Translations under genes and position numbers: made by a program | Part shown: piece after piece, positions 1 to 64,000 of the stretch | How the letters are laid out: each line of letters starts with the position of its first letter | How positions within the stretch are numbered: the stretch's first letter is position 1 | Notes under the pieces: model-generated | The model's input: the letters and a program-made list of their open reading frames with translations, nothing else | Told to the model about the DNA's origin: nothing | Database searches by the model: none | Assembly (NCBI GenBank): GCA_017441205.1 | Contig: JAFRYG010000142.1 | Coordinates: forward strand, 499-64,498 | Direction of reading: 5' to 3' | Origin: Pseudomonadota bacterium | GTDB lineage: Bacteria; Myxococcota_A; Bradymonadia; UBA4248 | DNA length: 64,000 nucleotides

Positions 1-49
1 CCAGGTTCGGGCTGAACTTCGTGAGCTGAAGGCGGGTGAAGTTCTGTGT

Positions 50-1480
50 TTGCCGGCATTCGGGCAGCGTCAGGGAGAGCATTTGACGCTTCAGTCGGTT
101 CAGTTGGTTGGGGCAGAGGATAAAGCGTTCGATCATGCAGGATGTTTGAGGGCGGTTCGTGAGGGGGATGCTCGCTTTGAATATACGCTCCGGATGGAAG
201 AGCTGGAGGAGGGGCATTATTGGAGTGCGTCGGCACTGTCGCCTTTGCATCAGGGGGGATATTTGGTGTTCCCGGGAGAATCGCTGTTTGTCGAGCGCGG
301 CGTGAAGGAATCGCCGTCGGGAGCTGCGGAGACAATTGTATATATATCCGATGAGACGCAGACGGTTTCGACCCTGCGAGTAAATGCTTTGCAAGAGGGG
401 GCAGGGGGGCATTCCCAGTCGTACAGGGCGCGGGATCGTTTTGAGTTGACGCGGAGTTATTGGGCGTTCGGGCAGTTTAAGATGCTCGTTGCTTCGTCCG
501 ACAAGGTGACTTGGCGTCTGGCTGTCGATGAGGCCTGGCAGACGAGCATTCCGACGATCGAGCGCGAGCTTTCGCAGATACTGGAATACTATTCATTATG
601 GATGCCTCAGCAGACGCCGGACAATATATCCATATATCTATTTTCGGTTCCGTACGATGCATCGTATCATCAGGGAATTGCGCGTCCGGGCGGGATCATC
701 CTCGAACTTGGGGCGAATGCTGCATCCCGGGCAGAAGAGCGCCGGGTGCTGATGGCCCATGAACTGTTTCATTTGTACAATGGCGAGGGACTGCGGTTTG
801 ACCCATCGAAATACGGACAGACGGCCTGGTTTCGCGAGGGTATGACGCAGTATATGGCATTCAAATCGCTGCTTGCGATTGGGCTGATTACACGCGAACA
901 GCTGCATCACTGGATGGCACTGAGCATTTCGAAGCAGCGCGGTGGGGTGTATGATGCGTATTATCATGGTTTTTTTGTCAGCTATGCCATAGAGCTGCAG
1001 TGGGCATTGTATCGGACTCCCTATAATCTCGAGAATTTCTGGGCGTTTCTGGGAAACTCGAAACAGTGGCACGATCTGCATACGAACGATTCCATCCGCA
1101 GGCTTTTGATGCAGTACAGTGCCTTCGATTTCGATAATTTCTTCAAATTATATATTCCGGAAAATGCCAGGCTTCCGGTGACGGATCTGTTGAAGCGCAA
1201 CGCGCTGAATGTCGGCACGACGCAGGTATATCATTATTCTTCGGGAATTGAGTATGGTCTGGATACGAAGAATGCCCGATTGTATGCCCGCAGAGTTGAG
1301 AAAAATGGCCCGGCCTGGCAGGCCGGGCTCAGAAAGGGGGATATTCTGATTCCGGAACGGAACACGAACTGGAATGATGATTCAGATAAGCGCGTGACGG
1401 TAGTGCGCGGAAATCAGCGCATTCTGTACCGGATTCCCGTGACGGCATTTCCCGTGACGGAATTTGTGATTTCTTATTAG
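50..1480 (+). CDS. M61-like (glycyl aminopeptidase) zinc metallopeptidase with C-terminal PDZ-like domain; probably 5'-truncated by the window edge
   Basis: HExxH motif (MAHELFHLYNG) followed by WFREGMTQY; C-terminal GPAWQAGLRKGDIL is PDZ-like. Confidence 0.7.
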   Translation: MPAFGQRQGEHLTLQSVQLVGAEDKAFDHAGCLRAVREGDARFEYTLRMEELEEGHYWSASALSPLHQGGYLVFPGESLFVERGVKESPSGAAETIVYISDETQTVSTLRVNALQEGAGGHSQSYRARDRFELTRSYWAFGQFKMLVASSDKVTWRLAVDEAWQTSIPTIERELSQILEYYSLWMPQQTPDNISIYLFSVPYDASYHQGIARPGGIILELGANAASRAEERRVLMAHELFHLYNGEGLRFDPSKYGQTAWFREGMTQYMAFKSLLAIGLITREQLHHWMALSISKQRGGVYDAYYHGFFVSYAIELQWALYRTPYNLENFWAFLGNSKQWHDLHTNDSIRRLLMQYSAFDFDNFFKLYIPENARLPVTDLLKRNALNVGTTQVYHYSSGIEYGLDTKNARLYARRVEKNGPAWQAGLRKGDILIPERNTNWNDDSDKRVTVVRGNQRILYRIPVTAFPVTEFVISY

Positions 1481-1484
1481 GCTC

Positions 1485-2729
1485 TCATTTAACGGTAATG
1501 AGCCATGCCTTGAGGTATCTGGCCTCGGCAAAGCGAGCGACATGATCTGCCGGCAGTCCGGTATAATCGACGGCTTCGAGGGTTCGGTGGAGCAGGGCTT
1601 TGCGGACGATCTGTGCGAATTTATCGCTGCCGATATGCGAAGAACATGAGCAGCAAAGGATCTGACCGCGCGGATTCAGGCAGTCGGCAGCTGCCGCAAA
1701 GAGCCGCATATAGGCTTTTTCCGCGGTTGCGATCTGGGCCTGCGAAGAAGCGAAGCTCGGGGGATCCGCGATAATGAGATCGAATTTGTTTTTTCGGGAT
1801 TTGGCTTTTTCGAGCCATTCGAACATGTTGCTTTTTTGCAGGACATGTTCGGCGGCGGCGATTTGCGGGTTGTCGCTGTTGATTTGATAGTGTTTTTGAA
1901 CGAGTTCGAGGGCATGCCGGTCGCCGTCCAGACTCCAGACTGCGCAGGCGCCGCCGAGGGCGGCATTAATGGAGAATCCGCCAGAGTAGCAACAGATATC
2001 GAGAACTTTTTTGCCTTCGGAAAGGCTTCGGATGAGTTGGCGGTTATTGCGCTGATCGAGGAAAAATCCCGTTTTTTGTCCTTTAAAGATCTGGGCATGG
2101 AATCTGGCGCCGTTTTCGAGGAATTCGGCATAGGGCGTCTCGTCGTTTCCGAAGATCAGGGAAGCTTCACTAAAACCGGCCTTTTCGAAGTGCGAAAGGC
2201 ATTCCCTGCCGAACCGCAGGACAATTCGATAGGGCAGTACGCCGCAGGCGGACTGCAGCGTGTCGTCGGGCGATGTGCAGATTTTGGAAAGGACTTCGAT
2301 GAAATCCCGCAGATAGGGCAGCCAGCATGCGGAATAAACTTTCAGTACCCAGGAACCGGCGTATGCATCGACGACGATTCCCGGCAAACCTTCGCTTTCG
2401 CCGCTGATCAAGCGAATGGCGTTGGTATTGTCAGAAATGATGCCCATTTGTGCGCGTCCGGCGATGGCTTCGGCGATTCTGGATTCGAGGTATTGCTCAT
2501 TGAATTCACAGGGATTGCCCAGAATGCGCACGGGGATTGGACTGGCGGGATCGTACAGGCCAACTTTGATGCACTGATTGCGTTTGCCATAGATGGCGAC
2601 GAGATCTCCGGCCTGTGGTGTGACTTTGCCAAAGTCGGTATGTTTGGCGAAGATCCAGGGCATTTCGCGACGGAGTCTGTATTCGCATCTTTCGTCGACG
2701 TGAAGTTTGATAACGGCAGGTTTATGCAT
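1485..2729 (-). CDS. rlmI: RlmI/RlmK-family class I SAM-dependent rRNA methyltransferase
   Basis: N-terminal PUA-like region (PWIF), GQKTGFFLDQR, VLDICCYSGGFS and DLIIADPPSF motifs. Confidence 0.8.
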   Translation of the reverse strand: MHKPAVIKLHVDERCEYRLRREMPWIFAKHTDFGKVTPQAGDLVAIYGKRNQCIKVGLYDPASPIPVRILGNPCEFNEQYLESRIAEAIAGRAQMGIISDNTNAIRLISGESEGLPGIVVDAYAGSWVLKVYSACWLPYLRDFIEVLSKICTSPDDTLQSACGVLPYRIVLRFGRECLSHFEKAGFSEASLIFGNDETPYAEFLENGARFHAQIFKGQKTGFFLDQRNNRQLIRSLSEGKKVLDICCYSGGFSINAALGGACAVWSLDGDRHALELVQKHYQINSDNPQIAAAEHVLQKSNMFEWLEKAKSRKNKFDLIIADPPSFASSQAQIATAEKAYMRLFAAAADCLNPRGQILCCSCSSHIGSDKFAQIVRKALLHRTLEAVDYTGLPADHVARFAEARYLKAWLITVK

Positions 2730-2762
2730 GAACAGTGGCAGAGGAAGCGTACAGTTACGAAT

Positions 2763-3608
2763 TTATTTCGGTTTCTGCGTGGTAAAAAGTGCGATTTTCA
2801 TTGGAACTTTCAGGCCTTTGCCCTGAAAGTAATGATGGAATGAACGGACCAGGTGCGTGAGCAAAGCCTTGGTGTCGATTTCGGGATCGCCAGGATTCAG
2901 GCAGTAACCGAGATAATGTGATTCGACGAGCGTGGAGAACAGGAGCTGTTCAACGGTATCAAAGACGAGGTCAAACGAGGATGTTTCACATCCCGTAATC
3001 TCAAGTCCACTGTTCTGGATGGCAGTGGATATGGAATCAATGGACATGGCCTCGTGGAGAGCGGGGAGGATTTCCTTGCATTTCTGGGGATGAAGCCGGA
3101 AGAGTGATTCTTCGAGGATATCAAAAAAAGCGGGAAATGATCCGTCCGTTGGAATGGCACAAATCAGGTGTCCTTCGGGTCTGAGTACTCTGCGATATGC
3201 CGAAAAAACGACTTCAGCCCGGCACAGCGTTGAGAGTCCCACTTCTGTGATGGCGAAATGAAAGCTGTTGCTGGCGTAATTCAGGGCAGAGAGGGGCTGC
3301 GTCGAGAAGTACAGATTCAGCATGCTTTTGGGTGTCATCTGACGAAATGATTCGAACCGCGTGTTCGATTCATCGACGATCATGAGCTTGCCGGGGGATC
3401 CGCTCAGGCATTCGATGAGCTTGCTGAGAAGGGATTTAAACCTCAATTCCGGCAACAGTATGACCGGCTGTTTGGGCATCGTGCAGGCAAAGCTGTACTC
3501 CAGCAACGGAATATCGACCTTTTCAGACCAGATCGGATCGATACAGGTTTCGTCGATGTGCATCTGCCGTGCGATGCGTTCGGCCATCTGATTGTTTTTA
3601 TCGGTCAT
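2763..3608 (-). CDS. Hypothetical protein, degenerate BioC-like methyltransferase fold
   Basis: YRRVLRPEGHL resembles a class I MTase motif, but there is no glycine-rich SAM motif I; start of this ORF overlaps the thiL stop (ATGA). Confidence 0.45.
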   Translation of the reverse strand: MTDKNNQMAERIARQMHIDETCIDPIWSEKVDIPLLEYSFACTMPKQPVILLPELRFKSLLSKLIECLSGSPGKLMIVDESNTRFESFRQMTPKSMLNLYFSTQPLSALNYASNSFHFAITEVGLSTLCRAEVVFSAYRRVLRPEGHLICAIPTDGSFPAFFDILEESLFRLHPQKCKEILPALHEAMSIDSISTAIQNSGLEITGCETSSFDLVFDTVEQLLFSTLVESHYLGYCLNPGDPEIDTKALLTHLVRSFHHYFQGKGLKVPMKIALFTTQKPK

Positions 3609-4621
3609 GATGGTGCTTCAGAATGGGATGGAAAGTGTGAAAAGCTCTCGTCTGATCGCAGGGATGGAAGTCCATTTTCGAGCCATTGAACGCCAGTTCC
3701 CTGCATACAGGAGCCAATCCGGAAACAGGAGATTCCATTTTCCCGGGCCAGATTTATGATGGTCATAGCATGATTTGGCTCACACGTCATGAGTAATCCA
3801 AAATCTTCTCCGCCGCAAAGCATCCAGTCGATGGGATCGAGATCAAATTTTTCGGCAATTTCGCATAGCTGCGGCGGTGGCGTGAGGTTTTCGATTTGTA
3901 TTTTTGCCGCGCAATGACTCTGCATCATGAGTCTTGGCAGATCTGTCCGAATGCCATCCGAAAGGTCCATCATCGCGGTGGCCAGCTGTCTTCGTGCGAT
4001 GGCAGGTCCCAGTGCGGCGAGTGCTTTGGGGCGTCTGAAGTCCTGGATGAAGGTGGCGAATTTTTGGAATTCAGGTGTGAGGTGCAGTCCGCGCCGGCAG
4101 ATTTCGAGGCCGGCTGCAGAGAATCCGGGATTGCCGAGGACCAGAATGGCATTTCCGGGTCTGGCACCAGTGCGGAGCACTGCCGGCCAGGGCGGGTTTT
4201 GACCGAGCAAAGTAATGGAGAACAAGGTTTGCCGGCTGCGTACGACGTCGCCGCCGATGAGCCAGCATTTATCGAGTCCGTGGTCCTGGATACAGGATTT
4301 GATTGCCTGAACTGCCGCCTGAATTTCGTGCAAAGGGAGTGCAGGGGACAGGCCGAGTGCCAGTGTGAACGGCCCGGCATAAGCGCCCATGGCGGCGATA
4401 TCACTGATATTTGAGGTCATGCAGCGATAGGCGGCATCTGCCAGCGTCATCCACTCGAGATTGAAGTGGACGCCTTCGATGGAGGCATCTGTCGTTATGA
4501 GGTCGAATCGGGTCCGCAAAATGGCGCAATCATCGCCGATGCCTCTGATCGTGATATCATCGCGCGAAGGGAATTCGCGCGATATGAGATCGATGATTTG
4601 CGATTCGGTCCAGTCGGACAT
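3605..4621 (-). CDS. thiL: Thiamine-monophosphate kinase
   Basis: GIGDDCA, EGVHF, SNISDIAAMGA, GGD, AMMDLSDG and GGEDFGLL motifs. Confidence 0.93.
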   Translation of the reverse strand: MSDWTESQIIDLISREFPSRDDITIRGIGDDCAILRTRFDLITTDASIEGVHFNLEWMTLADAAYRCMTSNISDIAAMGAYAGPFTLALGLSPALPLHEIQAAVQAIKSCIQDHGLDKCWLIGGDVVRSRQTLFSITLLGQNPPWPAVLRTGARPGNAILVLGNPGFSAAGLEICRRGLHLTPEFQKFATFIQDFRRPKALAALGPAIARRQLATAMMDLSDGIRTDLPRLMMQSHCAAKIQIENLTPPPQLCEIAEKFDLDPIDWMLCGGEDFGLLMTCEPNHAMTIINLARENGISCFRIGSCMQGTGVQWLENGLPSLRSDESFSHFPSHSEAPS

Positions 4622-4623
4622 GA

Positions 4624-5958
4624 TTAGAGGATCCGATCCAGACAGCGTTTAAGGAAGCCTTCCTTGTGGGGGCGATCCGCAGCCTTGGATGTTCTGGAAT
4701 GGCTTTGAAGTGATGGCGTGGTTTTGAGTCTGACGCACTGGCTGTTGAAGGGTTTTCGCCCGGATCGTTCATTGACGAGCTGGCTGGAAGGAACTCTTCT
4801 GACTGCGCGTTGTGAGGAGGGCGTGAGTCTTGAAATATCGCGGGCGGACACGTGCGTCGGTGCAGATCCCATGACTTCGTCAGCTCTTTGGCTTTTGGCA
4901 ACGAGAGACGGAGAGACGGTGGAAACCGCTCCGGGAGGCGTGGATCGTCGGATAGTCCATGCATCGCCAGCTTCGCGTCTTTTGCATTCGATAGGATCGA
5001 GGAAATCTTCGAGGGCAGCTGCGAGGTCATTGACATTCTGGTAACGGGAATGCGCTTTCTTTTCGACGCATTTCATGACGATGTCGCGCAGCATTGGCGG
5101 GACTTTGTCGCTCATGGTCGGGAAGGTGTTATTGATGTGCATCATGGCGACATCGAGTGCTTTTTTGCCTCTGAACGGGGCATCTCCTTCGAGCATGGCG
5201 TACATGACGCATCCGAGGGCATATACATCGCTTCGGCCATCGAGTTTTTCGCCTTTTGCCTGTTCTGGGCTCATGTATTCCGGCGTACCGCAGACGACGC
5301 CGCCGCGCGTGATTTGTTCTGCGCTTTCGGGGCCGCTGACGACTTTTGCCAGGCCAAAATCGACGACTTTAATGCGCAGATGCGGTCCGGGATTGTGCAT
5401 GATGAAGATGTTTTCGGGCTTGAGATCGCGGTGAATAATGCCCTTCATGTGTGCTTCCGACAGACTCCAGCAGACCTGGAGGGCAACGCGAGTGGCTGTA
5501 ATCGGGGACAGCTTGCGCTTGATGCGCATGATTTCACGCAGATCTTTGCCGTGGAGCCACTCCATGACCAAAAACATGAATCCGTCTTCTGTGACCCCAT
5601 AATCAATGAGTTCGATCGTATTCGGGTGCATCAATCGCTTGATCGTCCTGACCTCTCGCTTGAACCGCTCGATGGCCACAGGATCGCGCTGCAGGGAGGA
5701 ACGCATGATTTTAAGGGCAACGAGCTGCTGCTGTTCCAGATCTGTTGCCAGATAAACAAATCCCATTCCACCGGCTGCGATGAGACGTTCGACGCGGAAT
5801 CTTTCACCAAAGACATGTCCTGTCTGAAAATCGGATGCAGGATCGTGTTCTTCCAAATGTTTTGCTGCCACCATATCATTCACCCTTTCGAGCGTATTTA
5901 CTCGCCTTATGAGACGTCTGTTCGACGTGCGGGACAAATTACGTCTTGAGTGTCTCAC
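4624..5958 (-). CDS. Hanks-type Ser/Thr protein kinase with low-complexity C-terminal tail (alternative ATG at 5874)
   Basis: IAAGGMGFVY, VALK, HRDLKPEN, DFG, GTPEYMSPEQ and SDVYALG all intact. Confidence 0.93.
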   Translation of the reverse strand: MRHSRRNLSRTSNRRLIRRVNTLERVNDMVAAKHLEEHDPASDFQTGHVFGERFRVERLIAAGGMGFVYLATDLEQQQLVALKIMRSSLQRDPVAIERFKREVRTIKRLMHPNTIELIDYGVTEDGFMFLVMEWLHGKDLREIMRIKRKLSPITATRVALQVCWSLSEAHMKGIIHRDLKPENIFIMHNPGPHLRIKVVDFGLAKVVSGPESAEQITRGGVVCGTPEYMSPEQAKGEKLDGRSDVYALGCVMYAMLEGDAPFRGKKALDVAMMHINNTFPTMSDKVPPMLRDIVMKCVEKKAHSRYQNVNDLAAALEDFLDPIECKRREAGDAWTIRRSTPPGAVSTVSPSLVAKSQRADEVMGSAPTHVSARDISRLTPSSQRAVRRVPSSQLVNERSGRKPFNSQCVRLKTTPSLQSHSRTSKAADRPHKEGFLKRCLDRIL

Positions 5959-6117
5959 ATTGTGAGCCGATGTCCAATTTTTGGGGGTGTTGGCCGCCTA
6001 TTTGACCGCATGCGCGGCTCTGCATACGGCGGCCTTTGGGTCTTGCTATGGGGCTGCTTTGTGCAGCACCCATACGCAAGACCTGCTTTTTATGGGACGA
6101 CAAACCGGGCGTCCGTA

Positions 6118-6873
6118 TTATTCGGCAGATTCCTGAGTTTCTGTCTGCGACTGTGTATTGTTTTCGTCAGATTCAGAAGATTCAGAAGATTCAGAGGATT
6201 CGTCAGTGTTGGCAGTTTCTTCGGAATTTGCTTCTGATTCAGGATTGAACGTGATGTCGATGTAGAACTGATTGGTATCGAGCGTAACTGAATAGGTTTC
6301 TTCTTCGACGGATTCTGCCCGGCTGCTCAAAACAGAACTGATGATCGAACCGGTACTCCATGAACCTGAGCCGGAATCCCCGTTGGTCGACTTGAACCAG
6401 CTCTGAATGTAGTTCATGCGTTTTCGTGCGCTGGGCATGAGTTGAATCGTCACGCGGATGATGTAATTGTCAGGCGGGAGATCCGTCAGCGTGAGAGCCT
6501 GGATGCCAATCTGCGAAAGGGCACTCAGGAACGCATTTTCATCTCTGTACCTCTGCCACATGGATGCGCCGCGCCACAGGATGAGGCAGGGAGATTCGAA
6601 GGGATCGAGGTAGCATCTCTGGGTCGCTTCGAGATGGCTTCGCAGTAAAGTTTTTTCACCGTCGCTGCTGAGCAGCGAGATTTTAATCTGAATGGAATTC
6701 TCCCAGCCATTGGTCAGCACGGGACTGATTTTCTGGATGAATTGCGGAATCATGAGATTACAGAAGATGCGTTTATTGCTTTCTGTGCACTGAACATTGT
6801 CCGCTTCGGCAAATGCGATCTGCGGCAAGAGACAAACCAGCAAAACAAAAATGGAAAGTACGATTCGTTTCAT
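6118..6873 (-). CDS. Exported hypothetical protein (DUF4390-like) with acidic Ser/Glu-rich tail
   Basis: Signal peptide MKRIVLSIFVLLVCLL...AFA; C-terminal ESSESSESSES from 9-bp repeats. Confidence 0.55.
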   Translation of the reverse strand: MKRIVLSIFVLLVCLLPQIAFAEADNVQCTESNKRIFCNLMIPQFIQKISPVLTNGWENSIQIKISLLSSDGEKTLLRSHLEATQRCYLDPFESPCLILWRGASMWQRYRDENAFLSALSQIGIQALTLTDLPPDNYIIRVTIQLMPSARKRMNYIQSWFKSTNGDSGSGSWSTGSIISSVLSSRAESVEEETYSVTLDTNQFYIDITFNPESEANSEETANTDESSESSESSESDENNTQSQTETQESAE

Positions 6874-6875
6874 GG

Positions 6876-8546
6876 CTATCTCACTACCAAATCCAGTAAA
6901 TTGGAGAGCGTAATACTAAAGAGGCCGTAATCTGTTTTGAAGCGGATTCCGGCGTTAAAGGACATGTCAGCAGCAAAGCTGTCGCGGATTTGCTGTGGCT
7001 GAGTTCCCAGGAAGAGGCTTCGTGATTCGAGAGAATCGGCCCATGTGGCGCCGACAGACAGGAAAATCTCGAGCATTCTGGCGACAGGCTGCCAGGCATA
7101 AGTCAGAGCAATATGCGCGATGAAATCTTCATAAGAGAGCCCGGAGGCACCTGTTTTGAACAGATCATATGCGCCGCGATGGCTCGGGTTGAGCATGAAA
7201 AATCTCGAAGGCGCCAGCGTATAAAAATCTCTGTAGAAGAATTTTTCGAAAAATGGCGCATTGCCCCAGGTCGCTCCCCAGAAAGACTGGAGCCGAATCA
7301 CATGATGGACATCGGCGTTAAAGTTGCTCTGGTGTGCGAGGTGCATTCTGAAATAGGAATAGTCGGACGCGGAGGTTCTGGCAGTCCCTTTCAGACCGAG
7401 CATGATAAAATGCCCTTTGTTGGGGAGGATGCGGCCTGCCCGGCTGTCGTACATGACGTTTGCTTCGATGGTGGTCAGATTGCCATGGCCTGCTTTCATG
7501 AAATCGTCGAGTTCTGTGCGAACTGTCGACAAATCATTGCGGCGAAGCAGATTCATGTATTCGACTCTGAACATGAGTCGGACGAGCGGATGCGGCGCAT
7601 AACCCAGGCCGATCGATGCGCCATGGCGTTCGAAAACGAGATCATCCAGATATTCAAAGGGATTGGTTTTGTTTTCGCTCGTTTTGATCTCATTGTTGTA
7701 ATAGGAGGGCCCAAAGACGCCTTCATGGGAATGAAGCGATTGGATTGAGAACATCAGTGAGACGGGTTGGTGAGCGATCGTCGGGATGAGGTAATTCATC
7801 GAAAGCGTATAATCATTCGATGATGTTGCCCCGAATGCCATCCGGAAACGGTGATCGGTTGCGAACGGCGCAAGGTAGGTGACATCCAGACCAAGCCAGA
7901 ACGGCGATTTGTAGCTTGAACCGATGGTGTAGTTATTGAACTGCAGATGCGAACGTTCCGAAACATGCAGGTGTATGACGATGCTTCCGCGTTCATTGCC
8001 GGGACGAAGCGACATGTCAACGGAGTTGAACAGACCGCACATTGCGAGGCGGAATCTGGCATCTTCGAGTTCGTCGAGTGTGATTCGATCCGTGTCGTCG
8101 AGGCCAAGCATCTTAATGATTCTTTCCCTCGAAGTCTGTGTGTTGCCTGTGACCCGAATGGTTTGAATGACATATTCCGGATTCGGCAGTCTGGCTTCTT
8201 CGGAGGAGGGAACGAGCTCCAGCGATGAATCCAATTCATCGGCATACTCGCCATCCTCTTCGTCAAGAATGATGTCACCTTCTTCGTATTCGTCATCGAT
8301 GTAATCGTCATCGGTGATTTCTCTGTCGTCTCCCTCCATGTTGTCATCGTTAATGGAATACACCATGTGAGCTGCAGGGACATCGAGCGGTGGATCGACT
8401 TCATTCTGACCGTCATTGTTGTAGGCGGGAGCTGAGTCAGGGAGTGATGTGACTGTCGGGGGAGTGGCTTCTTCCTGGGCAAAGACACTCGCGGGAAACA
8501 TGCATAACGCTAGAATTCCGCAATAAATATATGTTTTAAGTTTCAT
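6876..8546 (-). CDS. BamA/TamA (Omp85) family outer-membrane protein with one POTRA domain and an acidic N-terminal region
   Basis: Signal peptide from MKLKTYIY (8546); POTRA IRVTGNTQTSRERI...LFNSV; barrel motifs YDSR..LPNKG and APFFEKF. Confidence 0.75.
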   Translation of the reverse strand: MKLKTYIYCGILALCMFPASVFAQEEATPPTVTSLPDSAPAYNNDGQNEVDPPLDVPAAHMVYSINDDNMEGDDREITDDDYIDDEYEEGDIILDEEDGEYADELDSSLELVPSSEEARLPNPEYVIQTIRVTGNTQTSRERIIKMLGLDDTDRITLDELEDARFRLAMCGLFNSVDMSLRPGNERGSIVIHLHVSERSHLQFNNYTIGSSYKSPFWLGLDVTYLAPFATDHRFRMAFGATSSNDYTLSMNYLIPTIAHQPVSLMFSIQSLHSHEGVFGPSYYNNEIKTSENKTNPFEYLDDLVFERHGASIGLGYAPHPLVRLMFRVEYMNLLRRNDLSTVRTELDDFMKAGHGNLTTIEANVMYDSRAGRILPNKGHFIMLGLKGTARTSASDYSYFRMHLAHQSNFNADVHHVIRLQSFWGATWGNAPFFEKFFYRDFYTLAPSRFFMLNPSHRGAYDLFKTGASGLSYEDFIAHIALTYAWQPVARMLEIFLSVGATWADSLESRSLFLGTQPQQIRDSFAADMSFNAGIRFKTDYGLFSITLSNLLDLVVR

Positions 8547-8710
8547 TCGATGCTCGCGTGGATAAGAAAAGTCCTGTTCTGACACCGGTCCTGGCTGTCA
8601 AACCATTGATTATGCCTTGAGTTTCGTTACAGATAAAGAATTATTATTCTCAATGTAAAAAATAGGCTATGTACCCCGAATATGGCTATTACCATTAGGA
8701 TATAGACTCG

Positions 8711-8927
8711 TTCGCGCTTTGCAGCGCGGTTGCTTGTTTTTTTTGTACGCTTACGCGGCAGGGGGTGTTCGATTGTGAACACCCCCTACAACCCCCGCAC
8801 GCTTTTGTGCATTCATGGTTGCGGGGCGAATGTCCATCCCTGGACATGCCGCCCTCGCCTCTCGCCACCATCCATGGCGGCGTATTTATTGTGATGAATG
8901 CCGAATACGGACATTCGGAATCATTGC
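8711..8927. repeat. ~215-bp structured intergenic direct repeat, copy A
   Basis: Near-identical to 11289-11502; hairpins GGGGGTGTTC-GATTGT-GAACACCCCC, CCCCGCA..TGCGGGG and TGTCCA-TCCC-TGGACA. Confidence 0.9.
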
Positions 8928-8978
8928 AACAAAGCAGATAAAGAAACGTCTCTGTACTAATGATTAATTGGATGAATG

Positions 8979-9512
8979 CTACCTGATCAGATCATTGAGC
9001 AAATCGGATCCGGAGTCATAGAATTTAGCCAGGGTCCGATTTTTTGCTGTCAGGAGGCCGTCATCCGTATTTTTGTCGAGCATGGCTTTGAGCAAATCGT
9101 AGCATCCCAGTGCATTGAGAATACCCATGGGTTTGCTGCACAGACCGAGGGATTTGAGAACGTAGAGCTCGAAGAATTCATCGAAGGTTCCGATGCCGCC
9201 TGGCAATATGGCGAAGGCATCGGAGATGTTTTCCATCGTGGCTTTTCGGTCGTGCATGCTTTCGGTGATGATGACCTGGGTGCATCCTTCGAAGGTAAAG
9301 CCCGGACGATCGAATATTTTGGGGACGACGGCGATGATCTTTCCGTTGGCTTCGGCTGCACCCTGAGCAACGGCACACATAATGCCCTTGTTGTAACCGC
9401 CGTAAACGAGATCATGGCCCTGCGAGGCGAGCATATATCCGAAGTCTTTTCCGATTTTGTAGAATTCCGGGTTGAGGGATTCGGATGACGAGCAATAAAC
9501 ACAGATTTTCAT
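8979..9512 (-). CDS. LOG family (TIGR00730-like) nucleotide phosphoribohydrolase
   Basis: MKICVYCSSS start with AGGAG RBS; LVYGG, MHDRK and LPGGIGTFDE motifs. Confidence 0.9.
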   Translation of the reverse strand: MKICVYCSSSESLNPEFYKIGKDFGYMLASQGHDLVYGGYNKGIMCAVAQGAAEANGKIIAVVPKIFDRPGFTFEGCTQVIITESMHDRKATMENISDAFAILPGGIGTFDEFFELYVLKSLGLCSKPMGILNALGCYDLLKAMLDKNTDDGLLTAKNRTLAKFYDSGSDLLNDLIR

Positions 9513-9737
9513 ATTTCTCCTTGGAATCATCTTGACGCGGTGCCGCTGCCTGGTAGTTTTGTCAGGAAGCACTGGTGCTGACATGCTGTGAAATATTCGC
9601 GAAGCGCGTCAATGGCAATAGTCAATTTTAGAGTTGTTGGTTGTTAACTAAAGCCTGCAGAGGAACCGGATGATGAAAATGAGGCGGCAGGATGAAAGCA
9701 CCGGAACCTGCATCAAACCATGCCAAAATGGGATTTG

Positions 9738-11216
9738 TCAGCGCGGAGAAACGGATGGGGATGCGTAGTTGCGAATGATGACTTCTGAACCGGTGCGTTT
9801 GGAGGCATCACAGTTGATCATTCGCCTGACATCGAATGTTTCGATATTGTACCCGCTGTAGAGGTCATATATCTGCGGAACATCGTGATTGCTGAGCATG
9901 ATCATGGCGCCTTTTTGATCGAGTTTTCGGAACAGATCGGCGAGTCTCTGATGATCATGGGATGTGAAGCCGGATTTGTCGTAATCCGTGAAGTTGGCGG
10001 TTTGAGTCAATGGGATGTAGGGGGAGTCGAAATAGACGAAATCACCGGGCTGCACGTTCTCGCATGCAGTTTCGAAATCTTCGTGCAGGAAAGTGACATC
10101 TGCGGTCTGCAGATATTCTCCGATGCGGAGGAGGTTGTCGGTGTTCATCGGGGTTGCCCCGGTGTGGTTGTTGTAGGGAACGTTAAACATCCCCTTTGCA
10201 TTGACGCGGTATAATCCGTTGAAACAGTGCTTGTTGATCCAGATCATGAGTCCGGCAGTTTCGGCATCGAAGGATTGTTCTGCAATTTTAACATTATATT
10301 GTTCCCGGATTTGCAGGTAGTGTTCTTTATTGCATGGCGAAGCGTCGAGATTCTGTATGACGGAGATGACGGCTTTGGGATCGCTTTTGAGCTGTGTATA
10401 GATATTGATGAGCTGCGGATTGATGTCGTTGATGACGGCATTTTTTGGATTTTGAGCGAGGAACAGCGCTCCGCCGCCGATGAAAGGTTCAAAGTAGCGA
10501 TGATAATCTGCGGGCATGCGTTCGATGAGGCGGGGGAGGAGCTGTGATTTTCCGCCGGCCCATTTGACGAAGGGGCGAAGATACTGCCCGTTTGCGGGAT
10601 CTGAATGATTTTTGCCGGTAGTTCGGGAATGCCTGGAACCGGTTGATGGGTTGACCGGGAACTGGCTGAGCTTTTCGTTAAGTTTTTTGTAGATTCTCCG
10701 GACGAACCATGGTTCGGTGGAAGCGTCCAGGGCTTCCTGCAGCAAGAACCAACGTACGCCGCTGTTTTCTGTTTCGCGGATTATCAGGGGATCATTTTCG
10801 TCGGCTTCGAGGAGATAGGTAACATTGAGGTGAAGGTGCGTTGAAACGTATTTGCCATTCTTTTCGTGGCCATCGACGCTGAGGACTTCGAGGGAACAGA
10901 TATTTTCGGATATTGGCCGGACGTTTTGAATGCCGGTTTCTTCCCGGCATTCGCGGATGGCAACTTCGAGGAGATTCTGATTTCCGTCGGCGTGTCCGCC
11001 GGTCCACGACCAGGAGTGATATATATTATGATAAACCATCAGGACTTTGTCGTGCCTGTGATTGACGATCCAGGATGATGCGGTGACGTGTGCGATTGGA
11101 TTGGATCGCAGGAAAGCGTCGGGATGGTGTGCGATAAAATCGAGGATGATTTGTTTGTCGCAGGTTTCCTGTTCATTGAATGGCGTATAGTTTTTTATGT
11201 CCTGTTGAATCGTCAT
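9738..11216 (-). CDS. Fusion of an N-terminal NUDIX hydrolase and a C-terminal Dam/DpnM-family DNA adenine methyltransferase
   Basis: Nudix box GGHADGNQNLLEVAIRECREETGI; MTase motifs PFVKWAGGKSQL, YFEPFIGGGAL, GLYRVN and FVYFDSPY (motif IV variant); one uninterrupted ORF. Confidence 0.88.
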   Translation of the reverse strand: MTIQQDIKNYTPFNEQETCDKQIILDFIAHHPDAFLRSNPIAHVTASSWIVNHRHDKVLMVYHNIYHSWSWTGGHADGNQNLLEVAIRECREETGIQNVRPISENICSLEVLSVDGHEKNGKYVSTHLHLNVTYLLEADENDPLIIRETENSGVRWFLLQEALDASTEPWFVRRIYKKLNEKLSQFPVNPSTGSRHSRTTGKNHSDPANGQYLRPFVKWAGGKSQLLPRLIERMPADYHRYFEPFIGGGALFLAQNPKNAVINDINPQLINIYTQLKSDPKAVISVIQNLDASPCNKEHYLQIREQYNVKIAEQSFDAETAGLMIWINKHCFNGLYRVNAKGMFNVPYNNHTGATPMNTDNLLRIGEYLQTADVTFLHEDFETACENVQPGDFVYFDSPYIPLTQTANFTDYDKSGFTSHDHQRLADLFRKLDQKGAMIMLSNHDVPQIYDLYSGYNIETFDVRRMINCDASKRTGSEVIIRNYASPSVSPR

Positions 11217-11288
11217 TGGAATTCCGGTTCTATATATTAATGTAATTATTCAGCTTAAAAGCTTTACCTCTGAATGCAGCAAGTATTA

Positions 11289-11502
11289 TTCGCGCCTTGC
11301 AGCGCGGTTGCTTGTTTTTTTACGCTTACGCGGCAGGGGGTGTTCGATTGTGAACACCCCCTACAACCCCCGCACGCTTCATTTGCTATCGCAATTGCGG
11401 GTCGAATGTCCATCCCTGGACATGCCTCCCTCGCCTCTCGTCGCCGTCCATGGCGGCGCAGATATGGAGATGAACACTCACATCCGTATTCGGAATCATT
11501 GC
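11289..11502. repeat. ~215-bp structured intergenic direct repeat, copy B
   Basis: Matches 8711-8927 in the same orientation. Confidence 0.9.
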
Positions 11503-11570
11503 GCTCATATCGAGACTCAATAACCTCACTATGATGTTTGGGATGGGGGGCTATGAAATAACAGGAGGCA

Positions 11571-11680
11571 GTGCGCGGCGTATGGCGGCAGCCATAGGCG
11601 CGCACCCGAGGGCGTATGGTGCGTTTGCACCATAGCCCGAAGGCCGGAGCGTATTGAGGGCCTGCGGCCCGAAAAAAGCG
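11571..11680. repeat. Cluster of three bulged-G REP-like hairpins
   Basis: GC-G-TATGGC-GGCA-GCCATA-GG, GGGC-G-TATGGTGC-GTTT-GCACCATA-GCCC and a GC-G-TATTGAG variant. Confidence 0.8.
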
Positions 11681-11705
11681 AGGCGGCAAAAGACCGTTTA
11701 CATCA

Positions 11706-13112
11706 TCAGGCATTGAGCAGAAAAGCGATGTATCCTTTTTTGGCTTCGTAGAGATCGGCTTTGCTGATGATTTCCCAGGGGGCATGCATATTGAGAACGG
11801 CGATACCGCTGTCGATGACATTCATATTATAGTTGGCGAGCATATATGCGATGGTTCCGCCGCCGCCGGCGTCGACTTTGCCGAGCTCAGCCGTCTGAAA
11901 ACATATATTATTATCATCCATTACTCTTCGGATGATTGCGATAAACTCTGCGCTGCAGTCGCTTGAACCGGATTTTCCGCGGGAACCCGTATATTTGTTG
12001 AACACGAGACCGTGTCCGAAGTAGGCGGCATTTTTGCGTTCGGTGACGCTGGGGTAATTGGGATCGAACGCGGCGCTGACATCGCTGGAGAGGGCGCAGG
12101 AGTTCTGGAGGGCGTGGCGCAGTTTTAGCTCGGAGTAATTGCCGCATGCATTCATGATATCGGCGACGATATTTTCGAAGAAGCGGGATTTCATGCCGGT
12201 TGCGCCGATGCTTCCGACCTCTTCCTTGTCGGTGAGCAGGCAGACGCTTGTCATTTGTGGGTTATGAATTTCGAGCATTGCGGCGAACGAAGGGTATGCG
12301 CATGACCTGTCGTCGTGTCCGTAACCCATGATCATGCTTCGATCGAGTCCGTAATCGCGTGCGGGGCCGGCGGGAACGACTTCGATTTCGGCAGAGAGGA
12401 AGTCTTCTTCTTCGATGTGGTATTGTTCCTTCAGAATGGCGAGTATATTTTGTTTGACGGCATCCTTGATTTCTTTGGATTTATCGGATTCATCCTCACG
12501 ACTTACCAACGGCATGTTTCCGATGAGCACATTGAGATCCTCGCCCTCGATGACTTTGGAGGCCTTTTTTTCGAGCTGTTCAGCGGAGAGATGTATGAGG
12601 AGGTCGCTGATACCGAAGACGGGATCGTTGGGATTTTCGCCGATATTGATGGAGACATTTGTGCCGTCTTTTTGGGATACGATGCCATGAAGTGCGAGCG
12701 GCAGCGTGACCCATTGGTATTTTTTGATTCCGCCGTAGTAATGGGTGTCGAGCAGAGCCATTTCGGTATCTTCATAGAGCGGATTCTGTTTTAGATCGAT
12801 GCGAGGGGAATCGATGTGTGCGCCGAGGATGTTCATGCCATTTTCGATGGGCTCGGATCCGATGATGAATAGGGCGAGGTTTTTGCCCATATTGTCGGCG
12901 AAGACGCGATCACCCGGTTTGAGTTTTATGCCTCTGGCGATGATTTCATGGATGTTCTGGAATCCGGCGGAGATGGCGATTTTTTTTAATTCGGCGACAC
13001 ATTCGCGTTCGGTTTTGCATTTGGAGAGAAAGGCTTTGTATTCTTCGGCGAAAGTGAATACGGCTTTTTTTTCATCGTCACTGTACTTTTTCCATGCGTT
13101 TGGTCGTTCCAT
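11706..13112 (-). CDS. M18 family aminopeptidase
   Basis: GAHIDSPR, HYYGGIKKYQW, GYGHDDR, DKEEVGS, SSDV and MHAPWE motifs. Confidence 0.93.
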   Translation of the reverse strand: MERPNAWKKYSDDEKKAVFTFAEEYKAFLSKCKTERECVAELKKIAISAGFQNIHEIIARGIKLKPGDRVFADNMGKNLALFIIGSEPIENGMNILGAHIDSPRIDLKQNPLYEDTEMALLDTHYYGGIKKYQWVTLPLALHGIVSQKDGTNVSINIGENPNDPVFGISDLLIHLSAEQLEKKASKVIEGEDLNVLIGNMPLVSREDESDKSKEIKDAVKQNILAILKEQYHIEEEDFLSAEIEVVPAGPARDYGLDRSMIMGYGHDDRSCAYPSFAAMLEIHNPQMTSVCLLTDKEEVGSIGATGMKSRFFENIVADIMNACGNYSELKLRHALQNSCALSSDVSAAFDPNYPSVTERKNAAYFGHGLVFNKYTGSRGKSGSSDCSAEFIAIIRRVMDDNNICFQTAELGKVDAGGGGTIAYMLANYNMNVIDSGIAVLNMHAPWEIISKADLYEAKKGYIAFLLNA

Positions 13113-13187
13113 AGTTCCTTCCTCGATGCTGAAATCATGAAATGCGGCACGCAGCCGCGATGTGAGTGGGGGATTTTATATCATAAA

Positions 13188-13322
13188 AATGCGTAATTCG
13201 TAATTCGTAATGCGTAATTCGTAATGCATAATGGGTAGAGACGTTCGGACCGCACGTCTGTACAGGTGATTAATGGGTTAATGCATAATAAAGAGCAATC
13301 ACGCCCCATCGGGGCGTCACAT
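13188..13322. repeat. Heptamer tandem (AAT[G/T]CGT x6) followed by a GTAG-type REP composite
   Basis: GTAGAGACG...CGTCTGTAC, AT-rich linker and ACGCCCC-ATC-GGGGCGT; the REP part is homologous to 29778-29865. Confidence 0.75.
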
Positions 13323-13480
13323 CAGTCGAATGGCGTAAAGAGGAGCGTGAATTTGGTAGCATTTGTATGTGGAATGTATCATGAGGCAAATAAGGTGTTA
13401 TGTATTTAAAATAGTTGCTTTTTTATAGTGTCAGCGTAGACTGGAGATGGGTTATTGTCTTATTCCTTATGGATGGATGT

Positions 13481-14332
13481 ATGAGAATATTAAGAATTCA
13501 CCTGGCTGCCGTCATTTTGGGGATTGCCTTATCGCTGTTTTCGGCGACTGCTTTTGCACAGGATGATCCGTGTTATTCACTGGATGCGAATGAAGACTGG
13601 TGGCGGCTATTTTCTGAGTTCAGTTCTGCATTTACGGCGAAGGATTACAAGCTGGCTCTTGCCAAGACACAGGAGCTTCAGAATATCTGTGCGCGGTCAG
13701 CGGTTCTGAATTTGTCGATAGCGACGACGTATCGTGAGCTGGGGGAAGATACCAATGCATTGAAGTATTATCGGATTGCAGCAGAGAATTCGAAAGAGTT
13801 CAACGTACCGGATGAGATGCTTCAAAAGATCTGGTATGGCCGCTATGAGCTTGAGAAGAAGGATATTCTGTGCAATCGTTCCGAGTTGGATACAGTCAAG
13901 GGGGAGAACGAAGCCAACAAGCAGCGCATTCAGGAATTGAACGCAGAGCTGGATGCGAGCAAGCAGGCGACAGAATACAGTCAGCAACAGCGTGAGCAGG
14001 AGCGCGCTCGTTTCAAGACGATCCTGTGGACGGGAGTTGGTGTCGGTGCAGCTGGTCTCGTTTTGGGAATTACCGGAGGTGCGCTGCTGGGGAGTATAGA
14101 TCCTGTTAATAAGGTCAAATGTGATGATTCACTCTGCAAGAAAACAAAATATGTCGAATTGCACGGAGCGTATCGGCCTGCCTGGACGCTGGTTGGACTC
14201 GGCATTGGCATGACTGCAGCCGGAGCGCTGATGGCAGGGATTGGCGGGTATTTTTATTCGCATGAGCCGGACTCGGTTGCGCTGTCATGGGAGATTGGAC
14301 CGGGCAGTCTGGAAATGGGACTGACATTTTAA
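13481..14332 (+). CDS. Exported TPR-like protein with C-terminal hydrophobic hairpin; paralog of 50107-50979
   Basis: Signal peptide; shares NEDW, IC..S..LN, EF.V..EM...IWY.RYE and WTG.G.G motifs with 50107-50979. Confidence 0.7.
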   Translation: MRILRIHLAAVILGIALSLFSATAFAQDDPCYSLDANEDWWRLFSEFSSAFTAKDYKLALAKTQELQNICARSAVLNLSIATTYRELGEDTNALKYYRIAAENSKEFNVPDEMLQKIWYGRYELEKKDILCNRSELDTVKGENEANKQRIQELNAELDASKQATEYSQQQREQERARFKTILWTGVGVGAAGLVLGITGGALLGSIDPVNKVKCDDSLCKKTKYVELHGAYRPAWTLVGLGIGMTAAGALMAGIGGYFYSHEPDSVALSWEIGPGSLEMGLTF

Positions 14333-14352
14333 ATCAGCGTGGTAAAAAAGGG

Positions 14353-14377
14353 AGCGTCGGAAAACGGCGCTTTTTTT
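14353..14377 (+). terminator. Intrinsic terminator
   Basis: AGCGTCG-GAAAA-CGGCGCT followed by a T tract, just after the stop. Confidence 0.7.
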
Positions 14378-14398
14378 GTATTTGTCTGAGGAGTTGTA

Positions 14399-15139
14399 TT
14401 GATGCACGATGATTTGCAGCTGCCAGTTTCTGATCATTCCGAAGGAAGGGCGGATGTTCCGAAGACTGAGAATGCACGTTATGAGGTAAATGTTCAGCAT
14501 TATGCGCAGTACGACAAGACGGAGACTTCGGGGTATTCGGCAGAAACGCGAAAGAGTCTGACGTATGCAGCGCGTACTCCGTTTGCGAGATTTATTCTGG
14601 ATCTCGGTTTGATATTGTCGCGTCCGTCATTGTTCTGGCGTGGTCAGGCGGAGCATCCTGCGACGCTCGTTCAGGTTCATTGTCCGCATTTGCTGGTGCT
14701 CATCGTATTGCGTACAGCGGCAATCATATTGAGCGGTCTGTTCAAGAGCGATCAGGAGATTTCTCAGGTACTGGTTCAGGCGGGAACGCAGGCGCTTTTG
14801 ATTATTCTGCTCGTGTGGGGGCTTGCGTTGCTGATAGTTCCGCTGACGGGACGTGGATTTCGTTATGACAAGGCGGTTCGCTTTGTGGGGTATGGGATAA
14901 CGCCGATATTGTTTGTAGGAATTGTGAGCATCATTCCGGTGCCGTATCTTGGAACGATTTGCGATTTGCTTGCGATGCCGTGGGCCTTTGTTGTGCTTGG
15001 GGCAGGAATGCTTCCCTATCTGAAGCTAAAGCCGGAGCATGCGCCGGTACTGACGGGGCTGATCTGCGGTTTATTATTTTGTCTGTGGGGTGTACTGCCG
15101 ATACTGATTCCGTATCTGATCGATTTCATTTTCTGGTGA
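14399..15139 (+). CDS. Yip1-domain-like multi-pass membrane protein
   Basis: LILSRPSLFW N-terminal motif and about 5 hydrophobic segments. Confidence 0.6.
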   Translation: MMHDDLQLPVSDHSEGRADVPKTENARYEVNVQHYAQYDKTETSGYSAETRKSLTYAARTPFARFILDLGLILSRPSLFWRGQAEHPATLVQVHCPHLLVLIVLRTAAIILSGLFKSDQEISQVLVQAGTQALLIILLVWGLALLIVPLTGRGFRYDKAVRFVGYGITPILFVGIVSIIPVPYLGTICDLLAMPWAFVVLGAGMLPYLKLKPEHAPVLTGLICGLLFCLWGVLPILIPYLIDFIFW

Positions 15140-15267
15140 TTTGGTCATTATTTTGGGGATCTGAGAAAAAGTTTGTTTTATAACATTATAAAATACCAAT
15201 TCATGGTATCCTGTTATAAATACGGATTGCTGCAGGATGCAGCCTCTAGCGACATGGATGTTGATAT

Positions 15268-17682
15268 ATGAAGCCCATAAAATGGATCCCGGTGCTGGGA
15301 ATTTTGTTATTATTTGGCTGCGCAGCGCCAGTAGTTACGGACAATCCCGTTCAGCGCGAGATTGTTCGTGTTTCAGTGAATGATGGGAGCCCGGAGCAGG
15401 CACCGGTTGAGGTCGTCACATATCATGATACGGAGCGGCCGGATGGTGTTTTGGGGGATTCCGGTCAGTGCAGGCGTCTGATTACGACGGAAGCATTGTT
15501 TTCGAATGCGGATGCGATGCAGGCGTGGGAATTGTACCGCAGCGGCCGGTATCCGGAAGCATCGTCTCAGTTTGAAAAGCTCGCGGGGGATGCTTCGCAG
15601 GCTGCGTTTGAACGCCAGAAGCTCTATTTTATGGCGGCTTTATCCGAACAAAAACAAGGGGAAGAACATGCTCCGGCAGCGACACGTCTGATGAAGCAGG
15701 CATTTGGTCTGAGTGCACCGCTGCAGCGTTCATCAGCGATATTTGGAACGAAGCTCGGGTATCAGGCGAAGTCCTGGTCGGATGTCGTGGAGTTTACGGA
15801 GTCGCTGCTTACTGAAGCGGATTATCGGACATATCGCGGGATTGCGCTGACGAATCTTGGCAAATACGAAGCGGCGGCGCTCGAATTTGATCAAATCGAG
15901 AATTATCCCAAGGCGATTCGCCTGGAGGCGCTCGAAGCGCGGGCGCGGGCACAGTCCGAGACATCGCAGCTCAAGGCTGCGTTGGAAACGTATCGCAGGA
16001 TATACGAGATAGATCCTAACTCTGCGCAAGGGCAAATGGCTTCGGAAGCGATCATGGCGCAAAAGGACAAATGGCCGTCGGGATTCACGTTTCCGCGCGC
16101 GACGCAGAAGACCGATACCTCGAAATCGGCGCGGGATATTGCGCTCGGACACTTCAATGCGCATCGTTCGGAGCAGGCGATTTCGGCGTACTCGAAGCTT
16201 TTGAAGGATGACCGCAAGCGCAGCGATATTCCGAGAATCTGCGAAGATTTGTACAATATCGCGCGGAGTCACGTTAAGCTGCGTGCACATTCCAAGTCGC
16301 TCCCATTTTTCCGGGAGGGGCTTGAGACGTGTGAGAAGACGGATTTGCATGTAAAGATATTGTATTCTGCTGCCAAAGCGGCCTGGAATGCGGGTGAGAA
16401 CACGCAGGCGATTGCATGGTATCAGGAGATCGTGGACAAGTATCCGGATCATTCGTATGCGGATGATGCGTATCATTATCAGGCGCAGATACTATCGGGT
16501 CAGAACAAGCAGGACGAAGCGCGAGAGAAGCTTCGCGAACAGATATCGAAGTATCCGGATGGCGATATGGCTATGGATGCGTACTGGATGCTTTTGTCGG
16601 ATCTTTATGAGCGCGGGCTTTATCAGGAAGCGGTTGAGTTTGTGGATTCGAACCTGGAGCATGCGGGGGAATCGGATCTTTATTCGCAGGGGCGTCTGAA
16701 GTATTTTCAGGGCAGGGCCTATGAGAAGCTTTCGAACCGTCAGGCGGCGATTCAGAACTATCTGAAGACGCTCGATGAGTATCCGCTGTCGTATTATGCG
16801 ATGCTTTCGCTGGGGCGCCTTGAAGTGCTGGATGAAGTGCAGGCGAAGACCTGGCTTGAGACTTACCGGACGGGAACGTTTGAGCCGGATCAGGCGATGG
16901 ATTATTGTTTTCAGGTCGTAGAGAATGAGAATTCATTTTTGGCGGCGCGGACGCTTGCACAGATTGGTTTGTATCGCGATGCACTGGATGAACTGGAACC
17001 GTTATTGGCGAGCAGTGATCAGCGCGTGACGTACGAAGCGCGCCTTGCGAAGGCGATATTGCTGCAGAAGAATGGCCAGTATTCGGACAGTGCGCGCCTT
17101 GCGGCGGGGCTTTTGAATCCGCAGCAGGATCTCATTTATCACAGTTATGCGCCGTGGCTTCTGGCGTATCCGAAGCCGTGGTCAAAGATCGTGAGCAGTG
17201 CTGCTGATCCGGAGAGTACGCTTTATTATACGACATATGCGATCATGCGCGAGGAGAGCTATTACAATCCGAAGGCAGAGTCGTGGGCGAATGCGCGCGG
17301 CCTGATGCAGCTGATGCTTCCGACGGCGCAGTCGAGTGCGGCTGAAATCGGGCTTTCGAAACCGAGTGCCTCTGATCTGTTCAAGCCGGAGATCGCGATA
17401 CCGATTGGATCGTCCTATATTGCGAAGCTCAACAAAATACTGGCGCCGCATCCGATGCTCGTATTGCCGGGATACAATGCTGGCCAGGGGAATGTGGGCA
17501 AATGGATGACGCGGTTCGCGGAAACGGATGTCGATTTGTATGTTGAAAAGATTCCGTTCAAGGAAGCTCGCCATTATGCGAAGCGCGTTGGTACGACACT
17601 GTGGCGGTATCGCTGGCTTTATGATAAGGCGTTGCCGAAGAATTTTGATCCCGGTCAGAAAATCGGGGAATTGAAGCCATAA
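15268..17682 (+). CDS. slt: Soluble lytic transglycosylase (Slt-like) lipoprotein with TPR repeats
   Basis: Lipobox LLFGC; TPR repeats; IMREES, ARGLMQLM, GYNAG and EARHYAKRV motifs. Confidence 0.88.
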   Translation: MKPIKWIPVLGILLLFGCAAPVVTDNPVQREIVRVSVNDGSPEQAPVEVVTYHDTERPDGVLGDSGQCRRLITTEALFSNADAMQAWELYRSGRYPEASSQFEKLAGDASQAAFERQKLYFMAALSEQKQGEEHAPAATRLMKQAFGLSAPLQRSSAIFGTKLGYQAKSWSDVVEFTESLLTEADYRTYRGIALTNLGKYEAAALEFDQIENYPKAIRLEALEARARAQSETSQLKAALETYRRIYEIDPNSAQGQMASEAIMAQKDKWPSGFTFPRATQKTDTSKSARDIALGHFNAHRSEQAISAYSKLLKDDRKRSDIPRICEDLYNIARSHVKLRAHSKSLPFFREGLETCEKTDLHVKILYSAAKAAWNAGENTQAIAWYQEIVDKYPDHSYADDAYHYQAQILSGQNKQDEAREKLREQISKYPDGDMAMDAYWMLLSDLYERGLYQEAVEFVDSNLEHAGESDLYSQGRLKYFQGRAYEKLSNRQAAIQNYLKTLDEYPLSYYAMLSLGRLEVLDEVQAKTWLETYRTGTFEPDQAMDYCFQVVENENSFLAARTLAQIGLYRDALDELEPLLASSDQRVTYEARLAKAILLQKNGQYSDSARLAAGLLNPQQDLIYHSYAPWLLAYPKPWSKIVSSAADPESTLYYTTYAIMREESYYNPKAESWANARGLMQLMLPTAQSSAAEIGLSKPSASDLFKPEIAIPIGSSYIAKLNKILAPHPMLVLPGYNAGQGNVGKWMTRFAETDVDLYVEKIPFKEARHYAKRVGTTLWRYRWLYDKALPKNFDPGQKIGELKP

Positions 17683-17784
17683 TTAAAAAAAAGAAGCCGC
17701 CGCGTATGAAATAGCGGCGGCAGCGAGCTGTAGGTCCGCGCTTAGAGCGCGGGACAAAGCGAGCGACACTAAAAAGAAGAAAAG

Positions 17785-18972
17785 ATGTCATACAAGGAAT
17801 TAAAGATTTCGCAGAAGCTCGTAAAAACGCCGTACGAAAAGCTGATCGCGGCGTGTCTGGTGTCGCGGGATGCGGCGGATCTGGAGGCGATCGATTCTCT
17901 GTACAAGCAGTGTCAGGAGCGTCGCCTTTATTTGTTTGCTGAGGAACACGAGTGTGCGTCGATTGTGGCGGCACGTCTTCAGGCGCTGAGCAAGTCGAGT
18001 CCGCAGTGGGATTATGCCCTGGATGACTGGAAATACCGTTTGAACCAGCGTTTTGAGGCGCTGGATGCGCTTGCGGATGCGCTGAAGCAGAAGGGGATTC
18101 CCCTGATTGCCTTGAAAAATGCGGGGATTGCGCGCGGGATATATCCCTATCCGGAAGAGTGTCCGATGGGGGATTTTGATGTTCTGGTGAAGAAATCGGA
18201 TTTTGAGGCGGCGCATGAAGTTGTGATGTCGCAGGGATTTTCGCTTGGATTCAGGGCCGAGAACACGATTGAAAAAGAGGGTGTCAAGGAAGGGCTGCTG
18301 AGCGGCGGGACGGAATACAAGAAAGAGCTTGCGGATGACACGCTGTGGCTCGAACTGCAGTGGCGTCCGATAGCGGGACGCTGGATTGCGCCGGAAGTCG
18401 AGCCGAAGGCGGATGATTTGTTTGAAACAGCGATGCCGATCAAGGGCAGCAATATATTGCTTCAGGACCCGGTTTCGAATCTGCTTCAGGTGTCGCTTCA
18501 TACGGCGAAGCATTCGTATGTGCGTGCGCCGGGTCTGCGTCTGCATACGGATGTCGATCGCATCGTGCGGGCGTATCCGAAGCTGGACTGGGATGCGTTT
18601 GTGTGTCGCGTCAAACGGATGAACGTTGGGGTGTCGGTGTTCTTTTCGCTGGCCATTCCGGCGGATCTGTTCGGGACGCCGATTCCCGAAGAGGTTATCG
18701 ATGCGCTTGAACCGCCCAGACTGCAGCGCGATTTTATCTTTAAATGCATTGAGAAGGCGGGATTGTTCCATCCGCTGGCGCATAAATTTTCGAGGGTTCG
18801 GTATCTGGCATTTTGTGCGATGCTGTTCGATACGCCGAAGGCATGTTTTCATTCGGCGTTTCCGTCGGCAAACTACATGAAAGCGCATTACGGGCTGGCG
18901 TCGAATGCGCAGCTTCCAGCTTGTTATGCGAAGCGGTTTGTGGGGCTGCTGTTCAAGCGTGTAAAGACGTGA
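17785..18972 (+). CDS. Uncharacterised nucleotidyltransferase (NTP_transf_5-like)
   Basis: PLIALKN...YP...PMGDFDVLV pattern, ELQW and LHTAKH. Confidence 0.75.
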   Translation: MSYKELKISQKLVKTPYEKLIAACLVSRDAADLEAIDSLYKQCQERRLYLFAEEHECASIVAARLQALSKSSPQWDYALDDWKYRLNQRFEALDALADALKQKGIPLIALKNAGIARGIYPYPEECPMGDFDVLVKKSDFEAAHEVVMSQGFSLGFRAENTIEKEGVKEGLLSGGTEYKKELADDTLWLELQWRPIAGRWIAPEVEPKADDLFETAMPIKGSNILLQDPVSNLLQVSLHTAKHSYVRAPGLRLHTDVDRIVRAYPKLDWDAFVCRVKRMNVGVSVFFSLAIPADLFGTPIPEEVIDALEPPRLQRDFIFKCIEKAGLFHPLAHKFSRVRYLAFCAMLFDTPKACFHSAFPSANYMKAHYGLASNAQLPACYAKRFVGLLFKRVKT

Positions 18973-18988
18973 TTTTGAGGATGATTCG

Positions 18989-19681
18989 GTGAAGACGAAA
19001 GAACGGATTCTTGTCGCAGAGGATGATGCGGCCATTGCCCGTGGGTTGATCTATAACCTTGGGTATGAGGGGTATGAGGTTCGGCATGCGTCACACGGGC
19101 AGGCAGTTCTGCCCATGGTGAATGAGTTTGAACCCGATCTTCTGGTATTGGATGTGATGCTTCCGGGAAAGAGCGGGTTTGAGATTCTGCAGGAACTTCG
19201 GGAGGCCGGGAACGATGTCCACGTGATTATTCTTTCGGCCCGGACTTCAGAGAGCGACAAGGTAGAGGGGCTGTGTCTGGGGGCAGATGATTACGTGAGC
19301 AAACCGTTTAGCCTGAGGGAGTTTCTTGCGCGCGTGGAATCGGCCATGCGCCGCATTCGCCAGCGCAGGAATGCGGAAGATGAACCGCTGGTATTTGGGG
19401 ATTTGACGGTTGTTCCGGCGGAAAAGACAGTGCTTCGCGATGGGCATCCGATTAAGCTGACGCCGAAGGCAATGGAGCTGTTTATTTTTTTTGCTCAGCA
19501 CCCGAATCATACCTTTTCGCGGGATGGGCTTATCGAACGCATCTGGCAGGATGGGTATGAAGGTACTCCGCGCACGATAGACAATTTTGTTTTGCAAATT
19601 CGCGGGCAAATTGAGGAGAATCCGGCAAAACCAGTACGTCTCGAGACGGTTCATGGACTTGGGTACCGTTTTGTTGGCTAG
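18989..19681 (+). CDS. OmpR-family response regulator (no adjacent kinase)
   Basis: ILVAEDD, LDVMLP, GADDYVSKPF and winged-helix LTPK...TVHGLGYRF. Confidence 0.95.
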   Translation: MKTKERILVAEDDAAIARGLIYNLGYEGYEVRHASHGQAVLPMVNEFEPDLLVLDVMLPGKSGFEILQELREAGNDVHVIILSARTSESDKVEGLCLGADDYVSKPFSLREFLARVESAMRRIRQRRNAEDEPLVFGDLTVVPAEKTVLRDGHPIKLTPKAMELFIFFAQHPNHTFSRDGLIERIWQDGYEGTPRTIDNFVLQIRGQIEENPAKPVRLETVHGLGYRFVG

Positions 19682-19748
19682 CGGATCTTTCATTAGACTG
19701 TTAAAATTGATATGTAATGATGGTTATTGGTCTGTTGTTTTATGAGGC

Positions 19749-21701
19749 ATGGCAGTGAAACATCGAATTGCATTAATTATATTGGCGGCATGTATTGGCG
19801 GCGGATGGGGATGTTCCGAAGGATCGGATGATGATTCCGGAAAGCAGGATCCGAAAGATCCCAATAAGCAGGGGCAGGTCGTCGTTACGAAGTGTGATCC
19901 GAAGGATGATGTATGCCTTTCGAAAACGGAAATTCTGCATTGTGTCAACGGCGAGCGCGTTCGGGAATATTGTGCGACCAATGAGTTCTGTTTTGACGGG
20001 AAGTGCGGTCCGATCATCTGCGAAGCCAATAAGATAGAATCGTGTCTCGAGAACGGGAAGTACCACGGATGCAATTCACTTGGGACCGGAACCGGGGATT
20101 TTGACTGTCCCCTGGGAGAGACGTGTCTGGATGGGGAATGCAAGCCGCGCCTTTGTCTCGAAGGGGCCGGAAAGTGTCTGGATGAAGAGAATATCCTGCT
20201 TTGCAATGAAGCAGGAACTTCTTTTTCAGTTCAGAAGAAATGCTCGGAGATTGCCGAAAAGACGATTTGTGAGGAAGGCGCCTGCATACCCATTTGTGAG
20301 AAGAATTCGAAGGATGCCAGCTACATCGGCTGCGAGTATTGGGCTGTCGATCTGGACAACGCGATCGATGCCGGCGTTTATGATGCTGCAGGTCAGGCTT
20401 TTGCTGTCGTTTTGAGCAATACCCACTCGACACTGACGGCCAAGGTTAAGATATATCAAAAGGAATCCGGCAAGATTGTCGAAGTCCTTTCTTTCGAAAT
20501 TCCACCGAATGCGCTGAAGACCGCATTTTTGCCGAATCATTGCTATGACGGCGGGATTACGTGCAAGCGGGCCTACAGCGTGAATGGGACAAATATTTCG
20601 GATACGGCTTATTATATTAAGTCCGATCTGCCGATTACTGCGGCTCAGTTCAATCCGCTGGATAACGTGGAGGTATATTCGAACGATGCATCCCTGCTGT
20701 TTCCGACGACGGCATTGGGGCGGCGTTATATGGTGATGAGCCGGCAGCAGCATTACGACGTCATGCACAGTTTTATGACGATAGTGGCAACCCAGCCCGG
20801 ACAGACCGAAGTCATCGTGGAATCCTCATGCAGGATCATGAGTGGGCTGGACAAGTCCAAACACGAAATATTTGCGATGAAGAAGGGAGATATTCAGACG
20901 TTCTATCTCGATCAGTACGACGTTCTGAATCTCGAGACTGCTGATATCGGGGAAGATGTTACGGGCAGCATCATCACTGCGAATAAAACGGTTGCCGTTT
21001 TTGCCGGCAATGAAGCGACGAGCATTCCGGAAACCGATCCCGTTACCTGTTGTGCCGATCATATTGAGCATCAGCAGTATCCGCTCGGAGCCTGGGGCAA
21101 GAAGTACAATGCGGTTAAACTCAAGCCTCGCGGCAAAGAGCGCGATATGTGGCGCATTTTATCGCGAACGAATGATACGCGTGTAAAGACGACGCCCAAT
21201 GTGTTTCCTCAAAAGGAAATGATACTCAACGAGGGACAGTGGATCGACATCCTGACGACCGAAAGCTTTAATATTGAGGCGAGTTCGCCGATTTTGGTCG
21301 GGCAGTTCATGACGGGACAGAATGATCCGCTGGATCCCGAAAAGATGACCCAGACCCCCGACTGGGCCGGAATCGGTGATCCCGCCTATCTGATCGGCGT
21401 TCCCGTCGAGCAGTATCGTTCGAGTTACCGGTTCCTCGCTCCCAGCAAATATGAAAAGGATTACATTACCGTCGTTGCTCCGCTTTCGGCATCCGTCGTT
21501 CTGGACGGAAAGAAACTGGATGAGTCTTTGTTCTTTAAATTTGGCGATGGCAAATACAAGGCTTGCTACGTACTCGTCGAAGATGGTCCCCACAGTATAG
21601 AGGCTTCGGCACCGATTGGGCTGTTTTCGTATGGCGTCGATAATTACGTTTCGTATGGTTATCCGGCAGGCCTGGATTTAAAAGAACTCTTTGCAGAATA
21701 A
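19749..21701 (+). CDS. Lipoprotein with Cys-rich N-terminus and IgGFc-binding-like domain
   Basis: Lipobox-like GWGC; SYIGCEYWAVDLDN, SNDASLLFP, CCADHIEHQ and YGYPAG motifs typical of myxobacterial IgGFc-binding proteins. Confidence 0.8.
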   Translation: MAVKHRIALIILAACIGGGWGCSEGSDDDSGKQDPKDPNKQGQVVVTKCDPKDDVCLSKTEILHCVNGERVREYCATNEFCFDGKCGPIICEANKIESCLENGKYHGCNSLGTGTGDFDCPLGETCLDGECKPRLCLEGAGKCLDEENILLCNEAGTSFSVQKKCSEIAEKTICEEGACIPICEKNSKDASYIGCEYWAVDLDNAIDAGVYDAAGQAFAVVLSNTHSTLTAKVKIYQKESGKIVEVLSFEIPPNALKTAFLPNHCYDGGITCKRAYSVNGTNISDTAYYIKSDLPITAAQFNPLDNVEVYSNDASLLFPTTALGRRYMVMSRQQHYDVMHSFMTIVATQPGQTEVIVESSCRIMSGLDKSKHEIFAMKKGDIQTFYLDQYDVLNLETADIGEDVTGSIITANKTVAVFAGNEATSIPETDPVTCCADHIEHQQYPLGAWGKKYNAVKLKPRGKERDMWRILSRTNDTRVKTTPNVFPQKEMILNEGQWIDILTTESFNIEASSPILVGQFMTGQNDPLDPEKMTQTPDWAGIGDPAYLIGVPVEQYRSSYRFLAPSKYEKDYITVVAPLSASVVLDGKKLDESLFFKFGDGKYKACYVLVEDGPHSIEASAPIGLFSYGVDNYVSYGYPAGLDLKELFAE

Positions 21702-21731
21702 TGTTCAGTTGTTGAATGGTTTTGTGATTTG

Positions 21732-21760
21732 GGCACCTGTGAATCAGGTGCCTTTTTTTT
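21732..21760 (+). terminator. Intrinsic terminator
   Basis: GGCACCTG-TGAAT-CAGGTGCC followed by T8. Confidence 0.85.
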
Positions 21761-21929
21761 GTGCGAGTGTATGGGAGTATGGCCTACATGTGGTACAAAT
21801 GTTCAATTATTATTCTCATTATTGACTGGCAATCTTGTGAACGTTTGGGTAAATACACCTCCCCGGTTACAGATCGGGGTATGTATCAATCTTATTCATG
21901 AATTGAATGACAGTACTGAGGGTGTTGGA

Positions 21930-24593
21930 ATGAAACGCTTATTTCATGCATGTCTGGCGGTATTAACGTGTGCATCATTGTGGGGATGTAATGATGGAAC
22001 AGATGTGGATGGGGGCTTGCAGATTACGCCGGACTCTGTGGTCGAGATTTCGAAGCACGGAGGCAGCTTTACCCTTATGGTTGGGGGTGTTCAGCAGTCG
22101 AAAGCCGTCGTTCAGGTCAGCGTGTCGAGTGGGGATCCATCGCGGCTTGCCGTCGATACTGCGTTGCTGACCTATATTCCAAATCTGAGCAATGCGATGA
22201 GTGCCGTCGTTCATTGTGTGGATAATGGGATTTCGGATGGTGATCATACGATCACATTGAATTTTGTTTCAGTAAGTTCGGATTCGTCATTCAATCAGCT
22301 TACAGCCCAGCGCACGGTAGTCTGTAAAGATGAAGGGAGCGTCGATCCGGGGTTCCAGTGTCAGCCAGGTGAAATTCAGTGCATAGATTCAGGCAATTTT
22401 ATTTCCTGTGATGCTGTAAGCCGCAAGTGGATACCCACTGCGGTGTCGTGTCCTTCGGATCGTCCGGTATGCGATAGGCAGCGGAATGCATGTGCTGCGC
22501 CTGCGGGATTGGATTGTACAAGTGGCCAGATTAAATGCATCGATGATGCGCATTATCAGGTATGCAATGCAGCGACGGGAACCTGGGATTTGAATGCGGT
22601 GGCGTGTCCTTCGGCGACACCCGTATGCAATATGGAAAGGAATGCCTGCAGTGTGGCGGGTGAGGAATGTGCAGCAAGTCAGATTCGGTGCGTCGATGAA
22701 GGCCATTATCAGATGTGTGATCCGATGGCTCATGTGTGGGATGAAGAACGGATTGCCTGTCCTTCGGCGACGCCGGTATGCAATTTTGGGACGAATGCCT
22801 GTGGGGCAGCTGCTGCCGAATGTTCGGATGGTGAGAAGAAATGCGTCGACGGTGCGCATTATGTAGTATGCGATGACACGACGCATCGCTGGTCACCTGT
22901 ACAGGCGTCGTGTCCGTCCGACAAACCGGTTTGCAATTCCGGCAGCAATGAATGTGAGGAATCACAGGTTTCAGTCTGCAGCGTTGGACAGATTCAATGT
23001 GTGGATAATGTGAATTACAGGACCTGTGACCCCATGAGTCTGACCTGGTCTGCGACGACAGAATCGTGTCCGGAGGATGTGCCGGTATGCAATACCACGA
23101 AGAATGTCTGCGAAAAGTCTGCGATGCCGGTAACTTGTAAATCCGGACAGATTCTTTGCGTGGATGACAAGAACTACAAGCAGTGCAATGTTTCGAAGAA
23201 TAGCTGGACGACGACGACAGTCGCCTGTCCTTCAGAGACACCCGTCTGCAATATGGAGAAGAACGCATGTGAAGCAGCAGAGCAGCCGCCCAAGCCAGAG
23301 TGCAAGGATAAATGCAGCGGAGATATGATTCAGCGGTGCAGTTCATCGGGCGAGCTTCAGGCTGCGGAATCCTGTGGAACCGGCAAAGTGTGTCGGTATT
23401 CCGGAGAGTCGGTATCGTGTGTCGATCAGGGGGATGTTTCGTTTACGTTGAGTGCGCAGGAAATCAGCGTATATGAAGGCGGTCGTGGAACGCTGACGTT
23501 TCGTCCGCTTCAGGAGCCGACATCCAGTGTCGTCGTGACTCTGACGGTTTCGGATCCTACAGAAGGACGTCTTGGAACGACATCCTATACGTTTACGAAA
23601 TCGAATTATAATTCGGCGCAGAGTATCGATATTTACGGCCTTCGCGATGGGGAGGCCGACGGCGATCAGAATTATGAAATAGCGATTAAGGTCGCGAGTT
23701 CAGATCCCAGATACGACGGACTCGCTGTGAATCCGATTCAGGTAAAGACCGTGGATACCGAGGTGAATAAATCTCTGTATAACGGAAACAGCACGGTATC
23801 TTTCCGTGCGATGGCGGCCAATATCACTTCGGGCAACAATTCTTCCTACAATCTTGGACATGGCGTTCGAATCTTCAAAGCCATGAAGCCCGATATCGTC
23901 ATGATTCAGGAATTCAACTGGTACAAGGAGAGCGACAGCCTGGAGAATGCACTCAAGCTCGTTACGGAGGCATTTGATTCGAGCTATTACGTTCATCGCG
24001 GGAGCGGTTCGATACCGAATGGCATTATTTCGAGATATCCGATCATCGACTCGGGTTACTGGAAATCCAATAAGGCAAACAACCGCAACTGGGAATGGGC
24101 CGTCATCGATCTGCCCGGCAAAAAGGAACTTCTGGTCATCAGCGTACATCTGCATACGAGTGACAACAAATCGGAAGCGCCGAGTCTGATGTCAGCACTG
24201 GGCAAGAAGATTGCAGAAGACAAATCGAAGAACCTCGAGTATTTCCTGATGATCGGCGGCGATTTTAACAGCAATTTCAAAGACAACGGATCATTGGATG
24301 ACTATTTTAAGGTCGATGTGGCCCTGCCCGAAGATCAGGACGGCGATGTTGCAACGAATGCCAATCGCTCAAAAGTGCTCGATCATCTGTTCGTCGACAA
24401 GACGTTCGATCACAATGAGGTGCCGGTCAGAATCGGCAGTCACACCTATCCGAATGGTCATGTCTTCGATTCCCGTGTGTACAAGAAGAAAAATGAACTC
24501 GGCGATGTTCCGCCGGTTCAGGGGAATGATTCCGGAGCCACCTCGATGCAGCACATGGCCGTGATTCGCGATTTCAGTTATTCGGTGGACTAA
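21930..24593 (+). CDS. Lipoprotein: Calx-beta-like domains, six Cys-rich repeats and a C-terminal exonuclease/endonuclease/phosphatase (EEP) domain
   Basis: MKRLFH...LWGC lipobox; 6x C..GQI.C.D...Y..C......W......CP...PVC; EEP motifs AANI, PDIVMIQEFN, GGDFN, LDHLFV and MQHMAV. Confidence 0.82.
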   Translation: MKRLFHACLAVLTCASLWGCNDGTDVDGGLQITPDSVVEISKHGGSFTLMVGGVQQSKAVVQVSVSSGDPSRLAVDTALLTYIPNLSNAMSAVVHCVDNGISDGDHTITLNFVSVSSDSSFNQLTAQRTVVCKDEGSVDPGFQCQPGEIQCIDSGNFISCDAVSRKWIPTAVSCPSDRPVCDRQRNACAAPAGLDCTSGQIKCIDDAHYQVCNAATGTWDLNAVACPSATPVCNMERNACSVAGEECAASQIRCVDEGHYQMCDPMAHVWDEERIACPSATPVCNFGTNACGAAAAECSDGEKKCVDGAHYVVCDDTTHRWSPVQASCPSDKPVCNSGSNECEESQVSVCSVGQIQCVDNVNYRTCDPMSLTWSATTESCPEDVPVCNTTKNVCEKSAMPVTCKSGQILCVDDKNYKQCNVSKNSWTTTTVACPSETPVCNMEKNACEAAEQPPKPECKDKCSGDMIQRCSSSGELQAAESCGTGKVCRYSGESVSCVDQGDVSFTLSAQEISVYEGGRGTLTFRPLQEPTSSVVVTLTVSDPTEGRLGTTSYTFTKSNYNSAQSIDIYGLRDGEADGDQNYEIAIKVASSDPRYDGLAVNPIQVKTVDTEVNKSLYNGNSTVSFRAMAANITSGNNSSYNLGHGVRIFKAMKPDIVMIQEFNWYKESDSLENALKLVTEAFDSSYYVHRGSGSIPNGIISRYPIIDSGYWKSNKANNRNWEWAVIDLPGKKELLVISVHLHTSDNKSEAPSLMSALGKKIAEDKSKNLEYFLMIGGDFNSNFKDNGSLDDYFKVDVALPEDQDGDVATNANRSKVLDHLFVDKTFDHNEVPVRIGSHTYPNGHVFDSRVYKKKNELGDVPPVQGNDSGATSMQHMAVIRDFSYSVD

Positions 24594-24594
24594 G

Positions 24595-25083
24595 GTGAAC
24601 GAAGTTCTCATTGCGCTTGGCGGCAATCTCGGCGATGTCGAACTCGCTTTTTTCAGGGCGCGCCTGCTTTTGAGGAGCGAACTCGTCGATGTCCGGATGA
24701 GCCGTCTTTACCGGACGGATCCTGTCTATGACAAGCCGGGTGCGACGGTGCCTCCGGATCCGGTTCCTGCATATCTGAATGCGGTCATGCGTGCCGGGAC
24801 TTTTCTGGAACCGCAGTCATTGCTGGTGCGTCTGTTCGAAACCGAACGCCAGCTGGGGCGCGTTCGGCCTGCGCCGGAATGCAGTCCTCGCACGATCGAT
24901 CTCGATCTGCTGTTATATAATGACAGTGTTTTGAAGCCGGAACATCCGGGCGATCTTGAACTTCCACATCCGCGCATGCATCAGCGCCGTTTTGTGCTCG
25001 AACCTGCATGTGATGTCGCTCCCGGATGGATTCATCCCGTTTTGGGAAAGACATTGAGGGATTTGCTTGCGCAGCTGGGGTGA
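24595..25083 (+). CDS. folK: 2-amino-4-hydroxy-6-hydroxymethyldihydropteridine diphosphokinase
   Basis: IALGGNLGD, YLNAV, PRTIDLDLLLY and LPHPRMHQRRFVLEP. Confidence 0.95.
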   Translation: MNEVLIALGGNLGDVELAFFRARLLLRSELVDVRMSRLYRTDPVYDKPGATVPPDPVPAYLNAVMRAGTFLEPQSLLVRLFETERQLGRVRPAPECSPRTIDLDLLLYNDSVLKPEHPGDLELPHPRMHQRRFVLEPACDVAPGWIHPVLGKTLRDLLAQLG

Positions 25084-25427
25084 TTTTTTGTGGGGAACTC
25101 TCTTGCCGGGCATAGCCCGGCTACGTTCGTTCAAAAAGCCTATGTGCCTTTGGGCACATACGGCTTTTTTGCTTTTTAGGGCCTGAATTTAGAGCCTGGA
25201 GCCTGGAGCCTGGAGCTTGGAGCTTATCGACACTCTGGCAGTACAGAGCCTGCTTTTTTTATTGAATACGTATTGTTGAAGGGAGTTATGGCTTTTGTTT
25301 TCGGTGACAGTGTGAAATTTTTTTGATTTGTTCCTTTGACATTATTAAGGGCTTGCATATAACTGCTTGGCCTCAAATCATGCCTGCAAACCATTTGGTT
25401 TTGCGGAGCAATCATGTGGGAGAAATT

Positions 25428-28400
25428 ATGTCTATTGGCGGAATATTTAAACGGATCTTCGGCACAAGCCATGAGCGCATGATGCGCAAGCTTTATCCGA
25501 TAGTTGCGAATATTAATGATTTGGAATCCCAGGTTTCTGCACTGAGTGATGAAGACCTGAAGGCTCAGACGCCGAAATTTAAAGAAATGCTGGATAATGG
25601 TGCGAGTCTCGATGACATTCTGCCGGAAGCTTTTGCGACCGTCCGCGAAGCGAGCAAGCGTGTTTTGAATATGCGGCACTACGATGTGCAGCTTATCGGC
25701 GGTATCGTTCTTCATCGGGGTATGATTTCCGAAATGAAGACCGGTGAAGGTAAAACGCTCGTTGCGACTTCGCCGATGTACCTGAATGCGCTGGCCGGCA
25801 AGGGAGCTCATCTGGTTACGGTCAACGATTATCTGGCCGGCCGAGATGCGGACTGGATGGGGCAGATATATAAGTTTCTTGGCCTTTCGGTAGGCAAGAT
25901 ACTGACCGATATGGACAACGAGGAGCGCCGCAAATCCTATGACTGCGATATCACGTATGGTACGAACAATGAATTCGGGTTCGATTATCTGCGCGATAAC
26001 ATGAAGTATCAGCTTTCGGATTACGTTCAGCGCGGCCATTATTATGCGATCGTCGACGAGGTCGACTCGATTCTGATCGATGAAGCAAGAACGCCGCTCA
26101 TCATTTCGGGGCAGATGGAACAGGATTTGAATCTTTATAAGGAGATCAACAAACTCGTTCCCTTCCTGAAACGCGACGAGGACTATGCCGTCGATGAGAA
26201 GGCCCAGAGCGTATCTCTGAATGAAAGCGGTATTGAGAAACTCGAAAAGCATCTCAATATCGACAACATCTACGATCCGAAATACATTGAGTATCTGCAC
26301 CATGTGAACAAGGCATTGCAGGCCCATACGCTCTATAAGCTCGATCAGAACTACGTAATCGAGAACGGCAAGATCGTCATTATCGATGATTTTACGGGCC
26401 GTATGATGCATGGACGACGCTGGTCAGATGGTCTTCATCAGGCCATCGAGGCGAAGGAAGGCGTGGAAATCCAGGCCGAAAGCCAGACGCTTGCGACGAT
26501 TACGTTCCAGAATTATTTCCGCATGTACGAAAAACTTGCGGGTATGACGGGTACGGCGGATACCGAAGCCGAGGAATTCAAGAAGATCTATAAGCTCGAT
26601 GTCGTTTGTATTCCGACGGCCAAAAAGATCATCCGAAAGGATTATCAGGACGTCATTTACTTTAATGAAAAAGCCAAGATTGCGGCGATTGCCGAACAGA
26701 TTCGCCAGTGTCACGAAAAAGGACAGCCCATTCTGGTAGGTACTGTCAGTGTCGAAAAGAGCGAGGTTTTCAGCAAGGCAATTTCGAAACTCGGTATTGA
26801 ACACAATGTTCTTAATGCCAAGAACCATAAGCGCGAAGCGGAAATTATTGCACAGGCGGGCCGCAAGGGTGCAGTGACGATTGCGACGAACATGGCAGGC
26901 CGTGGTACGGACATTCTGCTCGGCGGCAATCCGGAATTTCTGGCCAGACAGGAAGTCGGCAGCGAGGATGCCCCTGGATATCAGGAAGCCCTGGAGAAAT
27001 ACCGGAAGCAGTGTGCAGCCGAAAAAGCCGAAGTTACGGCGGCGGGCGGACTTTTTATTCTGGGTACGGAAAGACACGAATCCAGGCGTATCGACAATCA
27101 GCTTCGCGGTCGTGCCGGTCGTCAGGGCGATCCGGGAGCGAGTCGTTTCTTCCTTTCGCTCGATGACGATTTGCTCAGAATCTTCGGCGGCGAGGAACTC
27201 AAGAACCGCATGGCGATGTTCGGCATGGACAAGCAGGCCGATGTACCCATCGAGGCAGGCATCGTATCGCGTTCGATCGAAACCGCCCAGAAACGCGTGG
27301 AAGGCAGGAACTTCGATATCCGAAAGAACCTGCTCGAATACGATGATGTTATGAATTCGCAGAGAAAATCCGTATATGAGCTGCGCAATTCCATCCTCAA
27401 GGGCGATTCGCTCGAAGAAGAAGTTCTGGATGCTTTCGAAGCCATTGTTTACAGTCTTGCAGATGAATTCATGCCGGCGGAACTGGCTTACGAAGACTGG
27501 AACATGGACGGGATTCTCAGGCAGCTGGACAGCATTCTTGGCTATCGGTTAAATATCGATGTATCGGGAATTGGCCGTGGTGACCGCGATGCGCGAATCA
27601 AGCTGATCTGGGATGAAGTTGAGAAGCACTATCATAAGCAGGTTGGGCAGTTCGATAAGATCGTCGCGGCTTTTAAAAAGAACATGGGCAATGACAGTCC
27701 CTACAAAGGTCAGACGGGCAAGGATCTGCTGATGGAGCTTGCGCAGAATTATTATCTGCGCGAGATCGATCATTTCTGGAGAGCTCATCTGACGACGATG
27801 ACGAGTCTTCGCGAGTCGATTTCCCTGCGAGGCTATGCGCAGAAGGATCCGAAACAGGAATACAAACGCGAAGCGTACACTCTGTTCGAGAAGATGATGC
27901 GCAACATCAAGATGCGCATGATGACTCAGGTATGCCGTGTTCAGGCCGAAGTACCCGATTTTTCGCGCATGAATGCTGCCGAACGCAATTCGGCAAAGAA
28001 TGCTCCTGTGTCGCGTGAACAGAATCAAACGCCGGTTGAACCGGACAAAAAACAGGTCGAAGAACTTCGATCGATGGCTGCACAAAATCGTCAAGCCAAG
28101 CCGCAGGAGCGCAAGCCCTCTCCATCCATGGCGGAACTCATGGCCATGGCGCGTGAGCAGCAGGCCAAAAAAGCCGAATCTTCGCAGCGCAAGCTTTCGA
28201 TGGCCGACCTCATGCCGGCATCCATTGCCCAGGCTGCCGGTATCAAGAAAGAACCGGAAAAGCCAAAGAAAGCCATGTCCATGGCGGATTTGATGCCGGT
28301 TTCGATCATGAATGCCGTCGCAGATCAACGCAAGCAGGCAGAAAGAATGCGTGCCGAAATGGAACGGGCAGCCGAAGAGCCGGAGGAGGAAGAAATTTCA

Positions 28401-28835
28401 GAACCGGATCAGGAAATTTCAGAACCGGATCAGATCGAAGAGCCCGAGCAGATGGTATTTGATGATCCCTGTGTCATCTCGGCCGGAGAATCCGATGATG
28501 CCGAACCGGCGGACAGCGAAAATGAGGATTCGGCTGGCAGTTCAGAACAACCGGATACGGATGATCTCTTCAATCGTCTTTTGAGCCACGATGATGAAGA
28601 CAAACCTCTGCGTTCGGAATCTCTGGACGATTTGTTCGGCGGCAACAGCCTCGATCTGAGCGCGCTTTCAGACGGGAGCGATTTGTCCTCCGGCGATTCC
28701 AATGAATTGGCGAGCAGCAGCGGGCTTTCGCTGAACAACGATTTGATGAGTGGTTTTGATGACTTCGGATCGGAGAACGAGAAGAAGGATGACAATGATC
28801 CTTTCGGCGATTTGTTCAGCGGATTGAAGCTGTAA
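25428..28835 (+). CDS. secA: Preprotein translocase SecA with an atypical long acidic C-terminal tail
   Basis: MKTGEGKT, DEVDSILIDEARTP, TNMAGRGTDI and HESRRIDNQLRGRAGRQGDPG; no CPCGSG motif. Confidence 0.97.
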   Translation: MSIGGIFKRIFGTSHERMMRKLYPIVANINDLESQVSALSDEDLKAQTPKFKEMLDNGASLDDILPEAFATVREASKRVLNMRHYDVQLIGGIVLHRGMISEMKTGEGKTLVATSPMYLNALAGKGAHLVTVNDYLAGRDADWMGQIYKFLGLSVGKILTDMDNEERRKSYDCDITYGTNNEFGFDYLRDNMKYQLSDYVQRGHYYAIVDEVDSILIDEARTPLIISGQMEQDLNLYKEINKLVPFLKRDEDYAVDEKAQSVSLNESGIEKLEKHLNIDNIYDPKYIEYLHHVNKALQAHTLYKLDQNYVIENGKIVIIDDFTGRMMHGRRWSDGLHQAIEAKEGVEIQAESQTLATITFQNYFRMYEKLAGMTGTADTEAEEFKKIYKLDVVCIPTAKKIIRKDYQDVIYFNEKAKIAAIAEQIRQCHEKGQPILVGTVSVEKSEVFSKAISKLGIEHNVLNAKNHKREAEIIAQAGRKGAVTIATNMAGRGTDILLGGNPEFLARQEVGSEDAPGYQEALEKYRKQCAAEKAEVTAAGGLFILGTERHESRRIDNQLRGRAGRQGDPGASRFFLSLDDDLLRIFGGEELKNRMAMFGMDKQADVPIEAGIVSRSIETAQKRVEGRNFDIRKNLLEYDDVMNSQRKSVYELRNSILKGDSLEEEVLDAFEAIVYSLADEFMPAELAYEDWNMDGILRQLDSILGYRLNIDVSGIGRGDRDARIKLIWDEVEKHYHKQVGQFDKIVAAFKKNMGNDSPYKGQTGKDLLMELAQNYYLREIDHFWRAHLTTMTSLRESISLRGYAQKDPKQEYKREAYTLFEKMMRNIKMRMMTQVCRVQAEVPDFSRMNAAERNSAKNAPVSREQNQTPVEPDKKQVEELRSMAAQNRQAKPQERKPSPSMAELMAMAREQQAKKAESSQRKLSMADLMPASIAQAAGIKKEPEKPKKAMSMADLMPVSIMNAVADQRKQAERMRAEMERAAEEPEEEEISEPDQEISEPDQIEEPEQMVFDDPCVISAGESDDAEPADSENEDSAGSSEQPDTDDLFNRLLSHDDEDKPLRSESLDDLFGGNSLDLSALSDGSDLSSGDSNELASSSGLSLNNDLMSGFDDFGSENEKKDDNDPFGDLFSGLKL

Positions 28836-28846
28836 TCCAAATGCAG

Positions 28847-28908
28847 TTTGGCGCGTATTGGCCATCAGCCAATAGCGCCAAATTCCGGGCGTATGCAATA
28901 GCCCGGAA
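28847..28908. repeat. Two tandem bulged-G REP-like hairpins between convergent secA and dapF
   Basis: TTTGGCGC-G-TATTGGC-CATCA-GCCAATA-GCGCCAAA and TTCCGGGC-G-TAT-GCA-ATA-GCCCGGAA. Confidence 0.85.
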
Positions 28909-28920
28909 AACCCGAAAAAA

Positions 28921-29727
28921 TCAGGCCCAAATTCCATCAAAGACGCGCCTGGCCTGGCCCTGAAGGCGGACATCCCGTCCTGAAATGATGACGTGGAGTA
29001 TACCGCCGGGGGCATGAATTTCGATGGTCGTATCGGAAAGATCGTGGTGGCTGGCAAAGGCAACGGCCGCGGCGACGCATCCGGTACCACAGGCGAGTGT
29101 AGGGCCTGCCCCGCGTTCATAAACCGTCAGTTCGAGGGTTTGAGGGGCTATGGGACGGATGAACTCGATATTGCAGCGATCCGGAAAAAAAGGGTGATTG
29201 GAGAGAAATTCGCCGGCTGTTTTAAGCGCATCCGACGGCGAATCCTCAATTTCGAAAACCGCGTGGGGATTGCCGACATCCACGCACTGACCGTGCCAGA
29301 TATGGCCGGATTGATCGAGGCTGCAGGGCACGGTGAGCTGAGCTTTCGACATTTTGACCTGAAAGACTCTGGGAAGATTGGGATTCTTGCATTGAACGAT
29401 TTGGAGACCGCCGAGGGTATCGATGCGCAGCGGAACATCGGGAGCCCGGAACAGATAATCTGCGACGCAGCGAATGCCATTGCCGCACATGGCTGCGATG
29501 GAACCGTCGGAATTGATGACATGCATGGCGGCATCGACATCATCGGCATGCGGATTTTCGAGGGACTGCGAGATGACAAGTATGCCATCGGCACCGATGC
29601 CGTAATGCCGGTCGCAGATTTGGCGGGCATCGGCGATGCAATTGCTGAGCAGTTCCGGCTGTTTTCTGGCATCGATGACGACGAAATCATTGCCGGCGGC
29701 TTCGTATTTGGAGAATTTCATGGTCAT
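28921..29727 (-). CDS. dapF: Diaminopimelate epimerase
   Basis: KYEAAGNDF, MCGNGIRC, VGNPH and ERGAGPTLACGTG. Confidence 0.95.
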   Translation of the reverse strand: MTMKFSKYEAAGNDFVVIDARKQPELLSNCIADARQICDRHYGIGADGILVISQSLENPHADDVDAAMHVINSDGSIAAMCGNGIRCVADYLFRAPDVPLRIDTLGGLQIVQCKNPNLPRVFQVKMSKAQLTVPCSLDQSGHIWHGQCVDVGNPHAVFEIEDSPSDALKTAGEFLSNHPFFPDRCNIEFIRPIAPQTLELTVYERGAGPTLACGTGCVAAAVAFASHHDLSDTTIEIHAPGGILHVIISGRDVRLQGQARRVFDGIWA

Positions 29728-29777
29728 GTTTTTGAGTTGGAAGTTGGAAGTTGGGGAATTAGCAATCAGGGGATGTT

Positions 29778-29865
29778 GCAGAGACATGTGGGTCGCACGT
29801 CTGTACAGATGATTAATGGATTAATGCATGATGAAAATCAGACACGCCCCGGCGGGGCGTGACAT
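29778..29865. repeat. GTAG-type REP composite, second copy
   Basis: GCAGAGAC..CGCACGTCTGTACAG..TGATTAATGG.TTAATGCAT..ACGCCCC-GGC-GGGGCGT; matches 13235-13322. Confidence 0.75.
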
Positions 29866-30001
29866 TCTCATAAATGATTTGCCGGAGCATTACATCCCCA
29901 TTTTGAACGATTAAGTTTTTGCATATTTTGTTATAAGCCTCTCAAACTGACGGCGCGATTTTGAGCTGTCTCCCAAAGCGCTACGGAAACTACCGAGAGG
30001 A

Positions 30002-30808
30002 TTGAACGTGTCTGAAAATAGTTTGTTTCGTCGCATTTTTTTGAATGACCGAATCATCGTTTTTGTCGTGATTGTCAATGCGATCGTCATATTTTTGCAG
30101 GAGAGCAATGTCGATTTTTATATCATCGATCTGCTCGATATGATCTGCACGCTTTTCTTTTTGATTGAGATGATCGTCAAGCATATCCATTTTGGATTTA
30201 GAAACTACTGGAAATCCGGCATGAACTGTATGGATGGAATTCTCGTACTGATTTCGCTGCCGTCGATTGTGACGTTCTTTTTGCCGGTGGGACTTGCGAA
30301 TCTGTCGTTCCTGCTCGTTTTGCGAATATTCCGAATATTCAAATTTTTCCGTGTCGTTCGTCTGTTTCCGAATTTTGCCACCATCATCAGCAATTTCCGA
30401 CTCGCCCTCAAGCAATCCTACGGGATCATGCTTGGCTTTTTGATTCTGATTGTGACGGTTGCATTGCTTGGATGTTGTATGTTCCGCGACGCTGCGCCCG
30501 AGTTTTTCGGCACGCCGATGGATTCGGTTTATTCGACGTTCAGATTTTTTACGATCGAGGGCTGGTATGAAATTCCGGATGCCGTGGCCAGTGGTATGGG
30601 CAGTCCGATCTGGGTTCACGTCGTTCGGCTGTATTTCTGCATGCTTCTGCTGATGGGCGGAATCATCGGGATGTCGCTCATCAACTCGATATTTGTCGAT
30701 GCGATGGTCAGCGACAACAACGATGACGTCAAGGCGCAGCTCTGCACGATGGAAAAGAAACTCGATGAAATTATGAAACAGCTCGAGAGCCAGAAAAAAG
30801 AGGTGTGA
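30002..30808 (+). CDS. Voltage-gated ion channel (BacNav/Cav-like ion transporter)
   Basis: Six TM segments; S4 LRIFRIFKFFRVVR; pore FFTIEGWYE; C-terminal coiled coil. Confidence 0.88.
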   Translation: MNVSENSLFRRIFLNDRIIVFVVIVNAIVIFLQESNVDFYIIDLLDMICTLFFLIEMIVKHIHFGFRNYWKSGMNCMDGILVLISLPSIVTFFLPVGLANLSFLLVLRIFRIFKFFRVVRLFPNFATIISNFRLALKQSYGIMLGFLILIVTVALLGCCMFRDAAPEFFGTPMDSVYSTFRFFTIEGWYEIPDAVASGMGSPIWVHVVRLYFCMLLLMGGIIGMSLINSIFVDAMVSDNNDDVKAQLCTMEKKLDEIMKQLESQKKEV

Positions 30809-30824
30809 GTTTTGTTTTTGCGTG

Positions 30825-30958
30825 GGCCGGGCTATTTCGCCGCTGGCTCAATACGCTCCGGCCATGCCGCTATCTGCTGCGCAGATACGCGGCATTTGTT
30901 TTGTGTAAAACAATCCCCAAAAATAAAAGCCCGTATGCGCATGGCGCATAGGGCTTTT
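30825..30958. repeat. Cluster of three bulged-G REP-like hairpins in mixed orientation
   Basis: GC-TATTTCG..CTCAATA-C-GC, ATGCCGC-TATCTGC-TGC-GCAGATA-C-GCGGCAT and AAAAGCCC-G-TATGCGC-ATG-GCGCATA-GGGCTTTT. Confidence 0.85.
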
Positions 30959-31015
30959 GGCGCATCGTAAGGCGCAGTCCTTAGATGCGCCCAACGAAAT
31001 AAAAAAGAGAGTGAA

Positions 31016-33940
31016 TTAAATGACGCTTCCCTTGGCTGTGCAGACGATATTGTCGATCTGGATGTGATCTTTGGATGCGTCTGTATGGCTCACGTAGATG
31101 ACGAGGCGAGCTGCTGAAGCAGGTTTTTCATTAAGCTGGAATGTTGCGCGCTGCCATTCATTCGTGTCGTAGGAGACGTAGCTCGTTGCGGGAGCATCGC
31201 CGAGGCTGCTGTAGGTGTGGATTTTGACGTGGCCTTTGCCGCGCACCCAGTACGAGCAGTCCCATGGGCCGCTCGGCACGGTGAATCCCCATGATGTGAA
31301 GCGGTTGTTGCCGCCCTGGCCGGTATAGACGAGCTGGAGGGCTTTTTGCCCGTGGTAGGCGGATTTCGTGTAAGGATGGACGGCGTCCAGGCTGAGCTTC
31401 GTGATGTATTTATAAGGTGCGACGGTAAAGTAATTGTCGTAATCATCGAGGGCGGGCCACCAGGTCGGCATGTCGTGTGGCGTCGAATTTTCTGTGAATT
31501 TGTGCACGTACCAATCTTCGAAGCTGCCGTTGGGAATGATGTTGATGGGGCAGACGAGGTCTGATTTGAGGTTGCCGTTTTCGTCCTTGTTCAGGTAATC
31601 GAAATATTCTTTGCTGACGTGGCAATCCTTTTGTTTGGCGACGGAATACGTGAAATCCGGGGCCACACAACGGTGTTCCTTGCCGTAGCATGCGGGTTTG
31701 TCTGCCGGACAGTCAGCCGAGGTCTGACAGCGTCCTTCTTTCATGATGCAGGTTCCGCGCGAGGCCGTTGTGCATTCACGCCATTCGGAGCACTTGGCAT
31801 TTTCGCAGACATTGCCTTCGCCGCATTCATGTGTCGATTTGTTGCAATAGGGCTTGGCATCGTCGGTGCAGTCCTTGTGGGAATCGCATTTGCCGTCGAC
31901 GCGTTTGCAGGTATGGGTCGTTTCGTCACAAATTTCAGTGTTTGCACATGTTCCCTGCTCCGGTTTGTCTTCGGTGACGCTGCAATAGCCCGTGCGTGGT
32001 TTGCAGACACCGACGTATCCATTGCCGGTATTTTTGCCACTGAGGCTGCAGATTTCCCATTCCTTGCAGGTGATTCCCTCGCAGATGCCTTCGGTGACGA
32101 CGCATTCCATGCCGTCGAGCAGGAGTCCTTTATCCGTCGTGTCACTGATGCCGATGAGGACCTGGAATGTGCTTGCACTCATGGGCGGATTGAGTTTGCC
32201 ACCGAACTCGCCGGACGGGAAGGTGATTGTTTTCCAACTGTCGGAAGAAACGTTGGTTTCGACGATCGTCGTTTTTTCTTTGACGGTTTTGCCTTCCTCA
32301 TCGAGCGCTCTGTAACCGATGTTGAGCTTGGCAGTGCCCTTGTAGTGAATTGAGCATTCGAGCTGAACCGACGGATCGCTGTTGGCCGTGTAATTGACCT
32401 CGGGAATCATGATGGGGTCGCTTTCGAGGCGAGCATTATCTTTGGATTGATTGATAAATTTGACCGATGCGTTGCAGATGGCGGCATCGTCGGATTTCAT
32501 GGTCGATGCCGTGGCATTGTAATTATTGTGGAGACTCCAGTTGTCCGGGAGGGTATTGTCCCACTCTTCGAATGACCAGTTCGGGATGAGGTTGTCTTCG
32601 GGGTCGCCTTCACATGCGGCTACACATTTGTGTGCTTTGGTATCGCACGAGGGCAGATCTTCCGGACAATCCTTATCCGCGTTGCACCTTCCATCACACA
32701 AAAAGAGCTCGCCCTTGGTCAGATTGCAGCCCTGATATTCGGGATCCCATGTTTTTTCGAGGCATCCCGGGTGGACGCAATAACCAGCTGTGCAAACCGC
32801 ATCGGTAGACGACGTGCAGGGTTCGCCTTCGTTTTGGCATGTTCCAAAGCCGCCCTTGCAGGAAGTGATGATAAAGCATTTGCCGGTATTTTCATTGCAT
32901 GCTTCGTTTGCTTTGCATCCATCCTTGCATTTGCTGTTTTCTTCCTTGTACGAGCAGACACCGTCATTGCATGAACCATTGGGTTTATCTGTGCAATCTG
33001 CTGCCGACAGACAATCCACGCATGCTTTCTTCTGTTCATCGCATTTTTGCGGTGCAATGCATGCGTTGTTGCATGCGTCGGGTTGGGCCGGGTCCTCGCA
33101 TTTTTTTGAATCGGGATTACAAACCTGTGGGGCAACGCATGCGTTATTGCATGCATCTGGCTGAGCCGGGGTTTCGCATTTTTTTGTGTCTGGATTGCAA
33201 ACCTGCGGTGCAATGCATGCGTTGTTGCATGCATCTGGCTGAGCCGGATCTTCACATTTTTTTGTGTCTGGATTGCAGACCTGTGGTGCGACGCATGTGT
33301 TATTGCACGCATCGGGTTGATCCGGAGTTTCGCATTTTTTTGTGTCTGGATTGCAAACCTGCGGCGCAATGCATGCGTTGTTGCAAGCGTCTGGCTGATC
33401 CGGATCTTCACATTTTTTTGTGTCTGGATTGCAAACCTGCGGCGCAATGCATGCGTTGTTGCATGCGTCTGGCTGGGCCGGAGTTTCACATTGTTTTGTG
33501 TCTGGATTGCAAACCTGTGGGGCAATGCACGTGTTATTGCATGCATCTGGCTGGGCCGGAGTTTCACATTGTTTTGTGTCTGGATTGCAAACCTGCGGGG
33601 CAATGCACGTGTTATTGCATGCATCGACCTGGGCCGGATTCTCGCAGAGTTTTGTGTTTGGGTTGCAAACCTGTGGGGCGATACATGCGTTATTGCATGC
33701 ATCGACCTGGGCCGGATTTTCACAGAGTTTTGTGTTTGGGTTGCAGACCTGTGGCGCAATACATGCGTTATTGCATGCGTCAATTTGAGAGGGAACACAG
33801 ACGGCCAGTATTTCATTGCAGACCATTGGTGCAACACATGTATTGTTGCATGCATCGGTACTGCTGTCATCACTGCATGCAGCAACCGGGATTGCAGTGA
33901 GTGCACATAAGGCCAGCCATAGTCTATTACTTTTTAACAT
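31016..33940 (-). CDS. Lipoprotein with 11 Cys-rich 26-aa tandem repeats and two CBM4/9-like domains
   Basis: Probable start MLKSNRLW...VAAC at 33940; DACNN.C.APQVCNPDTKKCE.PAQP x11; NLIPNWSFEEW and NIIPNGSFEDW domain starts. Confidence 0.8.
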   Translation of the reverse strand: MLKSNRLWLALCALTAIPVAACSDDSSTDACNNTCVAPMVCNEILAVCVPSQIDACNNACIAPQVCNPNTKLCENPAQVDACNNACIAPQVCNPNTKLCENPAQVDACNNTCIAPQVCNPDTKQCETPAQPDACNNTCIAPQVCNPDTKQCETPAQPDACNNACIAPQVCNPDTKKCEDPDQPDACNNACIAPQVCNPDTKKCETPDQPDACNNTCVAPQVCNPDTKKCEDPAQPDACNNACIAPQVCNPDTKKCETPAQPDACNNACVAPQVCNPDSKKCEDPAQPDACNNACIAPQKCDEQKKACVDCLSAADCTDKPNGSCNDGVCSYKEENSKCKDGCKANEACNENTGKCFIITSCKGGFGTCQNEGEPCTSSTDAVCTAGYCVHPGCLEKTWDPEYQGCNLTKGELFLCDGRCNADKDCPEDLPSCDTKAHKCVAACEGDPEDNLIPNWSFEEWDNTLPDNWSLHNNYNATASTMKSDDAAICNASVKFINQSKDNARLESDPIMIPEVNYTANSDPSVQLECSIHYKGTAKLNIGYRALDEEGKTVKEKTTIVETNVSSDSWKTITFPSGEFGGKLNPPMSASTFQVLIGISDTTDKGLLLDGMECVVTEGICEGITCKEWEICSLSGKNTGNGYVGVCKPRTGYCSVTEDKPEQGTCANTEICDETTHTCKRVDGKCDSHKDCTDDAKPYCNKSTHECGEGNVCENAKCSEWRECTTASRGTCIMKEGRCQTSADCPADKPACYGKEHRCVAPDFTYSVAKQKDCHVSKEYFDYLNKDENGNLKSDLVCPINIIPNGSFEDWYVHKFTENSTPHDMPTWWPALDDYDNYFTVAPYKYITKLSLDAVHPYTKSAYHGQKALQLVYTGQGGNNRFTSWGFTVPSGPWDCSYWVRGKGHVKIHTYSSLGDAPATSYVSYDTNEWQRATFQLNEKPASAARLVIYVSHTDASKDHIQIDNIVCTAKGSVI
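33020..33860 (-). repeat. 78-bp coding tandem repeat (11 units)
   Basis: Repeated GTTATTGCATGCATC / GGATTGCAAACCTG in register with the 26-aa repeat. Confidence 0.92.
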
Positions 33941-34026
33941 AACGGCTTTAACTCCCAGAGAAAAAGAAAGACGCAGATGTTTGCGCCCGGAATGGGGGTT
34001 CCTTATATGGACATTTGGAACAGGTT

Positions 34027-35145
34027 TCAAGGCTTGCAATACCTTCCTGCAACAAATTGAATCATTCCAGCCAGTTCCAGTTCGAGAACGGCTTCGTCAA
34101 AATCATTCGGATATTGAGTGTTTGTGCGGATTTGGTCACGCGTCATCGGCGATTTTGCAAGCAGTTCGATGATGTCATTTTTTGTTGGTGTCAGCTGTGT
34201 GTTGTTGTGTGTTAATGTGGGTTTCTGTGCGGGGATGACGTGCTCCTGAAATGTACCAAAATGTATCGTTTGTTGGGTTTGTGGCGTAAGAGCGTTCAAA
34301 TCCTGCAAATCACTGATGAGTTTTGCCTTTTGCGTTTTGACAAGCTGCCAGCCGCCTTCGGTCAGATCGTTAAATCCCGGCATTGCGGCAACCAGAACGG
34401 GGCGATTGAAGCGGTTGGCGGCTTTTGCCGTATAGAGAGCCCCTCCCCCGATTTTGCTTTGAATGATGATTGTGGCCTGACTGAGTGCAGCAATGATATC
34501 ATTGCGTCGGGGAAAGTTGGGACTGTGTCTTTGCGGCGGTTTATTGTACTGGCTGACGATAGCTCCATTTTGTTTGGCATAATCAAATATATCTGCGTTT
34601 TCTTTGGGGTAGATATTATCGACGCCGGTCGCGCTGACGACGATAGTGGGCTGATTTCGTTTGATTGCCTGGCGATGGGCAAGTGCATCAATACCCAGAG
34701 CACCGCCGCTCGTAATGATAAAACCTCTGCAAATGACATCGTCGGCAATCATAGGCGTGATTTTATTGGCCTCATCTATGGTTTTGCGACTTCCGACAAT
34801 GGCGATCTGCAATGATCTGAGAATGCCCGGATTGCCGCAGACGCACAGAACCGGAGGTCTGTGCATGTCGTAAAGTTTTGGGGGATACAGAGGATCTCCG
34901 GGGCACAGGATTGACTTATTTCGCGCTTTACACTCGAACTCAATTTCTTTTCCTTGCGAACATGCGGACTGAATGCATGGAAGTGCATGTAATTCCTGTA
35001 GTTCGCGCCAGCGTTCCTCAAGGCCCTGAATCGTTTGTAGTTCGAGTATTTCGGTGATGGCCGGATGGCTTGAATCAAGGTGTTTCCAAAGAAAAATGGC
35101 TAATGAACGTCTGGTGCTGTGGTCGCAGTCAACGGTGTATGTCAT
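34027..35145 (-). CDS. dprA: DNA processing protein DprA/Smf
   Basis: YPPKL, IAIVGSR, TSGGALGIDALAH, FPRRNDIIAALS, GGALYTA and C-terminal winged helix LELELAG. Confidence 0.9.
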   Translation of the reverse strand: MTYTVDCDHSTRRSLAIFLWKHLDSSHPAITEILELQTIQGLEERWRELQELHALPCIQSACSQGKEIEFECKARNKSILCPGDPLYPPKLYDMHRPPVLCVCGNPGILRSLQIAIVGSRKTIDEANKITPMIADDVICRGFIITSGGALGIDALAHRQAIKRNQPTIVVSATGVDNIYPKENADIFDYAKQNGAIVSQYNKPPQRHSPNFPRRNDIIAALSQATIIIQSKIGGGALYTAKAANRFNRPVLVAAMPGFNDLTEGGWQLVKTQKAKLISDLQDLNALTPQTQQTIHFGTFQEHVIPAQKPTLTHNNTQLTPTKNDIIELLAKSPMTRDQIRTNTQYPNDFDEAVLELELAGMIQFVAGRYCKP

Positions 35146-35449
35146 GGAGTCTCCTTATTGTCTGGGACAGGGGGATTCCCGTCATATACATGATGCCGTC
35201 GAGATGGATTTGTTGCAGTCGGATGGATTATTTTTTTGCTATGTTTAATCACCGTGGAGAATGCAGATATAAGGTCATGATTTATCGGCAATCGACAATC
35301 GAAAATATGGAATTCTATAGTTCCTATTGTCTATCCTGGTTTCACTTGCTGTTATACGGCATCCTCTCTATTCTGGCGCAGCATGGGGCGCTGCCGCTCT
35401 GCCGAAAGAACGCTGAAGGCGTGCAAGCGTACAATCGAATTCCGTAAAC

Positions 35450-36044
35450 CCAATCTTGTTTAACAGAGTATTATATAGCACAGAACACTGACAATTATTA
35501 TCTGTCATATGTCATACTTAAATAAACTTCCATGGATACTGCAAATATAAGGGCTTATCGGTAGTCATAAATCGGCAATATCGGATTCAACATGATGCGT
35601 ATCTTAAAATGGCATTCTTTACCTAATCTTGTTTAACAGAGTCATTTTATATCAATGAACGCTGACAATTATTGTACTGGCCATAGATAATGACAACAAT
35701 ATACAATTTTTCTTTTCCCGGGGCATCCCCTACGGGGATTGATTTTGGTGCATTTCTTTTGTCCCACGGTGGTCGCTGCGCTCCAACCGTGGGCTACTCG
35801 CCAGAAGCCTCTAACAGGTTTCTTTTGATATGCTCATTAACCATGTCCATAACAATAATTGTCTGTCATATGTCATATTTAAAACTTCCATGAATACTGC
35901 AAATATAGGGTCTTGGTATTATCGGTAATCTTAAGTCGGCAATATTGGATTTAACATGCGCATGTCTTAAAATGGCATCCTTTATCCAATCTCGTTTAAC
36001 AGAGCCATTTATAGCAATGAACGCTGACAATTATTATCTGTCAT
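35450..36044. repeat. ~173-bp AT-rich degenerate tandem repeat (about 2.4 clear units, interrupted by a ~180-bp insert)
   Basis: [C/T]AATCT[T/C]GTTTAACAGAG recurs at 35451, 35624 and 35987; flanking blocks are conserved. Confidence 0.85.
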
Positions 36045-36127
36045 TCAGATTTTAGCATACATCCAATACTATATTATGTAACGTAAAATACTATTCCAGG
36101 TAACTATTGATTACTTTTGGATATACA

Positions 36128-36506
36128 CACATGTAGTATAATGTAGGTTTGATATTCTTCCTGGTAACCAAGGGTTACCTCAGGTCCCTTCCCACCCGCC
36201 GACTCGCCGTCCAAACCCAAAATACGCACGGTCCTGGCACACTGCTCCCTTTCCAACGTTAGGCGTTGTAAAAAAAAGCATCCCGATGTGCCTGGCATGT
36301 ACAGCGCTTCAATGTCACGTCCCGCGTCCAGGAAAAGTTGACATTGCAAACCGGCCCTCGGTCGTCCGTACATTATGTTGGGCTGCTGTTGTCAGACAAA
36401 ACCGGATGAATACATATGCATCTCCAAAATCAGGAAGGAACCATTCCTTCATCCACGTAATGCCATTGAGGATGCATTTGTTTCACTTGTGTGTACGATT
36501 TTTTTT
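36128..36506 (-). ncRNA. Candidate large structured ncRNA of unknown family, copy 1
   Basis: Homologous to 53261-53637, with 50-nt and 38-nt identical blocks and covarying stems. Confidence 0.7.
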
Positions 36507-36552
36507 AATTCAGGTTTTAGCCGCACATTTTTGCGAAAAAATCTCGTGATTG

Positions 36553-37323
36553 CTATCGTGTTTGGGTGTCGATGAGAATGGTGTCGAAATATTCGGTGAG
36601 CAATGAGCGGATATCATTTCGGAGAGATACAGCGCGCTGAAGTTCGGGTTCAATGAACTGGAGTCTTGCGGCACCATGAAAACACCGAATTCTGAAATCT
36701 GTGAATCCGAGGTTTCGCAGGCTGGTTTCGGCAGATTCGATGCGGCGCAGATCCGGTTCGGTGAGGTGTGTTCCCGTGGCAAAGCGCGTGGCCAGACATG
36801 CGTATGCCGGCTTATAAGCGGTTGGAAGTCCTCGCATTGCTGAGATTTTGCGAATCTGCATCTTGGTCAAACCCGAGATTCTGAGCGGACTCAGGACGCC
36901 GAGTTCCTGGAGTGCGCGCCATCCAGGACGAGATTCGATTTCGTCAGATGCATTCGTACCGTCGCAGACGGTATCGAATCCATCGCTGCGGGCGTGTGCG
37001 ATGATTTGGGAAAAAATGACTTTTTTGCACAGGTAGCAGCGATTTGGGGGATTGTCGGCGATTTGGGGGTCGGAGAGAACGTCGACAGGGATGATATGCA
37101 GAACCAGGTTGAATCTGTTGCAGAGTTCGCGGGCATCTTCGCATTCGAATGCGGGCTGAAAAGCGGATTGTGCGAGATATACACTGACGTTGACGCCTGC
37201 GCGCACTGCAGCATCGACGAGAAATGACGAATCGCATCCACCGGAAAAACCAATAGCAAGACGCGGATGTTCAGCAAAGAAAGCGTCCAGGTTTTGGAGA
37301 GCGTGTGATGTTTGGGAATCCAT
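36553..37323 (-). CDS. larE: LarE-like ATP-dependent sacrificial sulfur transferase (TIGR00268-like)
   Basis: PP-loop SGGCDSS, CYLCKK, DGTNASD, RPG and ACLATRF; probable start MDSQTS at 37323. Confidence 0.85.
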   Translation of the reverse strand: MDSQTSHALQNLDAFFAEHPRLAIGFSGGCDSSFLVDAAVRAGVNVSVYLAQSAFQPAFECEDARELCNRFNLVLHIIPVDVLSDPQIADNPPNRCYLCKKVIFSQIIAHARSDGFDTVCDGTNASDEIESRPGWRALQELGVLSPLRISGLTKMQIRKISAMRGLPTAYKPAYACLATRFATGTHLTEPDLRRIESAETSLRNLGFTDFRIRCFHGAARLQFIEPELQRAVSLRNDIRSLLTEYFDTILIDTQTR

Positions 37324-37619
37324 GGAAATGCGTGGGAGAGCAGCTAGTAAAAAGGGCGCGCAGCGTATGGCCGCAGGCCATAGCGAAGCGGAAATCCGCC
37401 GTATTTCCGTCAGGAAATAGGCGGTTCCCAGGAACAAAAGAAAAGCCGTTGCGACTATAGCGGAAATGAGATGCATTCAGCCAGTGTTTTAAGCGAAGAG
37501 AATCGGGGCCGAAAGTCATTTTTTTTTCATCATGATTTGCTATTCGGCATTGATAATGTTAGATAAAAACGCAGTGAAGAAGTGTGGATAGAGTAACATT
37601 GGCATAAAGGAAAAACGAC

Positions 37620-38855
37620 ATGGCATCTCCCATTGGAACTGCGACAGTCAAGGCAAAGGGCGGATTGAATGTCCGCAATGGCGCCGGGAAAAAGTATGAC
37701 AAAATCGGTTCTCTCAATAATGGTGAAAAAGTTAACTATTACGGCGAGAGCCAGGGTTGGTTTCAGATCAATTACGAGAGCAATACGGGCTATATTTCGA
37801 AAGAGTATACCAATGTGACATCGGCAGGAACGTCCGGTGGTTCGGAGAAGGCATGTTCCGGAACGGTCGAAGTGACGGCGTCTTCGCTGAACGTCCGCAA
37901 AGAGGCCAAAAAAGACAGCAAATGTCTGGGAACGCTGGGTAACGGCGAGCGCGTTTCGTACACCGCAGAGAAGGACGGCTGGCTCAAGATTTCGTATAAT
38001 GGCGGAACTGCATGGATTTGTAAGGAATTCACGAAGGCTGCCTCGAAGGGAAGTTCGGGCAATTCAGGCAATTCAGGCAATTCAGGCAATTCGGGCAGCA
38101 CCAAGACGACGACGATGTACGTGAATGCTTCCTCGCTCAACGTGCGCAACGCGCCGGATGGCAAGAAAATTGGGGAACTCGATGGAGGTTCGTCGGTCGC
38201 GGTTTATACGACATCGGGCAAGTGGGCCAAGATTAAGTATGGAGCGGATTATGCGTGGGTCAGTACGGATTATTTGACGACAACGAAACCGTCATCATCG
38301 GGCGGCAACAAAACCGGCAATAAGACCGTCAATGCGGGCGATGGCAAGAAACTGAATCCACATACCAAGAATTACAAACAGTACTCGAGTCCCTGGGGAC
38401 CGAAGATGTACTCCAGCCATGGGGACAAGACACAGACCTATAAGAGCAGTGCATGCGGTCCGACGGCAGTAGCGAGCGTGATTTGTTCCCTCGTGGACAA
38501 GGGCGTCACACCCTACACGCTTGGTCAGTGGGCACTTCAGTTCGGTACCAAATACAGGACCTATGACAGAGGTACGCGCGACTGTTTTGTGAAAGACGTC
38601 TGCAATAAATACGGGCTTTCGTGCAAATCCGTTTCGGCCAAAGAAGGGATCAAACAACTTCAGGCCGGCAAGTATGGCGTAGCGCGAATGGGGGCTGGTT
38701 ATTGGACGGATGAGGGGCATTTTATTACGCCATATGCCTCGAACGGCGATACTGTCTATGTGGATGATCCCGGACACAGCAAACGCCCCAACGGGTTTAA
38801 GCAGTCTGCCTCCCAATTTAAGAAAGAATGCAAGGCTTTCTGGATTCTCGGATAG
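37620..38855 (+). CDS. Three bacterial SH3 domains plus a C39-like papain-fold peptidase; putative cell-wall hydrolase
   Basis: 3x LNVR...GW..I.Y...G[Y/W][I/V]S..Y; QY...W, ACGPTA (Cys), GHFI (His) and DDP (Asp). Confidence 0.82.
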   Translation: MASPIGTATVKAKGGLNVRNGAGKKYDKIGSLNNGEKVNYYGESQGWFQINYESNTGYISKEYTNVTSAGTSGGSEKACSGTVEVTASSLNVRKEAKKDSKCLGTLGNGERVSYTAEKDGWLKISYNGGTAWICKEFTKAASKGSSGNSGNSGNSGNSGSTKTTTMYVNASSLNVRNAPDGKKIGELDGGSSVAVYTTSGKWAKIKYGADYAWVSTDYLTTTKPSSSGGNKTGNKTVNAGDGKKLNPHTKNYKQYSSPWGPKMYSSHGDKTQTYKSSACGPTAVASVICSLVDKGVTPYTLGQWALQFGTKYRTYDRGTRDCFVKDVCNKYGLSCKSVSAKEGIKQLQAGKYGVARMGAGYWTDEGHFITPYASNGDTVYVDDPGHSKRPNGFKQSASQFKKECKAFWILG

Positions 38856-38898
38856 GTTGAGGTTATTCGAGGGGCCGAGTATTCGGAGAAGTTTTTTG

Positions 38899-38925
38899 AA
38901 AAACGCGCATTTGCGCGTTTTTTTT
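38899..38925 (+). terminator. Intrinsic terminator
   Basis: AAAAACGCGCA-TT-TGCGCGTTTTTTTT. Confidence 0.65.
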
Positions 38926-39241
38926 GCGAGCGGCGATGCTTTGATGTGGGGGTACGCCCTGTTTATCGCAGGTGATTTGGTATTTTTTTATCCATATGCA
39001 GGTGATGCAAAAAACTGTGTGCAGTGTTGATGTTTCTGATTCTGATGATGTTTTCGCAGTACTATTTATTGATTTGATAAAAAAAAGAGCTAGAATAGAT
39101 AAGCTGTAGTCTTGTAAGGCTATGGTTTTTGGTAATAATTTAAGTTTGTATAAGAGTGTGTCGGCTCTGCAGCTAATGTATGCAGAAGTCAAAAGATTTG
39201 TTTTACTTTTTGTCAGCAAGAAGACAAATTGGAGGAGTATT

Positions 39242-41971
39242 ATGAGTATTCGGAAGCTTTCATTGGTTTTTGCTTGTATCGGACTGGCTGCATGTTCATT
39301 TGGCTGTGATGATGAAGTCGGCAATCTTTTGTCGTGTACACCAGGCCAGACGATGTGTGACGGCAACAGCCTGAAGGGGTGTATTGGCGTTACATGGTCG
39401 AGCATCGACTGTCCCCAGGGATGTGAGGAAACGGCTAACGGAGCTCAGTGTAAAGTTCCCGATGGTGCAGAATGTGTCGTTGACAAATGCAAGGACAGCA
39501 CGACGCTCAATAAGTGCAGCAATGACTTCAAAGTGACTGTGCAGCCCTGCGGTGCAGATCAGGAATGCGTTTTCAATGCATGTGTTGCCAAAGAAGGCGG
39601 GGATACTTGCGAAGCCGGTGCAGTGAAGTGCAGTGCTGACAATTCCGGCGTCATAAAATGCGGTGCTGACGGTAAATGGGGAGCCACGGAAGCATGTCCG
39701 GCAGGCCAGAGCTGCGATACTGCAACCAATGCCTGCGCTGAGAATGCAAAAGTCTGTGAAGCTGGGGAGAAAAAATGCGAAGGCAATGTCGCAATGGTCT
39801 GCAATAACAATAATTGGGATCAGGAAGACTGCGGCGATACCAAGGAATGCAAGGGTGGTGTGTGCGAGGAAAAAACAGGTGAGTGCGATAAATCCGCCGA
39901 TAGCTGTGCCGCCGAAGGCAAGGATTTCGATGAAGCCAACTGCGCATGCATTGAAAAGACCCCGACATGCGATAAATCTGCCGAGATTTGCGCTGCCGAT
40001 GATGGCAAGGCTTTCGACAGTGAGCTTTGCGAGTGCGTTGCTCCTAAAGAGAACTGTGAAGATGTTCCGAATTCGACACTTACGGATGGCGTCTGCGTCT
40101 GCAATGATGGTTATGAAAAGAATGCTGATGGCCAGTGTGTAGAGAAAACTGCAGCCTGCGATAAATCGGCCGAGAGCTGTGCTGCTGAAGACAAGGATTT
40201 CGATGAAGCCAAGTGCGAATGCGTTGACAAGGCTGCTGCTTGTGATAAATCGGTCGAAATTTGCGCTGCCGATGACGGCAAGGCATTCGACAGCGAGCTT
40301 TGCGAGTGCGTTGCTCCTAAAGAGAACTGCGAAGATGTTCCGAATTCGACACTTAAAGATGGTGTTTGCGTCTGCAACGAGGGCTTCGAAAAAGACGATA
40401 AAGGCCAGTGCGTAGAAAAAACTGCTGCCTGCGATAAATCCGCCGAAATCTGCGCAAAAGATGGTAAGGATTTTGATGAAGCCAAATGCGAATGCGTAGA
40501 AAAAACTGCCGAATGCAAGAAGACCGATGCAGAGTGCAGCAAAGACAACAAGAACATGAAGCTCGACGCAGAAAAATGCGAATGCGTCTGCGGTCTGACG
40601 AAGTGCGAGGATGGCAAAGAATTGGATGCAGCCAAATGTGAATGCGTCGCAAAGATTGAATGCAAATATAATGCAGATGAGAAAAAGAATGAAAAAATGT
40701 GCAAATCATCAGGCAATGCTTGGCAGCGTGGTACGTATGTCGTTTGCACTGAGAAAGGTACCTGGGGGAATGAGATTAGAGAATGTGCTGGAAATACCAA
40801 ATATTGTGATGATTATTCATCCAAAACCGAGGTGTGTACTGCCGGCTGTCATCAGGGAGATCCTGACAGATGCGCCGATGAGACCACCAGAGAGGTTTGT
40901 GAGCGACAGGGTGCGGATCACGTTTATGTAGAGCATAAATGCGGTGCGGGTGAAACCTGCAACAACGGCAAATGTGAATGTAAACCCGGTGAAAAGAAAT
41001 GCAGTGAACACGGCGGTAGAATTATCACCTGTGGCAATAACAAACAGTGGGATGAGGGAAAAAGCTGCGGCAATGGCAAGTATTGTGACGCTGAATCGAA
41101 GGAATGTGTCGATAATTGCAAGTCAGGAAGTTTAAAGTGTTCAGATTCTGGCGTATTGTCTCGGTGCGGTGATAATTCAAGGTGGAGTACAATATCCGAT
41201 TGCGGCGGCAAGGATAAGTGCTCGGATTCTACAGGATGTGTATGTAAATCCGGCAAGGATGCTGAATCCAAATGCGATGGCGATACCATCTTAACCTGTA
41301 CTACACAGGGACAACATAATCAGTATACCTATTGGGCGAAAGGTGCGACTTGCGCTGCGGGTATGTGCAAAGTCAAGGACGGTGCGGCATATTGTTCATG
41401 CACGGCTGGTACATCCCGTTGTGACGGGAATATAGCCATCGCCTGCAATAAAGATGGTAAGGAAGAAGCCGGTAAAGATTGTGGGAATCGCAGCTACTGC
41501 AGCGAACAATATGGCGGCGTATGTGCTGCAAATATTTGTCAGGCTAATGGAGACTTCTGCTTGGGTAATATGGTTGTCACCTGTAACCATGGACAGTATG
41601 AGCTTAAGAATGATTGTGGTGACAAGAAAATGTGCAGTACCAGGAATGGCGTTGCATGCCAGGAAATAGGTAAATGCGATAACCACAATACTATATGTGT
41701 TGGAACCGATGTGATGTCATGTCAGCAAGGACAATGGAAAGTCGTTAAGAAATGTTCGGCAAACAAACCTGCTCAGATTTGCGTTGAGACTACCGATAAG
41801 TATACTGGTCGCATTTCAGCTGACTGTGCTAGTGAAGAATGCAAAGACCTGGCAGTCGGATGTGATAAGGACAAGAAGAACGTTCAGGTCTGTGTCAGCA
41901 ACAAATGGCAAAATGTCGCCGATTGCTCTGCTGCCGGCATGAAATGCGATGCAGGTGTCTGCAAGAAATAA
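39242..41971 (+). CDS. Cys-rich repeat surface lipoprotein, paralog A
   Basis: GGAGGAG RBS; lipobox SFGC; repeats CDKSAEICA..DGK.FD...CECV. Confidence 0.85.
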   Translation: MSIRKLSLVFACIGLAACSFGCDDEVGNLLSCTPGQTMCDGNSLKGCIGVTWSSIDCPQGCEETANGAQCKVPDGAECVVDKCKDSTTLNKCSNDFKVTVQPCGADQECVFNACVAKEGGDTCEAGAVKCSADNSGVIKCGADGKWGATEACPAGQSCDTATNACAENAKVCEAGEKKCEGNVAMVCNNNNWDQEDCGDTKECKGGVCEEKTGECDKSADSCAAEGKDFDEANCACIEKTPTCDKSAEICAADDGKAFDSELCECVAPKENCEDVPNSTLTDGVCVCNDGYEKNADGQCVEKTAACDKSAESCAAEDKDFDEAKCECVDKAAACDKSVEICAADDGKAFDSELCECVAPKENCEDVPNSTLKDGVCVCNEGFEKDDKGQCVEKTAACDKSAEICAKDGKDFDEAKCECVEKTAECKKTDAECSKDNKNMKLDAEKCECVCGLTKCEDGKELDAAKCECVAKIECKYNADEKKNEKMCKSSGNAWQRGTYVVCTEKGTWGNEIRECAGNTKYCDDYSSKTEVCTAGCHQGDPDRCADETTREVCERQGADHVYVEHKCGAGETCNNGKCECKPGEKKCSEHGGRIITCGNNKQWDEGKSCGNGKYCDAESKECVDNCKSGSLKCSDSGVLSRCGDNSRWSTISDCGGKDKCSDSTGCVCKSGKDAESKCDGDTILTCTTQGQHNQYTYWAKGATCAAGMCKVKDGAAYCSCTAGTSRCDGNIAIACNKDGKEEAGKDCGNRSYCSEQYGGVCAANICQANGDFCLGNMVVTCNHGQYELKNDCGDKKMCSTRNGVACQEIGKCDNHNTICVGTDVMSCQQGQWKVVKKCSANKPAQICVETTDKYTGRISADCASEECKDLAVGCDKDKKNVQVCVSNKWQNVADCSAAGMKCDAGVCKK

Positions 41972-41997
41972 TAATTGATTGCAGTCGTTCATGAATG

Positions 41998-42024
41998 AAA
42001 AGCCCCGGAGACGGGGCTTTTTTA
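41998..42024 (+). terminator. Intrinsic terminator
   Basis: AAAAGCCCCG-GAGA-CGGGGCTTTTTT. Confidence 0.85.
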
Positions 42025-42104
42025 TTTGGCATTATCCAGAGGGGATGGAATCGATGTGAATGGCCGATAAAAAGAGAATCGATTACGGGGTTCTATCTAT
42101 TTAT

Positions 42105-42345
42105 ATATATTTACATATATCGTTTACGAGCCGTTTTAAAGGTCTCCTGGAATGCTCAGGTACCATCGACGCAGCTTTGCTGTAGTTTAGAATCGATACA
42201 TTTGGTTGTATAATTCCAGACATTCACCGCTTTCTGATGCATTATGTCCGGTGATACGACATGAGATGTCAGCGGAGAATACAATGTTTATCATTTTTTG
42301 TAATTTTTACAATGTATTGATTCTTACTGCAGTTAAATACATATA
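42105..42345 (-). pseudogene. Frameshifted remnant of the 3' end of the 46579-50094 Cys-rich gene
   Basis: Pieces KNQYI.KITKN, SCRITGHNASESGECL and YTTKCIDSK.QQSCVDGT*AF align with the gene's C-terminus, with frameshifts and a TGG>TGA change. Confidence 0.88.
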
Positions 42346-42663
42346 GTTATTATATTGGGTGCGTCAGGTTGATTGGCAGAGACGTTTCACAGAACGTCTA
42401 TACGGGATGATTTGGGATTGTTTGGGGAGATCATTATTGCGTATGGGAATGCAGAATCAGATGTGAATGGTGATTTTTTGATTTTGATGTTTTTTTAGTG
42501 CGGTTTATTGATTTGATGAAAAAAAGAGCTAAAATCGGTTAGCTATAGCCATGTAAGGCTATATTTGGTCTATTGTTATAGGTTGTACAAGAGTATGTAG
42601 GTTCTGTATTGAGTTAAACGGATTGTTTCGTTTTGTCAGCAACAGACAAATTGGAGGAGTATT

Positions 42664-45405
42664 ATGAGTATTCGTAAGCTTTCATTGGTTTTTGCTTGTA
42701 TCGGACTGGCTGCATGTTCATTTGGCTGTGATGATGAAGTCGGCAATCTTTTGTCGTGTACACCAGGCCAGACAATGTGTGACGGCAACAGCCTGAAGGG
42801 CTGTATTGGCGTTACATGGTCGAGCATCGACTGTCCCCAGGGATGTGAGGAAACGGCTAATGGAGCTCAGTGTAAAGTCCCCGAGGGTGCAGAATGTGTC
42901 GTTGACAAATGCAAGGACAGCACGACGCTCAATAAGTGCGGCAATGATTTCAAAGTGACTGCGCAGCCCTGCGGTGCAGATCAGGAATGCGTTTTCAATG
43001 CCTGTGTCGCGAAAGAAAACGGGGATACTTGTGAAGTCGGTGCAGTCAAATGCAGTGCTGACAATTCCGGCGTCATAAAGTGCGGTGCTGACGGTAAATG
43101 GGGAGCCACGGAAGCATGTCCGTCAGGCCAGAGCTGCGATGCAGCAACCAATGCCTGCGCTGAGAATGCAAAAGTCTGTGAAGCTGGAGAGAAAAAATGC
43201 GAAGGCAATGTCGCAATGGTCTGCAATGATAATAAATGGGATCAGGAAGACTGCGGCAATGACAGGGAATGCAAGGACGGCGTATGTGAGGTGAAACAAG
43301 CCGGATGCGATAAATCGGTCGAGAGCTGTGCAGCCGAAGACAAGGATTTTGATGTAGCCAAGTGCGAATGCGTTGAAAAGGCTGCTGCTTGCGATAAATC
43401 TGCCGAAATTTGCGCTGCCGATAACGGCAAGGCATTCGACAGTGAACTTTGCCAGTGCGTCGAAAAGAAAGATAACTGCGAAGATGTTCCGAATTCTACA
43501 CTGAATGGCGATGGCGTCTGCGTCTGCAACGATGGTTATGAAAAGAATGCTGATGGCCAGTGTGTAGAGAAAGCTGCAGCCTGCGATAAATCGGTCGAGA
43601 GCTGTGCTGCTGAAGACAAGGATTTCGATGAAGCCAAGTGCGAATGCGTTGAAAAGGCTGCTTGCGATAAATCTGCCGAAATTTGCGCCGCTGATAACGG
43701 CAAGGCATTCGATAGTGAGCTTTGCGAGTGCGTTGCTCCTAAAGAGAACTGCGAAGATGTTCCGAATTCGACTCTTAAAGATGGCGTTTGCGTCTGCAAC
43801 GAAGGCTTCGAAAAAGACGATAAAGGTCAGTGCGCAGAAAAAGCTGCTGCCTGCGATAAATCCGCCGAAATCTGCGCAAAAGATGGTAAGGATTTCGATG
43901 AAGCCAAGTGCGAATGCGTAGAAAAATCGGGCGAATGCACGAAAAAAGAAGAAGACTGCAATAAAGATAATAAAAATATGAAGCTCGACGCAGCAAAATG
44001 CGAATGCGTATGCGGTCTGACGAAGTGCGAGGATGGCAAAGAATTGGATGAAGCCAAATGCGAATGCGTCGCAAAGGCTGAATGCAAATATGACGCAAAT
44101 AAAGATAAGAATGAGAAGATGTGCAAGACTGCCGGTTCTTATACTCAGGCCGGAACATATGTCGTCTGTACAGAGAAAGGCACGTGGGATACAAAGACCA
44201 CAAACTGCGGCAACCAGAAACCGGTTTGCGATGATTCCGCTTCGAAGACGGATGTTTGTACTGGACGGTGTGGACTGAATGATCCGGACAGATGTTCTGC
44301 TGATGGTGTAAGACAGAGTTGTAATGTATTGACGGGTGCGTATGAAGATCGTCCGTGTGCAGATGGCGAAACCTGCAACAATGGTAAATGTGAATGCAAA
44401 CCGGGCGAAAAGAGATGCGCAGCAGGGCTGTTAGGTCAACCCGACAGACTTTATACCTGTGGTAATGACAAGCAGTGGAAGGAATCGAATTGCAGTGACA
44501 ATCAGTACTGCGACAGTGAAGCCAAGGCATGCATGGATAAATGTAAAAATAATGCTAGAAAGTGTTCGGATGATGGCACATACATGATTTGCAATAACGG
44601 TCGTTGGGCTAATCTCTCTGCATGCGGAGGCAAGGATAAATGCAAACAAGAATCTGGTTGTGATTGCAGCACAGCAAATGGCGGAGAGTCCAAGTGCGAC
44701 GGCGATAAGATCATGGTTTGCACACAGGTCGGTAATGCTCAGAACAGATACAATTACTGGAAAGAAGGTACGACCTGCGAAGCCGGTAAGTGCAAACAAG
44801 AGAAGAGCGGAGCCTATTGTGCATGCACTGAGGGCAGTACGCGATGCGACGGCACTAATCTCCTCGTCTGCAAAGATGGTATGGAAAAGGCTGAAGCCTG
44901 CAAGAATGGCATTTGCAGCGAAGCATTCGGCAATGTGTGCACGACGGAACGTATTTGTCGAAATGGAGAGTTATCCTGTCTGGACAACAAGATTGTGACG
45001 TGCACCAATGGACAATACGTAGTCAAAGAAGATTGCGGCGGCCAAAAGATTTGCAGCGCAATGGGGAATCAAGCCTCCTGCCGTGATTTAAAGGGTGAGT
45101 GCTTACCAACTGCTACAAAATGTTTAGGAACCAATGTGATGGAATGTGGTATGAGCGGAATGCAACTTGGTTGGAATGTCTCCAAGAAATGTGCAGAGAG
45201 TAAACCTGCTCAGATTTGCGTTGAAAATACAAACATGGGTATGACATCAGCTGCCTGCGCTAAAGAAACGTGCAAGAACTTTGCTACACAATGTGGTAAA
45301 AATAAGAAGAATATGGTTCAGATTTGCATCAACAATGAGTGGCATGATGCCACGGATTGTAACAAAGCCGGCATGAAATGCGATTCAGGTGTCTGCAAGA
45401 AATAA
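42664..45405 (+). CDS. Cys-rich repeat surface lipoprotein, paralog B
   Basis: N-terminus almost identical to paralog A; C-terminal half divergent with Cys spacing kept. Confidence 0.88.
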   Translation: MSIRKLSLVFACIGLAACSFGCDDEVGNLLSCTPGQTMCDGNSLKGCIGVTWSSIDCPQGCEETANGAQCKVPEGAECVVDKCKDSTTLNKCGNDFKVTAQPCGADQECVFNACVAKENGDTCEVGAVKCSADNSGVIKCGADGKWGATEACPSGQSCDAATNACAENAKVCEAGEKKCEGNVAMVCNDNKWDQEDCGNDRECKDGVCEVKQAGCDKSVESCAAEDKDFDVAKCECVEKAAACDKSAEICAADNGKAFDSELCQCVEKKDNCEDVPNSTLNGDGVCVCNDGYEKNADGQCVEKAAACDKSVESCAAEDKDFDEAKCECVEKAACDKSAEICAADNGKAFDSELCECVAPKENCEDVPNSTLKDGVCVCNEGFEKDDKGQCAEKAAACDKSAEICAKDGKDFDEAKCECVEKSGECTKKEEDCNKDNKNMKLDAAKCECVCGLTKCEDGKELDEAKCECVAKAECKYDANKDKNEKMCKTAGSYTQAGTYVVCTEKGTWDTKTTNCGNQKPVCDDSASKTDVCTGRCGLNDPDRCSADGVRQSCNVLTGAYEDRPCADGETCNNGKCECKPGEKRCAAGLLGQPDRLYTCGNDKQWKESNCSDNQYCDSEAKACMDKCKNNARKCSDDGTYMICNNGRWANLSACGGKDKCKQESGCDCSTANGGESKCDGDKIMVCTQVGNAQNRYNYWKEGTTCEAGKCKQEKSGAYCACTEGSTRCDGTNLLVCKDGMEKAEACKNGICSEAFGNVCTTERICRNGELSCLDNKIVTCTNGQYVVKEDCGGQKICSAMGNQASCRDLKGECLPTATKCLGTNVMECGMSGMQLGWNVSKKCAESKPAQICVENTNMGMTSAACAKETCKNFATQCGKNKKNMVQICINNEWHDATDCNKAGMKCDSGVCKK

Positions 45406-45430
45406 TGATTGATTGCAATCATGCATGAAT

Positions 45431-45460
45431 AAAAAGCCCCGGAAACGGGGCTTTTTATTT
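45431..45460. terminator. Bidirectional intrinsic terminator
   Basis: AAAAAGCCCCG-GAAA-CGGGGCTTTTT between convergent genes. Confidence 0.85.
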
Positions 45461-45519
45461 GGAATATCCTGGAGTTAAATCATTGATCCGAGCCACAAGC
45501 TCTGATTGAATTTTTATGA

Positions 45520-46500
45520 TTAATTCCAGACGCCGGCTATCTTTTGTCCGCAGTGTGAGCAAATTCCCTCTTGCATTCCACTGATTTCGGTCTGGAATCC
45601 AAACCGGCGAATGACAATATTGGTGCAGCCAGGACAGCGCGTATCGCTCGGTACGGGAACGTTGCCGGGATAGATATAATGCAGCCCTGATTGAACTGCG
45701 AGGTCCTTAGCCATGAGTATCGTTTCGACCGGCGTTCTGGGGATATCCATTGCCCGATGTGCCGGATGAAATGCACTCAGGTGAACGGGCACATCGGGGC
45801 CGAGCTTTTGGGCAATCCAGTCGAATTCGGCTTTGAGCGAGTCGGGATCATCGTTAATGCCGGGAATCAGAAGCGTCGTGATTTCGAGCCAGAAACCGGG
45901 TTTTCGATGGAGATATTCGAGCGTTTCAAGTACCGGTTTTAGGGATGCATTCGCCCATGACCGATAAAAATCTTCAGTAAATCCCTTAAGATCGACGTTG
46001 GCTGCATCGATATGTTCGAAAAGTGAATCGCGGGATTCCGGCGCCACGTAACCCGCCGTCACCATGACGTTTTTAAGGCCGTGTGCATGGGCTGCTGCCG
46101 CAGTTTTCTGTACGAATTCAGCCCATATTATGGGTTCATTGTAGGTGTAGGCAATGACCGGACAGTGATGATGTCCGGCTTCGGAGATGATTTGCTCGGG
46201 TGTCAGCTTGAATCCTCTGGCCCGACATACGGGTACCTGCGAAATGGAATCATTCTGGCAGCCTTTGCATTTGAGATTGCATCCAAAGGAACCCAGTGAA
46301 AGTGCCCCAGCCCCCGGGAGGTAATGATTGAGCGGCTTTTTTTCGATGGGATCGACGTGAATGGCCGATAAAATGCCATCGTCGACAGGAACGACCTGGC
46401 CGTTTCGTGCAATGCGTGCACCGCAGATGCCTGTCTGATTATCGGCCAATGAACAATGATGAGGACATACTGGACAGGATATTTTGTCTGACATGCTCAA
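45520..46500 (-). CDS. amrS: AmmeMemoRadiSam system radical SAM enzyme
   Basis: CPVCPHHC, DPIEKKPLNH, GCNLKCKGCQN (CxxxCxxC), YTYNEP, ANVDLKGF and EITTLLIPG. Confidence 0.9.
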   Translation of the reverse strand: MSMSDKISCPVCPHHCSLADNQTGICGARIARNGQVVPVDDGILSAIHVDPIEKKPLNHYLPGAGALSLGSFGCNLKCKGCQNDSISQVPVCRARGFKLTPEQIISEAGHHHCPVIAYTYNEPIIWAEFVQKTAAAAHAHGLKNVMVTAGYVAPESRDSLFEHIDAANVDLKGFTEDFYRSWANASLKPVLETLEYLHRKPGFWLEITTLLIPGINDDPDSLKAEFDWIAQKLGPDVPVHLSAFHPAHRAMDIPRTPVETILMAKDLAVQSGLHYIYPGNVPVPSDTRCPGCTNIVIRRFGFQTEISGMQEGICSHCGQKIAGVWN

Positions 46501-46578
46501 TTCTCATGTATTTGGTGGATTGGTTGGTGGGGGACCCTCTTTCTTTTGTTCCAAGAGAAAGAGATTCTCCCACAGCCC

Positions 46579-49500
46579 CTATTTACATTTATCGTTAGCG
46601 CAACCGTTCTCACAGGTTTCCGGGAATGCCCAGGTACCATTGACGCAGGTTTGTTGTTGTTTTGAATCTACACATCTAGTTGTATAGTCCAGACATTCAC
46701 CGCATTCTGATGCATTATGTCCCGTGACCCGGCATGAGGCATCTGGGTCACTGCATGGCTGATTATTTTTTGTGATTTTTCCAATGTATTGGTTCTTACC
46801 AGAATCAAATTCATTATAACATTTAATTGGAGAGCTGGAATAACCAAATATTAGGTAGCATAAGTAATATTCACCTTTTTGTGTTGGTCCCCAGCCACAA
46901 TAATGATCGCCCCATTCTCCATTAAAACAATGCTTAGCATTCATTCCATCTTTTGAAAAAGTATAATTCAAACAATCTCCGCAAACATTCTGATCATTTT
47001 CTTTTTTGCATGAATAGTTATTTCTGCAGCGAGAATCCTCAGACCAAAGTCCATTATTACAGGTATATTTAAGGCATGAACCGTCGATCTGATCTTCAAA
47101 TTTTACGCTGCCATCTTTACACTTGCCACATGTGATTGTACTGCCATTCATAGAGCAGCTGTTAGTTCCACATGATTCATCGTAAACCCAGACTCCATTT
47201 TTGCATTTATTAATAATATTGATGGATTGATCTTCTGTTGATGAAATACATTGATAGCTGTCATTAAGACACGTTCCGCATTCTGTTTCACTTTTACATG
47301 AAAAATATTTGTTGTCAGATGTGCAGTATGCAGGATCCGACCAGCGTCCTTTTTGGCATGTTTGGATGGACGCTTTGGCATCCTCGTCCATTTGACAATG
47401 ATTATCGTTCTCTTTACATTCGCCGCATTTATTACCATTGCAGGAAAATATTCCACAATTCATTTGTTCCTTCCAGACACCATCTTTACATAGATATTGG
47501 ATGGTTTGACCATCCTTTGTTTCACATCTATTCGCACCATTTTTACATTCACCGCATTCATTTAAGTTGCATGAGACATTTTTACATGTTTCTTTTGGGG
47601 ACAATACACCTTTGTTGCATCTTTGTTCCTCTCCAATGCCATTCTTATCATTATTGCAGATGTTGGATAAGCAGTCAGCGCATTTATCAGAATCATCCAT
47701 ACATTTTGCGAATTTTGAACACGCGCTCACTGTAATGATGTCATTTTTACATTCAAAAATATAACCATTCTCACATTTTGTTTTATAATTGTCATTGCAT
47801 GTGGCGTCGGTACATTTGTTGTTTTCGCAGGCATCGGGACAATCAACTTTTATTTCTTCTCCTTTTACGCATGATACTAACGTTTTATCTTCGCAGTGTG
47901 TTGTGCCATTTAAACAATTACCAAAACCGTCAAGTTTTGAATTACATGAAACTTTGGGGGAGTTATTTTGTGTGTCTGGTTCCCAAATACCATCTTTACA
48001 TACTTCACGTATGCATACGCCATCCTTATTCTCAATATATCTATCATCATTATTTTTGCATACGCCGCACTCACTATTTTCGTTTGAATATTGACAGGAA
48101 GCACCGTTGCATGATGTGGGTTGTTTCCAGCTCCCGTCTGAGCAAATCTCCATTGTTCCTTTGTTATTATTGTCATTGATACATTGGCTTTTGCCATTGA
48201 TGCATTCGCCACATGCAATCGTATCGGTACCTGTTTTATCTGAACATGAGTATTGGCATGATGTATCTGGTATTTCTTCCCACTGCGCATTTTGATTGCA
48301 GATAAATTTTCTGCATAATCCTTCAGCATTATTTTCAATTTTTGTATTACCTATTAAACATTCACCGCATTTGTTTTGATTACAGGAAATGTAGACATCA
48401 TTTTGATTGCATGTAATGGGCAATATCCATCGACCATCAATACAATGTTCGACGGTACCATGGTTGTTCGCATCATTGGTGCATTTTTGCGTATTATTCA
48501 GACAGTCGCCACATTTAAATAAACCTGAATTTTCTTCAGGCATACAGGAGACTTTGTCGGGACAAACATATTCACTGAATTGTTCATTACCACTATGTAC
48601 TTCCTGCCACTGACCATCCGAACAGACTTGAAATCTACAGATTAGATTTGAGTCTTCATCAAGAGTATTTTCATATTTTGTTTCTCCGTTTTTGCATTTT
48701 CCGCATGTTCCTGTGGCAGAAATGCATGAAACTGTGTCTGGGCAAGTTCCATCTGAAGTCCACGCTCCATCCTGACATATTTGTGGAGTGTCAGAGACTG
48801 GATCACATCGGCGAGTATTATTAATGCATTCACCACATGGCATTTCTGAATCAGTTATTCTAAAATCACATGAGACTTGTGAACCATTTTTATTACATTG
48901 TTTAAGTTCCTGCCATCTATTGTCTTTACATATCATTGCGGTGCAGATAAAATTGTCAGGATTGTTAATATATATAATCTCATCATTGCTGCATTTGTCG
49001 CAGGATTGACTGTCCCTGCACTTAGTCGTTTTATTGGCATCAAGCATACATGTCATTGTGTTAATCCATTGGCCATTTATACATTTTTGTTCTGTGCCAA
49101 TATTTTGACTGTTTTCTGTACAGCGGATATCATCGTTGTGGCATTCTCCACAATCTGTTTTGTTTGGTAAACACGAATTACCTGATTGTGACAGTTCTAC
49201 TGTAGGCTGCCAAATATTATCTTTACAAATTTTAATGACACAATTATTATTTTCATCATTGTCGCATCTATATTGATTTTCTTTTGAGCAACTGTTGCAT
49301 TCTGCAATTGTACCGAAAATGTGACAGCGTGTGTTGTCCGGACATGTCGTTTGTTTCCAGACTCCATCAGCACATGTCATGAGCTTGGAAATGGTGTCAT
49401 CGTTTTCACATCTAACTTTTCCATTTATACATTCACCGCATTTTCTTTCTCCATTTTCAAGCTTGCAGGAAACATGTTCGGTACACTCCGCTGCATGATC

Positions 49501-50094
49501 AAAATCAAAACTGCCGTTAACGCACTTTGCATGTTTGCAAATACTTTGATTATTACTGTCATCATTCACATATTTTTCTTCATCATTCACACACTCCCCG
49601 CAGCCATTTCCTTCTGGATTGCATGAGGTTTCACATTGCGCAGTATCCCAAGTTCCGTTATTGCATGTAGAGACTTTTCCTTTTTGAACCGTTTCATTCT
49701 CGCATATTGAATCGTTGTGCTCATAATTTATCCCATCTTTCTCACACCCTTTCCTCGCTTCTGCTTCGCAGTGAAAACCGGGGTTGTTTGGCTCTGTGTT
49801 TGCAATGCATTTGGGAAAATCTGTTGGGCAAAGGTTGTTTTCAAAATTATATTCGAAATTATGTTTATTATTATCGATTATGCAATTGGGATTCTGTGGA
49901 TTGCAATCTTCTTTTGCAATGTATTTCAGATCGCCTTTATGATTTTTAAAATAATCCTTCTCATTGATTTGAATATCGGGACAATGTTTATCCAGACGGT
50001 ATTTTGTTTCATCTACCGTAAAACTCGTCGTATCGCCGCATGCGGCGATGAGGATGGACAGGGCGATCGTAAGGTATATTGAGTTTTTATACAT
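46579..50094 (-). CDS. Very large low-GC Cys-rich repeat lipoprotein
   Basis: Lipobox IAAC; about 18 units of C..G.W....C...SC...CGEC; visibly AT-rich. Confidence 0.85.
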   Translation of the reverse strand: MYKNSIYLTIALSILIAACGDTTSFTVDETKYRLDKHCPDIQINEKDYFKNHKGDLKYIAKEDCNPQNPNCIIDNNKHNFEYNFENNLCPTDFPKCIANTEPNNPGFHCEAEARKGCEKDGINYEHNDSICENETVQKGKVSTCNNGTWDTAQCETSCNPEGNGCGECVNDEEKYVNDDSNNQSICKHAKCVNGSFDFDHAAECTEHVSCKLENGERKCGECINGKVRCENDDTISKLMTCADGVWKQTTCPDNTRCHIFGTIAECNSCSKENQYRCDNDENNNCVIKICKDNIWQPTVELSQSGNSCLPNKTDCGECHNDDIRCTENSQNIGTEQKCINGQWINTMTCMLDANKTTKCRDSQSCDKCSNDEIIYINNPDNFICTAMICKDNRWQELKQCNKNGSQVSCDFRITDSEMPCGECINNTRRCDPVSDTPQICQDGAWTSDGTCPDTVSCISATGTCGKCKNGETKYENTLDEDSNLICRFQVCSDGQWQEVHSGNEQFSEYVCPDKVSCMPEENSGLFKCGDCLNNTQKCTNDANNHGTVEHCIDGRWILPITCNQNDVYISCNQNKCGECLIGNTKIENNAEGLCRKFICNQNAQWEEIPDTSCQYSCSDKTGTDTIACGECINGKSQCINDNNNKGTMEICSDGSWKQPTSCNGASCQYSNENSECGVCKNNDDRYIENKDGVCIREVCKDGIWEPDTQNNSPKVSCNSKLDGFGNCLNGTTHCEDKTLVSCVKGEEIKVDCPDACENNKCTDATCNDNYKTKCENGYIFECKNDIITVSACSKFAKCMDDSDKCADCLSNICNNDKNGIGEEQRCNKGVLSPKETCKNVSCNLNECGECKNGANRCETKDGQTIQYLCKDGVWKEQMNCGIFSCNGNKCGECKENDNHCQMDEDAKASIQTCQKGRWSDPAYCTSDNKYFSCKSETECGTCLNDSYQCISSTEDQSINIINKCKNGVWVYDESCGTNSCSMNGSTITCGKCKDGSVKFEDQIDGSCLKYTCNNGLWSEDSRCRNNYSCKKENDQNVCGDCLNYTFSKDGMNAKHCFNGEWGDHYCGWGPTQKGEYYLCYLIFGYSSSPIKCYNEFDSGKNQYIGKITKNNQPCSDPDASCRVTGHNASECGECLDYTTRCVDSKQQQTCVNGTWAFPETCENGCANDKCK

Positions 50095-50106
50095 GACGGA
50101 CTCCCC

Positions 50107-50979
50107 TTAGAATGTGAGACTCATCGCGGCGGCATTGGGGACGATGTTCAGATGAAATGCGACATCGTTGTTGGAGTGCGTGTACTGATATCCGCCCAGT
50201 CCTGCCATGACTGCGCCGGCAACGGCGAGGCTTGCTCCGGCTCCGATGAGTACCCAGCCGGAGATGTAGCCTGGACGAATATCGTATTTTCGTTTGGTTG
50301 CATTGCTTTTTGTGACATCCTCATATTTGTCGGTTTGGGTAACGAGTACTGCGCCGGTGATGGTGCCTGCAATGCCGAGGATGCCGATGCCTGTTCCCGT
50401 CCACATGAGGGTTGCATATTTTTTGCGCAGTGCTTCCTGGTCTTTTTGAGTCAGCGTGTTGTTGAGTTCATTGACGGCATCCAGTCTGGCATTCTGGGCT
50501 GCAATGTCGAGTTTGAGACTGTCGTTCTGGGCGTTGAGTTCTGCTTCCTTTTGCTTTTGGGCTGCCATCGAAAAGGTCGAGCATTCGGGATGTTCTGCTT
50601 CGTAGCGTGCATACCATATCTGACGCGACATTTCCGGTGTGACTGTGAATTCAGAAGTATATTCACTGGCTTTCTGGAAATACATTGTGGATTTGACGTC
50701 GTCCCCGGTATCTTTGAATGCGATGCCCAGATAGTAGTTTAATGCCGGGGATTTGGGGCATATGCCAAAGAGTACATTGGCGGATTGGAAAGCAGCATCG
50801 TAATTGCCGGTTTGTATTTCGTACTGAAGATTTTCAAAATTTCTGTTCCAGTCTTCATTGCCGGCAAGATTCTGGCAATCGTCGGCATAGGCGTTGACAG
50901 TGAACAGGAGTGCAGCAGATAGGAATGCCTGGAAATAGATTGTTTTTGCTACGAATTTCATGGCTTTACCTGAAGACAA
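50107..50979 (-). CDS. Exported TPR-like protein with C-terminal hydrophobic hairpin; paralog of 13481-14332
   Basis: Shared motifs with 13481-14332; stop lies 12 bp before the giant lipoprotein start, with a GGAG RBS. Confidence 0.7.
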   Translation of the reverse strand: MSSGKAMKFVAKTIYFQAFLSAALLFTVNAYADDCQNLAGNEDWNRNFENLQYEIQTGNYDAAFQSANVLFGICPKSPALNYYLGIAFKDTGDDVKSTMYFQKASEYTSEFTVTPEMSRQIWYARYEAEHPECSTFSMAAQKQKEAELNAQNDSLKLDIAAQNARLDAVNELNNTLTQKDQEALRKKYATLMWTGTGIGILGIAGTITGAVLVTQTDKYEDVTKSNATKRKYDIRPGYISGWVLIGAGASLAVAGAVMAGLGGYQYTHSNNDVAFHLNIVPNAAAMSLTF

Positions 50980-51115
50980 TGGGCACGTGTGACGTGTAAG
51001 ACAGGAATACCAGTCACTGGCTATGCAAGAATAATGTCTGGATTATAATTCGACAAGTTATTAAGGACAGATAACCTGATAACTTGTGAGTTACTTTTCA
51101 TTCGCGGAGCTATTG

Positions 51116-51210
51116 GCGCGGTGTATTGAGCTGCAGAGACGTGTCGCGACACGTTTGCAGCGAAATAGCCGCGCCCGCAGGGCGTATGTCGCCCATGGGC
51201 GACATAGCCC
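51116..51210. repeat. Two bulged-G hairpins, one nesting a GTAG-like REP
   Basis: GCGCGGT-G-TATTGAG-[CTGCAGAGACGTGTCGCGACACGTTTGCAG]-CGAAATA-GCCGCGC; GGGC-G-TATGTCGCC-CATG-GGCGACATA-GCCC. Confidence 0.85.
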
Positions 51211-51297
51211 GCGATGCAACAACAACCTATACAAATCAATAATGCAGTTCAATTGCTGCCTTTGGGACATCATTGATGGGTGCGTGCTGAGATTGAA

Positions 51298-52173
51298 TCA
51301 GTGCAGCAGAGAACGGGCCTTTTCGCAGTCGCTGCGGAGCTGTTGGACGAGTTCATCGCGTGATCGGAACAGAATTTCATCGCGAATGAAATGTTCAAAG
51401 CGGATGCTTAGGCTTTGCCCGTAAATATCGTCTGTAAAATCAAATATATGGGTTTCAACGATGGTTTTAATGGTCCCGAATGTCGGCGTCTGGGTCACAG
51501 CAGTGACTGCCGGATGCAGTTCCGGGGCAGAATTGATCTGTACCCGAGTTGCATAGACGCCGATTTTGGGCATGACCTGGTTGGGCACGTGGATGTTGGC
51601 CGTCGCAAAACCGAGTGTATGGCCCCTGGATGCGCCATGTTCAACGTTTCCATAGAGTGTGTAGGGAGCGGTGAGCATTTGAGCTGCGTCTTCGACGCGG
51701 CCGGTTTGTATGGCAGTTCGAATGCGTGAAGAACTGACGGGTTCGTTGTGCCAGGGTTCCATAATGAGGGAGTGAAGGGCGATATCGTTGGCGGCGCACA
51801 TTTGACGCAAGAGGGAAATATTGCCTGATTTATTTGCACCGAACGTAAAGTTGTTGCCGAGGACGATGGCTGCAGGATCGAGGGGGATGAGGATATTCTG
51901 AAAAAAAGCTTCCGGCGTGAGCAGTCTGATCTTTTCGAATGGCAGGTAAATGACTTCATCCAAGCCAAGTGATTCCAGAATTTGCTCCTTAATATTCTCG
52001 GGGTGGATAAAGAAATGGGGAGATGGATTGAAAAACTGATGTGGGTGAGGCGTAAACGTGATAGCGACAGATCTGGCTCCCCAGCTTTTTGCCAGATCGA
52101 TGGTGGTCGATATGAGCTGCCGATGACCAAGATGCAGTCCGTCAAAGTTGCCAATTGTCAGGATGCTAGTCAT
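51298..52173 (-). CDS. ribF: Bifunctional riboflavin kinase/FAD synthetase
   Basis: IGNFDGLHLGH, TFTPHP, VSSSRIR, GHTLGFATAN, GVYA and ETHIFDF. Confidence 0.96.
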   Translation of the reverse strand: MTSILTIGNFDGLHLGHRQLISTTIDLAKSWGARSVAITFTPHPHQFFNPSPHFFIHPENIKEQILESLGLDEVIYLPFEKIRLLTPEAFFQNILIPLDPAAIVLGNNFTFGANKSGNISLLRQMCAANDIALHSLIMEPWHNEPVSSSRIRTAIQTGRVEDAAQMLTAPYTLYGNVEHGASRGHTLGFATANIHVPNQVMPKIGVYATRVQINSAPELHPAVTAVTQTPTFGTIKTIVETHIFDFTDDIYGQSLSIRFEHFIRDEILFRSRDELVQQLRSDCEKARSLLH

Positions 52174-53000
52174 AGATTGCTGAAGTCAAATCGAATGGAG
52201 AGTTGAAGATCGACATAGGCGTCCGGTTGAATAAGAGATGTGAAAATGTTTCCTCCGGTCTGGGTTTCATGATTAATGCGAGTTTGGCTGTCCTGGGGAA
52301 CCTGGGTAATCATGAAGAGTATTTTTGCATCGAGTTCTATCCAGACGAGATCTGAGAGCCGGTACATAAAGCCGACGATGGCATCGATATTGCCGCCGAA
52401 CCAGATATCGCTGTCAATGGTTGTCGCAAGTGTCAGGCCAAGGTGTCCGCCTGCATAGAGGCGCCAGTCTTCGGTTTTAAGGAAATTATAGCGAGCGCCG
52501 CCTGAGATATGAAAGAACCAGAGGCTCGAACGCTCATCTTTGGAGATATCTCTTTCTGCCTCGTAGGTGTTGCGGTTAAGGCACGATTCTTCGACGTCTT
52601 TGAGCGGGATATAGGTCGTCGCGACATCGCTGTAATTCCCATCAATGACATCGACCGGGGTGCAGGAAACGTGTGTAATGACGCTTTTTCGCCATCGCAT
52701 GCGGGTCATGTCAAAGCGGATTTCGATATCGACGGGGAGATCCAGATTGAGCAGCAGACTGGCATTAAAATGGACGGATCCATAGGCATTTTCGAGCGTT
52801 TTTAATACAGGATAATAGCCGGGTTCCGGAGTGATGCGGTATTCGCGGTCGGTTTCACCGGTCATGTAATCCATAAGAGGCAGTCCGAGTCCGAATCCGA
52901 GCCCGAATGACTGAGCGGATGCAATGGCAGGGCACAGCAATAACCATGCGATAACGCATATCGCCATGGATAATCTGTGAATGCAATTGCCTGTATTCAT
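52170..53000 (-). CDS. Exported hypothetical protein, probable outer-membrane beta-barrel
   Basis: Signal peptide; alternating beta-strand patterns (GGARYNF, LYAGGHLGL, DLQLSIRFDF). Confidence 0.6.
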   Translation of the reverse strand: MNTGNCIHRLSMAICVIAWLLLCPAIASAQSFGLGFGLGLPLMDYMTGETDREYRITPEPGYYPVLKTLENAYGSVHFNASLLLNLDLPVDIEIRFDMTRMRWRKSVITHVSCTPVDVIDGNYSDVATTYIPLKDVEESCLNRNTYEAERDISKDERSSLWFFHISGGARYNFLKTEDWRLYAGGHLGLTLATTIDSDIWFGGNIDAIVGFMYRLSDLVWIELDAKILFMITQVPQDSQTRINHETQTGGNIFTSLIQPDAYVDLQLSIRFDFSNL

Positions 53001-53031
53001 TGGAGAATAATGACCGTGAGCGGGACTATAC

Positions 53032-53064
53032 AAAAAAAGGCGGCCGAATTGACGACCGCCTTTC
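53032..53064 (-). terminator. Intrinsic terminator downstream of tRNA-Met
   Basis: Minus strand AAAGGCGGTC...GGCCGCCTTTTTTT. Confidence 0.7.
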
Positions 53065-53071
53065 AAAGAAA

Positions 53072-53145
53072 TAGCTAGGAGTGGACTCGAACCACCGACC
53101 TGACGGGTATGAGCCGTCTGCTCTAACCAACTGAGCTACCTAGCC
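53072..53145 (-). tRNA. tRNA-Met (CAT), elongator-like; CCA not encoded
   Basis: GGCTAGG acceptor, AGCTCAGTTGGTTAGAGC D-arm, GACGG-CTCATAC-CCGTC anticodon arm, GGTTCGAGTCC T-arm. Confidence 0.93.
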
Positions 53146-53183
53146 ATGGGATCCATCGGTTAAACCCAACGGAACGAGGCGGC

Positions 53184-53212
53184 CTTATGCCGAATACTGT
53201 TGGATTTGTCAA
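53184..53212 (-). promoter_or_regulatory. Sigma70-type promoter of tRNA-Met
   Basis: TTGACA-17 bp-CATAAG followed by a GC-rich discriminator (GCCGCC). Confidence 0.7.
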
Positions 53213-53260
53213 ATGTTTTTTGTACTTTTTGGATATCATGGCAATCAGATCCGGTTTTGC

Positions 53261-53637
53261 AAAAAAAATCATACACCAAAATGAAACAATTGCTTTCCCG
53301 ATGGCATCATGAATACGAAGGAATAGTCCTTCCTGTTTTGGGGAGTGAGAGATGTTTTTATCTGGATTTGTCTGACACAGAGTCCCCCGACATAATGTAC
53401 GGACGACCGAGGGGCGGTTTGCGGCATTGTGATATCCGGACGCGGGGGATAATGCTGAAGTGCTGTACATGCCAGGCACATCGGGATGCTTTTTTTTACG
53501 ACACTTGATTTCGGAAAGGAGGCAGTGTGCCATGACCGTGCGTATTTTGGGTTTGGACGGCGAGTCGGCGGGTGGGAAGGGACGAGAGGTAACCCTGGTT
53601 ACCTGGAATAATATTAAAACCGCATTGTGCTACATGT
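53261..53637 (+). ncRNA. Candidate large structured ncRNA of unknown family, copy 2
   Basis: Homolog of 36128-36506; helices close fully only on this strand (G.U pairs). Confidence 0.72.
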
Positions 53638-53706
53638 AGGTGTACTGTTTATCAACGAAAGCTATTCTTTCGTAACGGGGAGAGACCAAGGGAATTTATT
53701 CCAATG

Positions 53707-53795
53707 CAAGCCATCCTAAAAACAGGGGGATTGGTTCGGCGCGGCGAAGGATTTTGTTGTCGGTGTCAAGCCATCCTTACAACAGGGGAATTGGT
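53707..53795. repeat. Two 29-bp direct repeats with a 31-bp spacer (possible third degenerate unit near 53659)
   Basis: CAAGCCATCCTAAAAACAGGGGGATTGGT / CAAGCCATCCTTACAACAGGGGAATTGGT. Confidence 0.65.
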
Positions 53796-53969
53796 GATGT
53801 GTGGGGCAGTAGAAAGGCTCCAAGCCCTAAGCTCTGAATAGAAAGGTGTACTTTCATTATTTATGTTCGAAATAATCATGCAGTAACCCCTGAACAACTG
53901 ATGTTGGCTCTGTTCATTCGCATAAAAAGTCGTTATAAGCGTTTGTTGGAGTATTTTGGAGGTTTTGTT

Positions 53970-56900
53970 ATGTGCCAGATGAAGAACAAGCCGTTTTTAA
54001 TTCTTTTGCTTGGGGTGATGCTGTCTGCCGGATGCATCGATCCTTCGGATTATGTCAAATACGTCGAAGAAGATCCTCCCGAACCGGAAAGACCAGTGGT
54101 CGTGGACCCTCCGGGAGAAATACCTGACCAGGGAGATGAACCCAAGAGGCCTGGAGGATCTGCGGGGATCATACCTGGAAATCCTGAAGACGTCGACGAA
54201 CCGGTCCCTGGCGGGGCGGGGAATGGAGGGGCCGTCGTGATTCCTGAAAAGCTTGCGCTGGAATCCGTGGTTCCGTCCTCGGGAGATATTCGGGGGGGGT
54301 ATGAAGTGCGCCTTCACGGAACCTGTCTGGACAAATCGGGAACCATGCAGTTCGGTGCTCTGGATGCCCCTGAGCTGACGTATGTGAATACAAAAGTCGT
54401 GCGAGCCAAAGTTCCCGAAGGGAAAAAAGGATGTGTCGATATTGTCTGGAATCAGGACGGCGAAACACTGACCTTGAAAAATGGCTTTTGTTACGTCGAA
54501 AAGATTGCTTTTTCGGAGGTCGTTCCCGATGTGGTCGTCAGCAATACGGCAACCGAACTTGTGATCCATGGATCCGGATTTGATGACAAAACGCGGGTCT
54601 ATCTTTCGGATGGAGAAAAGACGCTGCCTATCGTCGATTTGCATGTTGTATCGGGAACGGAGCTCAGGGGGCTGATGCCCGTTCTCAAGGAGGGCATGGC
54701 TTCTGTCTATTTGCTGAATGGGGCCGGCGAGGTATCGGCTGAGAATGCAATAAAGGTGCTGCCTGAAATTTCTTTGAGTTCTTTGGAACCCTCGCGCATT
54801 GAAGTCGGTAAATCCACTGAGATTTCGATCGCTGGCAAGGGATTTTGGGAAGATGTCCAGGTACGCATTGGAAGTGAAGTCGTAAAGCCGGATTCCGTGA
54901 ATGATTCAAAGCTTGTAATGAAGGCGCCTTCTCTTTCGGCGGGACATTATGATGTCCTGGTTTACGATGGCTGGCAGCAGAGCCGGCTGGATAAAGCCAT
55001 TCATTACTACAACAACGATGGATCGCCCCAGGTTCTTGAACTCACTCCTGCCAAAGGATCTATAAAGGGTGGAACTTCGGTAACGATTCATGGCGTCAAT
55101 CTTCCCATTTCCGGGGATGCCATGTTTGACGGACAGAAAGCTTCGGTGAAATCCAGAACATCGAATGCCTGGATGCTGACCACGCCGGCGCATGAGGCCG
55201 GATTCGTCGATGTTGCTGTCGGGGAGTATGAGCTTAAGAAGGGATTTGAGTATACGGCTGTCGCTTCGACGCTGAAACTGGATTCGATCAAACCGGAGCA
55301 TGCAGTCGTTGCGGATGGCAATACGTATGTCGTGCTCAAGGGGAGCGGCTTTACCAAGGATATGAGCGTAAGTTTTGGTCCCTGGGAATCGGAGTCTGTT
55401 TCGATCGTCAGTTCCGGTGAAGCCAAAGTCCTCGTGCCCAAAGGCTCCGGAACAGTTCCGGTCACCGTCAGTGTGGGAGACAAAACAGCTCAGAAAACAT
55501 TTACCTACGATGATGCCGTTTCGATTCTTGGAATAACGCCTGCAGAAGCCGTTTTGACTGGCAGCACGCACATCGATGTGTATGGAACTGGTTTTGCTGA
55601 GGGAATGAAAATTCAGATCGCCGGAGAAAAACTGAAGACGACGATTAGTCATCCCGGCCACCTTTCATTTTATGCCCCTGCGCACGATGTGGGGACAGAT
55701 GATGTGATTCTGCTCTGCAAGGATGGGAAGGTTTGCGGCAAAACGCAGCTGACCTGGTTTGATTCCTCGGGAATCAATACGAGTGCTTTTGGTAGTGCCA
55801 TCGATGGTCAGCTCCATGTGACCGTTTTGACTGTGGATACGGCTGTGCCGATCGAAGGAGCTACGGTGTATATCGGCAGTGATCTCGAGACAGCTCTGAA
55901 GGGGACGACGGACAAAGATGGCCGCGTGTCCTTTTTTGACAAGCGCCTGAAAGATGCGCAGATCGTGATTGCCTGTGCGCCGGAGCATTCCTGCAATACG
56001 CTTCAGCCCATCAATGCGACGAATGTAACGCTGTTTCTGGAAGACTGGCATGCCGATGATCCTCCTTCCGCTGAGGATAACCCTCCGCCACCGCCGCCAG
56101 AGGGAGATACGATCAATCCTGTGGAAGTGTCGGTACCTTATAAACCGGAACAGCCTTATTTTTCGGGAACAGTGGGAAGTTTTGGCAAGTTTGAACTGGT
56201 TTCGAATCCGGCATTTGTCAAAGCCGGCCTCGTGATGCAGTCTTCTCTGAGCCCCTATATGATGTCGTACGACAAGGATGACGTTTATCTCATTCGCGAA
56301 GTTGGCGGAAAATACAAGCTTAAGGCTCGTTCTGGCGATGTGGCACTCGCTTTGGTCTGTGGTCTGTATGATACGGTTTCCGGTGCGTTTTATCCCAAGT
56401 ATATCGGGGTGAAGCGGCATTTGTTCGTTTCGGATGGAGCCAAGATCGTCAACCATCTGGAGTGCCCGATTCCGCTCAATCAGAATCTGAGCATTAAACT
56501 GCTGGATCCGCCTCTGAAATCCGGTCCCAATGGTGTCCGCGCAAGCGCCTATATCTTCGTGGGCGATGAAGGATATATCGGTGGCTTCATGGGCGGGGAA
56601 TCCAAAACGGATTTCGTTGTGATTACCGGCATGCCGCCGCTTCGCGATTCACTTTCGGAGTCTTCGTTTGCCATTACCGCCGGCGCCTATACTGATGGCG
56701 GTTATCCGGCTTCGGTGTTTTACGAATACAATGTCGTGCCGGACGGCAGTACGCTCGAAGTGGGGCCGGCAGCGCCGATTCCCGTATTCTATACCAAGAG
56801 TACGGACGATATCCTTGCAACGGGCGTCGTTTCGTGGTCTGTGGAACATCCCGAAAACGTGGATTTTTATGCGATGACCATTCGCAGCTATGGCCCCAAG

Positions 56901-57164
56901 GGATCCAAACTGATTTGGCAGTTCTATATGCCCGGCAATGCGACATCGGCGGAATTTCCAAAGGTATATTCGTGGCCGGAAGATCATTCCGAAACATTGT
57001 ATATTCAGCTGACCGCCTACAAATCCATTCGTGAAGGCTTTGATTTCAATAAGTTTTCAACCGGAGATACCCGTCATAATTATATTCATTCGTCGGCGAC
57101 GTCGACATTGATGATTAATGATCCGGCGAATGAACCTCCTCCTCCGGGGGGCGGAGCTGGTTAA
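53970..57164 (+). CDS. IPT/TIG-domain lipoprotein
   Basis: GGAGG RBS; lipobox SAGC; repeated [L/V]..[V/I].P..G...GG..V.I.G..F domains. Confidence 0.82.
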   Translation: MCQMKNKPFLILLLGVMLSAGCIDPSDYVKYVEEDPPEPERPVVVDPPGEIPDQGDEPKRPGGSAGIIPGNPEDVDEPVPGGAGNGGAVVIPEKLALESVVPSSGDIRGGYEVRLHGTCLDKSGTMQFGALDAPELTYVNTKVVRAKVPEGKKGCVDIVWNQDGETLTLKNGFCYVEKIAFSEVVPDVVVSNTATELVIHGSGFDDKTRVYLSDGEKTLPIVDLHVVSGTELRGLMPVLKEGMASVYLLNGAGEVSAENAIKVLPEISLSSLEPSRIEVGKSTEISIAGKGFWEDVQVRIGSEVVKPDSVNDSKLVMKAPSLSAGHYDVLVYDGWQQSRLDKAIHYYNNDGSPQVLELTPAKGSIKGGTSVTIHGVNLPISGDAMFDGQKASVKSRTSNAWMLTTPAHEAGFVDVAVGEYELKKGFEYTAVASTLKLDSIKPEHAVVADGNTYVVLKGSGFTKDMSVSFGPWESESVSIVSSGEAKVLVPKGSGTVPVTVSVGDKTAQKTFTYDDAVSILGITPAEAVLTGSTHIDVYGTGFAEGMKIQIAGEKLKTTISHPGHLSFYAPAHDVGTDDVILLCKDGKVCGKTQLTWFDSSGINTSAFGSAIDGQLHVTVLTVDTAVPIEGATVYIGSDLETALKGTTDKDGRVSFFDKRLKDAQIVIACAPEHSCNTLQPINATNVTLFLEDWHADDPPSAEDNPPPPPPEGDTINPVEVSVPYKPEQPYFSGTVGSFGKFELVSNPAFVKAGLVMQSSLSPYMMSYDKDDVYLIREVGGKYKLKARSGDVALALVCGLYDTVSGAFYPKYIGVKRHLFVSDGAKIVNHLECPIPLNQNLSIKLLDPPLKSGPNGVRASAYIFVGDEGYIGGFMGGESKTDFVVITGMPPLRDSLSESSFAITAGAYTDGGYPASVFYEYNVVPDGSTLEVGPAAPIPVFYTKSTDDILATGVVSWSVEHPENVDFYAMTIRSYGPKGSKLIWQFYMPGNATSAEFPKVYSWPEDHSETLYIQLTAYKSIREGFDFNKFSTGDTRHNYIHSSATSTLMINDPANEPPPPGGGAG

Positions 57165-57270
57165 TTTTGGGGCTTCGTTTGCGGTCTTTGACCGCTACAC
57201 TTCGCCATAACGCTGCTATTGCTTTGCAATACGCAGCGTTGTCTTTTGTTTGGGTTGAGAACCACAGGTT

Positions 57271-57972
57271 ATGAAAACAATAGCGCACCTGAACCATATA
57301 CGGAAAACCTACGGAACCGGAGAGGCTGTCCTCAGTGTGCTCAATGATTTTTCGATGGAGATTGCCGAAGGCGATTTTGTCGCCATTCAGGGGCGCAGCG
57401 GGAGCGGGAAAACGACGCTGCTCAATATTATTGGTTTGCTGGACAGCGATTTTTCCGGGGATTATGAGTTATTTTCATATCGTGAAAATGGCATGGTGGT
57501 TCCACGGAATCTGAGAGATTCTGCGCTGAGTCTGCTGCGAAACGAAATGATTGGGTTCGTTTTTCAGCACTTTAATTTGCTCGAACACATGACCTGTTTT
57601 GAGAATGTATGTCTGCCGGCTTCCTTTTGCGGTCATGATGTGGATCTGAAGCAAATAGAAGCAAAAGCGTACGATTTAATGAAACGGCTCGATGTCGCCG
57701 ACAAACGGGATGCATTGCCGTCGCAGCTTTCGGGGGGACAGAAACAGCGCGTCGCCATTGCACGTGCGCTATTGCTGAGTCCCAAGCTGATATTGTGCGA
57801 TGAACCGACCGGAGCGCTGGATGTCGAAACCAGCCGAAGTATTATGGCCTGCTTCCGCGAACTGTGTCGCCGCGAGAATATGGCTTTTGTCATTGTGACA
57901 CATGATCAGGGCGTCGCGGATGCCTGTGATCGCATCATCAAAATGGAGGCCGGACGTATTGCGCAGCAATAG
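57271..57972 (+). CDS. ABC transporter ATP-binding protein (LolD/MacB-type); no permease in window
   Basis: [42 protein letters not shown] and IVTHD. Confidence 0.95.
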
Positions 57973-58038
57973 GACGGCCCAAAAGGCCGTATGCCGTGAG
58001 GCATAGGCCGATAAACCAACAGTGGGAATCGTATAAAA

Positions 58039-61000
58039 ATGGATTTGAAATATTGCCTTGCCCTGGCTGCAGTTTGTGTCGGAATTTCTGCCTGTACACC
58101 GGTACAGCGATGTTATCGCGATGCGGATTGTGAATCTCCGATGATTTGCAAAGCGTCCGGCGTTTGTGACTATCGGTGCAGCTCAGATGTGGAATGCGGT
58201 CAGGGGTTTATGTGCCAGATGCACACCTGTATGATTCAGGCACCGATGGGCATTGCATGTCCTGAAGATATGGTGCCGATTCTCGATTCGTACTGCATGG
58301 ACATTTATGAAGCATCCAGGCCGGACGCGACGGCTTCGTCGGCAGGTCAGGATTCATCGCGGGCAACTTCGCGGGCCGGTGTCATGCCCTGGATGGTCGG
58401 TGACAACAATGGCGAGGCTGAATCCGCGTGTCAGGCTGCCGGGAAGCGGCTTTGTACGCCTGCAGAATGGGAATTGTCGTGCCATGGTTCGATGAATACC
58501 GTCTATGGATATGGGGATAATTACAACGCAAAGATTTGCAATGGCATTGATACGTATGGATCCAACGGGTTCAAGTTGATGCCGACGGGATCGTTTCCGG
58601 ACTGCAATAATGGATGGGGCGTTTTCGATCTGAACGGCAATGTTTGGGAACATACGGCCGGCGGCAGCGCCAAAACCGTTCGCGGCGGCGCGTATAATTG
58701 CATGGATTCTGAGGAAAATCACCAGTGTTCCTATGTTCCGGTGAACTGGACGCCGTTGGCGCTGGGGTTCAGGTGTTGTTCGGATGGGTCACTCAATGAA
58801 GGGATAAGACCTGATGCCGGTGAGAATGCCGGGACTGGCAATACGGACCCTGATGCAAATCCCGATGATTCGGAAAACTGTCTTGATCCTGAGAATCCGG
58901 GTACGGACCCCGAAAAGCCGGGCACGGACCCCGAAAAGCCGGGCACGGACCCCGAAAAGCCGGGCACGGACCCCGAAAAGCCGGGCACGGACCCCGAAAA
59001 GCCAGGCACAGATCCCGAAAAGCCAGGCACAGATCCCGAAAAGCCGGGCACGGATCCCGAAAAGCCGGGCACTGACCCCGAAAAGCCGGGCACTGATCCC
59101 GAAAAGCCAACTCCGGTTGTCATCAAAACGTGTCCTGAGGATATGGCTCTGATTCAGGTCAATGACATGGAATTCTGTATGGATCGGTATGAGGCATCGA
59201 GAACGGATGCTGCAGCAGACAGCCAGGGGAGTTCCGAAACGCCGGTCAGCAAGGCTGGTTTGGATCCATGGTATCGCCCTTCTTTCGAGATGGCTGTGAA
59301 AGCATGTCAAAGTGTGGGCAAGCATCTTTGTCGTTCGGACGAATGGTATGCAGGATGTACGGGCGAAGATGCGCTCGTTTACAGCTATGGCAATACGTAT
59401 GAACCGACGACGTGCAATGGGATTGATACTTATTGTTATTGCGACAGTACTTCGTGTGATGCACACAATATGTGTCCGTTCGGGCACTGTTATCTGAGCT
59501 GCGGCGCCGATCTGCGGATTATGCCGACGGGATCTTTCGAAAAGTGTGCGAATGCGCAGGGGGTATATGATCTGAACGGCAATCTTTGGGAGTATGTCGA
59601 TGATGGTTCGGATTCGCCGTCTGTTCGCGGCGGAGCCTATAACTGCATCGATTCCGAAGAACTGCATAAATGTTCGACATCCATGCCGGTAGGCAGCGTC
59701 AATGCTTACGGATTTCGTTGCTGCCGCGAACCCGATGCCGTGGAACAGGAAGTTCCGGAAGCAAGGAATATGATGGATTTCTTCATGCAGAGCGTTCCCG
59801 GGGATATCGGGGATAGTTCCGATGAGGTATTGCTGGCCTGGAATCCGGTTCAGCAGGATACGATGAGCGATTTTGGTGAACTTCATCTGAATCTGCGTTC
59901 GAAGCCTGTTTTGCTTGCATCCAATGATGATGAAGTTCCGCCATCGGAGTGGATAAACGAATACGAATGCATGCCGGTTCAGGATTTTCTGGATAATGCC
60001 CGAATCCTTTGGGAATATCAGGAAACGCGTCAGGATGCTGTGGATGTGATGAAGTTCGCGCAGCAGTGTCATCCCGGCAATATGGATATTCAGCGAGCAT
60101 TGGGGATTTCGTATGCGAGGGTGGAGAATTATTCATGGGCACTTCGGACGCTGATGCCCATCCTCGAACAGAATCCGGAAGATTGTGCGACGCGAACGTG
60201 GATCGCCTGGATATACGTGCAAATGGCAATGCCGGATGAAGCTGCAGCGATTTCCGGCGGACAGAAATGCGAAACATCCTGGATGGAACAGCGGCTGATG
60301 CTCGTTACGTCGATGAATGAACTGGCTCAGGGGAAAACTGAACAAGCCGGAAGACATCTGGAACGCGTTTATGAATCTGAAGAATTGACACGCAGTGATG
60401 CGAAAGCCCTCCGTTCACTTCAGTCGATGGCTGGAACGGGCAGCGATCCCAATCTTACCTGGAAGCTGGAGATCGACGGCGGTTATGCTTCGAATGCGTT
60501 GAGCGGTTCGCCGAATGATCCGAATTTGCGCGGCAAGGATATGGGCAGTCCCTTTTTGGAGGGGGAGGCTCGTTTTATGATCGATCCCTGGAAGCGAGCA
60601 TTTGCCAGGGCCGTATTGGAAGCACAGGTCACCGGACAGTGGCTGACATCCAATGATGCAGAGAATTCAAGTTACGGGGATATTGCTCTTCGGCCGGGGG
60701 TAGTTTTGGACTGGGATAATCTCAAGTTCGGAGCCTATTATCGCCCGGAGTTCCTGATATTGCATGGCGGTGATGTCTATGAAAAGGGACCGCTGCTGTT
60801 CTATACGAGCCACCGGATTGAGGTCGATTTCGAGATCAATAAGTGGCTGTATTTGTTTGGGGGATATGGTCACAGGACATTCCGTCAGATCGTGCGTACG
60901 CGCGATGAAATGGATCTCGGAGCCGGTGGGCGGCATTCCCTTGGGTATGGGTTTGCCCTGACCTGGGGGGCAACTTATCGCCATTGGTTTTCCGTCGGGG

Positions 61001-61443
61001 ATATGTATGATTTGAACGGGATTAATTTCAGTCTCGCTTTGGATTATCGCATTCACGATGTGCTGTTTCGGCTGAATGGATCCTATGCCCTGGATGATTA
61101 TGCGGATTCGGCAGGTTATTTTGATCATGATGCCCGCCGGGATCATGGTGTGCGCGGCGGGCTGCAGATCTGGTCTCCATCATGGGGCGGTGTTCGCATC
61201 GGTGCGCAGTTTAAGGCAAGCCGCCGCTGGAGCAGTGCGGATGACTATGCCTATCAGGATTACCGGGGAATGATTGCAATTCGCTGGACGGGTGATCTGG
61301 ACTTTTATTCACCGCATGGCATTTCGGATGATGTCTATGCATTGCCATGGAATTTTGACGGTGAATCTTCATCAGATCGCATCCGCGACATCATTCGGCA
61401 GGATGAGGATATGCAGCGATCATCGTCGTGTTTGCAGAACTAG
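58039..61443 (+). CDS. Lipoprotein with two FGE-sulfatase/SUMF1-like domains, a Pro-rich linker, TPRs and a C-terminal beta-barrel-like region
   Basis: Lipobox ISAC; 2x CPEDM..CMD.YEAS..GK.LC...EW..DLNGN.WE..RGGAY; TPR GISYARVENY; beta-strand-rich C-terminus. Confidence 0.75.
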   Translation: MDLKYCLALAAVCVGISACTPVQRCYRDADCESPMICKASGVCDYRCSSDVECGQGFMCQMHTCMIQAPMGIACPEDMVPILDSYCMDIYEASRPDATASSAGQDSSRATSRAGVMPWMVGDNNGEAESACQAAGKRLCTPAEWELSCHGSMNTVYGYGDNYNAKICNGIDTYGSNGFKLMPTGSFPDCNNGWGVFDLNGNVWEHTAGGSAKTVRGGAYNCMDSEENHQCSYVPVNWTPLALGFRCCSDGSLNEGIRPDAGENAGTGNTDPDANPDDSENCLDPENPGTDPEKPGTDPEKPGTDPEKPGTDPEKPGTDPEKPGTDPEKPGTDPEKPGTDPEKPGTDPEKPGTDPEKPTPVVIKTCPEDMALIQVNDMEFCMDRYEASRTDAAADSQGSSETPVSKAGLDPWYRPSFEMAVKACQSVGKHLCRSDEWYAGCTGEDALVYSYGNTYEPTTCNGIDTYCYCDSTSCDAHNMCPFGHCYLSCGADLRIMPTGSFEKCANAQGVYDLNGNLWEYVDDGSDSPSVRGGAYNCIDSEELHKCSTSMPVGSVNAYGFRCCREPDAVEQEVPEARNMMDFFMQSVPGDIGDSSDEVLLAWNPVQQDTMSDFGELHLNLRSKPVLLASNDDEVPPSEWINEYECMPVQDFLDNARILWEYQETRQDAVDVMKFAQQCHPGNMDIQRALGISYARVENYSWALRTLMPILEQNPEDCATRTWIAWIYVQMAMPDEAAAISGGQKCETSWMEQRLMLVTSMNELAQGKTEQAGRHLERVYESEELTRSDAKALRSLQSMAGTGSDPNLTWKLEIDGGYASNALSGSPNDPNLRGKDMGSPFLEGEARFMIDPWKRAFARAVLEAQVTGQWLTSNDAENSSYGDIALRPGVVLDWDNLKFGAYYRPEFLILHGGDVYEKGPLLFYTSHRIEVDFEINKWLYLFGGYGHRTFRQIVRTRDEMDLGAGGRHSLGYGFALTWGATYRHWFSVGDMYDLNGINFSLALDYRIHDVLFRLNGSYALDDYADSAGYFDHDARRDHGVRGGLQIWSPSWGGVRIGAQFKASRRWSSADDYAYQDYRGMIAIRWTGDLDFYSPHGISDDVYALPWNFDGESSSDRIRDIIRQDEDMQRSSSCLQN
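58897..59106 (+). repeat. 21-bp coding tandem repeat x10 (PGTDPEK)
   Basis: CC[G/A]GG[C/T]AC[G/A/T]GA[C/T]CCCGAAAAG; variation only at third codon positions. Confidence 0.95.
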
Positions 61444-61561
61444 GATGGGTGTTTTTTGTCGAATAATCGGGTTTAATGGTGCGTTATTTGCTTTAGGGCA
61501 GGAAAGTGCCCGGAGAGTCTGAGCGCATATCATCATTATTTCAGGGAATCAGAGGCGTGTT

Positions 61562-62389
61562 ATGATTCGATCATTATGGATTTCGTTGTCTTTGTTATTT
61601 ATTTCAAGTCCGGTTCTGGCACAGACACCGTTGTGCGATGGGCTGAGCGGAGAAGCGCAGAAGACGGCGAAAAGCGTTATGGATACATCATTTCCTTATG
61701 ATTGCTGTGACAAATCCATTTCGGAATGTCTGAAAAGCGCACCCACGTGCAAGCTTCCGGTTCGTCTGGCAAACGAAGTATGCCGTCTCGCCGGCAATGG
61801 CAAATCCGTTCAGGATATCAAGCACTCGCTCGATCAGCGCGCAATGGCCATGTCGACGATGAAACCGCCTGTAAAAATTGATATGAAGCCGGAACATGTC
61901 TGGGGAAACCCCGAGGCCAAAGTGGTGCTCTCTGTCTATTTGTGCGCGCGATGTCCCTACTGTTCTCGCCATGTTCCCAAGCTGATAAAAATGCTCGAGA
62001 ATTCGCCCATCAAGGATAAAGTAGCCGTCAATCTGCGCCTGTTTCCGATTAAGTCGCACGAGAATTCCACCCCGGCTGCACTCGGGGTAGAGGCTGCGGC
62101 AAAACTTGGCAAAGCCTGGCCGTATCTGCTCAAGTCGTATGAAAATTTTGATACCTATACCAAGAACAAAATGACCGAATGGGCCGTGGAACTCGGTATG
62201 GATGAACAGCAGTATGCAGCTTTGCTGCAGGATGCAGCGGTTCGTCAGGGAGTGGTCGAGTCCAAAAAAGAAGGTCTGGTGAACAGCGTGGAATCGACGC
62301 CTACTTTTTTCATCAATGGCAGAAAAATACAGGGATTGTTTGATGCCGAATCCATCATGAGCATGCTTGAGGAAGCACTCGGAATGTGA
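61562..62389 (+). CDS. DsbA-family thioredoxin-fold protein with an extra Cys-rich N-terminal module
   Basis: Signal peptide; WGNPEAKV, CPYC and V.STPTFFING. Confidence 0.82.
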   Translation: MIRSLWISLSLLFISSPVLAQTPLCDGLSGEAQKTAKSVMDTSFPYDCCDKSISECLKSAPTCKLPVRLANEVCRLAGNGKSVQDIKHSLDQRAMAMSTMKPPVKIDMKPEHVWGNPEAKVVLSVYLCARCPYCSRHVPKLIKMLENSPIKDKVAVNLRLFPIKSHENSTPAALGVEAAAKLGKAWPYLLKSYENFDTYTKNKMTEWAVELGMDEQQYAALLQDAAVRQGVVESKKEGLVNSVESTPTFFINGRKIQGLFDAESIMSMLEEALGM

Positions 62390-62519
62390 TTTTTAGTGGT
62401 TAGTGAGTTTTGAGTTTGGAGTGAGCTTCTAGAGGTAAATGCATTATTTCGATCTTTAAGCAAGAACCATTGTGATTGCATGACTCCCAACTCATCACTC
62501 CCCACTCTCAACTCGAAGA

Positions 62520-64000
62520 TCACCAGTTGAGATCCACCGGGATGAGCATGAGTCCGTTTTCACCTTTGACGACGACGGGCACCTGCAATGAGTGGCCGGA
62601 TTCATCGGCGATGAGGAAGTTGAGTTTGGCTCCCGGAGACTGCTGTCGATAGATATAAGGCAGAGTACCGAGCCGGATGGGTTGTCCATCCTCCATAGAT
62701 ACGAGATAAATATAGGTGTCGGGCGGGTTAACGTGTGAGGAAATGACGACGTCGATGCCATCGCTGGCCGTCGGAAGCAGTTCCGGGAGTGCGAACAGAT
62801 CGACGGGGTCAGCGTATTGGGCGATTCTCCAGGTGATGGCAACGGATGCCAGGATGAGGATGGCTGCAGCTATCCCCATCATCCAGAAGGGATGCTCAAT
62901 TTTGACAGCAGTTTTTTTTCTGCGTTTTCCCGATGTCTGGATGGGGGCTGGCGCTATCCATGTCTTTTCGGCTTGCTGTGCTTTTTGCCGATCGGATTCC
63001 GTACAGCATGATGCAAACTGATTCAGAAATTCCGGTGCAGAATCTTTTTTGGGGTGCTGTAGCCACTCCATGACGATGTCGCTCAAAGACTCAGAGATTT
63101 CAAAGTGTTTTGCAAGCTCCGGCGGCATTGCCTGGACGATGGAAAGTGCAGCATCGCACAGATCGCGATCTTCGTTGAAGTATGGATGCTGACCCGAGAG
63201 TGCCTCATAAATGACGACGGAGAGCGCGTAAATATCCGGGCAGGCATTGTCTGGCGGGGGAGGAACTTCGAGTGCGCAATCCGTGAGGACGTCAATTTGC
63301 TGGATGCTGTCATCCCGTGGATCATTTACATCCGAGAGCAGATGATTGATTTCGGCGGATTCGGATTCCCGTGCCTCGGATGGAGTATCAGATTTTTCGG
63401 CTGAATCCCGGTTATCTGAATCAGTTTTGGGATCTGTGTCTGCGGGTTTGGAATCCGAAGATTCTGATGAAGGTGCAGTGGGTTTTGATTCAGAAGATTT
63501 GGCGAATTCCCAGGGCGGCAGATGGCGCATCATGTCTGCTGAAATCGTAACATCCCTGAGTTTGAGCAGTTCAGAACGATGCAGACCAATGCCCAGAGGT
63601 CCGGTGATGATTTCGAAGCGTTCTTCATCCTGTACGAAGATGTTGTCGGTTGTGAGGCAAAGATCGTAGAAATTGGCCTGATGCGCTGACGTAATGATTC
63701 CTGTGAGCTGATCGAGCAGCCGCAGTGCCTGCCAGGGTTCCAGCGGTCCGTGAGAACGCAGCCATGCCCTCAATGAAATGGATTCGAGAGCGTCCGTGAC
63801 GACGAAACTGTTGCCTTCGCTTGTACCGTAATCGAGTACGCGCAAGGCATGGGGATTGGCGATGGCCCTGTTCTGAAGCAGGGCATCATCGAGGCGGTGC
63901 AGTGTTTCGGGCGGAAGTTTGTAGTCGTCATTGTACGAAGCCATCCAAACGGCCATGCGTCTGCCAAAAGGCTGTTCATTCGCCCGATAAACGGTGAGGA
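62520..64000 (-). CDS. Membrane-anchored Ser/Thr kinase-like protein (probable pseudokinase); 5' end lies outside the window
   Basis: Frame open to the edge (LTVYRANEQPFGRRMAVW); VLDYG, DIYALSVVIYEALSGQHPY; TM segment near the C-terminus. Confidence 0.72.
   Translation of the reverse strand, partial: LTVYRANEQPFGRRMAVWMASYNDDYKLPPETLHRLDDALLQNRAIANPHALRVLDYGTSEGNSFVVTDALESISLRAWLRSHGPLEPWQALRLLDQLTGIITSAHQANFYDLCLTTDNIFVQDEERFEIITGPLGIGLHRSELLKLRDVTISADMMRHLPPWEFAKSSESKPTAPSSESSDSKPADTDPKTDSDNRDSAEKSDTPSEARESESAEINHLLSDVNDPRDDSIQQIDVLTDCALEVPPPPDNACPDIYALSVVIYEALSGQHPYFNEDRDLCDAALSIVQAMPPELAKHFEISESLSDIVMEWLQHPKKDSAPEFLNQFASCCTESDRQKAQQAEKTWIAPAPIQTSGKRRKKTAVKIEHPFWMMGIAAAILILASVAITWRIAQYADPVDLFALPELLPTASDGIDVVISSHVNPPDTYIYLVSMEDGQPIRLGTLPYIYRQQSPGAKLNFLIADESGHSLQVPVVVKGENGLMLIPVDLNW

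Follow-up and report, generated by a model that had tools for sequence, protein, structure and literature searches.

REPs carry GTAG 5' of a hairpin, and most of the REP dimers that have been catalogued are arranged head-to-head or tail-to-tail. IS608 TnpA recognises hairpins that contain an extrahelical base; at integron attC sites structure is kept more than sequence, and the strand is marked by an extrahelical base. REP families can also outlast their RAYT (PMC3733652). The window analysed here, a 64,000-nucleotide stretch from the genome of an uncultured gut myxobacterium, holds about 18 copies of a hairpin that shares features with these systems. It is built in two tiers, from an outer stem, an unpaired G, TAT, a variable inner hairpin, ATA and the outer stem again (Table 1).

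Anatomy and copy number of the bulged-G hairpins

Among the 16 sites listed in the earlier note, 15 have the claimed anatomy; the one at 11642 keeps the left half only, and three further copies had been overlooked. Folded as single-stranded DNA, 13 of the listed sites give stem, unpaired G, TAT...ATA and stem as their minimum-energy fold, with z scores of -3.8 to -8.7 in 11 of them and weaker scores, about -2.4 to -2.5, at 30825 and 5992. The minimal copies at 17696 and 28883 have TAT-GAA-ATA and TAT-GCA-ATA, and the energy model leaves these parts open.

A pattern search reveals an excess in the window: there are 25 occurrences of CGTAT-N(3-30)-ATAG, where shuffled sequence has 5.3 +/- 2.7 (0 of 100 shuffles reach 25). 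In the genome, G-TAT...ATA enclosed by 5 bp or more of fully paired outer stem gives 645 matches, against 57, 20 and 54 with A, C and T as the bulge and 99 with no bulge. When every bulge base is combined with every triplet, G/TAT yields 504 and the next non-homopolymer combinations about 25 or fewer. Genome-wide detections number 969, of which about 90 are weak, chance-like matches deep within genes; about 850 are copies, nearly all intergenic according to a home-made ORF caller, and only 3 strong copies fall deep in good genes. The bulged-G hairpins are thereby confirmed as a genuine, high-copy family.

The triplets and the G are constant, as had been claimed, but the fixed part is larger than G-TAT/ATA and comprises 11 bases, GC-G-TAT/ATA-GC, with one G unpaired: the base before this G is C in 87% of copies, and in 70% the base before that C is G. 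Outer stems are sharply capped at a length of 8-9 bp. In copies picked by the 11-base core alone, inner-stem positions are paired in 90-100% (27-85% with shuffled partners) and outer-stem positions in 41-89% (control 21-46%). In a covariation count 88% of cells are paired, where shuffles have 68%, and the stems show 38 double changes, where shuffles have 14; 0 of 500 shuffles are as high on either measure. The stems do vary and stay complementary, as first described. The tandem-GA sub-type (TATT-GAG/CGA-AATA) also exists, with 28 copies genome-wide that have Y-GA-R, the setting in which tandem G.A pairs of DNA are sheared, on both arms, but in the window it is complete only at 30825 and 51116, the third proposed member, 11642, being a left half.

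The hairpins might be passive sites for general DNA proteins (gyrase, HU/IHF, Pol I), a role that has been suggested for the BIMEs of E. coli, or functionless decaying relics. In a general way they resemble BIMEs (PMC2817692), being clustered, intergenic and present in many copies. However, general structure-only binding leaves unexplained an invariant asymmetric core that is kept in three genera, and relics would no longer pair, but pairing in the stems amounts to 88-100%. We regard both as very improbable.

Table 1. Hairpins in the window, with fold z scores and local context
Positions	Strand	Feature	z	Remarks
5992..6034	-	Bulged-G hairpin, second of head-to-tail doublet	-2.4	DNA fold -13.2 kcal/mol; G strand GGCCGCC-G-TAT-(22-nt imperfect inner part)-ATA-GGCGGCC, then CCCCCAAAAAT
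6039..6083	-	Bulged-G hairpin, first of doublet	-8.5	8-bp outer stem GGTCTTGC; A-run 5' on G strand; begins 35 nt past stop of gene 6118-6873(-)
11571..11605	+	Bulged-G hairpin, first of three	-4.6	Outer stem of 9 positions, one mismatch
11610..11638	+	Bulged-G hairpin	-5.6	4-bp outer stem GGGC/GCCC
11642..11680	+	Degenerate copy	0.04	Left arm GGCCGGAGC-G-TAT-TGAG kept, right arm gone, no fold; CCCGAAAAAA comes next; first 17 bases of this degenerate copy common to the 30825 copy
17696..17721	+	Minimal bulged-G hairpin		GCCGCCGC-G-TAT-GAA-ATA-GCGGCGGC; AAAAAAAA just before; begins 14 nt past stop of SLT/TPR gene
17723..17764	+	GTAG-tagged partner hairpin		GCGAGC-T-GTAG-(GTCCGCGC TTAG AGCGCGGGAC)-AAA-GCGAGC; member of minor GTAG family
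25102..25132	-	GTAG-tagged partner hairpin		Minus strand GAACGAAC-GTAG-(CCGGGC TAT GCCCGG)-CAAG
25133..25169	-	Bulged-G hairpin	-8.7	On + strand, C form then T-run downstream of HPPK gene; looks like an intrinsic terminator
28847..28882	+	Bulged-G hairpin, first of doublet	-6.8	Begins 12 nt past secA stop
28883..28908	+	Minimal bulged-G hairpin		TAT-GCA-ATA; adjoins 28847..28882, gap 0
30825..30863	-	Bulged-G hairpin, tandem-GA sub-type	-2.5	TAT-TGAG...CGAA-ATA
30864..30895	-	Bulged-G hairpin	-5.6	On + strand, C form then TTTGTTTTG, downstream of ion-channel gene; terminator-like
30925..30958	+	Bulged-G hairpin, A-run before	-4.8	C form plus T-run as seen from convergent minus-strand gene 31016-34039
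37354..37391	+	Imperfect bulged-G hairpin, overlooked earlier		Core CGTAT-GGCCGCAGGCC-ATAG kept, outer stem decayed
37396..37424	+	Bulged-G hairpin, overlooked earlier		CCGCC-G-TAT-TTCCGTCAGGAA-ATA-GGCGG
51116..51174	+	Large bulged-G hairpin, tandem-GA sub-type	-5.9	ACGTGTCGCGACACGT palindrome within inner stem
51180..51210	+	Bulged-G hairpin	-5.0	4-bp outer stem
57209..57240	-	Bulged-G hairpin	-4.6	On + strand, C form then GTCTTTTGTTT, 45 nt past stop of TIG-domain gene
57949..57978	+	Bulged-G hairpin, overlooked earlier		GGCCGGAC-G-TAT-TGCGCAGCA-ATA-GGACGGCC; tandem G.A in outer stem; TAG stop codon (57970-57972) of ABC ATPase gene is part of its ATAG
57985..58009	+	Bulged-G hairpin, second of doublet	-3.9	4-bp outer stem

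Arrays, polarity and the folded strand

Units stand head-to-tail at spacings of 0-5 nt, and neighbouring pairs have the same orientation in 166 cases, as opposed to 26 divergent and 4 convergent ones. They usually lie directly past stop codons, typically as doublets, and in 70% of copies the stop upstream is closer than the start that follows. G-form units are often 0-20 nt from the stop, and for the detected C-form unit the distance is most often 40-80 nt, in keeping with a doublet whose first unit begins at the stop.

This placement would fit an RNA-level element, i.e. a terminator or 3'-end decay barrier with a junction bound by a clade-specific RNA-binding protein or RNase. Both orientations occur regardless of transcription, as the earlier note held: the two orientations are nearly balanced, whether counted by genes (214:173 and 159:128) or by replication (414:342 and 242:218), which speaks against an mRNA-sense function, the RNA-binding protein included. 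Specifically, arrays without an A-run are oriented exactly at random relative to the upstream gene (108:109), and 119 copies lie between divergent genes. A hidden polarity is nonetheless present: in 187 arrays an A-run lies on the 5' side of the G form, while a T-run on its 3' side is seen in 3, and overlaps of hairpin-plus-T-run sites number 267 with the C form and two with the G form. By context, A-run arrays amount to 44% for convergent, 31% for tandem and 17% for divergent genes, and 64 of 99 T-run C-form arrays in tandem contexts point in the sense direction. The C form has a weak excess in mRNA (55%, and 65% among copies with a T-run), which shows some coupling to transcription. On the best reading of these sequences, about a third of arrays (C form plus T-run) also act as putative terminators, and such A-run arrays would end transcription of whichever gene reads the C form and then the T-run.

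The loops point to DNA. GNA triloops occur 222 times on the G strand and 15 times on the other, with C-GCA-G alone found 140 times, and d(C-GNA-G) is a classic extra-stable DNA mini-hairpin. Because these loops sit on the G strand we take it to be the folded one, and it most probably folds as DNA, single-stranded or extruded. The T-run is almost never on this strand, so a terminator-form RNA would carry UNC loops, and a search of Rfam gave no match. On the G strand G.T mismatches are slightly above A.C (100 vs 70), as an RNA-level role would have it, and the loop chemistry may still allow RNA folding. Overall, we consider an element that acts primarily in RNA unlikely, although it retains some weight.

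Distribution and HUH enzymes

The hairpins are present in 15 of 17 genomes of one gut Myxococcota family, and all 24 genomes that sample its order and class beyond this family lack them, the genomes compared being incomplete MAGs. A core-containing 22-mer compared with 185,579 species hits, among the matches listed, almost only gut Myxococcota MAGs. In the only four comparable orthologous spacers, all four are filled in a relative and empty in the window's genome, and among seven relatives the copies in the dapF spacer range from 0 to 3 in number and differ in orientation. Copies are stable in strains 98-99% identical. Since no insertion or excision polymorphism was seen among the strains compared, mobility can be read only from differences between species (about 70% shared DNA identity); copies would come and go as DNA over species-level time and remain stable among strains.

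The earlier note suggested that a host HUH enzyme, such as a RAYT, may use the hairpins as substrate. In such a classical system they would be a GTAT-tagged offshoot of GTAG REPs, bound, made and spread by a REP-associated Y1 (IS200-like HUH) transposase, and several findings are consistent with this. The GTAT is placed 5' of the inner hairpin on the GNA-loop strand, as GTAG is in REPs; three bulged-G hairpins lie some 250 bp from the genome's single Y1_Tnp gene; and a true GTAG family, GCGAGCY-GTAG-(hairpin)-CAAR-GCGAGC, is present in about 50 genome copies, 22 of them directly after a bulged-G hairpin. The extrahelical base read by IS608 TnpA and the persistence of REPs without RAYT noted above also agree. 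However, neither a protein search nor a Pfam profile found Y1_Tnp in five of the 15 hairpin genomes (G003, G005, G007, G009 and G012), including G003 (99% complete) and G012 (97%), and these five hold 478-916 core-pattern matches; each would have lost the gene or failed to assemble it. The two family genomes without hairpins have weak Y1 matches. Hairpin density at 21 Y1 loci (62 kb) equals the genome background, 0.21 per kb. Other repeats, GTAG-CCCCCGG and GAACCCC...GGGGTTC, flank the Y1 gene of this genome and its closest relative (68% identical), which is in another genome of the genus, G002. The head-to-tail units are also unlike most catalogued REP dimers. TrwC-type relaxases were found in none of the genomes searched, and the sole MOBQ/P-type relaxase found is in a genome without hairpins. 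The occurrence of the hairpin family is thus not followed by HUH genes of the IS200 (RAYT), TrwC or MOBQ/P type, and neither the IS200-type Y1 (RAYT-like) enzyme of this genome nor a TrwC-type or MOBQ/P-type relaxase appears to be the partner. The classical REP/RAYT scheme is improbable in our view.

The two GTAG-tagged hairpins in the window (Table 1) had been overlooked earlier.

Stem assortment and relation to known repeats

Of 969 sequences, 926 are unique and there is no master sequence among copies, a further point against spread by a RAYT. Outer and inner stems assort nearly independently, in unrelated flanks. For example, the outer stem GCGCGGC occurs in 39 copies with 27 different inner parts, and the inner part GCCGCAGGC in 12 copies with 9 different outer stems. 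In a composite repeat of 52 copies, the flanks are conserved but the inner part can be as short as 3 or as long as about 80 nt, and includes nested reverse-oriented units.

This assortment would suit a recombination site, where the junction is the crossover for a putative, undescribed hairpin-specific recombinase/nuclease. Such an enzyme would act on the folded single strand, as the integron integrase does at attC, exchange inner hairpins or nest them, and append further units head-to-tail. Abutting units in one orientation, the sharp limit on the outer stem, and structure kept over sequence with an extrahelical base that marks the strand point the same way. Against it, no candidate enzyme was found, strains show no polymorphism, the units are not in cassette arrays, and assortment may instead stem from a small vocabulary of GC-rich stems plus arm-to-arm templated quasi-palindrome correction. 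A recombination site is, on balance, decidedly improbable.

We give about even chances to lineage-specific, shape-defined REP/BIME-like intergenic repeats with the G-strand junction as a putative protein docking site. Here a trans-acting protein would read the self-folded G strand at the junction, most probably as single-stranded or extruded DNA, and pairing in both stems would be kept by selection or arm-to-arm copying as their sequences drift or swap. The docking site is what we infer, because no partner protein was found.

The earlier proposal of a REP-like family set by structure is borne out by high copy number, intergenic position and a tiny fixed core with covarying stems, and none of the catalogued GTAG/CGTC REP classes fits. 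Their extreme sequence diversity, unlike that of known replicating REP/REPIN populations, counts against this reading. The bulged-G hairpins would represent a new variant of REP/BIME-like repeats, defined by structure, in which the head-to-tail units, the polarity, the GNA loops, the stem assortment and the nearly random orientation are new.

A constant core in variable hairpins

The earlier note described 16 sites in the window as hairpins with an outer stem, an unpaired G, TAT, a variable inner hairpin, ATA, and the closing outer stem. We find that 15 of these have this anatomy, while the site at 11642 comprises the left half only (z = 0.04). Specifically, 13 sites fold as single-stranded DNA into an exact stem / unpaired G / TAT...ATA / stem and two are minimal (TAT-GAA-ATA and TAT-GCA-ATA), with a fold z of -3.8 to -8.7 at 11 sites and weaker values, about -2.4 to -2.5, at 30825 and 5992. 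Searching the window for the core pattern yields 25 matches, compared with 5.3 +/- 2.7 in shuffles, and includes three copies that had been overlooked (see the table). In the last of these, the repeat encodes the final ~7 codons and the TAG stop of the ABC ATPase gene, with whose 3' end it overlaps. Genome-wide, hairpins whose outer stem has 5 or more bp and no mismatch number 645 with a bulged G, 57 with a bulged A, 20 with C, 54 with T, and 99 with no bulge. When all bulge bases and triplets are scanned without bias, the score is 504 for G/TAT and about 25 or fewer for any other non-homopolymer combination. G-TAT/ATA hairpins are in excess over chance both in the window and across the genome.

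The constant part of the hairpin is GC-G-TAT/ATA-GC, i.e. 11 bases. Among copies picked by this core alone, inner-stem positions are paired in 90–100% and outer-stem positions in 41–89%, with far lower values for shuffled partners. A formal covariation count on an unselected sample finds 88% paired cells vs 68% when shuffled and 30–44% in slid controls, and 38 double changes vs 14 when shuffled, with neither value reached in any of 500 shuffles. The halves of the core lie from 3 to more than 60 nt apart and thus adjoin only when folded, and on this reasoning a role as DNA-uptake sequence was ruled out. Rfam reports only a tRNA-Met in the window at the gathering threshold, and nothing in three repeat-rich loci at E<=1.

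A looser detector returns 969 copies, and we put the size of the family at ~850, with lengths of 25–60 nt. Gene calls span 85% of the genome, and 785 of the 969 copies lie outside them. The 184 "coding" copies were rejected as intragenic members, being weak chance matches or falling in over-extended gene starts (the ORF caller was home-made), and only 3 strong copies sit deep within good genes. These are short, palindromic, high-copy, and extragenic repeats, and the proposal of a REP-like family defined by structure stands. Its ~850 copies have only a shape and the 11-base core in common.

Everything else varies. Unique sequences account for 926 of the 969 copies, the commonest full sequence occurring 11 times, and among 679 good copies the outer 7-mer takes 299 different forms and the inner part 490. 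For example, the outer stem GCGCGGC (n = 39) is found with 27 inner parts and ACGCCGC (n = 19) with 18, in both cases within unrelated flanks; the inner part GCCGCAGGC (n = 12) is found with 9 outer stems, and only 30 outer-plus-inner combinations recur. In a 52-copy composite repeat, ...CCGCAnnGGGGGTA-hairpin-GCAGGGGGC..GCCCCC, the flanks are conserved and the outer stem nearly so, and the inner part ranges from GAA to ~80 nt, including nested units in reverse orientation and series that resemble the growth of a palindrome from its center. Either the inner part evolves much faster than its surroundings, or the junction is a point of module exchange.

Neighboring units are separated by gaps of 0–5 nt and mostly share their orientation (166 same, 26 divergent, and 4 convergent). 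The usual array is a head-to-tail doublet that starts ~0–20 nt past a stop codon, in either orientation, with an outer stem of 8 bp in its first hairpin. The outer stem of the second hairpin is shorter or imperfect, unless a GTAG-tagged hairpin, from a minor and separate repeat family, takes its place. Outer-stem length stops sharply at 8–9 bp. On the G strand, i.e. the one bearing the unpaired G, the 5' flank is 45–51% A at -1 to -8 (background 27%), and the 3' flank is nearly free of T and often reads CCC..AAAA. Loops are also polar. Triloops make up 418 of 709 short loops, and those of the GNA type number 222 on the G strand vs 15 on the other, with C-GCA-G alone contributing 140. A sub-type with tandem G.A (Y-GA-R on both arms) comprises 28 copies.

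Other repeats occur in the same genome. A second layer comprises the motif GAACTGAGGCGAATTGTTTGGATT (see the table) and a ~100-nt three-hairpin composite (n = 52) with the bulged-G hairpin at its center; neither has an Rfam match, and both cluster at contig ends, where they probably cause assembly breaks. A family of palindromes framed by GTAC...CTAA has ~56 copies genome-wide. A further palindrome recurs as inner hairpin of GTAG-tagged units and is also nested in bulged-G units.

Features of the window and of other contigs (window positions unless a contig, locus, or accession precedes them; C, contigs; L, loci; G, genomes of relatives)
Feature	Location	Strand	Observation
Bulged-G copy overlooked earlier	37354-37391		Found by core-pattern search
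Bulged-G copy overlooked earlier	37396-37424		Found by core-pattern search
Bulged-G copy overlooked earlier	57949-57978		Found by core-pattern search; core ATAG = TAG stop of ABC ATPase gene
Palindrome ACGTGTCG[CT]GACACGT	51138-51157		Nested within the 51116 hairpin
Nudix-Dam fusion gene	9738-11216	-	Nudix domain joined to D12-class (Dam-type) adenine methyltransferase
secA	25323-28835	+	Product of 1170 aa; final ~300 residues (past wing/scaffold domain) without Pfam match
Other interspersed repeats	8712-8812, 11381-11474, 13188-13290, 29796-29867		Common to many contigs; gut-metagenome contig depth raised 5- to 40-fold, many loose ends
Second repeat layer	C48:11450-11930		Layer with GAACTGAGGCGAATTGTTTGGATT (n = 81 in all), partly in ~126-nt tandem units, and the three-hairpin composite; also C131 and many contig ends
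Second repeat layer	C37:24570-25170	-	As for C48
Y1 gene of the source genome	C123:20900-21832 (L001, L051)		Sole IS200-type Y1 gene; contig end; 170 aa; HUH motif HVH
MmeI-type restriction-modification protein	L067:2417-4072 (G006:C16)		Inserted partial Y1_Tnp, Pfam E 2e-12
MmeI-type restriction-modification protein	L068:1199-5056 (G008:C245)		Inserted partial Y1_Tnp, Pfam E 3e-11
R388-type nic sequence	NC_028464.1:16149-16191		43 nt, 100% identical in 12 IncW plasmids, of which this is one

Distribution among relatives and strains

The source genome is 94% complete (4.36 Mb in 221 contigs, 49% G+C). Ordinary genes occupy the window, and they encode a Ser/Thr kinase, a Nudix-Dam fusion, an M18 peptidase, SLT/TPR, HPPK, secA, dapF, an ion channel, dprA, ribF, and an ABC ATPase. 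The window itself is present in ruminant gut metagenome sequencing runs. We find the core pattern at 7- to 20-fold over control in 11 of 11 genomes of the same genus and in two other genera of the family (g3, 3 genomes; g5, 1 genome), and only at control level in the genera g2 and g4 of this family and in 24 sampled genomes from other families of the order and class. Among the matches listed for a core-containing 22-mer, almost all are gut MAGs (cattle, buffalo, deer, and other hosts) labeled Myxococcales, Myxococcota, or Proteobacteria. With 15 carrier genomes and 2 sister genera that lack the family, presence and absence are cleanly separated, and a putative partner could be sought directly on this basis.

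Species within the genus have ~70% DNA identity in their genes. Across seven relatives the number of copies in the dapF spacer varies from 0 to 3, their stems are unrelated and their orientations differ, and four further orthologous spacers hold a doublet in a relative and none in the source genome. For the strain comparison, contigs of five gut metagenome runs covered 5000-19000 and 28600-31200, while 23903-34326 was covered by one metagenome contig of 98% identity. In these covered stretches, at 98–99% identity, no insertion or excision is seen: all hairpins are kept, no joint falls at a hairpin, and the differences are point differences only. A metagenome search for intermediate relatives recovered one near-identical locus and three distant ones.

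Transcription, replication, and candidate partner enzymes

For 70% of copies the upstream stop is closer than the next start. In tandem gene contexts, the mRNA would carry the C form, i.e. the complement of the G form, for 214 copies and the G form for 173 (159 vs 128 with well-scored flanking genes only). For arrays, the split (C form to G form) is 108:109 without an A-run and 64:35 with one, such that 64 of the 99 A-run arrays in tandem contexts point in the terminator direction. The share of arrays that have an A-run is 44% between convergent genes, 31% between tandem genes, and 17% between divergent genes. The polarity is nearly absolute, with an A-run 5' of the G form in 187 arrays vs a T-run 3' of it in 3, and where a hairpin plus T-run overlaps a unit, this is the C form in 267 cases and the G form in 2. 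Taken together, T-run polarity, orientation splits, and enrichment between convergent genes indicate that about one-third of the family looks like, and is positioned like, intrinsic terminators (a GC-rich hairpin and T-run after a same-strand gene), always as the C form, and that the remaining two-thirds show no coupling to the direction of transcription. Four RNA runs gave scattered single-read contigs only, too thin for mapping ends. With respect to GC skew, single units split 414:342 between the two orientations and arrays 242:218, i.e. neither has a replication-strand bias worth naming.

The earlier note also suggested a host HUH enzyme as one possible partner of these hairpins, and advised looking for a RAYT/Y1 gene flanked by them. 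The Y1 gene of the source genome is flanked by GAACCCCnnnGGGGTTC and GTAG-CCCCCGG hairpins and lies amid GAACCCCAGAGGGGTTC and GTAG-CCCCCGG...CCGGGGG hairpins (~40–50 copies genome-wide), and its locus looks like a conventional REPtron of another repeat family; in the relative G002, GTAG hairpins likewise flank a Y1 that is 68% identical. Protein and Pfam profile searches found no Y1_Tnp in 5 of the 15 hairpin-bearing genomes, two of these five being 97–99% complete, and both hairpin-less genomes of the family give weak Y1 matches. Bulged-G hairpins at 21 Y1 loci have a density of 0.21 per kb, which equals the genome average. With no co-distribution across 17 family genomes and no hairpin enrichment at Y1 loci, the RAYT link was rejected; a single-copy Y1 flanked by, and co-distributed with, the same repeats, as in a REPtron, was not found. 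Two relatives encode an odd fusion of an MmeI-type protein with Y1_Tnp that was not found in the source genome.

Relaxases gave a second lead. The nic region of R388 (IncW) oriT, the TrwC substrate, which we take to be GGTGCGTATTGTCT^ATAGCCC, nic position included, contains GCGTAT-TGTCT-ATAGC, i.e. GCGTAT-N5-ATAGC, and is a formal instance of the core, although its hairpin lies 5' of the motif and that of the bulged-G family inside it. A search for TrwC-type relaxases (PF08751) found no match above cut-off in 19 genomes, with a positive E. coli control, so that no cognate TrwC/TraI-type relaxase accompanies the hairpins. This lead was dropped, and because the clade has no TrwC gene, the shared 11 bases are probably coincidental. 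The MOBQ/P-type relaxase (PF03432) occurs only in G013, a genome without hairpins, and was likewise rejected as partner, and a Y2_Tnp search (PF04986) gave 0 matches with a control that was equally silent. Since the Y1, TrwC, and MOBQ/P-type genes are missing or uncorrelated with the family, the suggested HUH substrate found no support in these tests, and a putative HUH partner is now proposed by analogy only.

Interpretation and comparison with known systems

REP-type repeats rank with the most common non-coding features in bacterial genomes, and their origin and role are still debated. The bulged-G family is an extreme case: only a shape and 11 bases are common to its copies, it persists in three genera, and the enzymes known as partners elsewhere (RAYT, TrwC-type, and MOBQ/P-type relaxases) are missing or uncorrelated. 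Our leading reading, for which we see the case as evenly balanced, is that these are structure-defined REP/BIME-like repeats with a junction at which a putative protein would dock on folded G-strand DNA, and that about one-third of the elements, co-opted, would double as terminators. We consider it improbable that the junction is instead the working site of a putative enzyme outside the tested HUH classes, which would cut and rejoin folded single-stranded DNA at TAT|ATA, with inner hairpins swapped, nested, or newly grown and units added head-to-tail; if true, this would be a structure-defined class of mobile or diversifying elements, with attC-like logic and scattered over the chromosome. A specific binder, if it exists, would be a new example of a protein that recognizes a folded single strand through an extrahelical base. 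In MAGs of gut Myxococcota, the family also accounts for many intergenic hairpins and breaks in assembly, and predictions of terminators or small RNAs there should mask or model it.

The bulged-G hairpins share several features with the REPs and BIMEs of Enterobacteria, Pseudomonas, and Stenotrophomonas: they are imperfect, GC-rich palindromes of small size, number in the hundreds, are strictly extragenic, lie mostly right behind genes in either orientation, cluster in composite arrays, and have a stem asymmetry that marks the strand. Unlike BIMEs, in which regularly spaced REPs alternate in orientation, neighboring units here mostly share one orientation. In the catalog of GTAG/CGTC REPs, tags are terminal and stems of 6–13 bp are family specific, loops may be self-complementary and variable, dimers are mostly head-to-head or tail-to-tail, and the correlation with RAYTs is not strict (Di Nocera et al. 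2013, PMC3733652). Degenerate tags there have positions 2–3 altered or read GTGG, and GTAT is not mentioned (PMC3733652). Both families have a four-base tag 5' of a variable hairpin, GTAT being one base from GTAG, and true GTAG-tagged hairpins serve as doublet partners of bulged-G units. By contrast, GTAT is internal rather than a terminal GTAG or CGTC, and TAT pairs with ATA, so that the G is left unpaired; stems are not conserved, doublets run head-to-tail, and no RAYT tracks or flanks the family. The family fits no cataloged GTAG/CGTC class (PMC3733652).

In REPINs, sequence populations center on a master sequence, and a single-copy RAYT is required (Bertels and Rainey 2011, PMC3116915). 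The bulged-G family resembles them in a hairpin made from two inverted arms and in vertical persistence in a bacterial lineage, but it has no inverted REPs around a master sequence, no sequence dominates, and one-third of the genomes have no RAYT. Rho-independent terminators resemble the one-third of arrays in which a GC-rich hairpin is followed by a T-run, read as the C form, whereas two-thirds of arrays have no T-run, orientation in the family is often antisense to the upstream gene, and termination does not require the invariant asymmetric junction of these hairpins.

The ends of IS200/IS605 elements (e.g. IS608) are sub-terminal single-strand hairpins with an extrahelical base that are read by HUH enzymes (see also PMC6006769). 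There, a short sequence 5' of the hairpin pairs with the cleavage site 3' of it, which resembles TAT...ATA around the inner hairpin. Unlike the bulged-G hairpins, those of IS200/IS605 mark the borders of a transposase gene and occur only a few times in a genome, and the bulged-G family has no orientation bias to the lagging-strand template. Integron attC sites are folded single strands recognized by shape, in which extrahelical bases mark the active strand with short conserved core boxes (R and L) and a highly variable center. They form cassette arrays of one orientation beside an integrase gene (intI), whereas bulged-G hairpins follow housekeeping genes at scattered places and in both orientations, a layout that speaks against their being attC sites; in placing shape over sequence and marking the strand by an extrahelical base, however, attC is the system closest in logic to this family.

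Follow-up and report, generated by a model that had tools for sequence, protein, structure and literature searches.

What is the element of about 380 nt that occurs twice, in opposite orientations, in the 64-kb stretch of DNA analyzed here (the window)? The initial annotation placed one copy at 36128-36506 on the minus strand, downstream of larE, and the other at 53261-53637 on the plus strand, and proposed a new large structured RNA. Alignment with MAFFT and BLAST bore out the homology of the two intervals in these orientations. The identity was 80.8% across 391 nt, somewhat higher than the 70-75% first estimated. The 50-nt block at 36184-36233 and the 38-nt block at 36268-36305 were indeed the same in both copies, and a 29-mer of the longer block was found at two sites only in the 64 kb, both in the repeat pair (chance expectation, 0). 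The gene upstream of copy 1 was verified as larE (TIGR00268; 227.6 bits). According to the homology limits in a 30-copy alignment (A3), the whole conserved unit of copy 1, from the A-tract to the 3' tail, spans 36125-36506 (minus strand). The unit of copy 2 spans 53261-53641 (plus strand) and scored 157.5 bits with the covariance model R1.

Alignment A3 comprises 30 distinct copies gathered from the rumen MAG "Myxococcales bacterium UBA4248" and from metagenomes. ORF and promoter statistics were based on 27 full copies, and neighborhood analyses on 29 copies. Six further hits were discarded as chance matches: L004, L007 and L011 were read and proved to be unrelated GC-rich sequence, two of them coding for a GESAGG esterase motif, while L015, L016 and L033 were missing the other hallmark motifs of the RNA family. 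A scan of the 362 kb of collected sequence with R1, which models P2 to P5 and was made without the G-rich block described below, returned known copies only and so provided no independent diverged sample.

At the gathering score, the only Rfam 15 match in the window was tRNA-Met; RNase P, tmRNA, SRP, 6S, T-box and riboswitch models were among those that gave none. With the threshold relaxed to E = 10, the window copies and four others showed nothing on the element save one chance match to a lncRNA; this match, to H19_2, reached 11 bits in W1 and 17 bits in L023. The proposal of a large structured RNA that Rfam does not recognize thus held up to E = 10, and a literature search found no description of the family. 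We conclude that the RNA family is undescribed, lineage-restricted and high-copy, and that it belongs to the uncultured gut/rumen Myxococcota genus UBA4248 and its relatives. It shares several traits with OLE, GOLLD, ROOL and raiA: a length of several hundred nucleotides, a large number of covarying helices, a topology like that of a pseudoknot, near-invariant stretches, discovery by comparative analysis and the lack of an obvious cis-regulated gene. ROOL was found in rumen metagenomes. However, none of these classes in Rfam 15 matched the family described here in sequence or structure, and the family, unlike them, is confined to one uncultured genus-level lineage. Moreover, to our knowledge these classes have one or a few copies and no conserved translated mini-ORF, whereas the present family has tens of copies per genome.

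Is the element folded as RNA? The initial annotation had proposed a covariation check, and covariation was significant in the 30-copy alignment. In a 67-pair fold, 91% of the alignment cells were paired, compared to 38-50% in slid controls. Changes on both sides were detected in 29 pairs (109 cells), and none of 500 shuffles scored as high. Between sister copies, 101 pairs differed; 54 of these were still paired in both, and 20 were double changes. G.U pairs made up about a tenth of the paired cells and were clustered in P5b. The strand of the RNA is fixed because of these G.U pairs, and the Shine-Dalgarno (SD) sequence and ORF described below lie on the same strand.

The domain opens with a C-run (36374-36382, minus strand, as are all copy 1 coordinates below) that leads into a three-way junction (36297-36382). 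P2 is formed by 36365-36373 with 36297-36305 and encloses the P3 hairpin with its AGGGN loop (36349-36363) and the P4/P4b hairpin with an invariant G-GACG-C tip (36310-36346). All helices predicted from the two window copies exist, and most had covariation support in the larger alignment: both sides were changed in six of the nine pairs of AUGUACGG/CUGUACAU (P2), in all five pairs of GACCG/CGGUU (P3) and in six of the seven pairs of the variable 8-bp stem (P4). At the GGACGC tip (P4b), this applied to three of four pairs. The long P5 hairpin (36236-36292; 93-96% of cells paired) consists of a GGCACAU/GUGUGCC base (P5a), a CGGGA internal loop, a G.U-rich UGCU8/GGAAAGGGAGCA helix and an apical stem. 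Its base was supported by changes that included a swap from G-C to U-A, and the U8/GGAAAGGG helix (P5b) was present and reliant on G.U pairs, as first described. The apical stem also exists, but the CGACA/UUUCG version given for copy 2 contains one mismatch. Finally, both the GAAGG/CCUUC and the GGUAAC/GUUACC helices were found; the latter corresponds to the P7 hairpin GGUAACC-CUU-GGUUACC (36163-36179), with 93% of cells paired and three pairs changed on both sides.

The 5' strand of P6 (36225-36234, inside 36185-36234) is followed by UAUUUUGGG (36216-36224) and by a near-invariant G-rich block, GGACGGCGAGUCGGCGGGUGGGAAGGGA (36185-36212), which is the same in W1 and W2. The P6 part of the domain pairs with this G-rich 24- to 28-mer. 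Three unrelated P6 partner sequences were all complementary to CGGCGAGU, and for the partner AAUUCGCUG the pairing score was significant against shuffles (p = 0.002). The G block owes some of its invariance to ascertainment: copies were collected by exact match to a 20- or 21-mer taken from it. Two copies were recovered independently of the block; one had a single mismatch in it and the other had diverged. The helix CCC[A/G]ACAUA/UAUUUUGGG (P1), also part of the initial fold, fared less well: it was weak, with 78% of cells paired, and covariation did not support it as first drawn, a comparison of cognate with non-cognate strands giving p = 0.27. Together, the compensatory changes indicate that a multi-helix RNA domain of ~230 nt (P2 to P7) is maintained.

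Downstream of P7, there is no U-tract and no terminator-like tail. The unit ends with a C/A-rich, G-poor 3' tail with the consensus AAACCACAUUAUACCACAUGUAGGU (36125-36149; A3 columns 417-441), which includes the DNA palindrome CTACATGTAG and at which homology stops. In copy 2, the structured domain lies at 53386-53603, the G-rich block, of the same sequence as in copy 1, at 53555-53582, and the 3' tail at 53617-53641 (all plus strand). Three simple ideas were disfavored. The number of GGA motifs, which a CsrA sponge would need, was not above chance; the fourth G-tract that a G-quadruplex needs was not universal; and a canonical terminator at the 3' end of the unit was absent.

The initial annotation also held that the element is not protein-coding. 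This was correct for the long ORFs, whose frame is not conserved between copies, but it missed a conserved ORF of seven codons, M-[Y/F]-x-S-G-F-[V/I/L/T]-stop, which was intact and without indels in 27/27 full copies. In copy 1, this ORF is ATGTATTCATCCGGTTTTGTCTGA (36415-36392), encoding MYSSGFV and followed by a C. In copy 2, it is ATGTTTTTATCTGGATTTGTCTGA (53352-53375, plus strand), encoding MFLSGFV, with the SD sequence GGGGAG at 53340-53345. The SD sequence of copy 1 is GGAG (36422-36425), 6 nt before the AUG, and GAGG, GGAG or GGGGAG is found in the others, so that all 27 full copies have a short ORF with its own ribosome-binding site, as expected for a leader peptide. S, G and F were invariant, while the third codon positions varied freely, both for Ser (C in 16, T in 5, G in 3 and A in 3 copies) and for Gly (A in 15, T in 5, C in 4 and G in 3). 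The stop codon was TGA in 16 copies, TAA in 10 and TAG in 1, the next base was C in 23/27 copies, and the linker from the mini-ORF to the C-run measured 8-16 nt. This substitution pattern indicates purifying selection on the 7-codon ORF at the amino acid level. A type I toxin-antitoxin mRNA was considered and rejected. Toxins of this type are hydrophobic and have roughly 18 residues or more; the ORF has 7 codons, and longer ORFs are frameshifted between copies.

Where does the RNA start? In all copies, homology begins at an A8 tract (36499-36506; 53261-53268, plus strand, in copy 2), which is possibly UP-element-like, and the flanks upstream of it are unrelated. It is followed by a promoter-like segment (36457-36486) with GTGAAA, a variable 18-nt spacer and TGG+CATTAC. 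The consensus of the last part, TGGCATCAT, consists of TGn and a -10-like hexamer (53302-53310, plus strand, in copy 2). The hexamers were conserved, the spacer sequence was variable, and the spacer length was 18 nt in 23/27 copies. Furthermore, the segment resembles the tRNA-Met promoter of the same window, and in copy L027 a terminator is located ~30 nt upstream of the A-tract. The hairpin GAAGGAAUGGUUCCUUC (36434-36450; 53317-53332, plus strand, in copy 2) lies 6-7 nt past the -10-like hexamer, was also detected in a hairpin scan, and had 93% of cells paired in 27 copies; it is probably the 5'-terminal stem-loop of the RNA. Thus, the first ~60 nt of the 36128-36506 interval are more likely promoter than RNA. 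Alternatively, the spacer may provide the 5' strand for an anti-SD helix: some of the copies showed a modest but significant complementarity between it and the SD-AUG spacer (permutation p, 0.002-0.006). If this complementarity is real, the RNA would start further upstream with its SD sequence sequestered, in conflict with the promoter reading. An internal promoter, TTGTCT...CATAAT, was rejected, given that the spacing would vary between 16 and 24 nt among the copies and that the supposed hexamers belong to other features, namely the Phe-Val codons and the P1/P2 strand. Four metatranscriptomes contained no copy of the element. Runs X25 and X26 are labeled "RNA", but their short contigs are strandless and DNA carry-over is possible; one of these contigs runs from larE into the element.

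We prefer an explanation in which each copy would be a self-contained, ribosome-gated, dual-function RNA gene, neither a gene leader nor an inert repeat, and we hold it with about even confidence. The conserved 5' 60 nt would serve as its own sigma-70-type promoter, composed of the A-tract, a -35-like hexamer, the 18-nt spacer and TGn plus CATCAT, giving an RNA of about 320 nt with its 5' end at the GAAGG hairpin. Translation of the mini-ORF would follow, with the conserved peptide and the stop-C context slowing termination, for which MsrDL is a precedent. This hexapeptide (MYLIFM) stalls the ribosome at its own stop codon, and its 6 residues suffice to block release factors (PMC10314930). When held at the stop codon, a ribosome would sit 8-16 nt from the C-run, which could pair either with UUUUGGG (P1) or with GGGUGGG of the invariant block; the G block is without variation, so the latter pairing would leave no covariation signal. 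Ribosome occupancy might then decide on the exposure of the G-rich strand and also shield the 5' end of the RNA. The exposed strand, together with the C/A-rich tail, may act as an effector surface that binds a protein or an RNA in trans.

A short translated ORF joined to a structured regulatory part is known from the dual-function RNAs SgrS/SgrT, RNAIII/delta-hemolysin and SR1/SR1P, and is putative here. The ORFs of those RNAs have some 26-43 codons and their genes are single-copy. The family described here differs from them by a 7-codon ORF and by ~30-50 paralogues.

Could the element serve its own propagation? It may belong, as RNA or DNA, to a non-autonomous mobile element that spreads within each lineage, helped in trans by a transposase, a reverse transcriptase (RT) or an RNA-guided enzyme, with the structure and the mini-ORF serving propagation and not the host, perhaps by engaging ribosomes or the mobilizing protein. 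We consider this rather unlikely, yet several observations fit it. The depth of the core was 170-260 in run X40 and ~400-590 in run X1, compared to flank depths of 3-6 and 8, respectively; these ratios suggest ~30-50 copies of the RNA family per 3-Mb genome. The two copies initially noted in the window are there, but they represent more than a two-copy oddity. Assemblies break at the element, its edges are sharp (~380 bp conserved), and the copies always lie at unrelated intergenic sites, in either orientation relative to their neighbors. The sequence past both edges is copy-specific, as would be the case with a guide at one end of an omegaRNA scaffold and equally with any inserted unit. In one related strain, the tRNA-Met locus orthologous to that of the window holds an additional copy in tandem (L028). 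In addition, the copies gave a star-like tree whose terminal branches are long, and a single clade (96/94), nested among others, contains every UBA4248 copy; this topology, too, fits a proliferating element and speaks against the dual-function reading.

On the other hand, no terminal inverted repeats or target-site duplications were noticed when the aligned edges were read by eye, and no gene for IscB, TnpB, IS110, RT or a transposase recurred within 5 kb of the 29 copies. The suggestion of an omegaRNA- or bridge-RNA-like molecule was thus not supported. Like those of IscB/TnpB and IS110, the RNA is structured, 150-300 nt long and part of a repeated element, and non-autonomous copies of such elements exist; in contrast to them, however, none of its 29 loci adjoins a gene for IscB, TnpB or IS110, HEARO gave no match, transposon ends were not recognized, and the unit contains a conserved, putatively translated ORF, which those RNAs are without. 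With regard to IS110 bridge RNAs and IS1111 seekRNAs, no DEDD recombinase gene was recurrent near any copy. Viral contigs scanned with two conserved 21-mers gave no match. Some duplications brought flanking genes along (L009/L010 with a kinase; L031/L034), and the shared flanks mark them as segmental, not as precise transposition. The ORF was intact in every full copy, old and diverged ones included, and sister copies compensated independently, which argues for selection on the resident copies.

The dual-function reading also has to be weighed against a portable promoter-plus-leader cassette that would control any gene located downstream of it. The 7-codon peptide would then be the sensor, for translation status or for a small molecule that binds ribosomes, and the level of Rho-dependent or processive read-through into the next gene would depend on the fold and the C-rich tail. 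Such a cassette, which we regard as unlikely, is in line with the leader-peptide-like ORF with its SD sequence and poor termination context, with the strong-promoter appearance of the 5' region, and with MsrDL-type attenuators. A hairpin with a U-tract was absent within 260 nt after the unit in 20/29 copies and nowhere at a conserved position. Read-through into neighbors is therefore possible, and transcription probably continues past most copies. Moreover, in 19 of the 27 copies with a called downstream gene, that gene was co-oriented, at a distance of 37-960 nt.

In the remaining 8/27 copies, however, the unit faced the 3' end of a convergent gene, and in tandem gene regions copies pointed with their neighbors (4) or against them (5). 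With about a third of the copies facing a convergent gene, the "long leader" option of the initial annotation is weakened. The downstream genes were unrelated: the 63 proteins encoded by immediate neighbors of the 29 copies gave 53 singleton clusters, and among 107 proteins within 5 kb the only recurrent families were Pkinase, with 4 members, and a few housekeeping families of two members each. Associations with any neighboring gene family (29 copies), with tRNA genes, with a small protein conserved downstream and with conserved flanks of any kind were all rejected, the flanks being unrelated. A simple gene leader is thus argued against by the lack of a shared partner gene and by the presence of copies in either orientation to their neighbors. 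The distance to the next start codon was variable, the sequence from the tail to the next gene was not conserved, and there was no conserved U-tract terminator or antiterminator alternative. MsrDL and TnaC are likewise very short conserved peptides after an SD sequence, with conserved last residues and stop context, but they are located directly upstream of one regulated gene and operate a terminator/antiterminator switch; here, neither a common downstream gene nor a conserved terminator was found. Furthermore, known peptide attenuators need far less than a pseudoknotted domain of 230 nt that includes an invariant strand.

Less probable still is that the heptapeptide itself is the product (a signal, an RiPP-like precursor, or a "minigene" acting on ribosomes or the tRNA pool) and that the RNA is a regulatory, stabilizing UTR. 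The amino acid-level conservation over 27 copies is compatible with this, and many gene copies could provide a high output. Precursors of seven residues such as MccA are real, as are the seven-codon mccA genes (PMC6495379). Similar to the ORF described here, mccA has 7 codons and a small, highly structured transcript. McC-type precursors need a C-terminal Asn and a nearby gene for the adenylyltransferase MccB. Here, the peptide ends in V, I, L or T instead of Asn, there is no MccB-like enzyme nearby, and the copies are multiple and dispersed; in addition, no modifying or export gene recurred within 5 kb of the ORF in 29 copies. Moreover, the RNA domain is more conserved and elaborate than a stabilizer requires, and its G-rich strand is without an obvious role in translation.

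Finally, a DNA-level intergenic repeat (REP/BIME-like or a protein-binding array), its helices being DNA hairpins without RNA function, is very improbable: the hairpins downstream of some copies and the palindrome in the 3' tail would suit it, but the helices need G.U pairs, which are C.A mismatches on the opposite strand, nothing at the DNA level would explain why the mini-ORF varies with codon period, and 380 bp with long-range nested pairing is unlike REP units. The element shares with BOX, ERIC, Correia and REP sequences the tens of foldable intergenic copies per genome in either orientation. Those repeats, however, are shorter or modular palindromic DNA without codon constraint, whereas the element has a promoter-like 5' end, an SD sequence with an ORF, and strand-specific long-range pairing. 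The same G.U-dependent fold and codon-periodic ORF variation, along with the lack of terminal inverted repeats and target-site duplications on reading by eye, set it apart from REP/BIME- and MITE-type repeats in general.

If the dual-function reading is pursued further, the ribosome-gated RNA could represent a novel type of genetic unit, whose copies would serve jointly, across the genome, as sensors and effectors of translation status, or could be the first bacterial SINE-like elements to use ribosome engagement for their propagation; we offer this as a tentative possibility. Known classes of large structured bacterial RNA each led to unexpected biology, and few such classes are known; the present one is a new large fold with strong covariation and no relative in Rfam 15. 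We know of no previous report that combines tens of copies per small genome, diverged yet each conserved, an apparent strong promoter of their own and, just before the fold, a heptapeptide ORF selected at the amino acid level. In practical terms, the family breaks assemblies of gut Myxococcota and should be masked or modeled, and its invariant G-rich strand of 24-28 nt offers a handle for pull-downs. The 7-codon ORF provides a test case for peptide-dependent termination stalling. If the ribosome does gate the RNA, this would be a new mode of coupling between translation and RNA activity.

The two copies in the window, at 36128-36506 (minus strand; copy 1) and 53261-53637 (plus strand; copy 2), were homologous, with 80.8% identity over 391 nt. 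Both contained the identical blocks of 50 and 38 nt reported in the initial annotation, and a 29-mer from the larger block occurred exactly twice in the window, once per copy, with no occurrence expected by chance. Copy 1 lies downstream of larE (TIGR00268, 227.6 bits), while copy 2 stands back to back with a tRNA-Met gene (Rfam match). Further copies were retrieved by exact matching of words taken from the conserved block (loci numbered with the prefix L). In the species-genome collection, 3 matches were due to chance and 8 were true copies, each from the rumen MAG 'Myxococcales bacterium UBA4248'; the metagenome collection added 27 loci carrying true copies, along with 3 chance matches. Collapsing near-identical sequences left 30 distinct copies, including two by-catch copies from flanks (L024m and L028a), and pairwise identity of the other copies to copies 1 and 2 was mostly 71-83%. 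The 20-mer GGCGAGTCGGCGGGTGGGAA is a pitfall in such fishing; its chance matches (L004 3674-3693; L007 4237-4256) lie inside esterase genes of high-GC Myxococcales and there code for the GESAGG motif.

Public runs containing the family were ruminant and other gut metagenomes, and the element was absent from viral contigs. UBA4248 is a GTDB genus, with a pig-faecal MAG of 3.07 Mb and 52% GC (PMC8772591). In run X40, depth was 3-6 at the window flanks compared to 170-260 summed over the conserved core; in run X1, it was about 8 compared to 400-590. These ratios suggest some 30-50 copies per genome, a rough figure because other strains contribute to the summed core depth.

A 67-pair structure was drawn on an alignment of the 30 copies (A3), and the fate of each pair was counted. 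Standard pairs were present in 91.0% of cells, compared to 38-50% when the 3' partners were slid by 1-3 columns, and changes on both sides were detected at 29 pairs (109 cells) versus 9-17 pairs (14-32 cells) after sliding. By any measure, none of 500 shuffles was as high as observed. Thus, the covariation named in the initial annotation as a check on the fold is present in A3. Both sides had changed in 6 of 9 pairs of P2 (AUGUACGGN/NCUGUACAU), all 5 of P3 (GACCG/CGGUU, AGGGN loop), 6 of 7 in the variable stem P4, 3 of 4 in its tip P4b with the invariant G-GACG-C, and 3 pairs of P7 (GGUAACC/GGUUACC). Pairing reached 96% in P5a (GGCACAU/GUGUGCC, swapping to UGCACAU/GUGUGCA) and 93% both in P5b/c (UGCU8/GGAAAGGGRGCA and the apical stem) and in the 5' hairpin (GAAGG/CCUUC). 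Since G.U pairs make up roughly one-tenth of paired cells and are concentrated in P5b, the fold exists solely on the strand originally proposed. Ten pairs of sister copies differed at 101 base pairs, of which 54 were still paired in both copies, with 20 double changes; pairing has therefore been upheld recently and independently in individual copies.

The segment following P5 has one of three unrelated sequences (GACCGYGCG, AAUUCGCUG, or ACUCGCC), each complementary to CGGCGAGU in the G block, a near-invariant G-rich strand of 24-28 nt (helix P6). For AAUUCGCUG, the pairing exceeded that of shuffled versions (p = 0.002). Helix P1, previously proposed as CCC[A/G]ACAUA/UAUUUUGGG, was not supported: it was 78% paired, and cognate partners had no advantage over non-cognate ones (p = 0.27). 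Pairing of the C-run with GGGUGGG of the G block is possible at least as well as in P1. P1 and P6 together would form a pseudoknot or be mutually alternative, because the UUUUGGG strand sits within the P6 loop. Fishing by conserved-block words accounts in part for the apparent invariance of the G block; one by-catch copy has 1 mismatch in this block, and the second has diverged, with a partly compensating P6 partner.

The earlier statement that the element is not protein-coding stands only in part, since it overlooked a conserved ORF found in all 27 copies covering the region. In each, a purine-rich SD (GAGG, GGAG, or GGGGAG) precedes the AUG, usually by about 5-8 nt, and the ORF has exactly seven codons without indels (consensus M-[Y/F]-x-S-G-F-[V/I/L/T]). 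Positions 1 and 2 of the Ser, Gly, and Phe codons are invariant, third positions vary (Ser C16/T5/G3/A3; Gly A15/T5/C4/G3), and the stop codon is TGA in 16 copies, TAA in 10, and TAG in 1. At the sequence level, this period-three variation is the signature of selection on a putative translated peptide, and ascertainment does not bias the pattern, since the fishing word is ~200 nt distant. A C directly follows the stop in 23 of 27 copies; among fourth bases, C supports termination least well in E. coli. Between the stop and the C-run lie 8-16 nt. There are precedents that so short ORFs can matter: ribosomes stall at the stop codon of the hexapeptide MsrDL (MYLIFM) (PMC10314930), and the majority of microcin C-type precursor genes are 7 codons long (PMC6495379).

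Homology starts at an A8-9 tract, and the sequence upstream of it is unrelated between copies. The tract is followed by (G/A)TG(A/T)AA, a spacer of variable sequence (18 nt in 23 of 27 copies), and a nearly invariant TGGCATCAT, interpretable as TGn followed by a -10-like hexamer; 6-7 nt further on, the GAAGG hairpin begins. The tRNA-Met promoter in the window has the same layout (AAAAAGTACAAAAAACA, TTGACA, 17 nt, and CATAAG with GG before it). Located at 53185-53235 (minus strand), it is a textbook promoter with an A-rich upstream tract and a reference for promoter shape in this organism. At L027, about 30 nt separate the A-tract from the end of an intrinsic terminator upstream, and therefore this copy needs its own promoter. 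We infer that the first ~60 nt are probably the promoter of the unit and that the RNA would begin with the 5'-terminal hairpin. Alternatively, the spacer could be one strand of a helix with the SD-AUG stretch; if real, the RNA starts further upstream and the SD is sequestered. The spacer complements this stretch more often than non-cognate combinations do (p = 0.006 and 0.002); the effect is carried by about eight copies, as exemplified by AUGCAUC/GAUGCAU in copy 1 and CUGAUCUC/GAGAUCAG in L036.

Homology ends after P7 with a conserved C/A-rich, G-poor tail (consensus AAACCACAUUAUACCACAUGUAGGU). No hairpin plus U-tract was detected within 260 nt downstream in 20 of 29 copies, and none at a conserved position in any copy; therefore, the 3' end arises by Rho or processing, or transcription reads on. 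In four metatranscriptomes from studies also containing the DNA, no contig covered the region. Short contigs on the core and the 5' part, one of them spanning larE into the element, came from two RNA-labelled runs (X25 and X26); they are unstranded, at depth 2-11, and with possible DNA carry-over.

With about even confidence, we favor a ribosome-gated dual-function RNA. It would be transcribed from its own promoter and start with the 5' hairpin. Slow termination on the mini-ORF would park a ribosome that shields the 5' end and masks the C-run, and the G-rich strand would consequently be sequestered, or exposed to act on a partner.

That the RNA belongs to a non-autonomous mobile element, for which its copy number speaks, is unlikely. 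A tree built from 26 full copies has a star-like shape (median terminal branch 0.18 changes per site), with the UBA4248 copies in a single clade (96/94) nested among the others, which fits lineage-specific expansion or turnover. L031, L034, and L026 have flanks in common in a mosaic pattern, and thus recombination and segmental duplication contribute. Against mobility, neither a transposase family nor the TnpB, IscB, IS110, or RT families recur among 107 proteins within 5 kb, so that the previously suggested omegaRNA- or bridge-RNA-like nature finds no backing there; an informal reading of the copy edges revealed no terminal inverted repeats or target duplications. Pkinase (4) was the sole family with >2 members, and the kinase neighbors trace to a segmental duplication (L009/L010).

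Individual loci showed additional features. Paralogous membrane Ser/Thr kinases of 650-800 aa adjoin three UBA4248 copies (L005 3331-5274, minus strand; L009 1826-3865; L010 6-2390), and in L009 and L010, kinase and element were apparently duplicated together as a segment. At L028, the copy 2 orthologue of a related strain, a second copy lies in tandem and the 3' third is rearranged; in its region 1-1676, the tRNA-Met gene is duplicated, and the two RNA units lie about 450 nt apart, separated by short tandem repeats (GGAGCTT, GAATAGT/GAATTAT). GC-rich hairpins (e.g., GGCCGCAAAGCGGCT) after some copies (L001 about 7380-7400; L009 about 4230-4260) may be a REP-like family. Copy 1 is closely followed on the minus strand (35150-36100) by a kilobase that is AT-rich, non-coding, and internally repetitive; 36035-35852 and 35673-35491 share 83.6% identity over about 189 nt, each with the inverted repeat TGACAGATAATAATTGTCA. 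In X1, the segment 35636-35903 is multi-copy (depth about 220 versus 8), and the AT-rich repeat segment was not found beside other copies of the family. Two 29-nt direct repeats, CAAGCCATCCTnAnAACAGGGGnATTGGT (53707-53735 and 53767-53795), lie between copy 2 and a 1087-aa TIG-domain gene.

A portable promoter-leader cassette controlling the downstream gene is quite improbable. Where that gene was called (27 copies), it was co-oriented in 19 cases, which speaks for the cassette, and convergent in 8, which speaks against it. The unit is independent of neighboring genes: it is intergenic in all copies, the immediate neighbors of 29 copies (63 proteins) gave 53 singleton clusters, and no association with tRNA genes was found apart from the copy 2 locus. 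With both neighbors known, about 7 units were in divergent regions, 4 in tandem regions and oriented like the genes, 5 in tandem regions and oriented opposite to the genes, and 1 between convergent genes. We consider it very unlikely that the heptapeptide is the main product, its codon pattern speaking for this and the covarying domain against it. An inert DNA repeat is hardly credible given the dependence of the helices on G.U pairs and the period-three variation of the ORF.

At the gathering score of Rfam 15, tRNA was the sole match in the window, and permissive filters up to E = 10 gave nothing meaningful on copy 1 or four other copies, in agreement with the initial annotation, which had recognized none of the known RNA classes that it listed. 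Literature searches found no description of the family. Membership tests placed it outside omegaRNA, bridge RNA, leader attenuators, type I toxin mRNAs, mccA, and REP-type repeats. In kind, it is closest to large structured RNAs without known function and to dual-function RNAs, and whether it is something categorically new is rather doubtful. In summary, this is a new, lineage-restricted, high-copy family, in which each unit joins a conserved heptapeptide ORF to a strand-specific, covariation-supported RNA domain that spans about 230 nt and includes a near-invariant G-rich strand; what is new is that such a copy number, a heptapeptide ORF, and a putatively pseudoknotted domain occur together.

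Follow-up and report, generated by a model that had tools for sequence, protein, structure and literature searches.

A structured RNA gene family of uncultured gut Myxococcota with a predicted promoter in common with the DNA-uptake genes dprA and comEC

Bacteria have few large, well-folded RNAs whose function is unknown, and time and again such RNAs have opened up new biochemistry. Natural transformation has RNA regulators of its own, such as TfoR in Vibrio and the csRNAs of pneumococci, the latter being multi-copy. At the level of DNA, the streptococcal sigma-X com-box (or cin-box) is an extended, conserved promoter element that serves a small set of genes including dprA and comEC. Legionella RocR and its mimics on conjugative elements are further RNA regulators in the control of natural transformation (PMC6744872). 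ROOL, GOLLD and OLE, with lengths of 500-800 nt and frequent locations in prophages or beside tRNAs, form homo-oligomers, RNA-only cages (PMC12286853). The raiA motif RNA is stand-alone, highly conserved and structured; it is found downstream of comFC in 74% of cases and has phenotypes in cell differentiation (PMC10861870, PMC11706538).

The RNA family described here belongs to uncultured gut and rumen Myxococcota (UBA4248-like) and is not previously described; its distinguishing mark is a dedicated, predicted promoter that it has in common with dprA and comEC. Judged by shared features, its closest known analogue in mode of existence is the raiA motif RNA (ModT; Bacillota and Actinomycetota), as both would be stand-alone, trans-acting and highly structured RNAs of a few hundred nucleotides, very strongly conserved in sequence, with no known biochemical function and with a genomic tie to the DNA-uptake machinery. 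In the present family, however, this tie consists of the promoter shared with dprA and comEC and not of gene adjacency, the phylum is different (gut Myxococcota), and the genes are multi-copy, whereas raiA RNA is typically single-copy. Neither comFC nor a raiA gene was found among the annotated neighbors of the family loci, and membership in the raiA motif family was rejected, since the Rfam raiA model matches neither the window (the whole stretch of 64,000 nucleotides that was analyzed) nor nine diverse family loci. With RocR, TfoR and the csRNAs the family shares the apparent wiring into natural transformation, but those sRNAs are small (50-150 nt), work by base pairing and exert their effect upstream, on com mRNAs, whereas the RNA considered here is larger, ornate, and appears to be an output of a dprA/comEC-type promoter, not an input. 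Its promoter resembles the com-box/cin-box in being an extended, highly conserved element restricted to a small gene set that includes dprA and comEC; its sequence and geometry (A-tract, TGNAACAAA, 17-nt spacer, CATCAT) are nevertheless other ones, and the organisms are uncultured.

Two copies of the element are present in the window (Table 1). Copy 2 lies in the intergenic region 53147-53900, with the tRNA-Met gene on one side and, on the other, the gene for an IPT/TIG-domain protein, which is encoded on the same strand and follows 297 nt past the RNA core. A blastn search of 53151-53960 against the window aligned copy 1 and copy 2 at 80.8% identity over 391 nt (E 2e-94). In the pairwise alignment, near-identical blocks (53461-53500 and 53533-53585) are separated by variable segments, and the two copies differ by frame-shifting 1-nt indels.

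Table 1. Positions of the element, its predicted promoter, its helices and the related features in the window (alignment A3 for numbered columns).
Feature	Positions	Strand	Remarks
Copy 2 (element)	53261-53644	+	
A-tract (UP-element-like)	53261-53268	+	sharp 5' homology boundary among all copies
-35-like hexamer TGAAAC (family TG[A/C/T]AAC, then AAA)	53282-53287	+	invariant T32 G33 A35 A36 C37
-10-like element GGCATCAT	53303-53310	+	CATCAT = 53305-53310; invariant G53 G54 C55 A56 T57 A59
P1, 5'-terminal hairpin GAAGGA-AUAG-UCCUUC	53317-22/53327-32	+	93% canonical pairs; changes only to G·U
5' domain	53333-53395	+	single-stranded conserved blocks; invariant columns T111-A125, A142-T146
AUC(U/C)GGAUUUGUCUGAC block	53360-53376	+	single-stranded, conserved
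ACAUAAUG block	53390-53397	+	conserved
Three-way domain P3/P4/P5	53396-53469	+	P3 encloses P4 and P5
P3	53396-402/53463-69	+	double changes in 6/7 pairs; 99% paired
P4, loop AGGGG	53406-09/53415-18	+	double changes in 3/3 pairs
P5, hypervariable hairpin	53422-29/53450-57	+	double changes in 5/6 counted pairs
P5a, caps P5, invariant loop GACG	53435-38/53443-46	+	double changes in 3/4 pairs
P6/P7 long hairpin	53475-53531	+	98-99% paired; nearly invariant
P6	53475-81/53525-31	+	nearly invariant
Bulge CGGGA (5 nt) between P6 and P7	53482-86	+	invariant
P7 (UGC+U8)	53487-97/53514-24	+	U·G-rich
P7a, variable apical stem-loop on P7	within 53475-53531	+	compensatory changes
P8, GAC(CGU)/(G·CG-A)GUC around U/G-rich loop	53534-36/53564-66	+	within 53534-53566
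G-rich segment GGCGGGUGGGAAGGGA	53567-53582	+	four G-tracts; invariant G317-A327
P9, 3' hairpin AGGUAAC-CCUG-GUUACCU	53587-93/53598-604	+	last element common to nearly all copies
3' tail ACCNCAU..CUACAUGUAGGU	53605-53644	+	semi-conserved, GU-rich; in about 20/35 copies
Palindrome CUACAUGUAG in 3' tail	53630-53639	+	semi-conserved tail
tRNA-Met	53071-53146	-	
IPT/TIG-domain protein gene	53901-57164	+	start 53901/53971
Copy 1 (promoter + RNA)	36124-36506	-	paralogue; CM match 36155-36455, 303 bits
Promoter without RNA	35188-35237	-	44 nt upstream of dprA start codon; profile E 1e-7
dprA	34027-35145	-	Pfam DNA_processg_A 3.6e-52

The secondary structure is based on alignment A3, which comprises 35 sequences. 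RNAalifold predicts 50 pairs from it, 19 with compensatory changes. In the curated structure of 54 pairs, 95.0% of the cells are paired (89.8±0.3 in shuffles), and double changes are observed at 23 pairs and in 102 cells, compared with 12.7 and 24.7 in shuffles; none of 500 column shuffles reached the real alignment on any measure. When the 3' partners are displaced by ±1-3 columns, pairing falls to 36-50% and the number of double-change cells to 11-27. The single-sequence fold is no better than that of shuffles (z = -1.1), so the support for the structure is comparative. At four P6/P7 positions, U·G pairs are kept in 28-34 of 34 sequences; on the opposite strand these would become A·C mismatches, which identifies the + strand as that of the RNA. 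A compensated structure on one strand is the generic mark of a structured bacterial ncRNA gene, and this is what the alignment displays: region 53261-53644 very probably represents a genuine structured RNA gene. The first-pass annotation had proposed a structured non-coding RNA with covarying helices and two copies in which the structure is preserved, and both proposals are borne out. The three helices it named correspond to P5 (its covarying stem), P6, and P7 (its U8 helix, 11 bp long in copy 2).

Sequence invariance is concentrated in P6/P7 with the CGGGA bulge, which also stands out as the best-conserved block in depth profiles of the metagenomes, in the GACG loop of P5a, in the AUC(Y)GGAUUUGUCUGAC block, and in GGCGGGUGGGAAGGGA. 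The sequences of P5, P7a, the P8 loop, and P9 are free to change, with pairing retained. One P8 pair (alignment columns 321/353) is GC in 19, AU in 9, and GU in 2 sequences, and manual inspection indicates that classes with another 3' domain (e.g., AACC-A-UGCG/CGCAGGUU) keep the P8 helix. The P9 hairpin forms in each copy with changed stems (e.g., GCUAACAC/GUGUUAGC). Such invariant surfaces on a structural scaffold would fit recognition of a conserved partner, either protein or nucleic acid. The G-rich segment may be single-stranded, may form a G-quadruplex, or may be the partner of CCUUCC at 53328-33; in the RNAalifold prediction for alignment A4 its partner is the 3' strand of P1, and the segment shows no variation. 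In the long-range or pseudoknot candidates UUUGUCUG/CGGGUGGG and CCUUCC/GGAAGG both sides are invariant, so no covariation signal is possible. The core defined by nhmmer and the covariance model ends at 53604-53611. A terminator scan found no U-tract terminator after P9, and the GU-rich tail with its palindrome may hold the 3' end of the RNA. A role of the 3' motif AUGUAGGU as a DNA-uptake sequence was rejected, with only three occurrences in the window.

An exact-pattern scan of MAG contigs with a 21-mer from the P6/P7 block returned two contigs, one from Myxococcales bacterium UBA4248 (L001) and one of 3 kb from goat rumen (L002); a 26-mer from the 3' block of the element had no match in the MAG contig scan. 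A 19-mer scan of metagenome contigs yielded 48 loci. When the MAG and metagenome sets are pooled, homologues of ~300-385 nt with 71-97% identity are present in 38 of 50 loci. With nhmmer and covariance model R1 (304 positions, 46 pairs), 40 copies were recovered at 203-321 bits and nothing else in 445 kb, whereas the reverse orientation scores only ~10 bits. Rfam 15 contains no matching family: cmscan of the whole window at the gathering threshold finds tRNA only, region 53150-53960 at E<=10 gives chance matches to unrelated families only, and nine diverse family loci at E<=5 give no match. Identity with a known RNA family, which the first-pass annotation had named as a finding that would speak against its proposal, was thus encountered at neither gathering nor permissive thresholds. 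A literature search for the conserved sequence strings found nothing relevant. In seven runs from ruminant gut, the summed contig depth over the core (53385-53585) exceeds that of the flanks by a factor of 30-100, so the family can be taken to be very abundant in these communities.

The median pairwise identity across the family is 68.5%. With its orthologue in L026, copy 2 shares 97% identity, whereas its identity with the paralogue of the same genome, copy 1, is only 77-81%; the duplications are therefore old, and the paralogues are under selection rather than being recent transpositions. That each copy is subject to its own purifying selection, as had been suggested at first pass, is supported by the compensated stems in paralogues of such low identity. 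The orthologue in L030 is 99.5% identical to that in L026 over the first 225 alignment columns, and over P8-P9 it has at most 73% identity to any sequence. This mosaic points to modular recombination between paralogues.

Position, geometry, and conservation suggest that 53261-53311 is a promoter and not part of the RNA. Of the 44 sites of a loosened scan (a few chance intragenic matches included), 35 have a 17-nt spacer between the -35 and -10 hexamers, and in 32 copies CATCAY is followed 6 nt later (range 5-8) by the first G of P1. An A-tract also precedes the motif at dprA, comEC, and a gene for an ADP-ribosylglycohydrolase (ARH). The geometry is of the sigma70-family type and would probably be read by an alternative sigma factor, and it is quite likely that the element constitutes a shared, specialized promoter. 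From this geometry the 5' end of the RNA is predicted at about 53315-53318. The first-pass annotation had expected transcription to start at 53240-53260 and had regarded the element as RNA throughout; the start is placed too far upstream, and the first ~50 nt correspond to the predicted promoter shared with dprA and comEC. Some other promoter types were considered and rejected. A sigma54 promoter would be suggested by TGGCAT, but on inspection GC is missing at the -12 position. An ECF-type promoter (TGNAAC-N16/17-CGTC) does not fit either, with only about 11 nt between the CGAY block and the -35 element. An internal sigma70-like candidate within 53333-53395 (TTGTCT-N17-CATAAT) has a spacer that ranges from 16 to 25 nt across copies, and the covarying P3 starts right after it.

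The pattern TG[ACT]AAC-N13-16-GGCAT has exactly three sites in the 64-kb window, compared with 0.38 expected: the two RNA copies and dprA. The same relationship is visible in the blastn search as a partial match of 60 nt, restricted to the beginning of the element, at 35179-35237 (-) upstream of dprA. Over 387 kb of related loci, the promoter profile has only four significant matches that do not belong to RNA genes, namely upstream of comEC in L006 (E 7e-12; Pfam Competence + Lactamase_B + DUF4131), of the ARH gene in L027 (7e-9), and of dprA in the window and in L012 (1e-7). Homologues of DprA and ComEC from other species were fetched at 41-51% identity ('Proteobacteria bacterium', 'Bradymonadales bacterium'). 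Among these, dprA has the motif upstream in L054 (5e-11) and L051 (2e-7), and so does comEC in L055 (L051 and L055 belong to one MAG). Recognizable but diverged variants (TGTCAC...CATCAT) are located ahead of dprA in L052 and of comEC in L057, and the comEC homologue L056 is without the motif. CATCAY is located 13-48 nt ahead of the start codons of dprA (window, L012, L051, L054), comEC (L006, L055), and the ARH gene (L027). Outside RNA genes, and among the sequences searched, the motif thus occurs only at dprA (four species), comEC (two species), and one ARH gene.

A promoter element shared with core DNA-uptake genes is what would be expected of a member of a competence regulon. Since dprA and comEC are the recognizable protein genes of the regulon, we refer to it as a DNA-uptake (competence) regulon; the label, like the co-induction of the RNA, is inferred from few types of protein genes, mainly these two. 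Expression of the RNA probably goes along with that of the machinery by which foreign DNA is taken up. A stand-alone structured RNA gene family that shares its promoter with dprA and comEC and belongs to the competence regulon is, with some reserve, the overall reading that we favor.

Several other explanations have to be weighed against it. The many dispersed copies with unrelated neighbors could represent a non-autonomous mobile or repeat element (MITE-like or an IS end) with an outward promoter, which has spread over intergenic sites. In line with this, two copies are about 500 nt apart in L030, metagenome assemblies break at the element, and an IS110-family transposase adjoins one copy (L002). 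Of ~34 loci, however, only this one has the IS110 gene, which is encoded on the other strand and has split a tandem array whose uninterrupted form is present in L041. The divergence of paralogues within a genome relative to the orthologue leaves no near-identical copies, the pattern of covariation, with its conserved U·G pairs, is that of an RNA and is specific to one strand, and neither terminal inverted repeats nor target-site duplications were noted by eye at the boundaries. Moreover, the 5' boundary is a promoter common to cellular genes, and viral contigs, 50,697 phage records, and plasmid records gave zero family matches. Mobility, the other option left by the first-pass annotation, is therefore improbable. 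Tandem repeats downstream of the element were rejected as a family trait: TRF arrays are present in 10 of 31 downstream and 6 of 31 upstream flanks, so heptamer repeats are a general trait of the intergenic DNA of this clade. The position of copy 2 ahead of a gene on the same strand might also suggest a cis-acting 5' leader or riboswitch (here of the IPT/TIG gene). This is very hard to reconcile with the other loci, where the downstream gene is convergent in 7 cases and otherwise unrelated (M14 peptidase, trigger factor, prolyl-tRNA synthetase (ProRS), RlmN, methyltransferase, BspA-type LRR protein, CCG/Fe-S proteins, and ComEC), with gaps of 170-1000 nt. No terminator/anti-terminator logic is evident, and dprA and comEC have the promoter without the RNA. 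Diverse and often convergent downstream genes point to a stand-alone RNA gene and not a leader.

A small protein-coding gene, such as the 59-aa ORF at 53460-53639 or ORFs of the minus strand, is the least credible of the explanations. Every copy has stop-free stretches of 72-135 codons in some frame, but no frame is open throughout the family, each ranging from ~10 to ~135 codons. The length of alignment gaps modulo 3 is 1, 2, and 0 in 346, 92, and 65 cases, the indels between the window copies shift the frame, and the substitutions in stems are compensatory. It is also unlikely that the RNA serves as a sponge for a CsrA/RsmA-type protein, in which many (C/U)NGGA motifs would titrate a global translational regulator. 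Seven or eight conserved GGA motifs (AAGGAAU, CYGGAU, ACGGAC, CCGGAC, UCGGGAU, UCGGAAA, UUGGACGG, GGGAAGGGA) and the multiple gene copies typical of sponge RNAs are consistent with such a role; most of the motifs, however, are located in stems, junctions, or bulges and not in hairpin loops as in CsrB/RsmZ, the elaborate, conserved long-range fold differs from the repetitive hairpin arrays of known sponges, and no match to CsrB/Rsm was found in Rfam. Rumen or environmental bacteria as hosts, a complex conserved fold, and an orphan function are traits shared with ROOL, GOLLD, and OLE, and the location of copy 2 next to tRNA-Met had led the first-pass annotation to draw a parallel with tRNA-associated GOLLD and ROOL. 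The adjacency itself is real, but it is not a family trait: a tRNA lies beside the RNA only in the orthologous loci L026 and L030 and at none of 35 other loci, and the tRNA neighbor of copy 2 is incidental. An RNA of this large, ornate type, associated with tRNAs or prophages and self-assembling into RNA-only cages, is quite improbable here. With ~300 nt the family RNA is much smaller, it is chromosomal, with no match in viral contigs or phage records, its dedicated predicted promoter is one that dprA and comEC also have, and cmscan against Rfam 15 finds no match to ROOL, GOLLD, OLE, or raiA (at E<=10 for the window and at E<=5 for 9 diverse loci).

Two runs, X16 and X36, are at most suggestive of transcription. 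Run X16, whose library type is uncertain, contains a 213-nt contig that corresponds to 53412-53621 with 3 mismatches at a depth of 3.5, as well as a second family member, and 20 kb of the same genome are represented by one or two single reads. This pattern would fit an RNA library and is not proof of one. Run X36, labelled both 'GENOMIC' and 'RNA-Seq', also covers the promoter and the upstream flank. The labelled metatranscriptomes (X26, X27, X29, X33, X39-41) contain tRNA-like contigs and no family member; the host is possibly absent from them.

According to the proposed model, the promoter of alternative-sigma type (A-tract, TGAAAC, 17-nt spacer, CATCAT) would drive transcription of the + strand from about 53317, at or just before hairpin P1, and the transcript of ~290-325 nt would end at about 53604-53640. 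Its predicted fold consists, in order, of P1, the three-way domain P3/P4/P5, the U·G-rich P6/P7 hairpin with the CGGGA bulge, P8, the G-rich strand, and P9. The RNA would be made when the DNA-uptake (competence) regulon fires. Each genome would carry several diverged paralogues, each kept by purifying selection, with occasional exchange of modules by recombination. The RNA is envisaged to act in trans, as a scaffold or sponge to which a conserved protein would bind at the invariant bulge of P6/P7 and at the G-rich strand, and protein binding is preferred over antisense pairing as the mode of action. A protein-binding RNA in competence can be put forward only tentatively. Somewhat more speculatively still, gut and rumen Myxococcota might have a dedicated competence regulon with a new 'com-box', the commonest targets of which would be multi-copy RNAs of ~300 nt that are a component or a feedback controller of DNA uptake and processing. 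If this were true, the RNAs could for instance reside in an RNP whose protein part comes from the regulon (e.g., DprA) or, alternatively, switch off the competence sigma factor as a decoy, and this would be the first case of an ornate RNA wired firmly into a regulon of late competence.

The high DNA abundance in ruminant gut metagenomes means that the family sat unrecognized in public data. The promoter shared with dprA and comEC provides a concrete handle on it, as it predicts when the RNA is made, and the motif offers a readout of the competence regulon in an uncultured lineage that is abundant in the gut of livestock. Together, the family and its promoter suggest that these bacteria may be naturally transformable, which would bear on gene flow in the rumen.

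The com-type promoter of the RNA genes is also found ahead of protein genes. It lies upstream of dprA in the window, where a P1-like hairpin, GACGGG-AAUCC-CCCUGUC, opens the 5' UTR; in the homologous locus L054, the dprA UTR contains a look-alike of P1 (the 5'-terminal hairpin of the RNA) that is closer still. In L027, another homologous locus, the same promoter (E 7e-9) accompanies a gene for an ADP-ribosylglycohydrolase, and the RNA copy is divergent from this gene. The ADP-ribosylglycohydrolase gene is an unexpected predicted member of the com-type promoter regulon.

Within the RNA, the G-rich strand GGCGGGUGGGAAGGGA is a candidate RNA G-quadruplex because it consists of four G-tracts with loops of 1-2 nt. 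Alternatively, because of its complementarity to the P1 sequence CCUUCC (53328-33), it might act in a conformational switch or in a helix that closes the 5' end onto the 3' end.

Features of the RNA genes and their surroundings (window positions unless a homologous locus, L, is named)
Feature	Position	Strand	Remarks
GGCGGGUGGGAAGGGA	53567-53582	+	invariant
tRNA-Met gene(s)	L026 8286-8476; L030 8-198; window 53071-53146		
com-type promoter of dprA	35188-35237	-	A-tract/TGCAAC/17-nt spacer/CATCAT, as in RNA genes
dprA	34027-35145	-	promoter upstream
ADP-ribosylglycohydrolase (PF03747) gene	L027 2865-3932	-	com-type promoter at L027 3900-3949
Heptamers TGAGTTT, AACTCAC, CTTGGAG, TAGTGAA, ATAGCTT, GAGCTTA	intergenic flanks, e.g., L007, L027, L030, L009, L039, L043		
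Two 29-nt direct repeats	53707-53735; 53767-53795		CAAGCCATCCT.A.AACAGGGG.ATTGGT, 60 nt apart
AT-rich ~173-bp tandem array	35250-36044		between RNA copy 1 and dprA promoter
Tandem units 3' of class B RNA	L014 ~310 downward; L010 ~486 downward; L041 2887 onward		
IS110-family transposase gene (DEDD_Tnp_IS110 + Transposase_20)	L002 626-1786	-	
Mosaic RNA gene	L030 365-669		5' two-thirds and P8-P9 differ in relatedness

Tandem heptamer repeats are common in the intergenic DNA of the clade; at many loci they flank the RNA genes, both upstream and downstream. Between the copy 2 RNA and the TIG gene (encoding an IPT/TIG-domain protein) lie the 29-nt direct repeats, one unit of which is missing from strains in sequencing runs X5, X7, and X25 (joint 53706>53767). 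On the side of copy 1, a 183-nt contig from run X36 matches the array at 35676-35858 with 9 differences; therefore, the ~173-bp unit is conserved in other strains. The tRNA-Met gene beside copy 2 is single in the window, whereas close relatives have two in tandem, and the duplicated form is present in metagenome contigs (joint 53147>53064 plus a 32-nt insert).

Downstream of class B RNAs, which have an alternative 3' domain, a unit of 42-63 nt is repeated in tandem, with 3-5 units per array. The first unit begins within the 3' end of the RNA, in the common module GGxUGGCG-N3-GCYGUGU. Slippage may have produced the units, or they may represent repetition of a 3' module. In L002, the IS110-family gene is inserted 227 nt 3' of an RNA copy and cuts short the tandem array, which is intact in the near-identical locus L041.

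The mosaic gene in L030 is 99.5% identical to L026 across its 5' two-thirds, while its P8-P9 region (the 3' helices) reaches at most 73% identity to any family copy; a second full RNA copy (L030 1205-1508) is located ~500 nt downstream. Judged from these identities, the mosaic is evidence of recombination between RNA paralogues.
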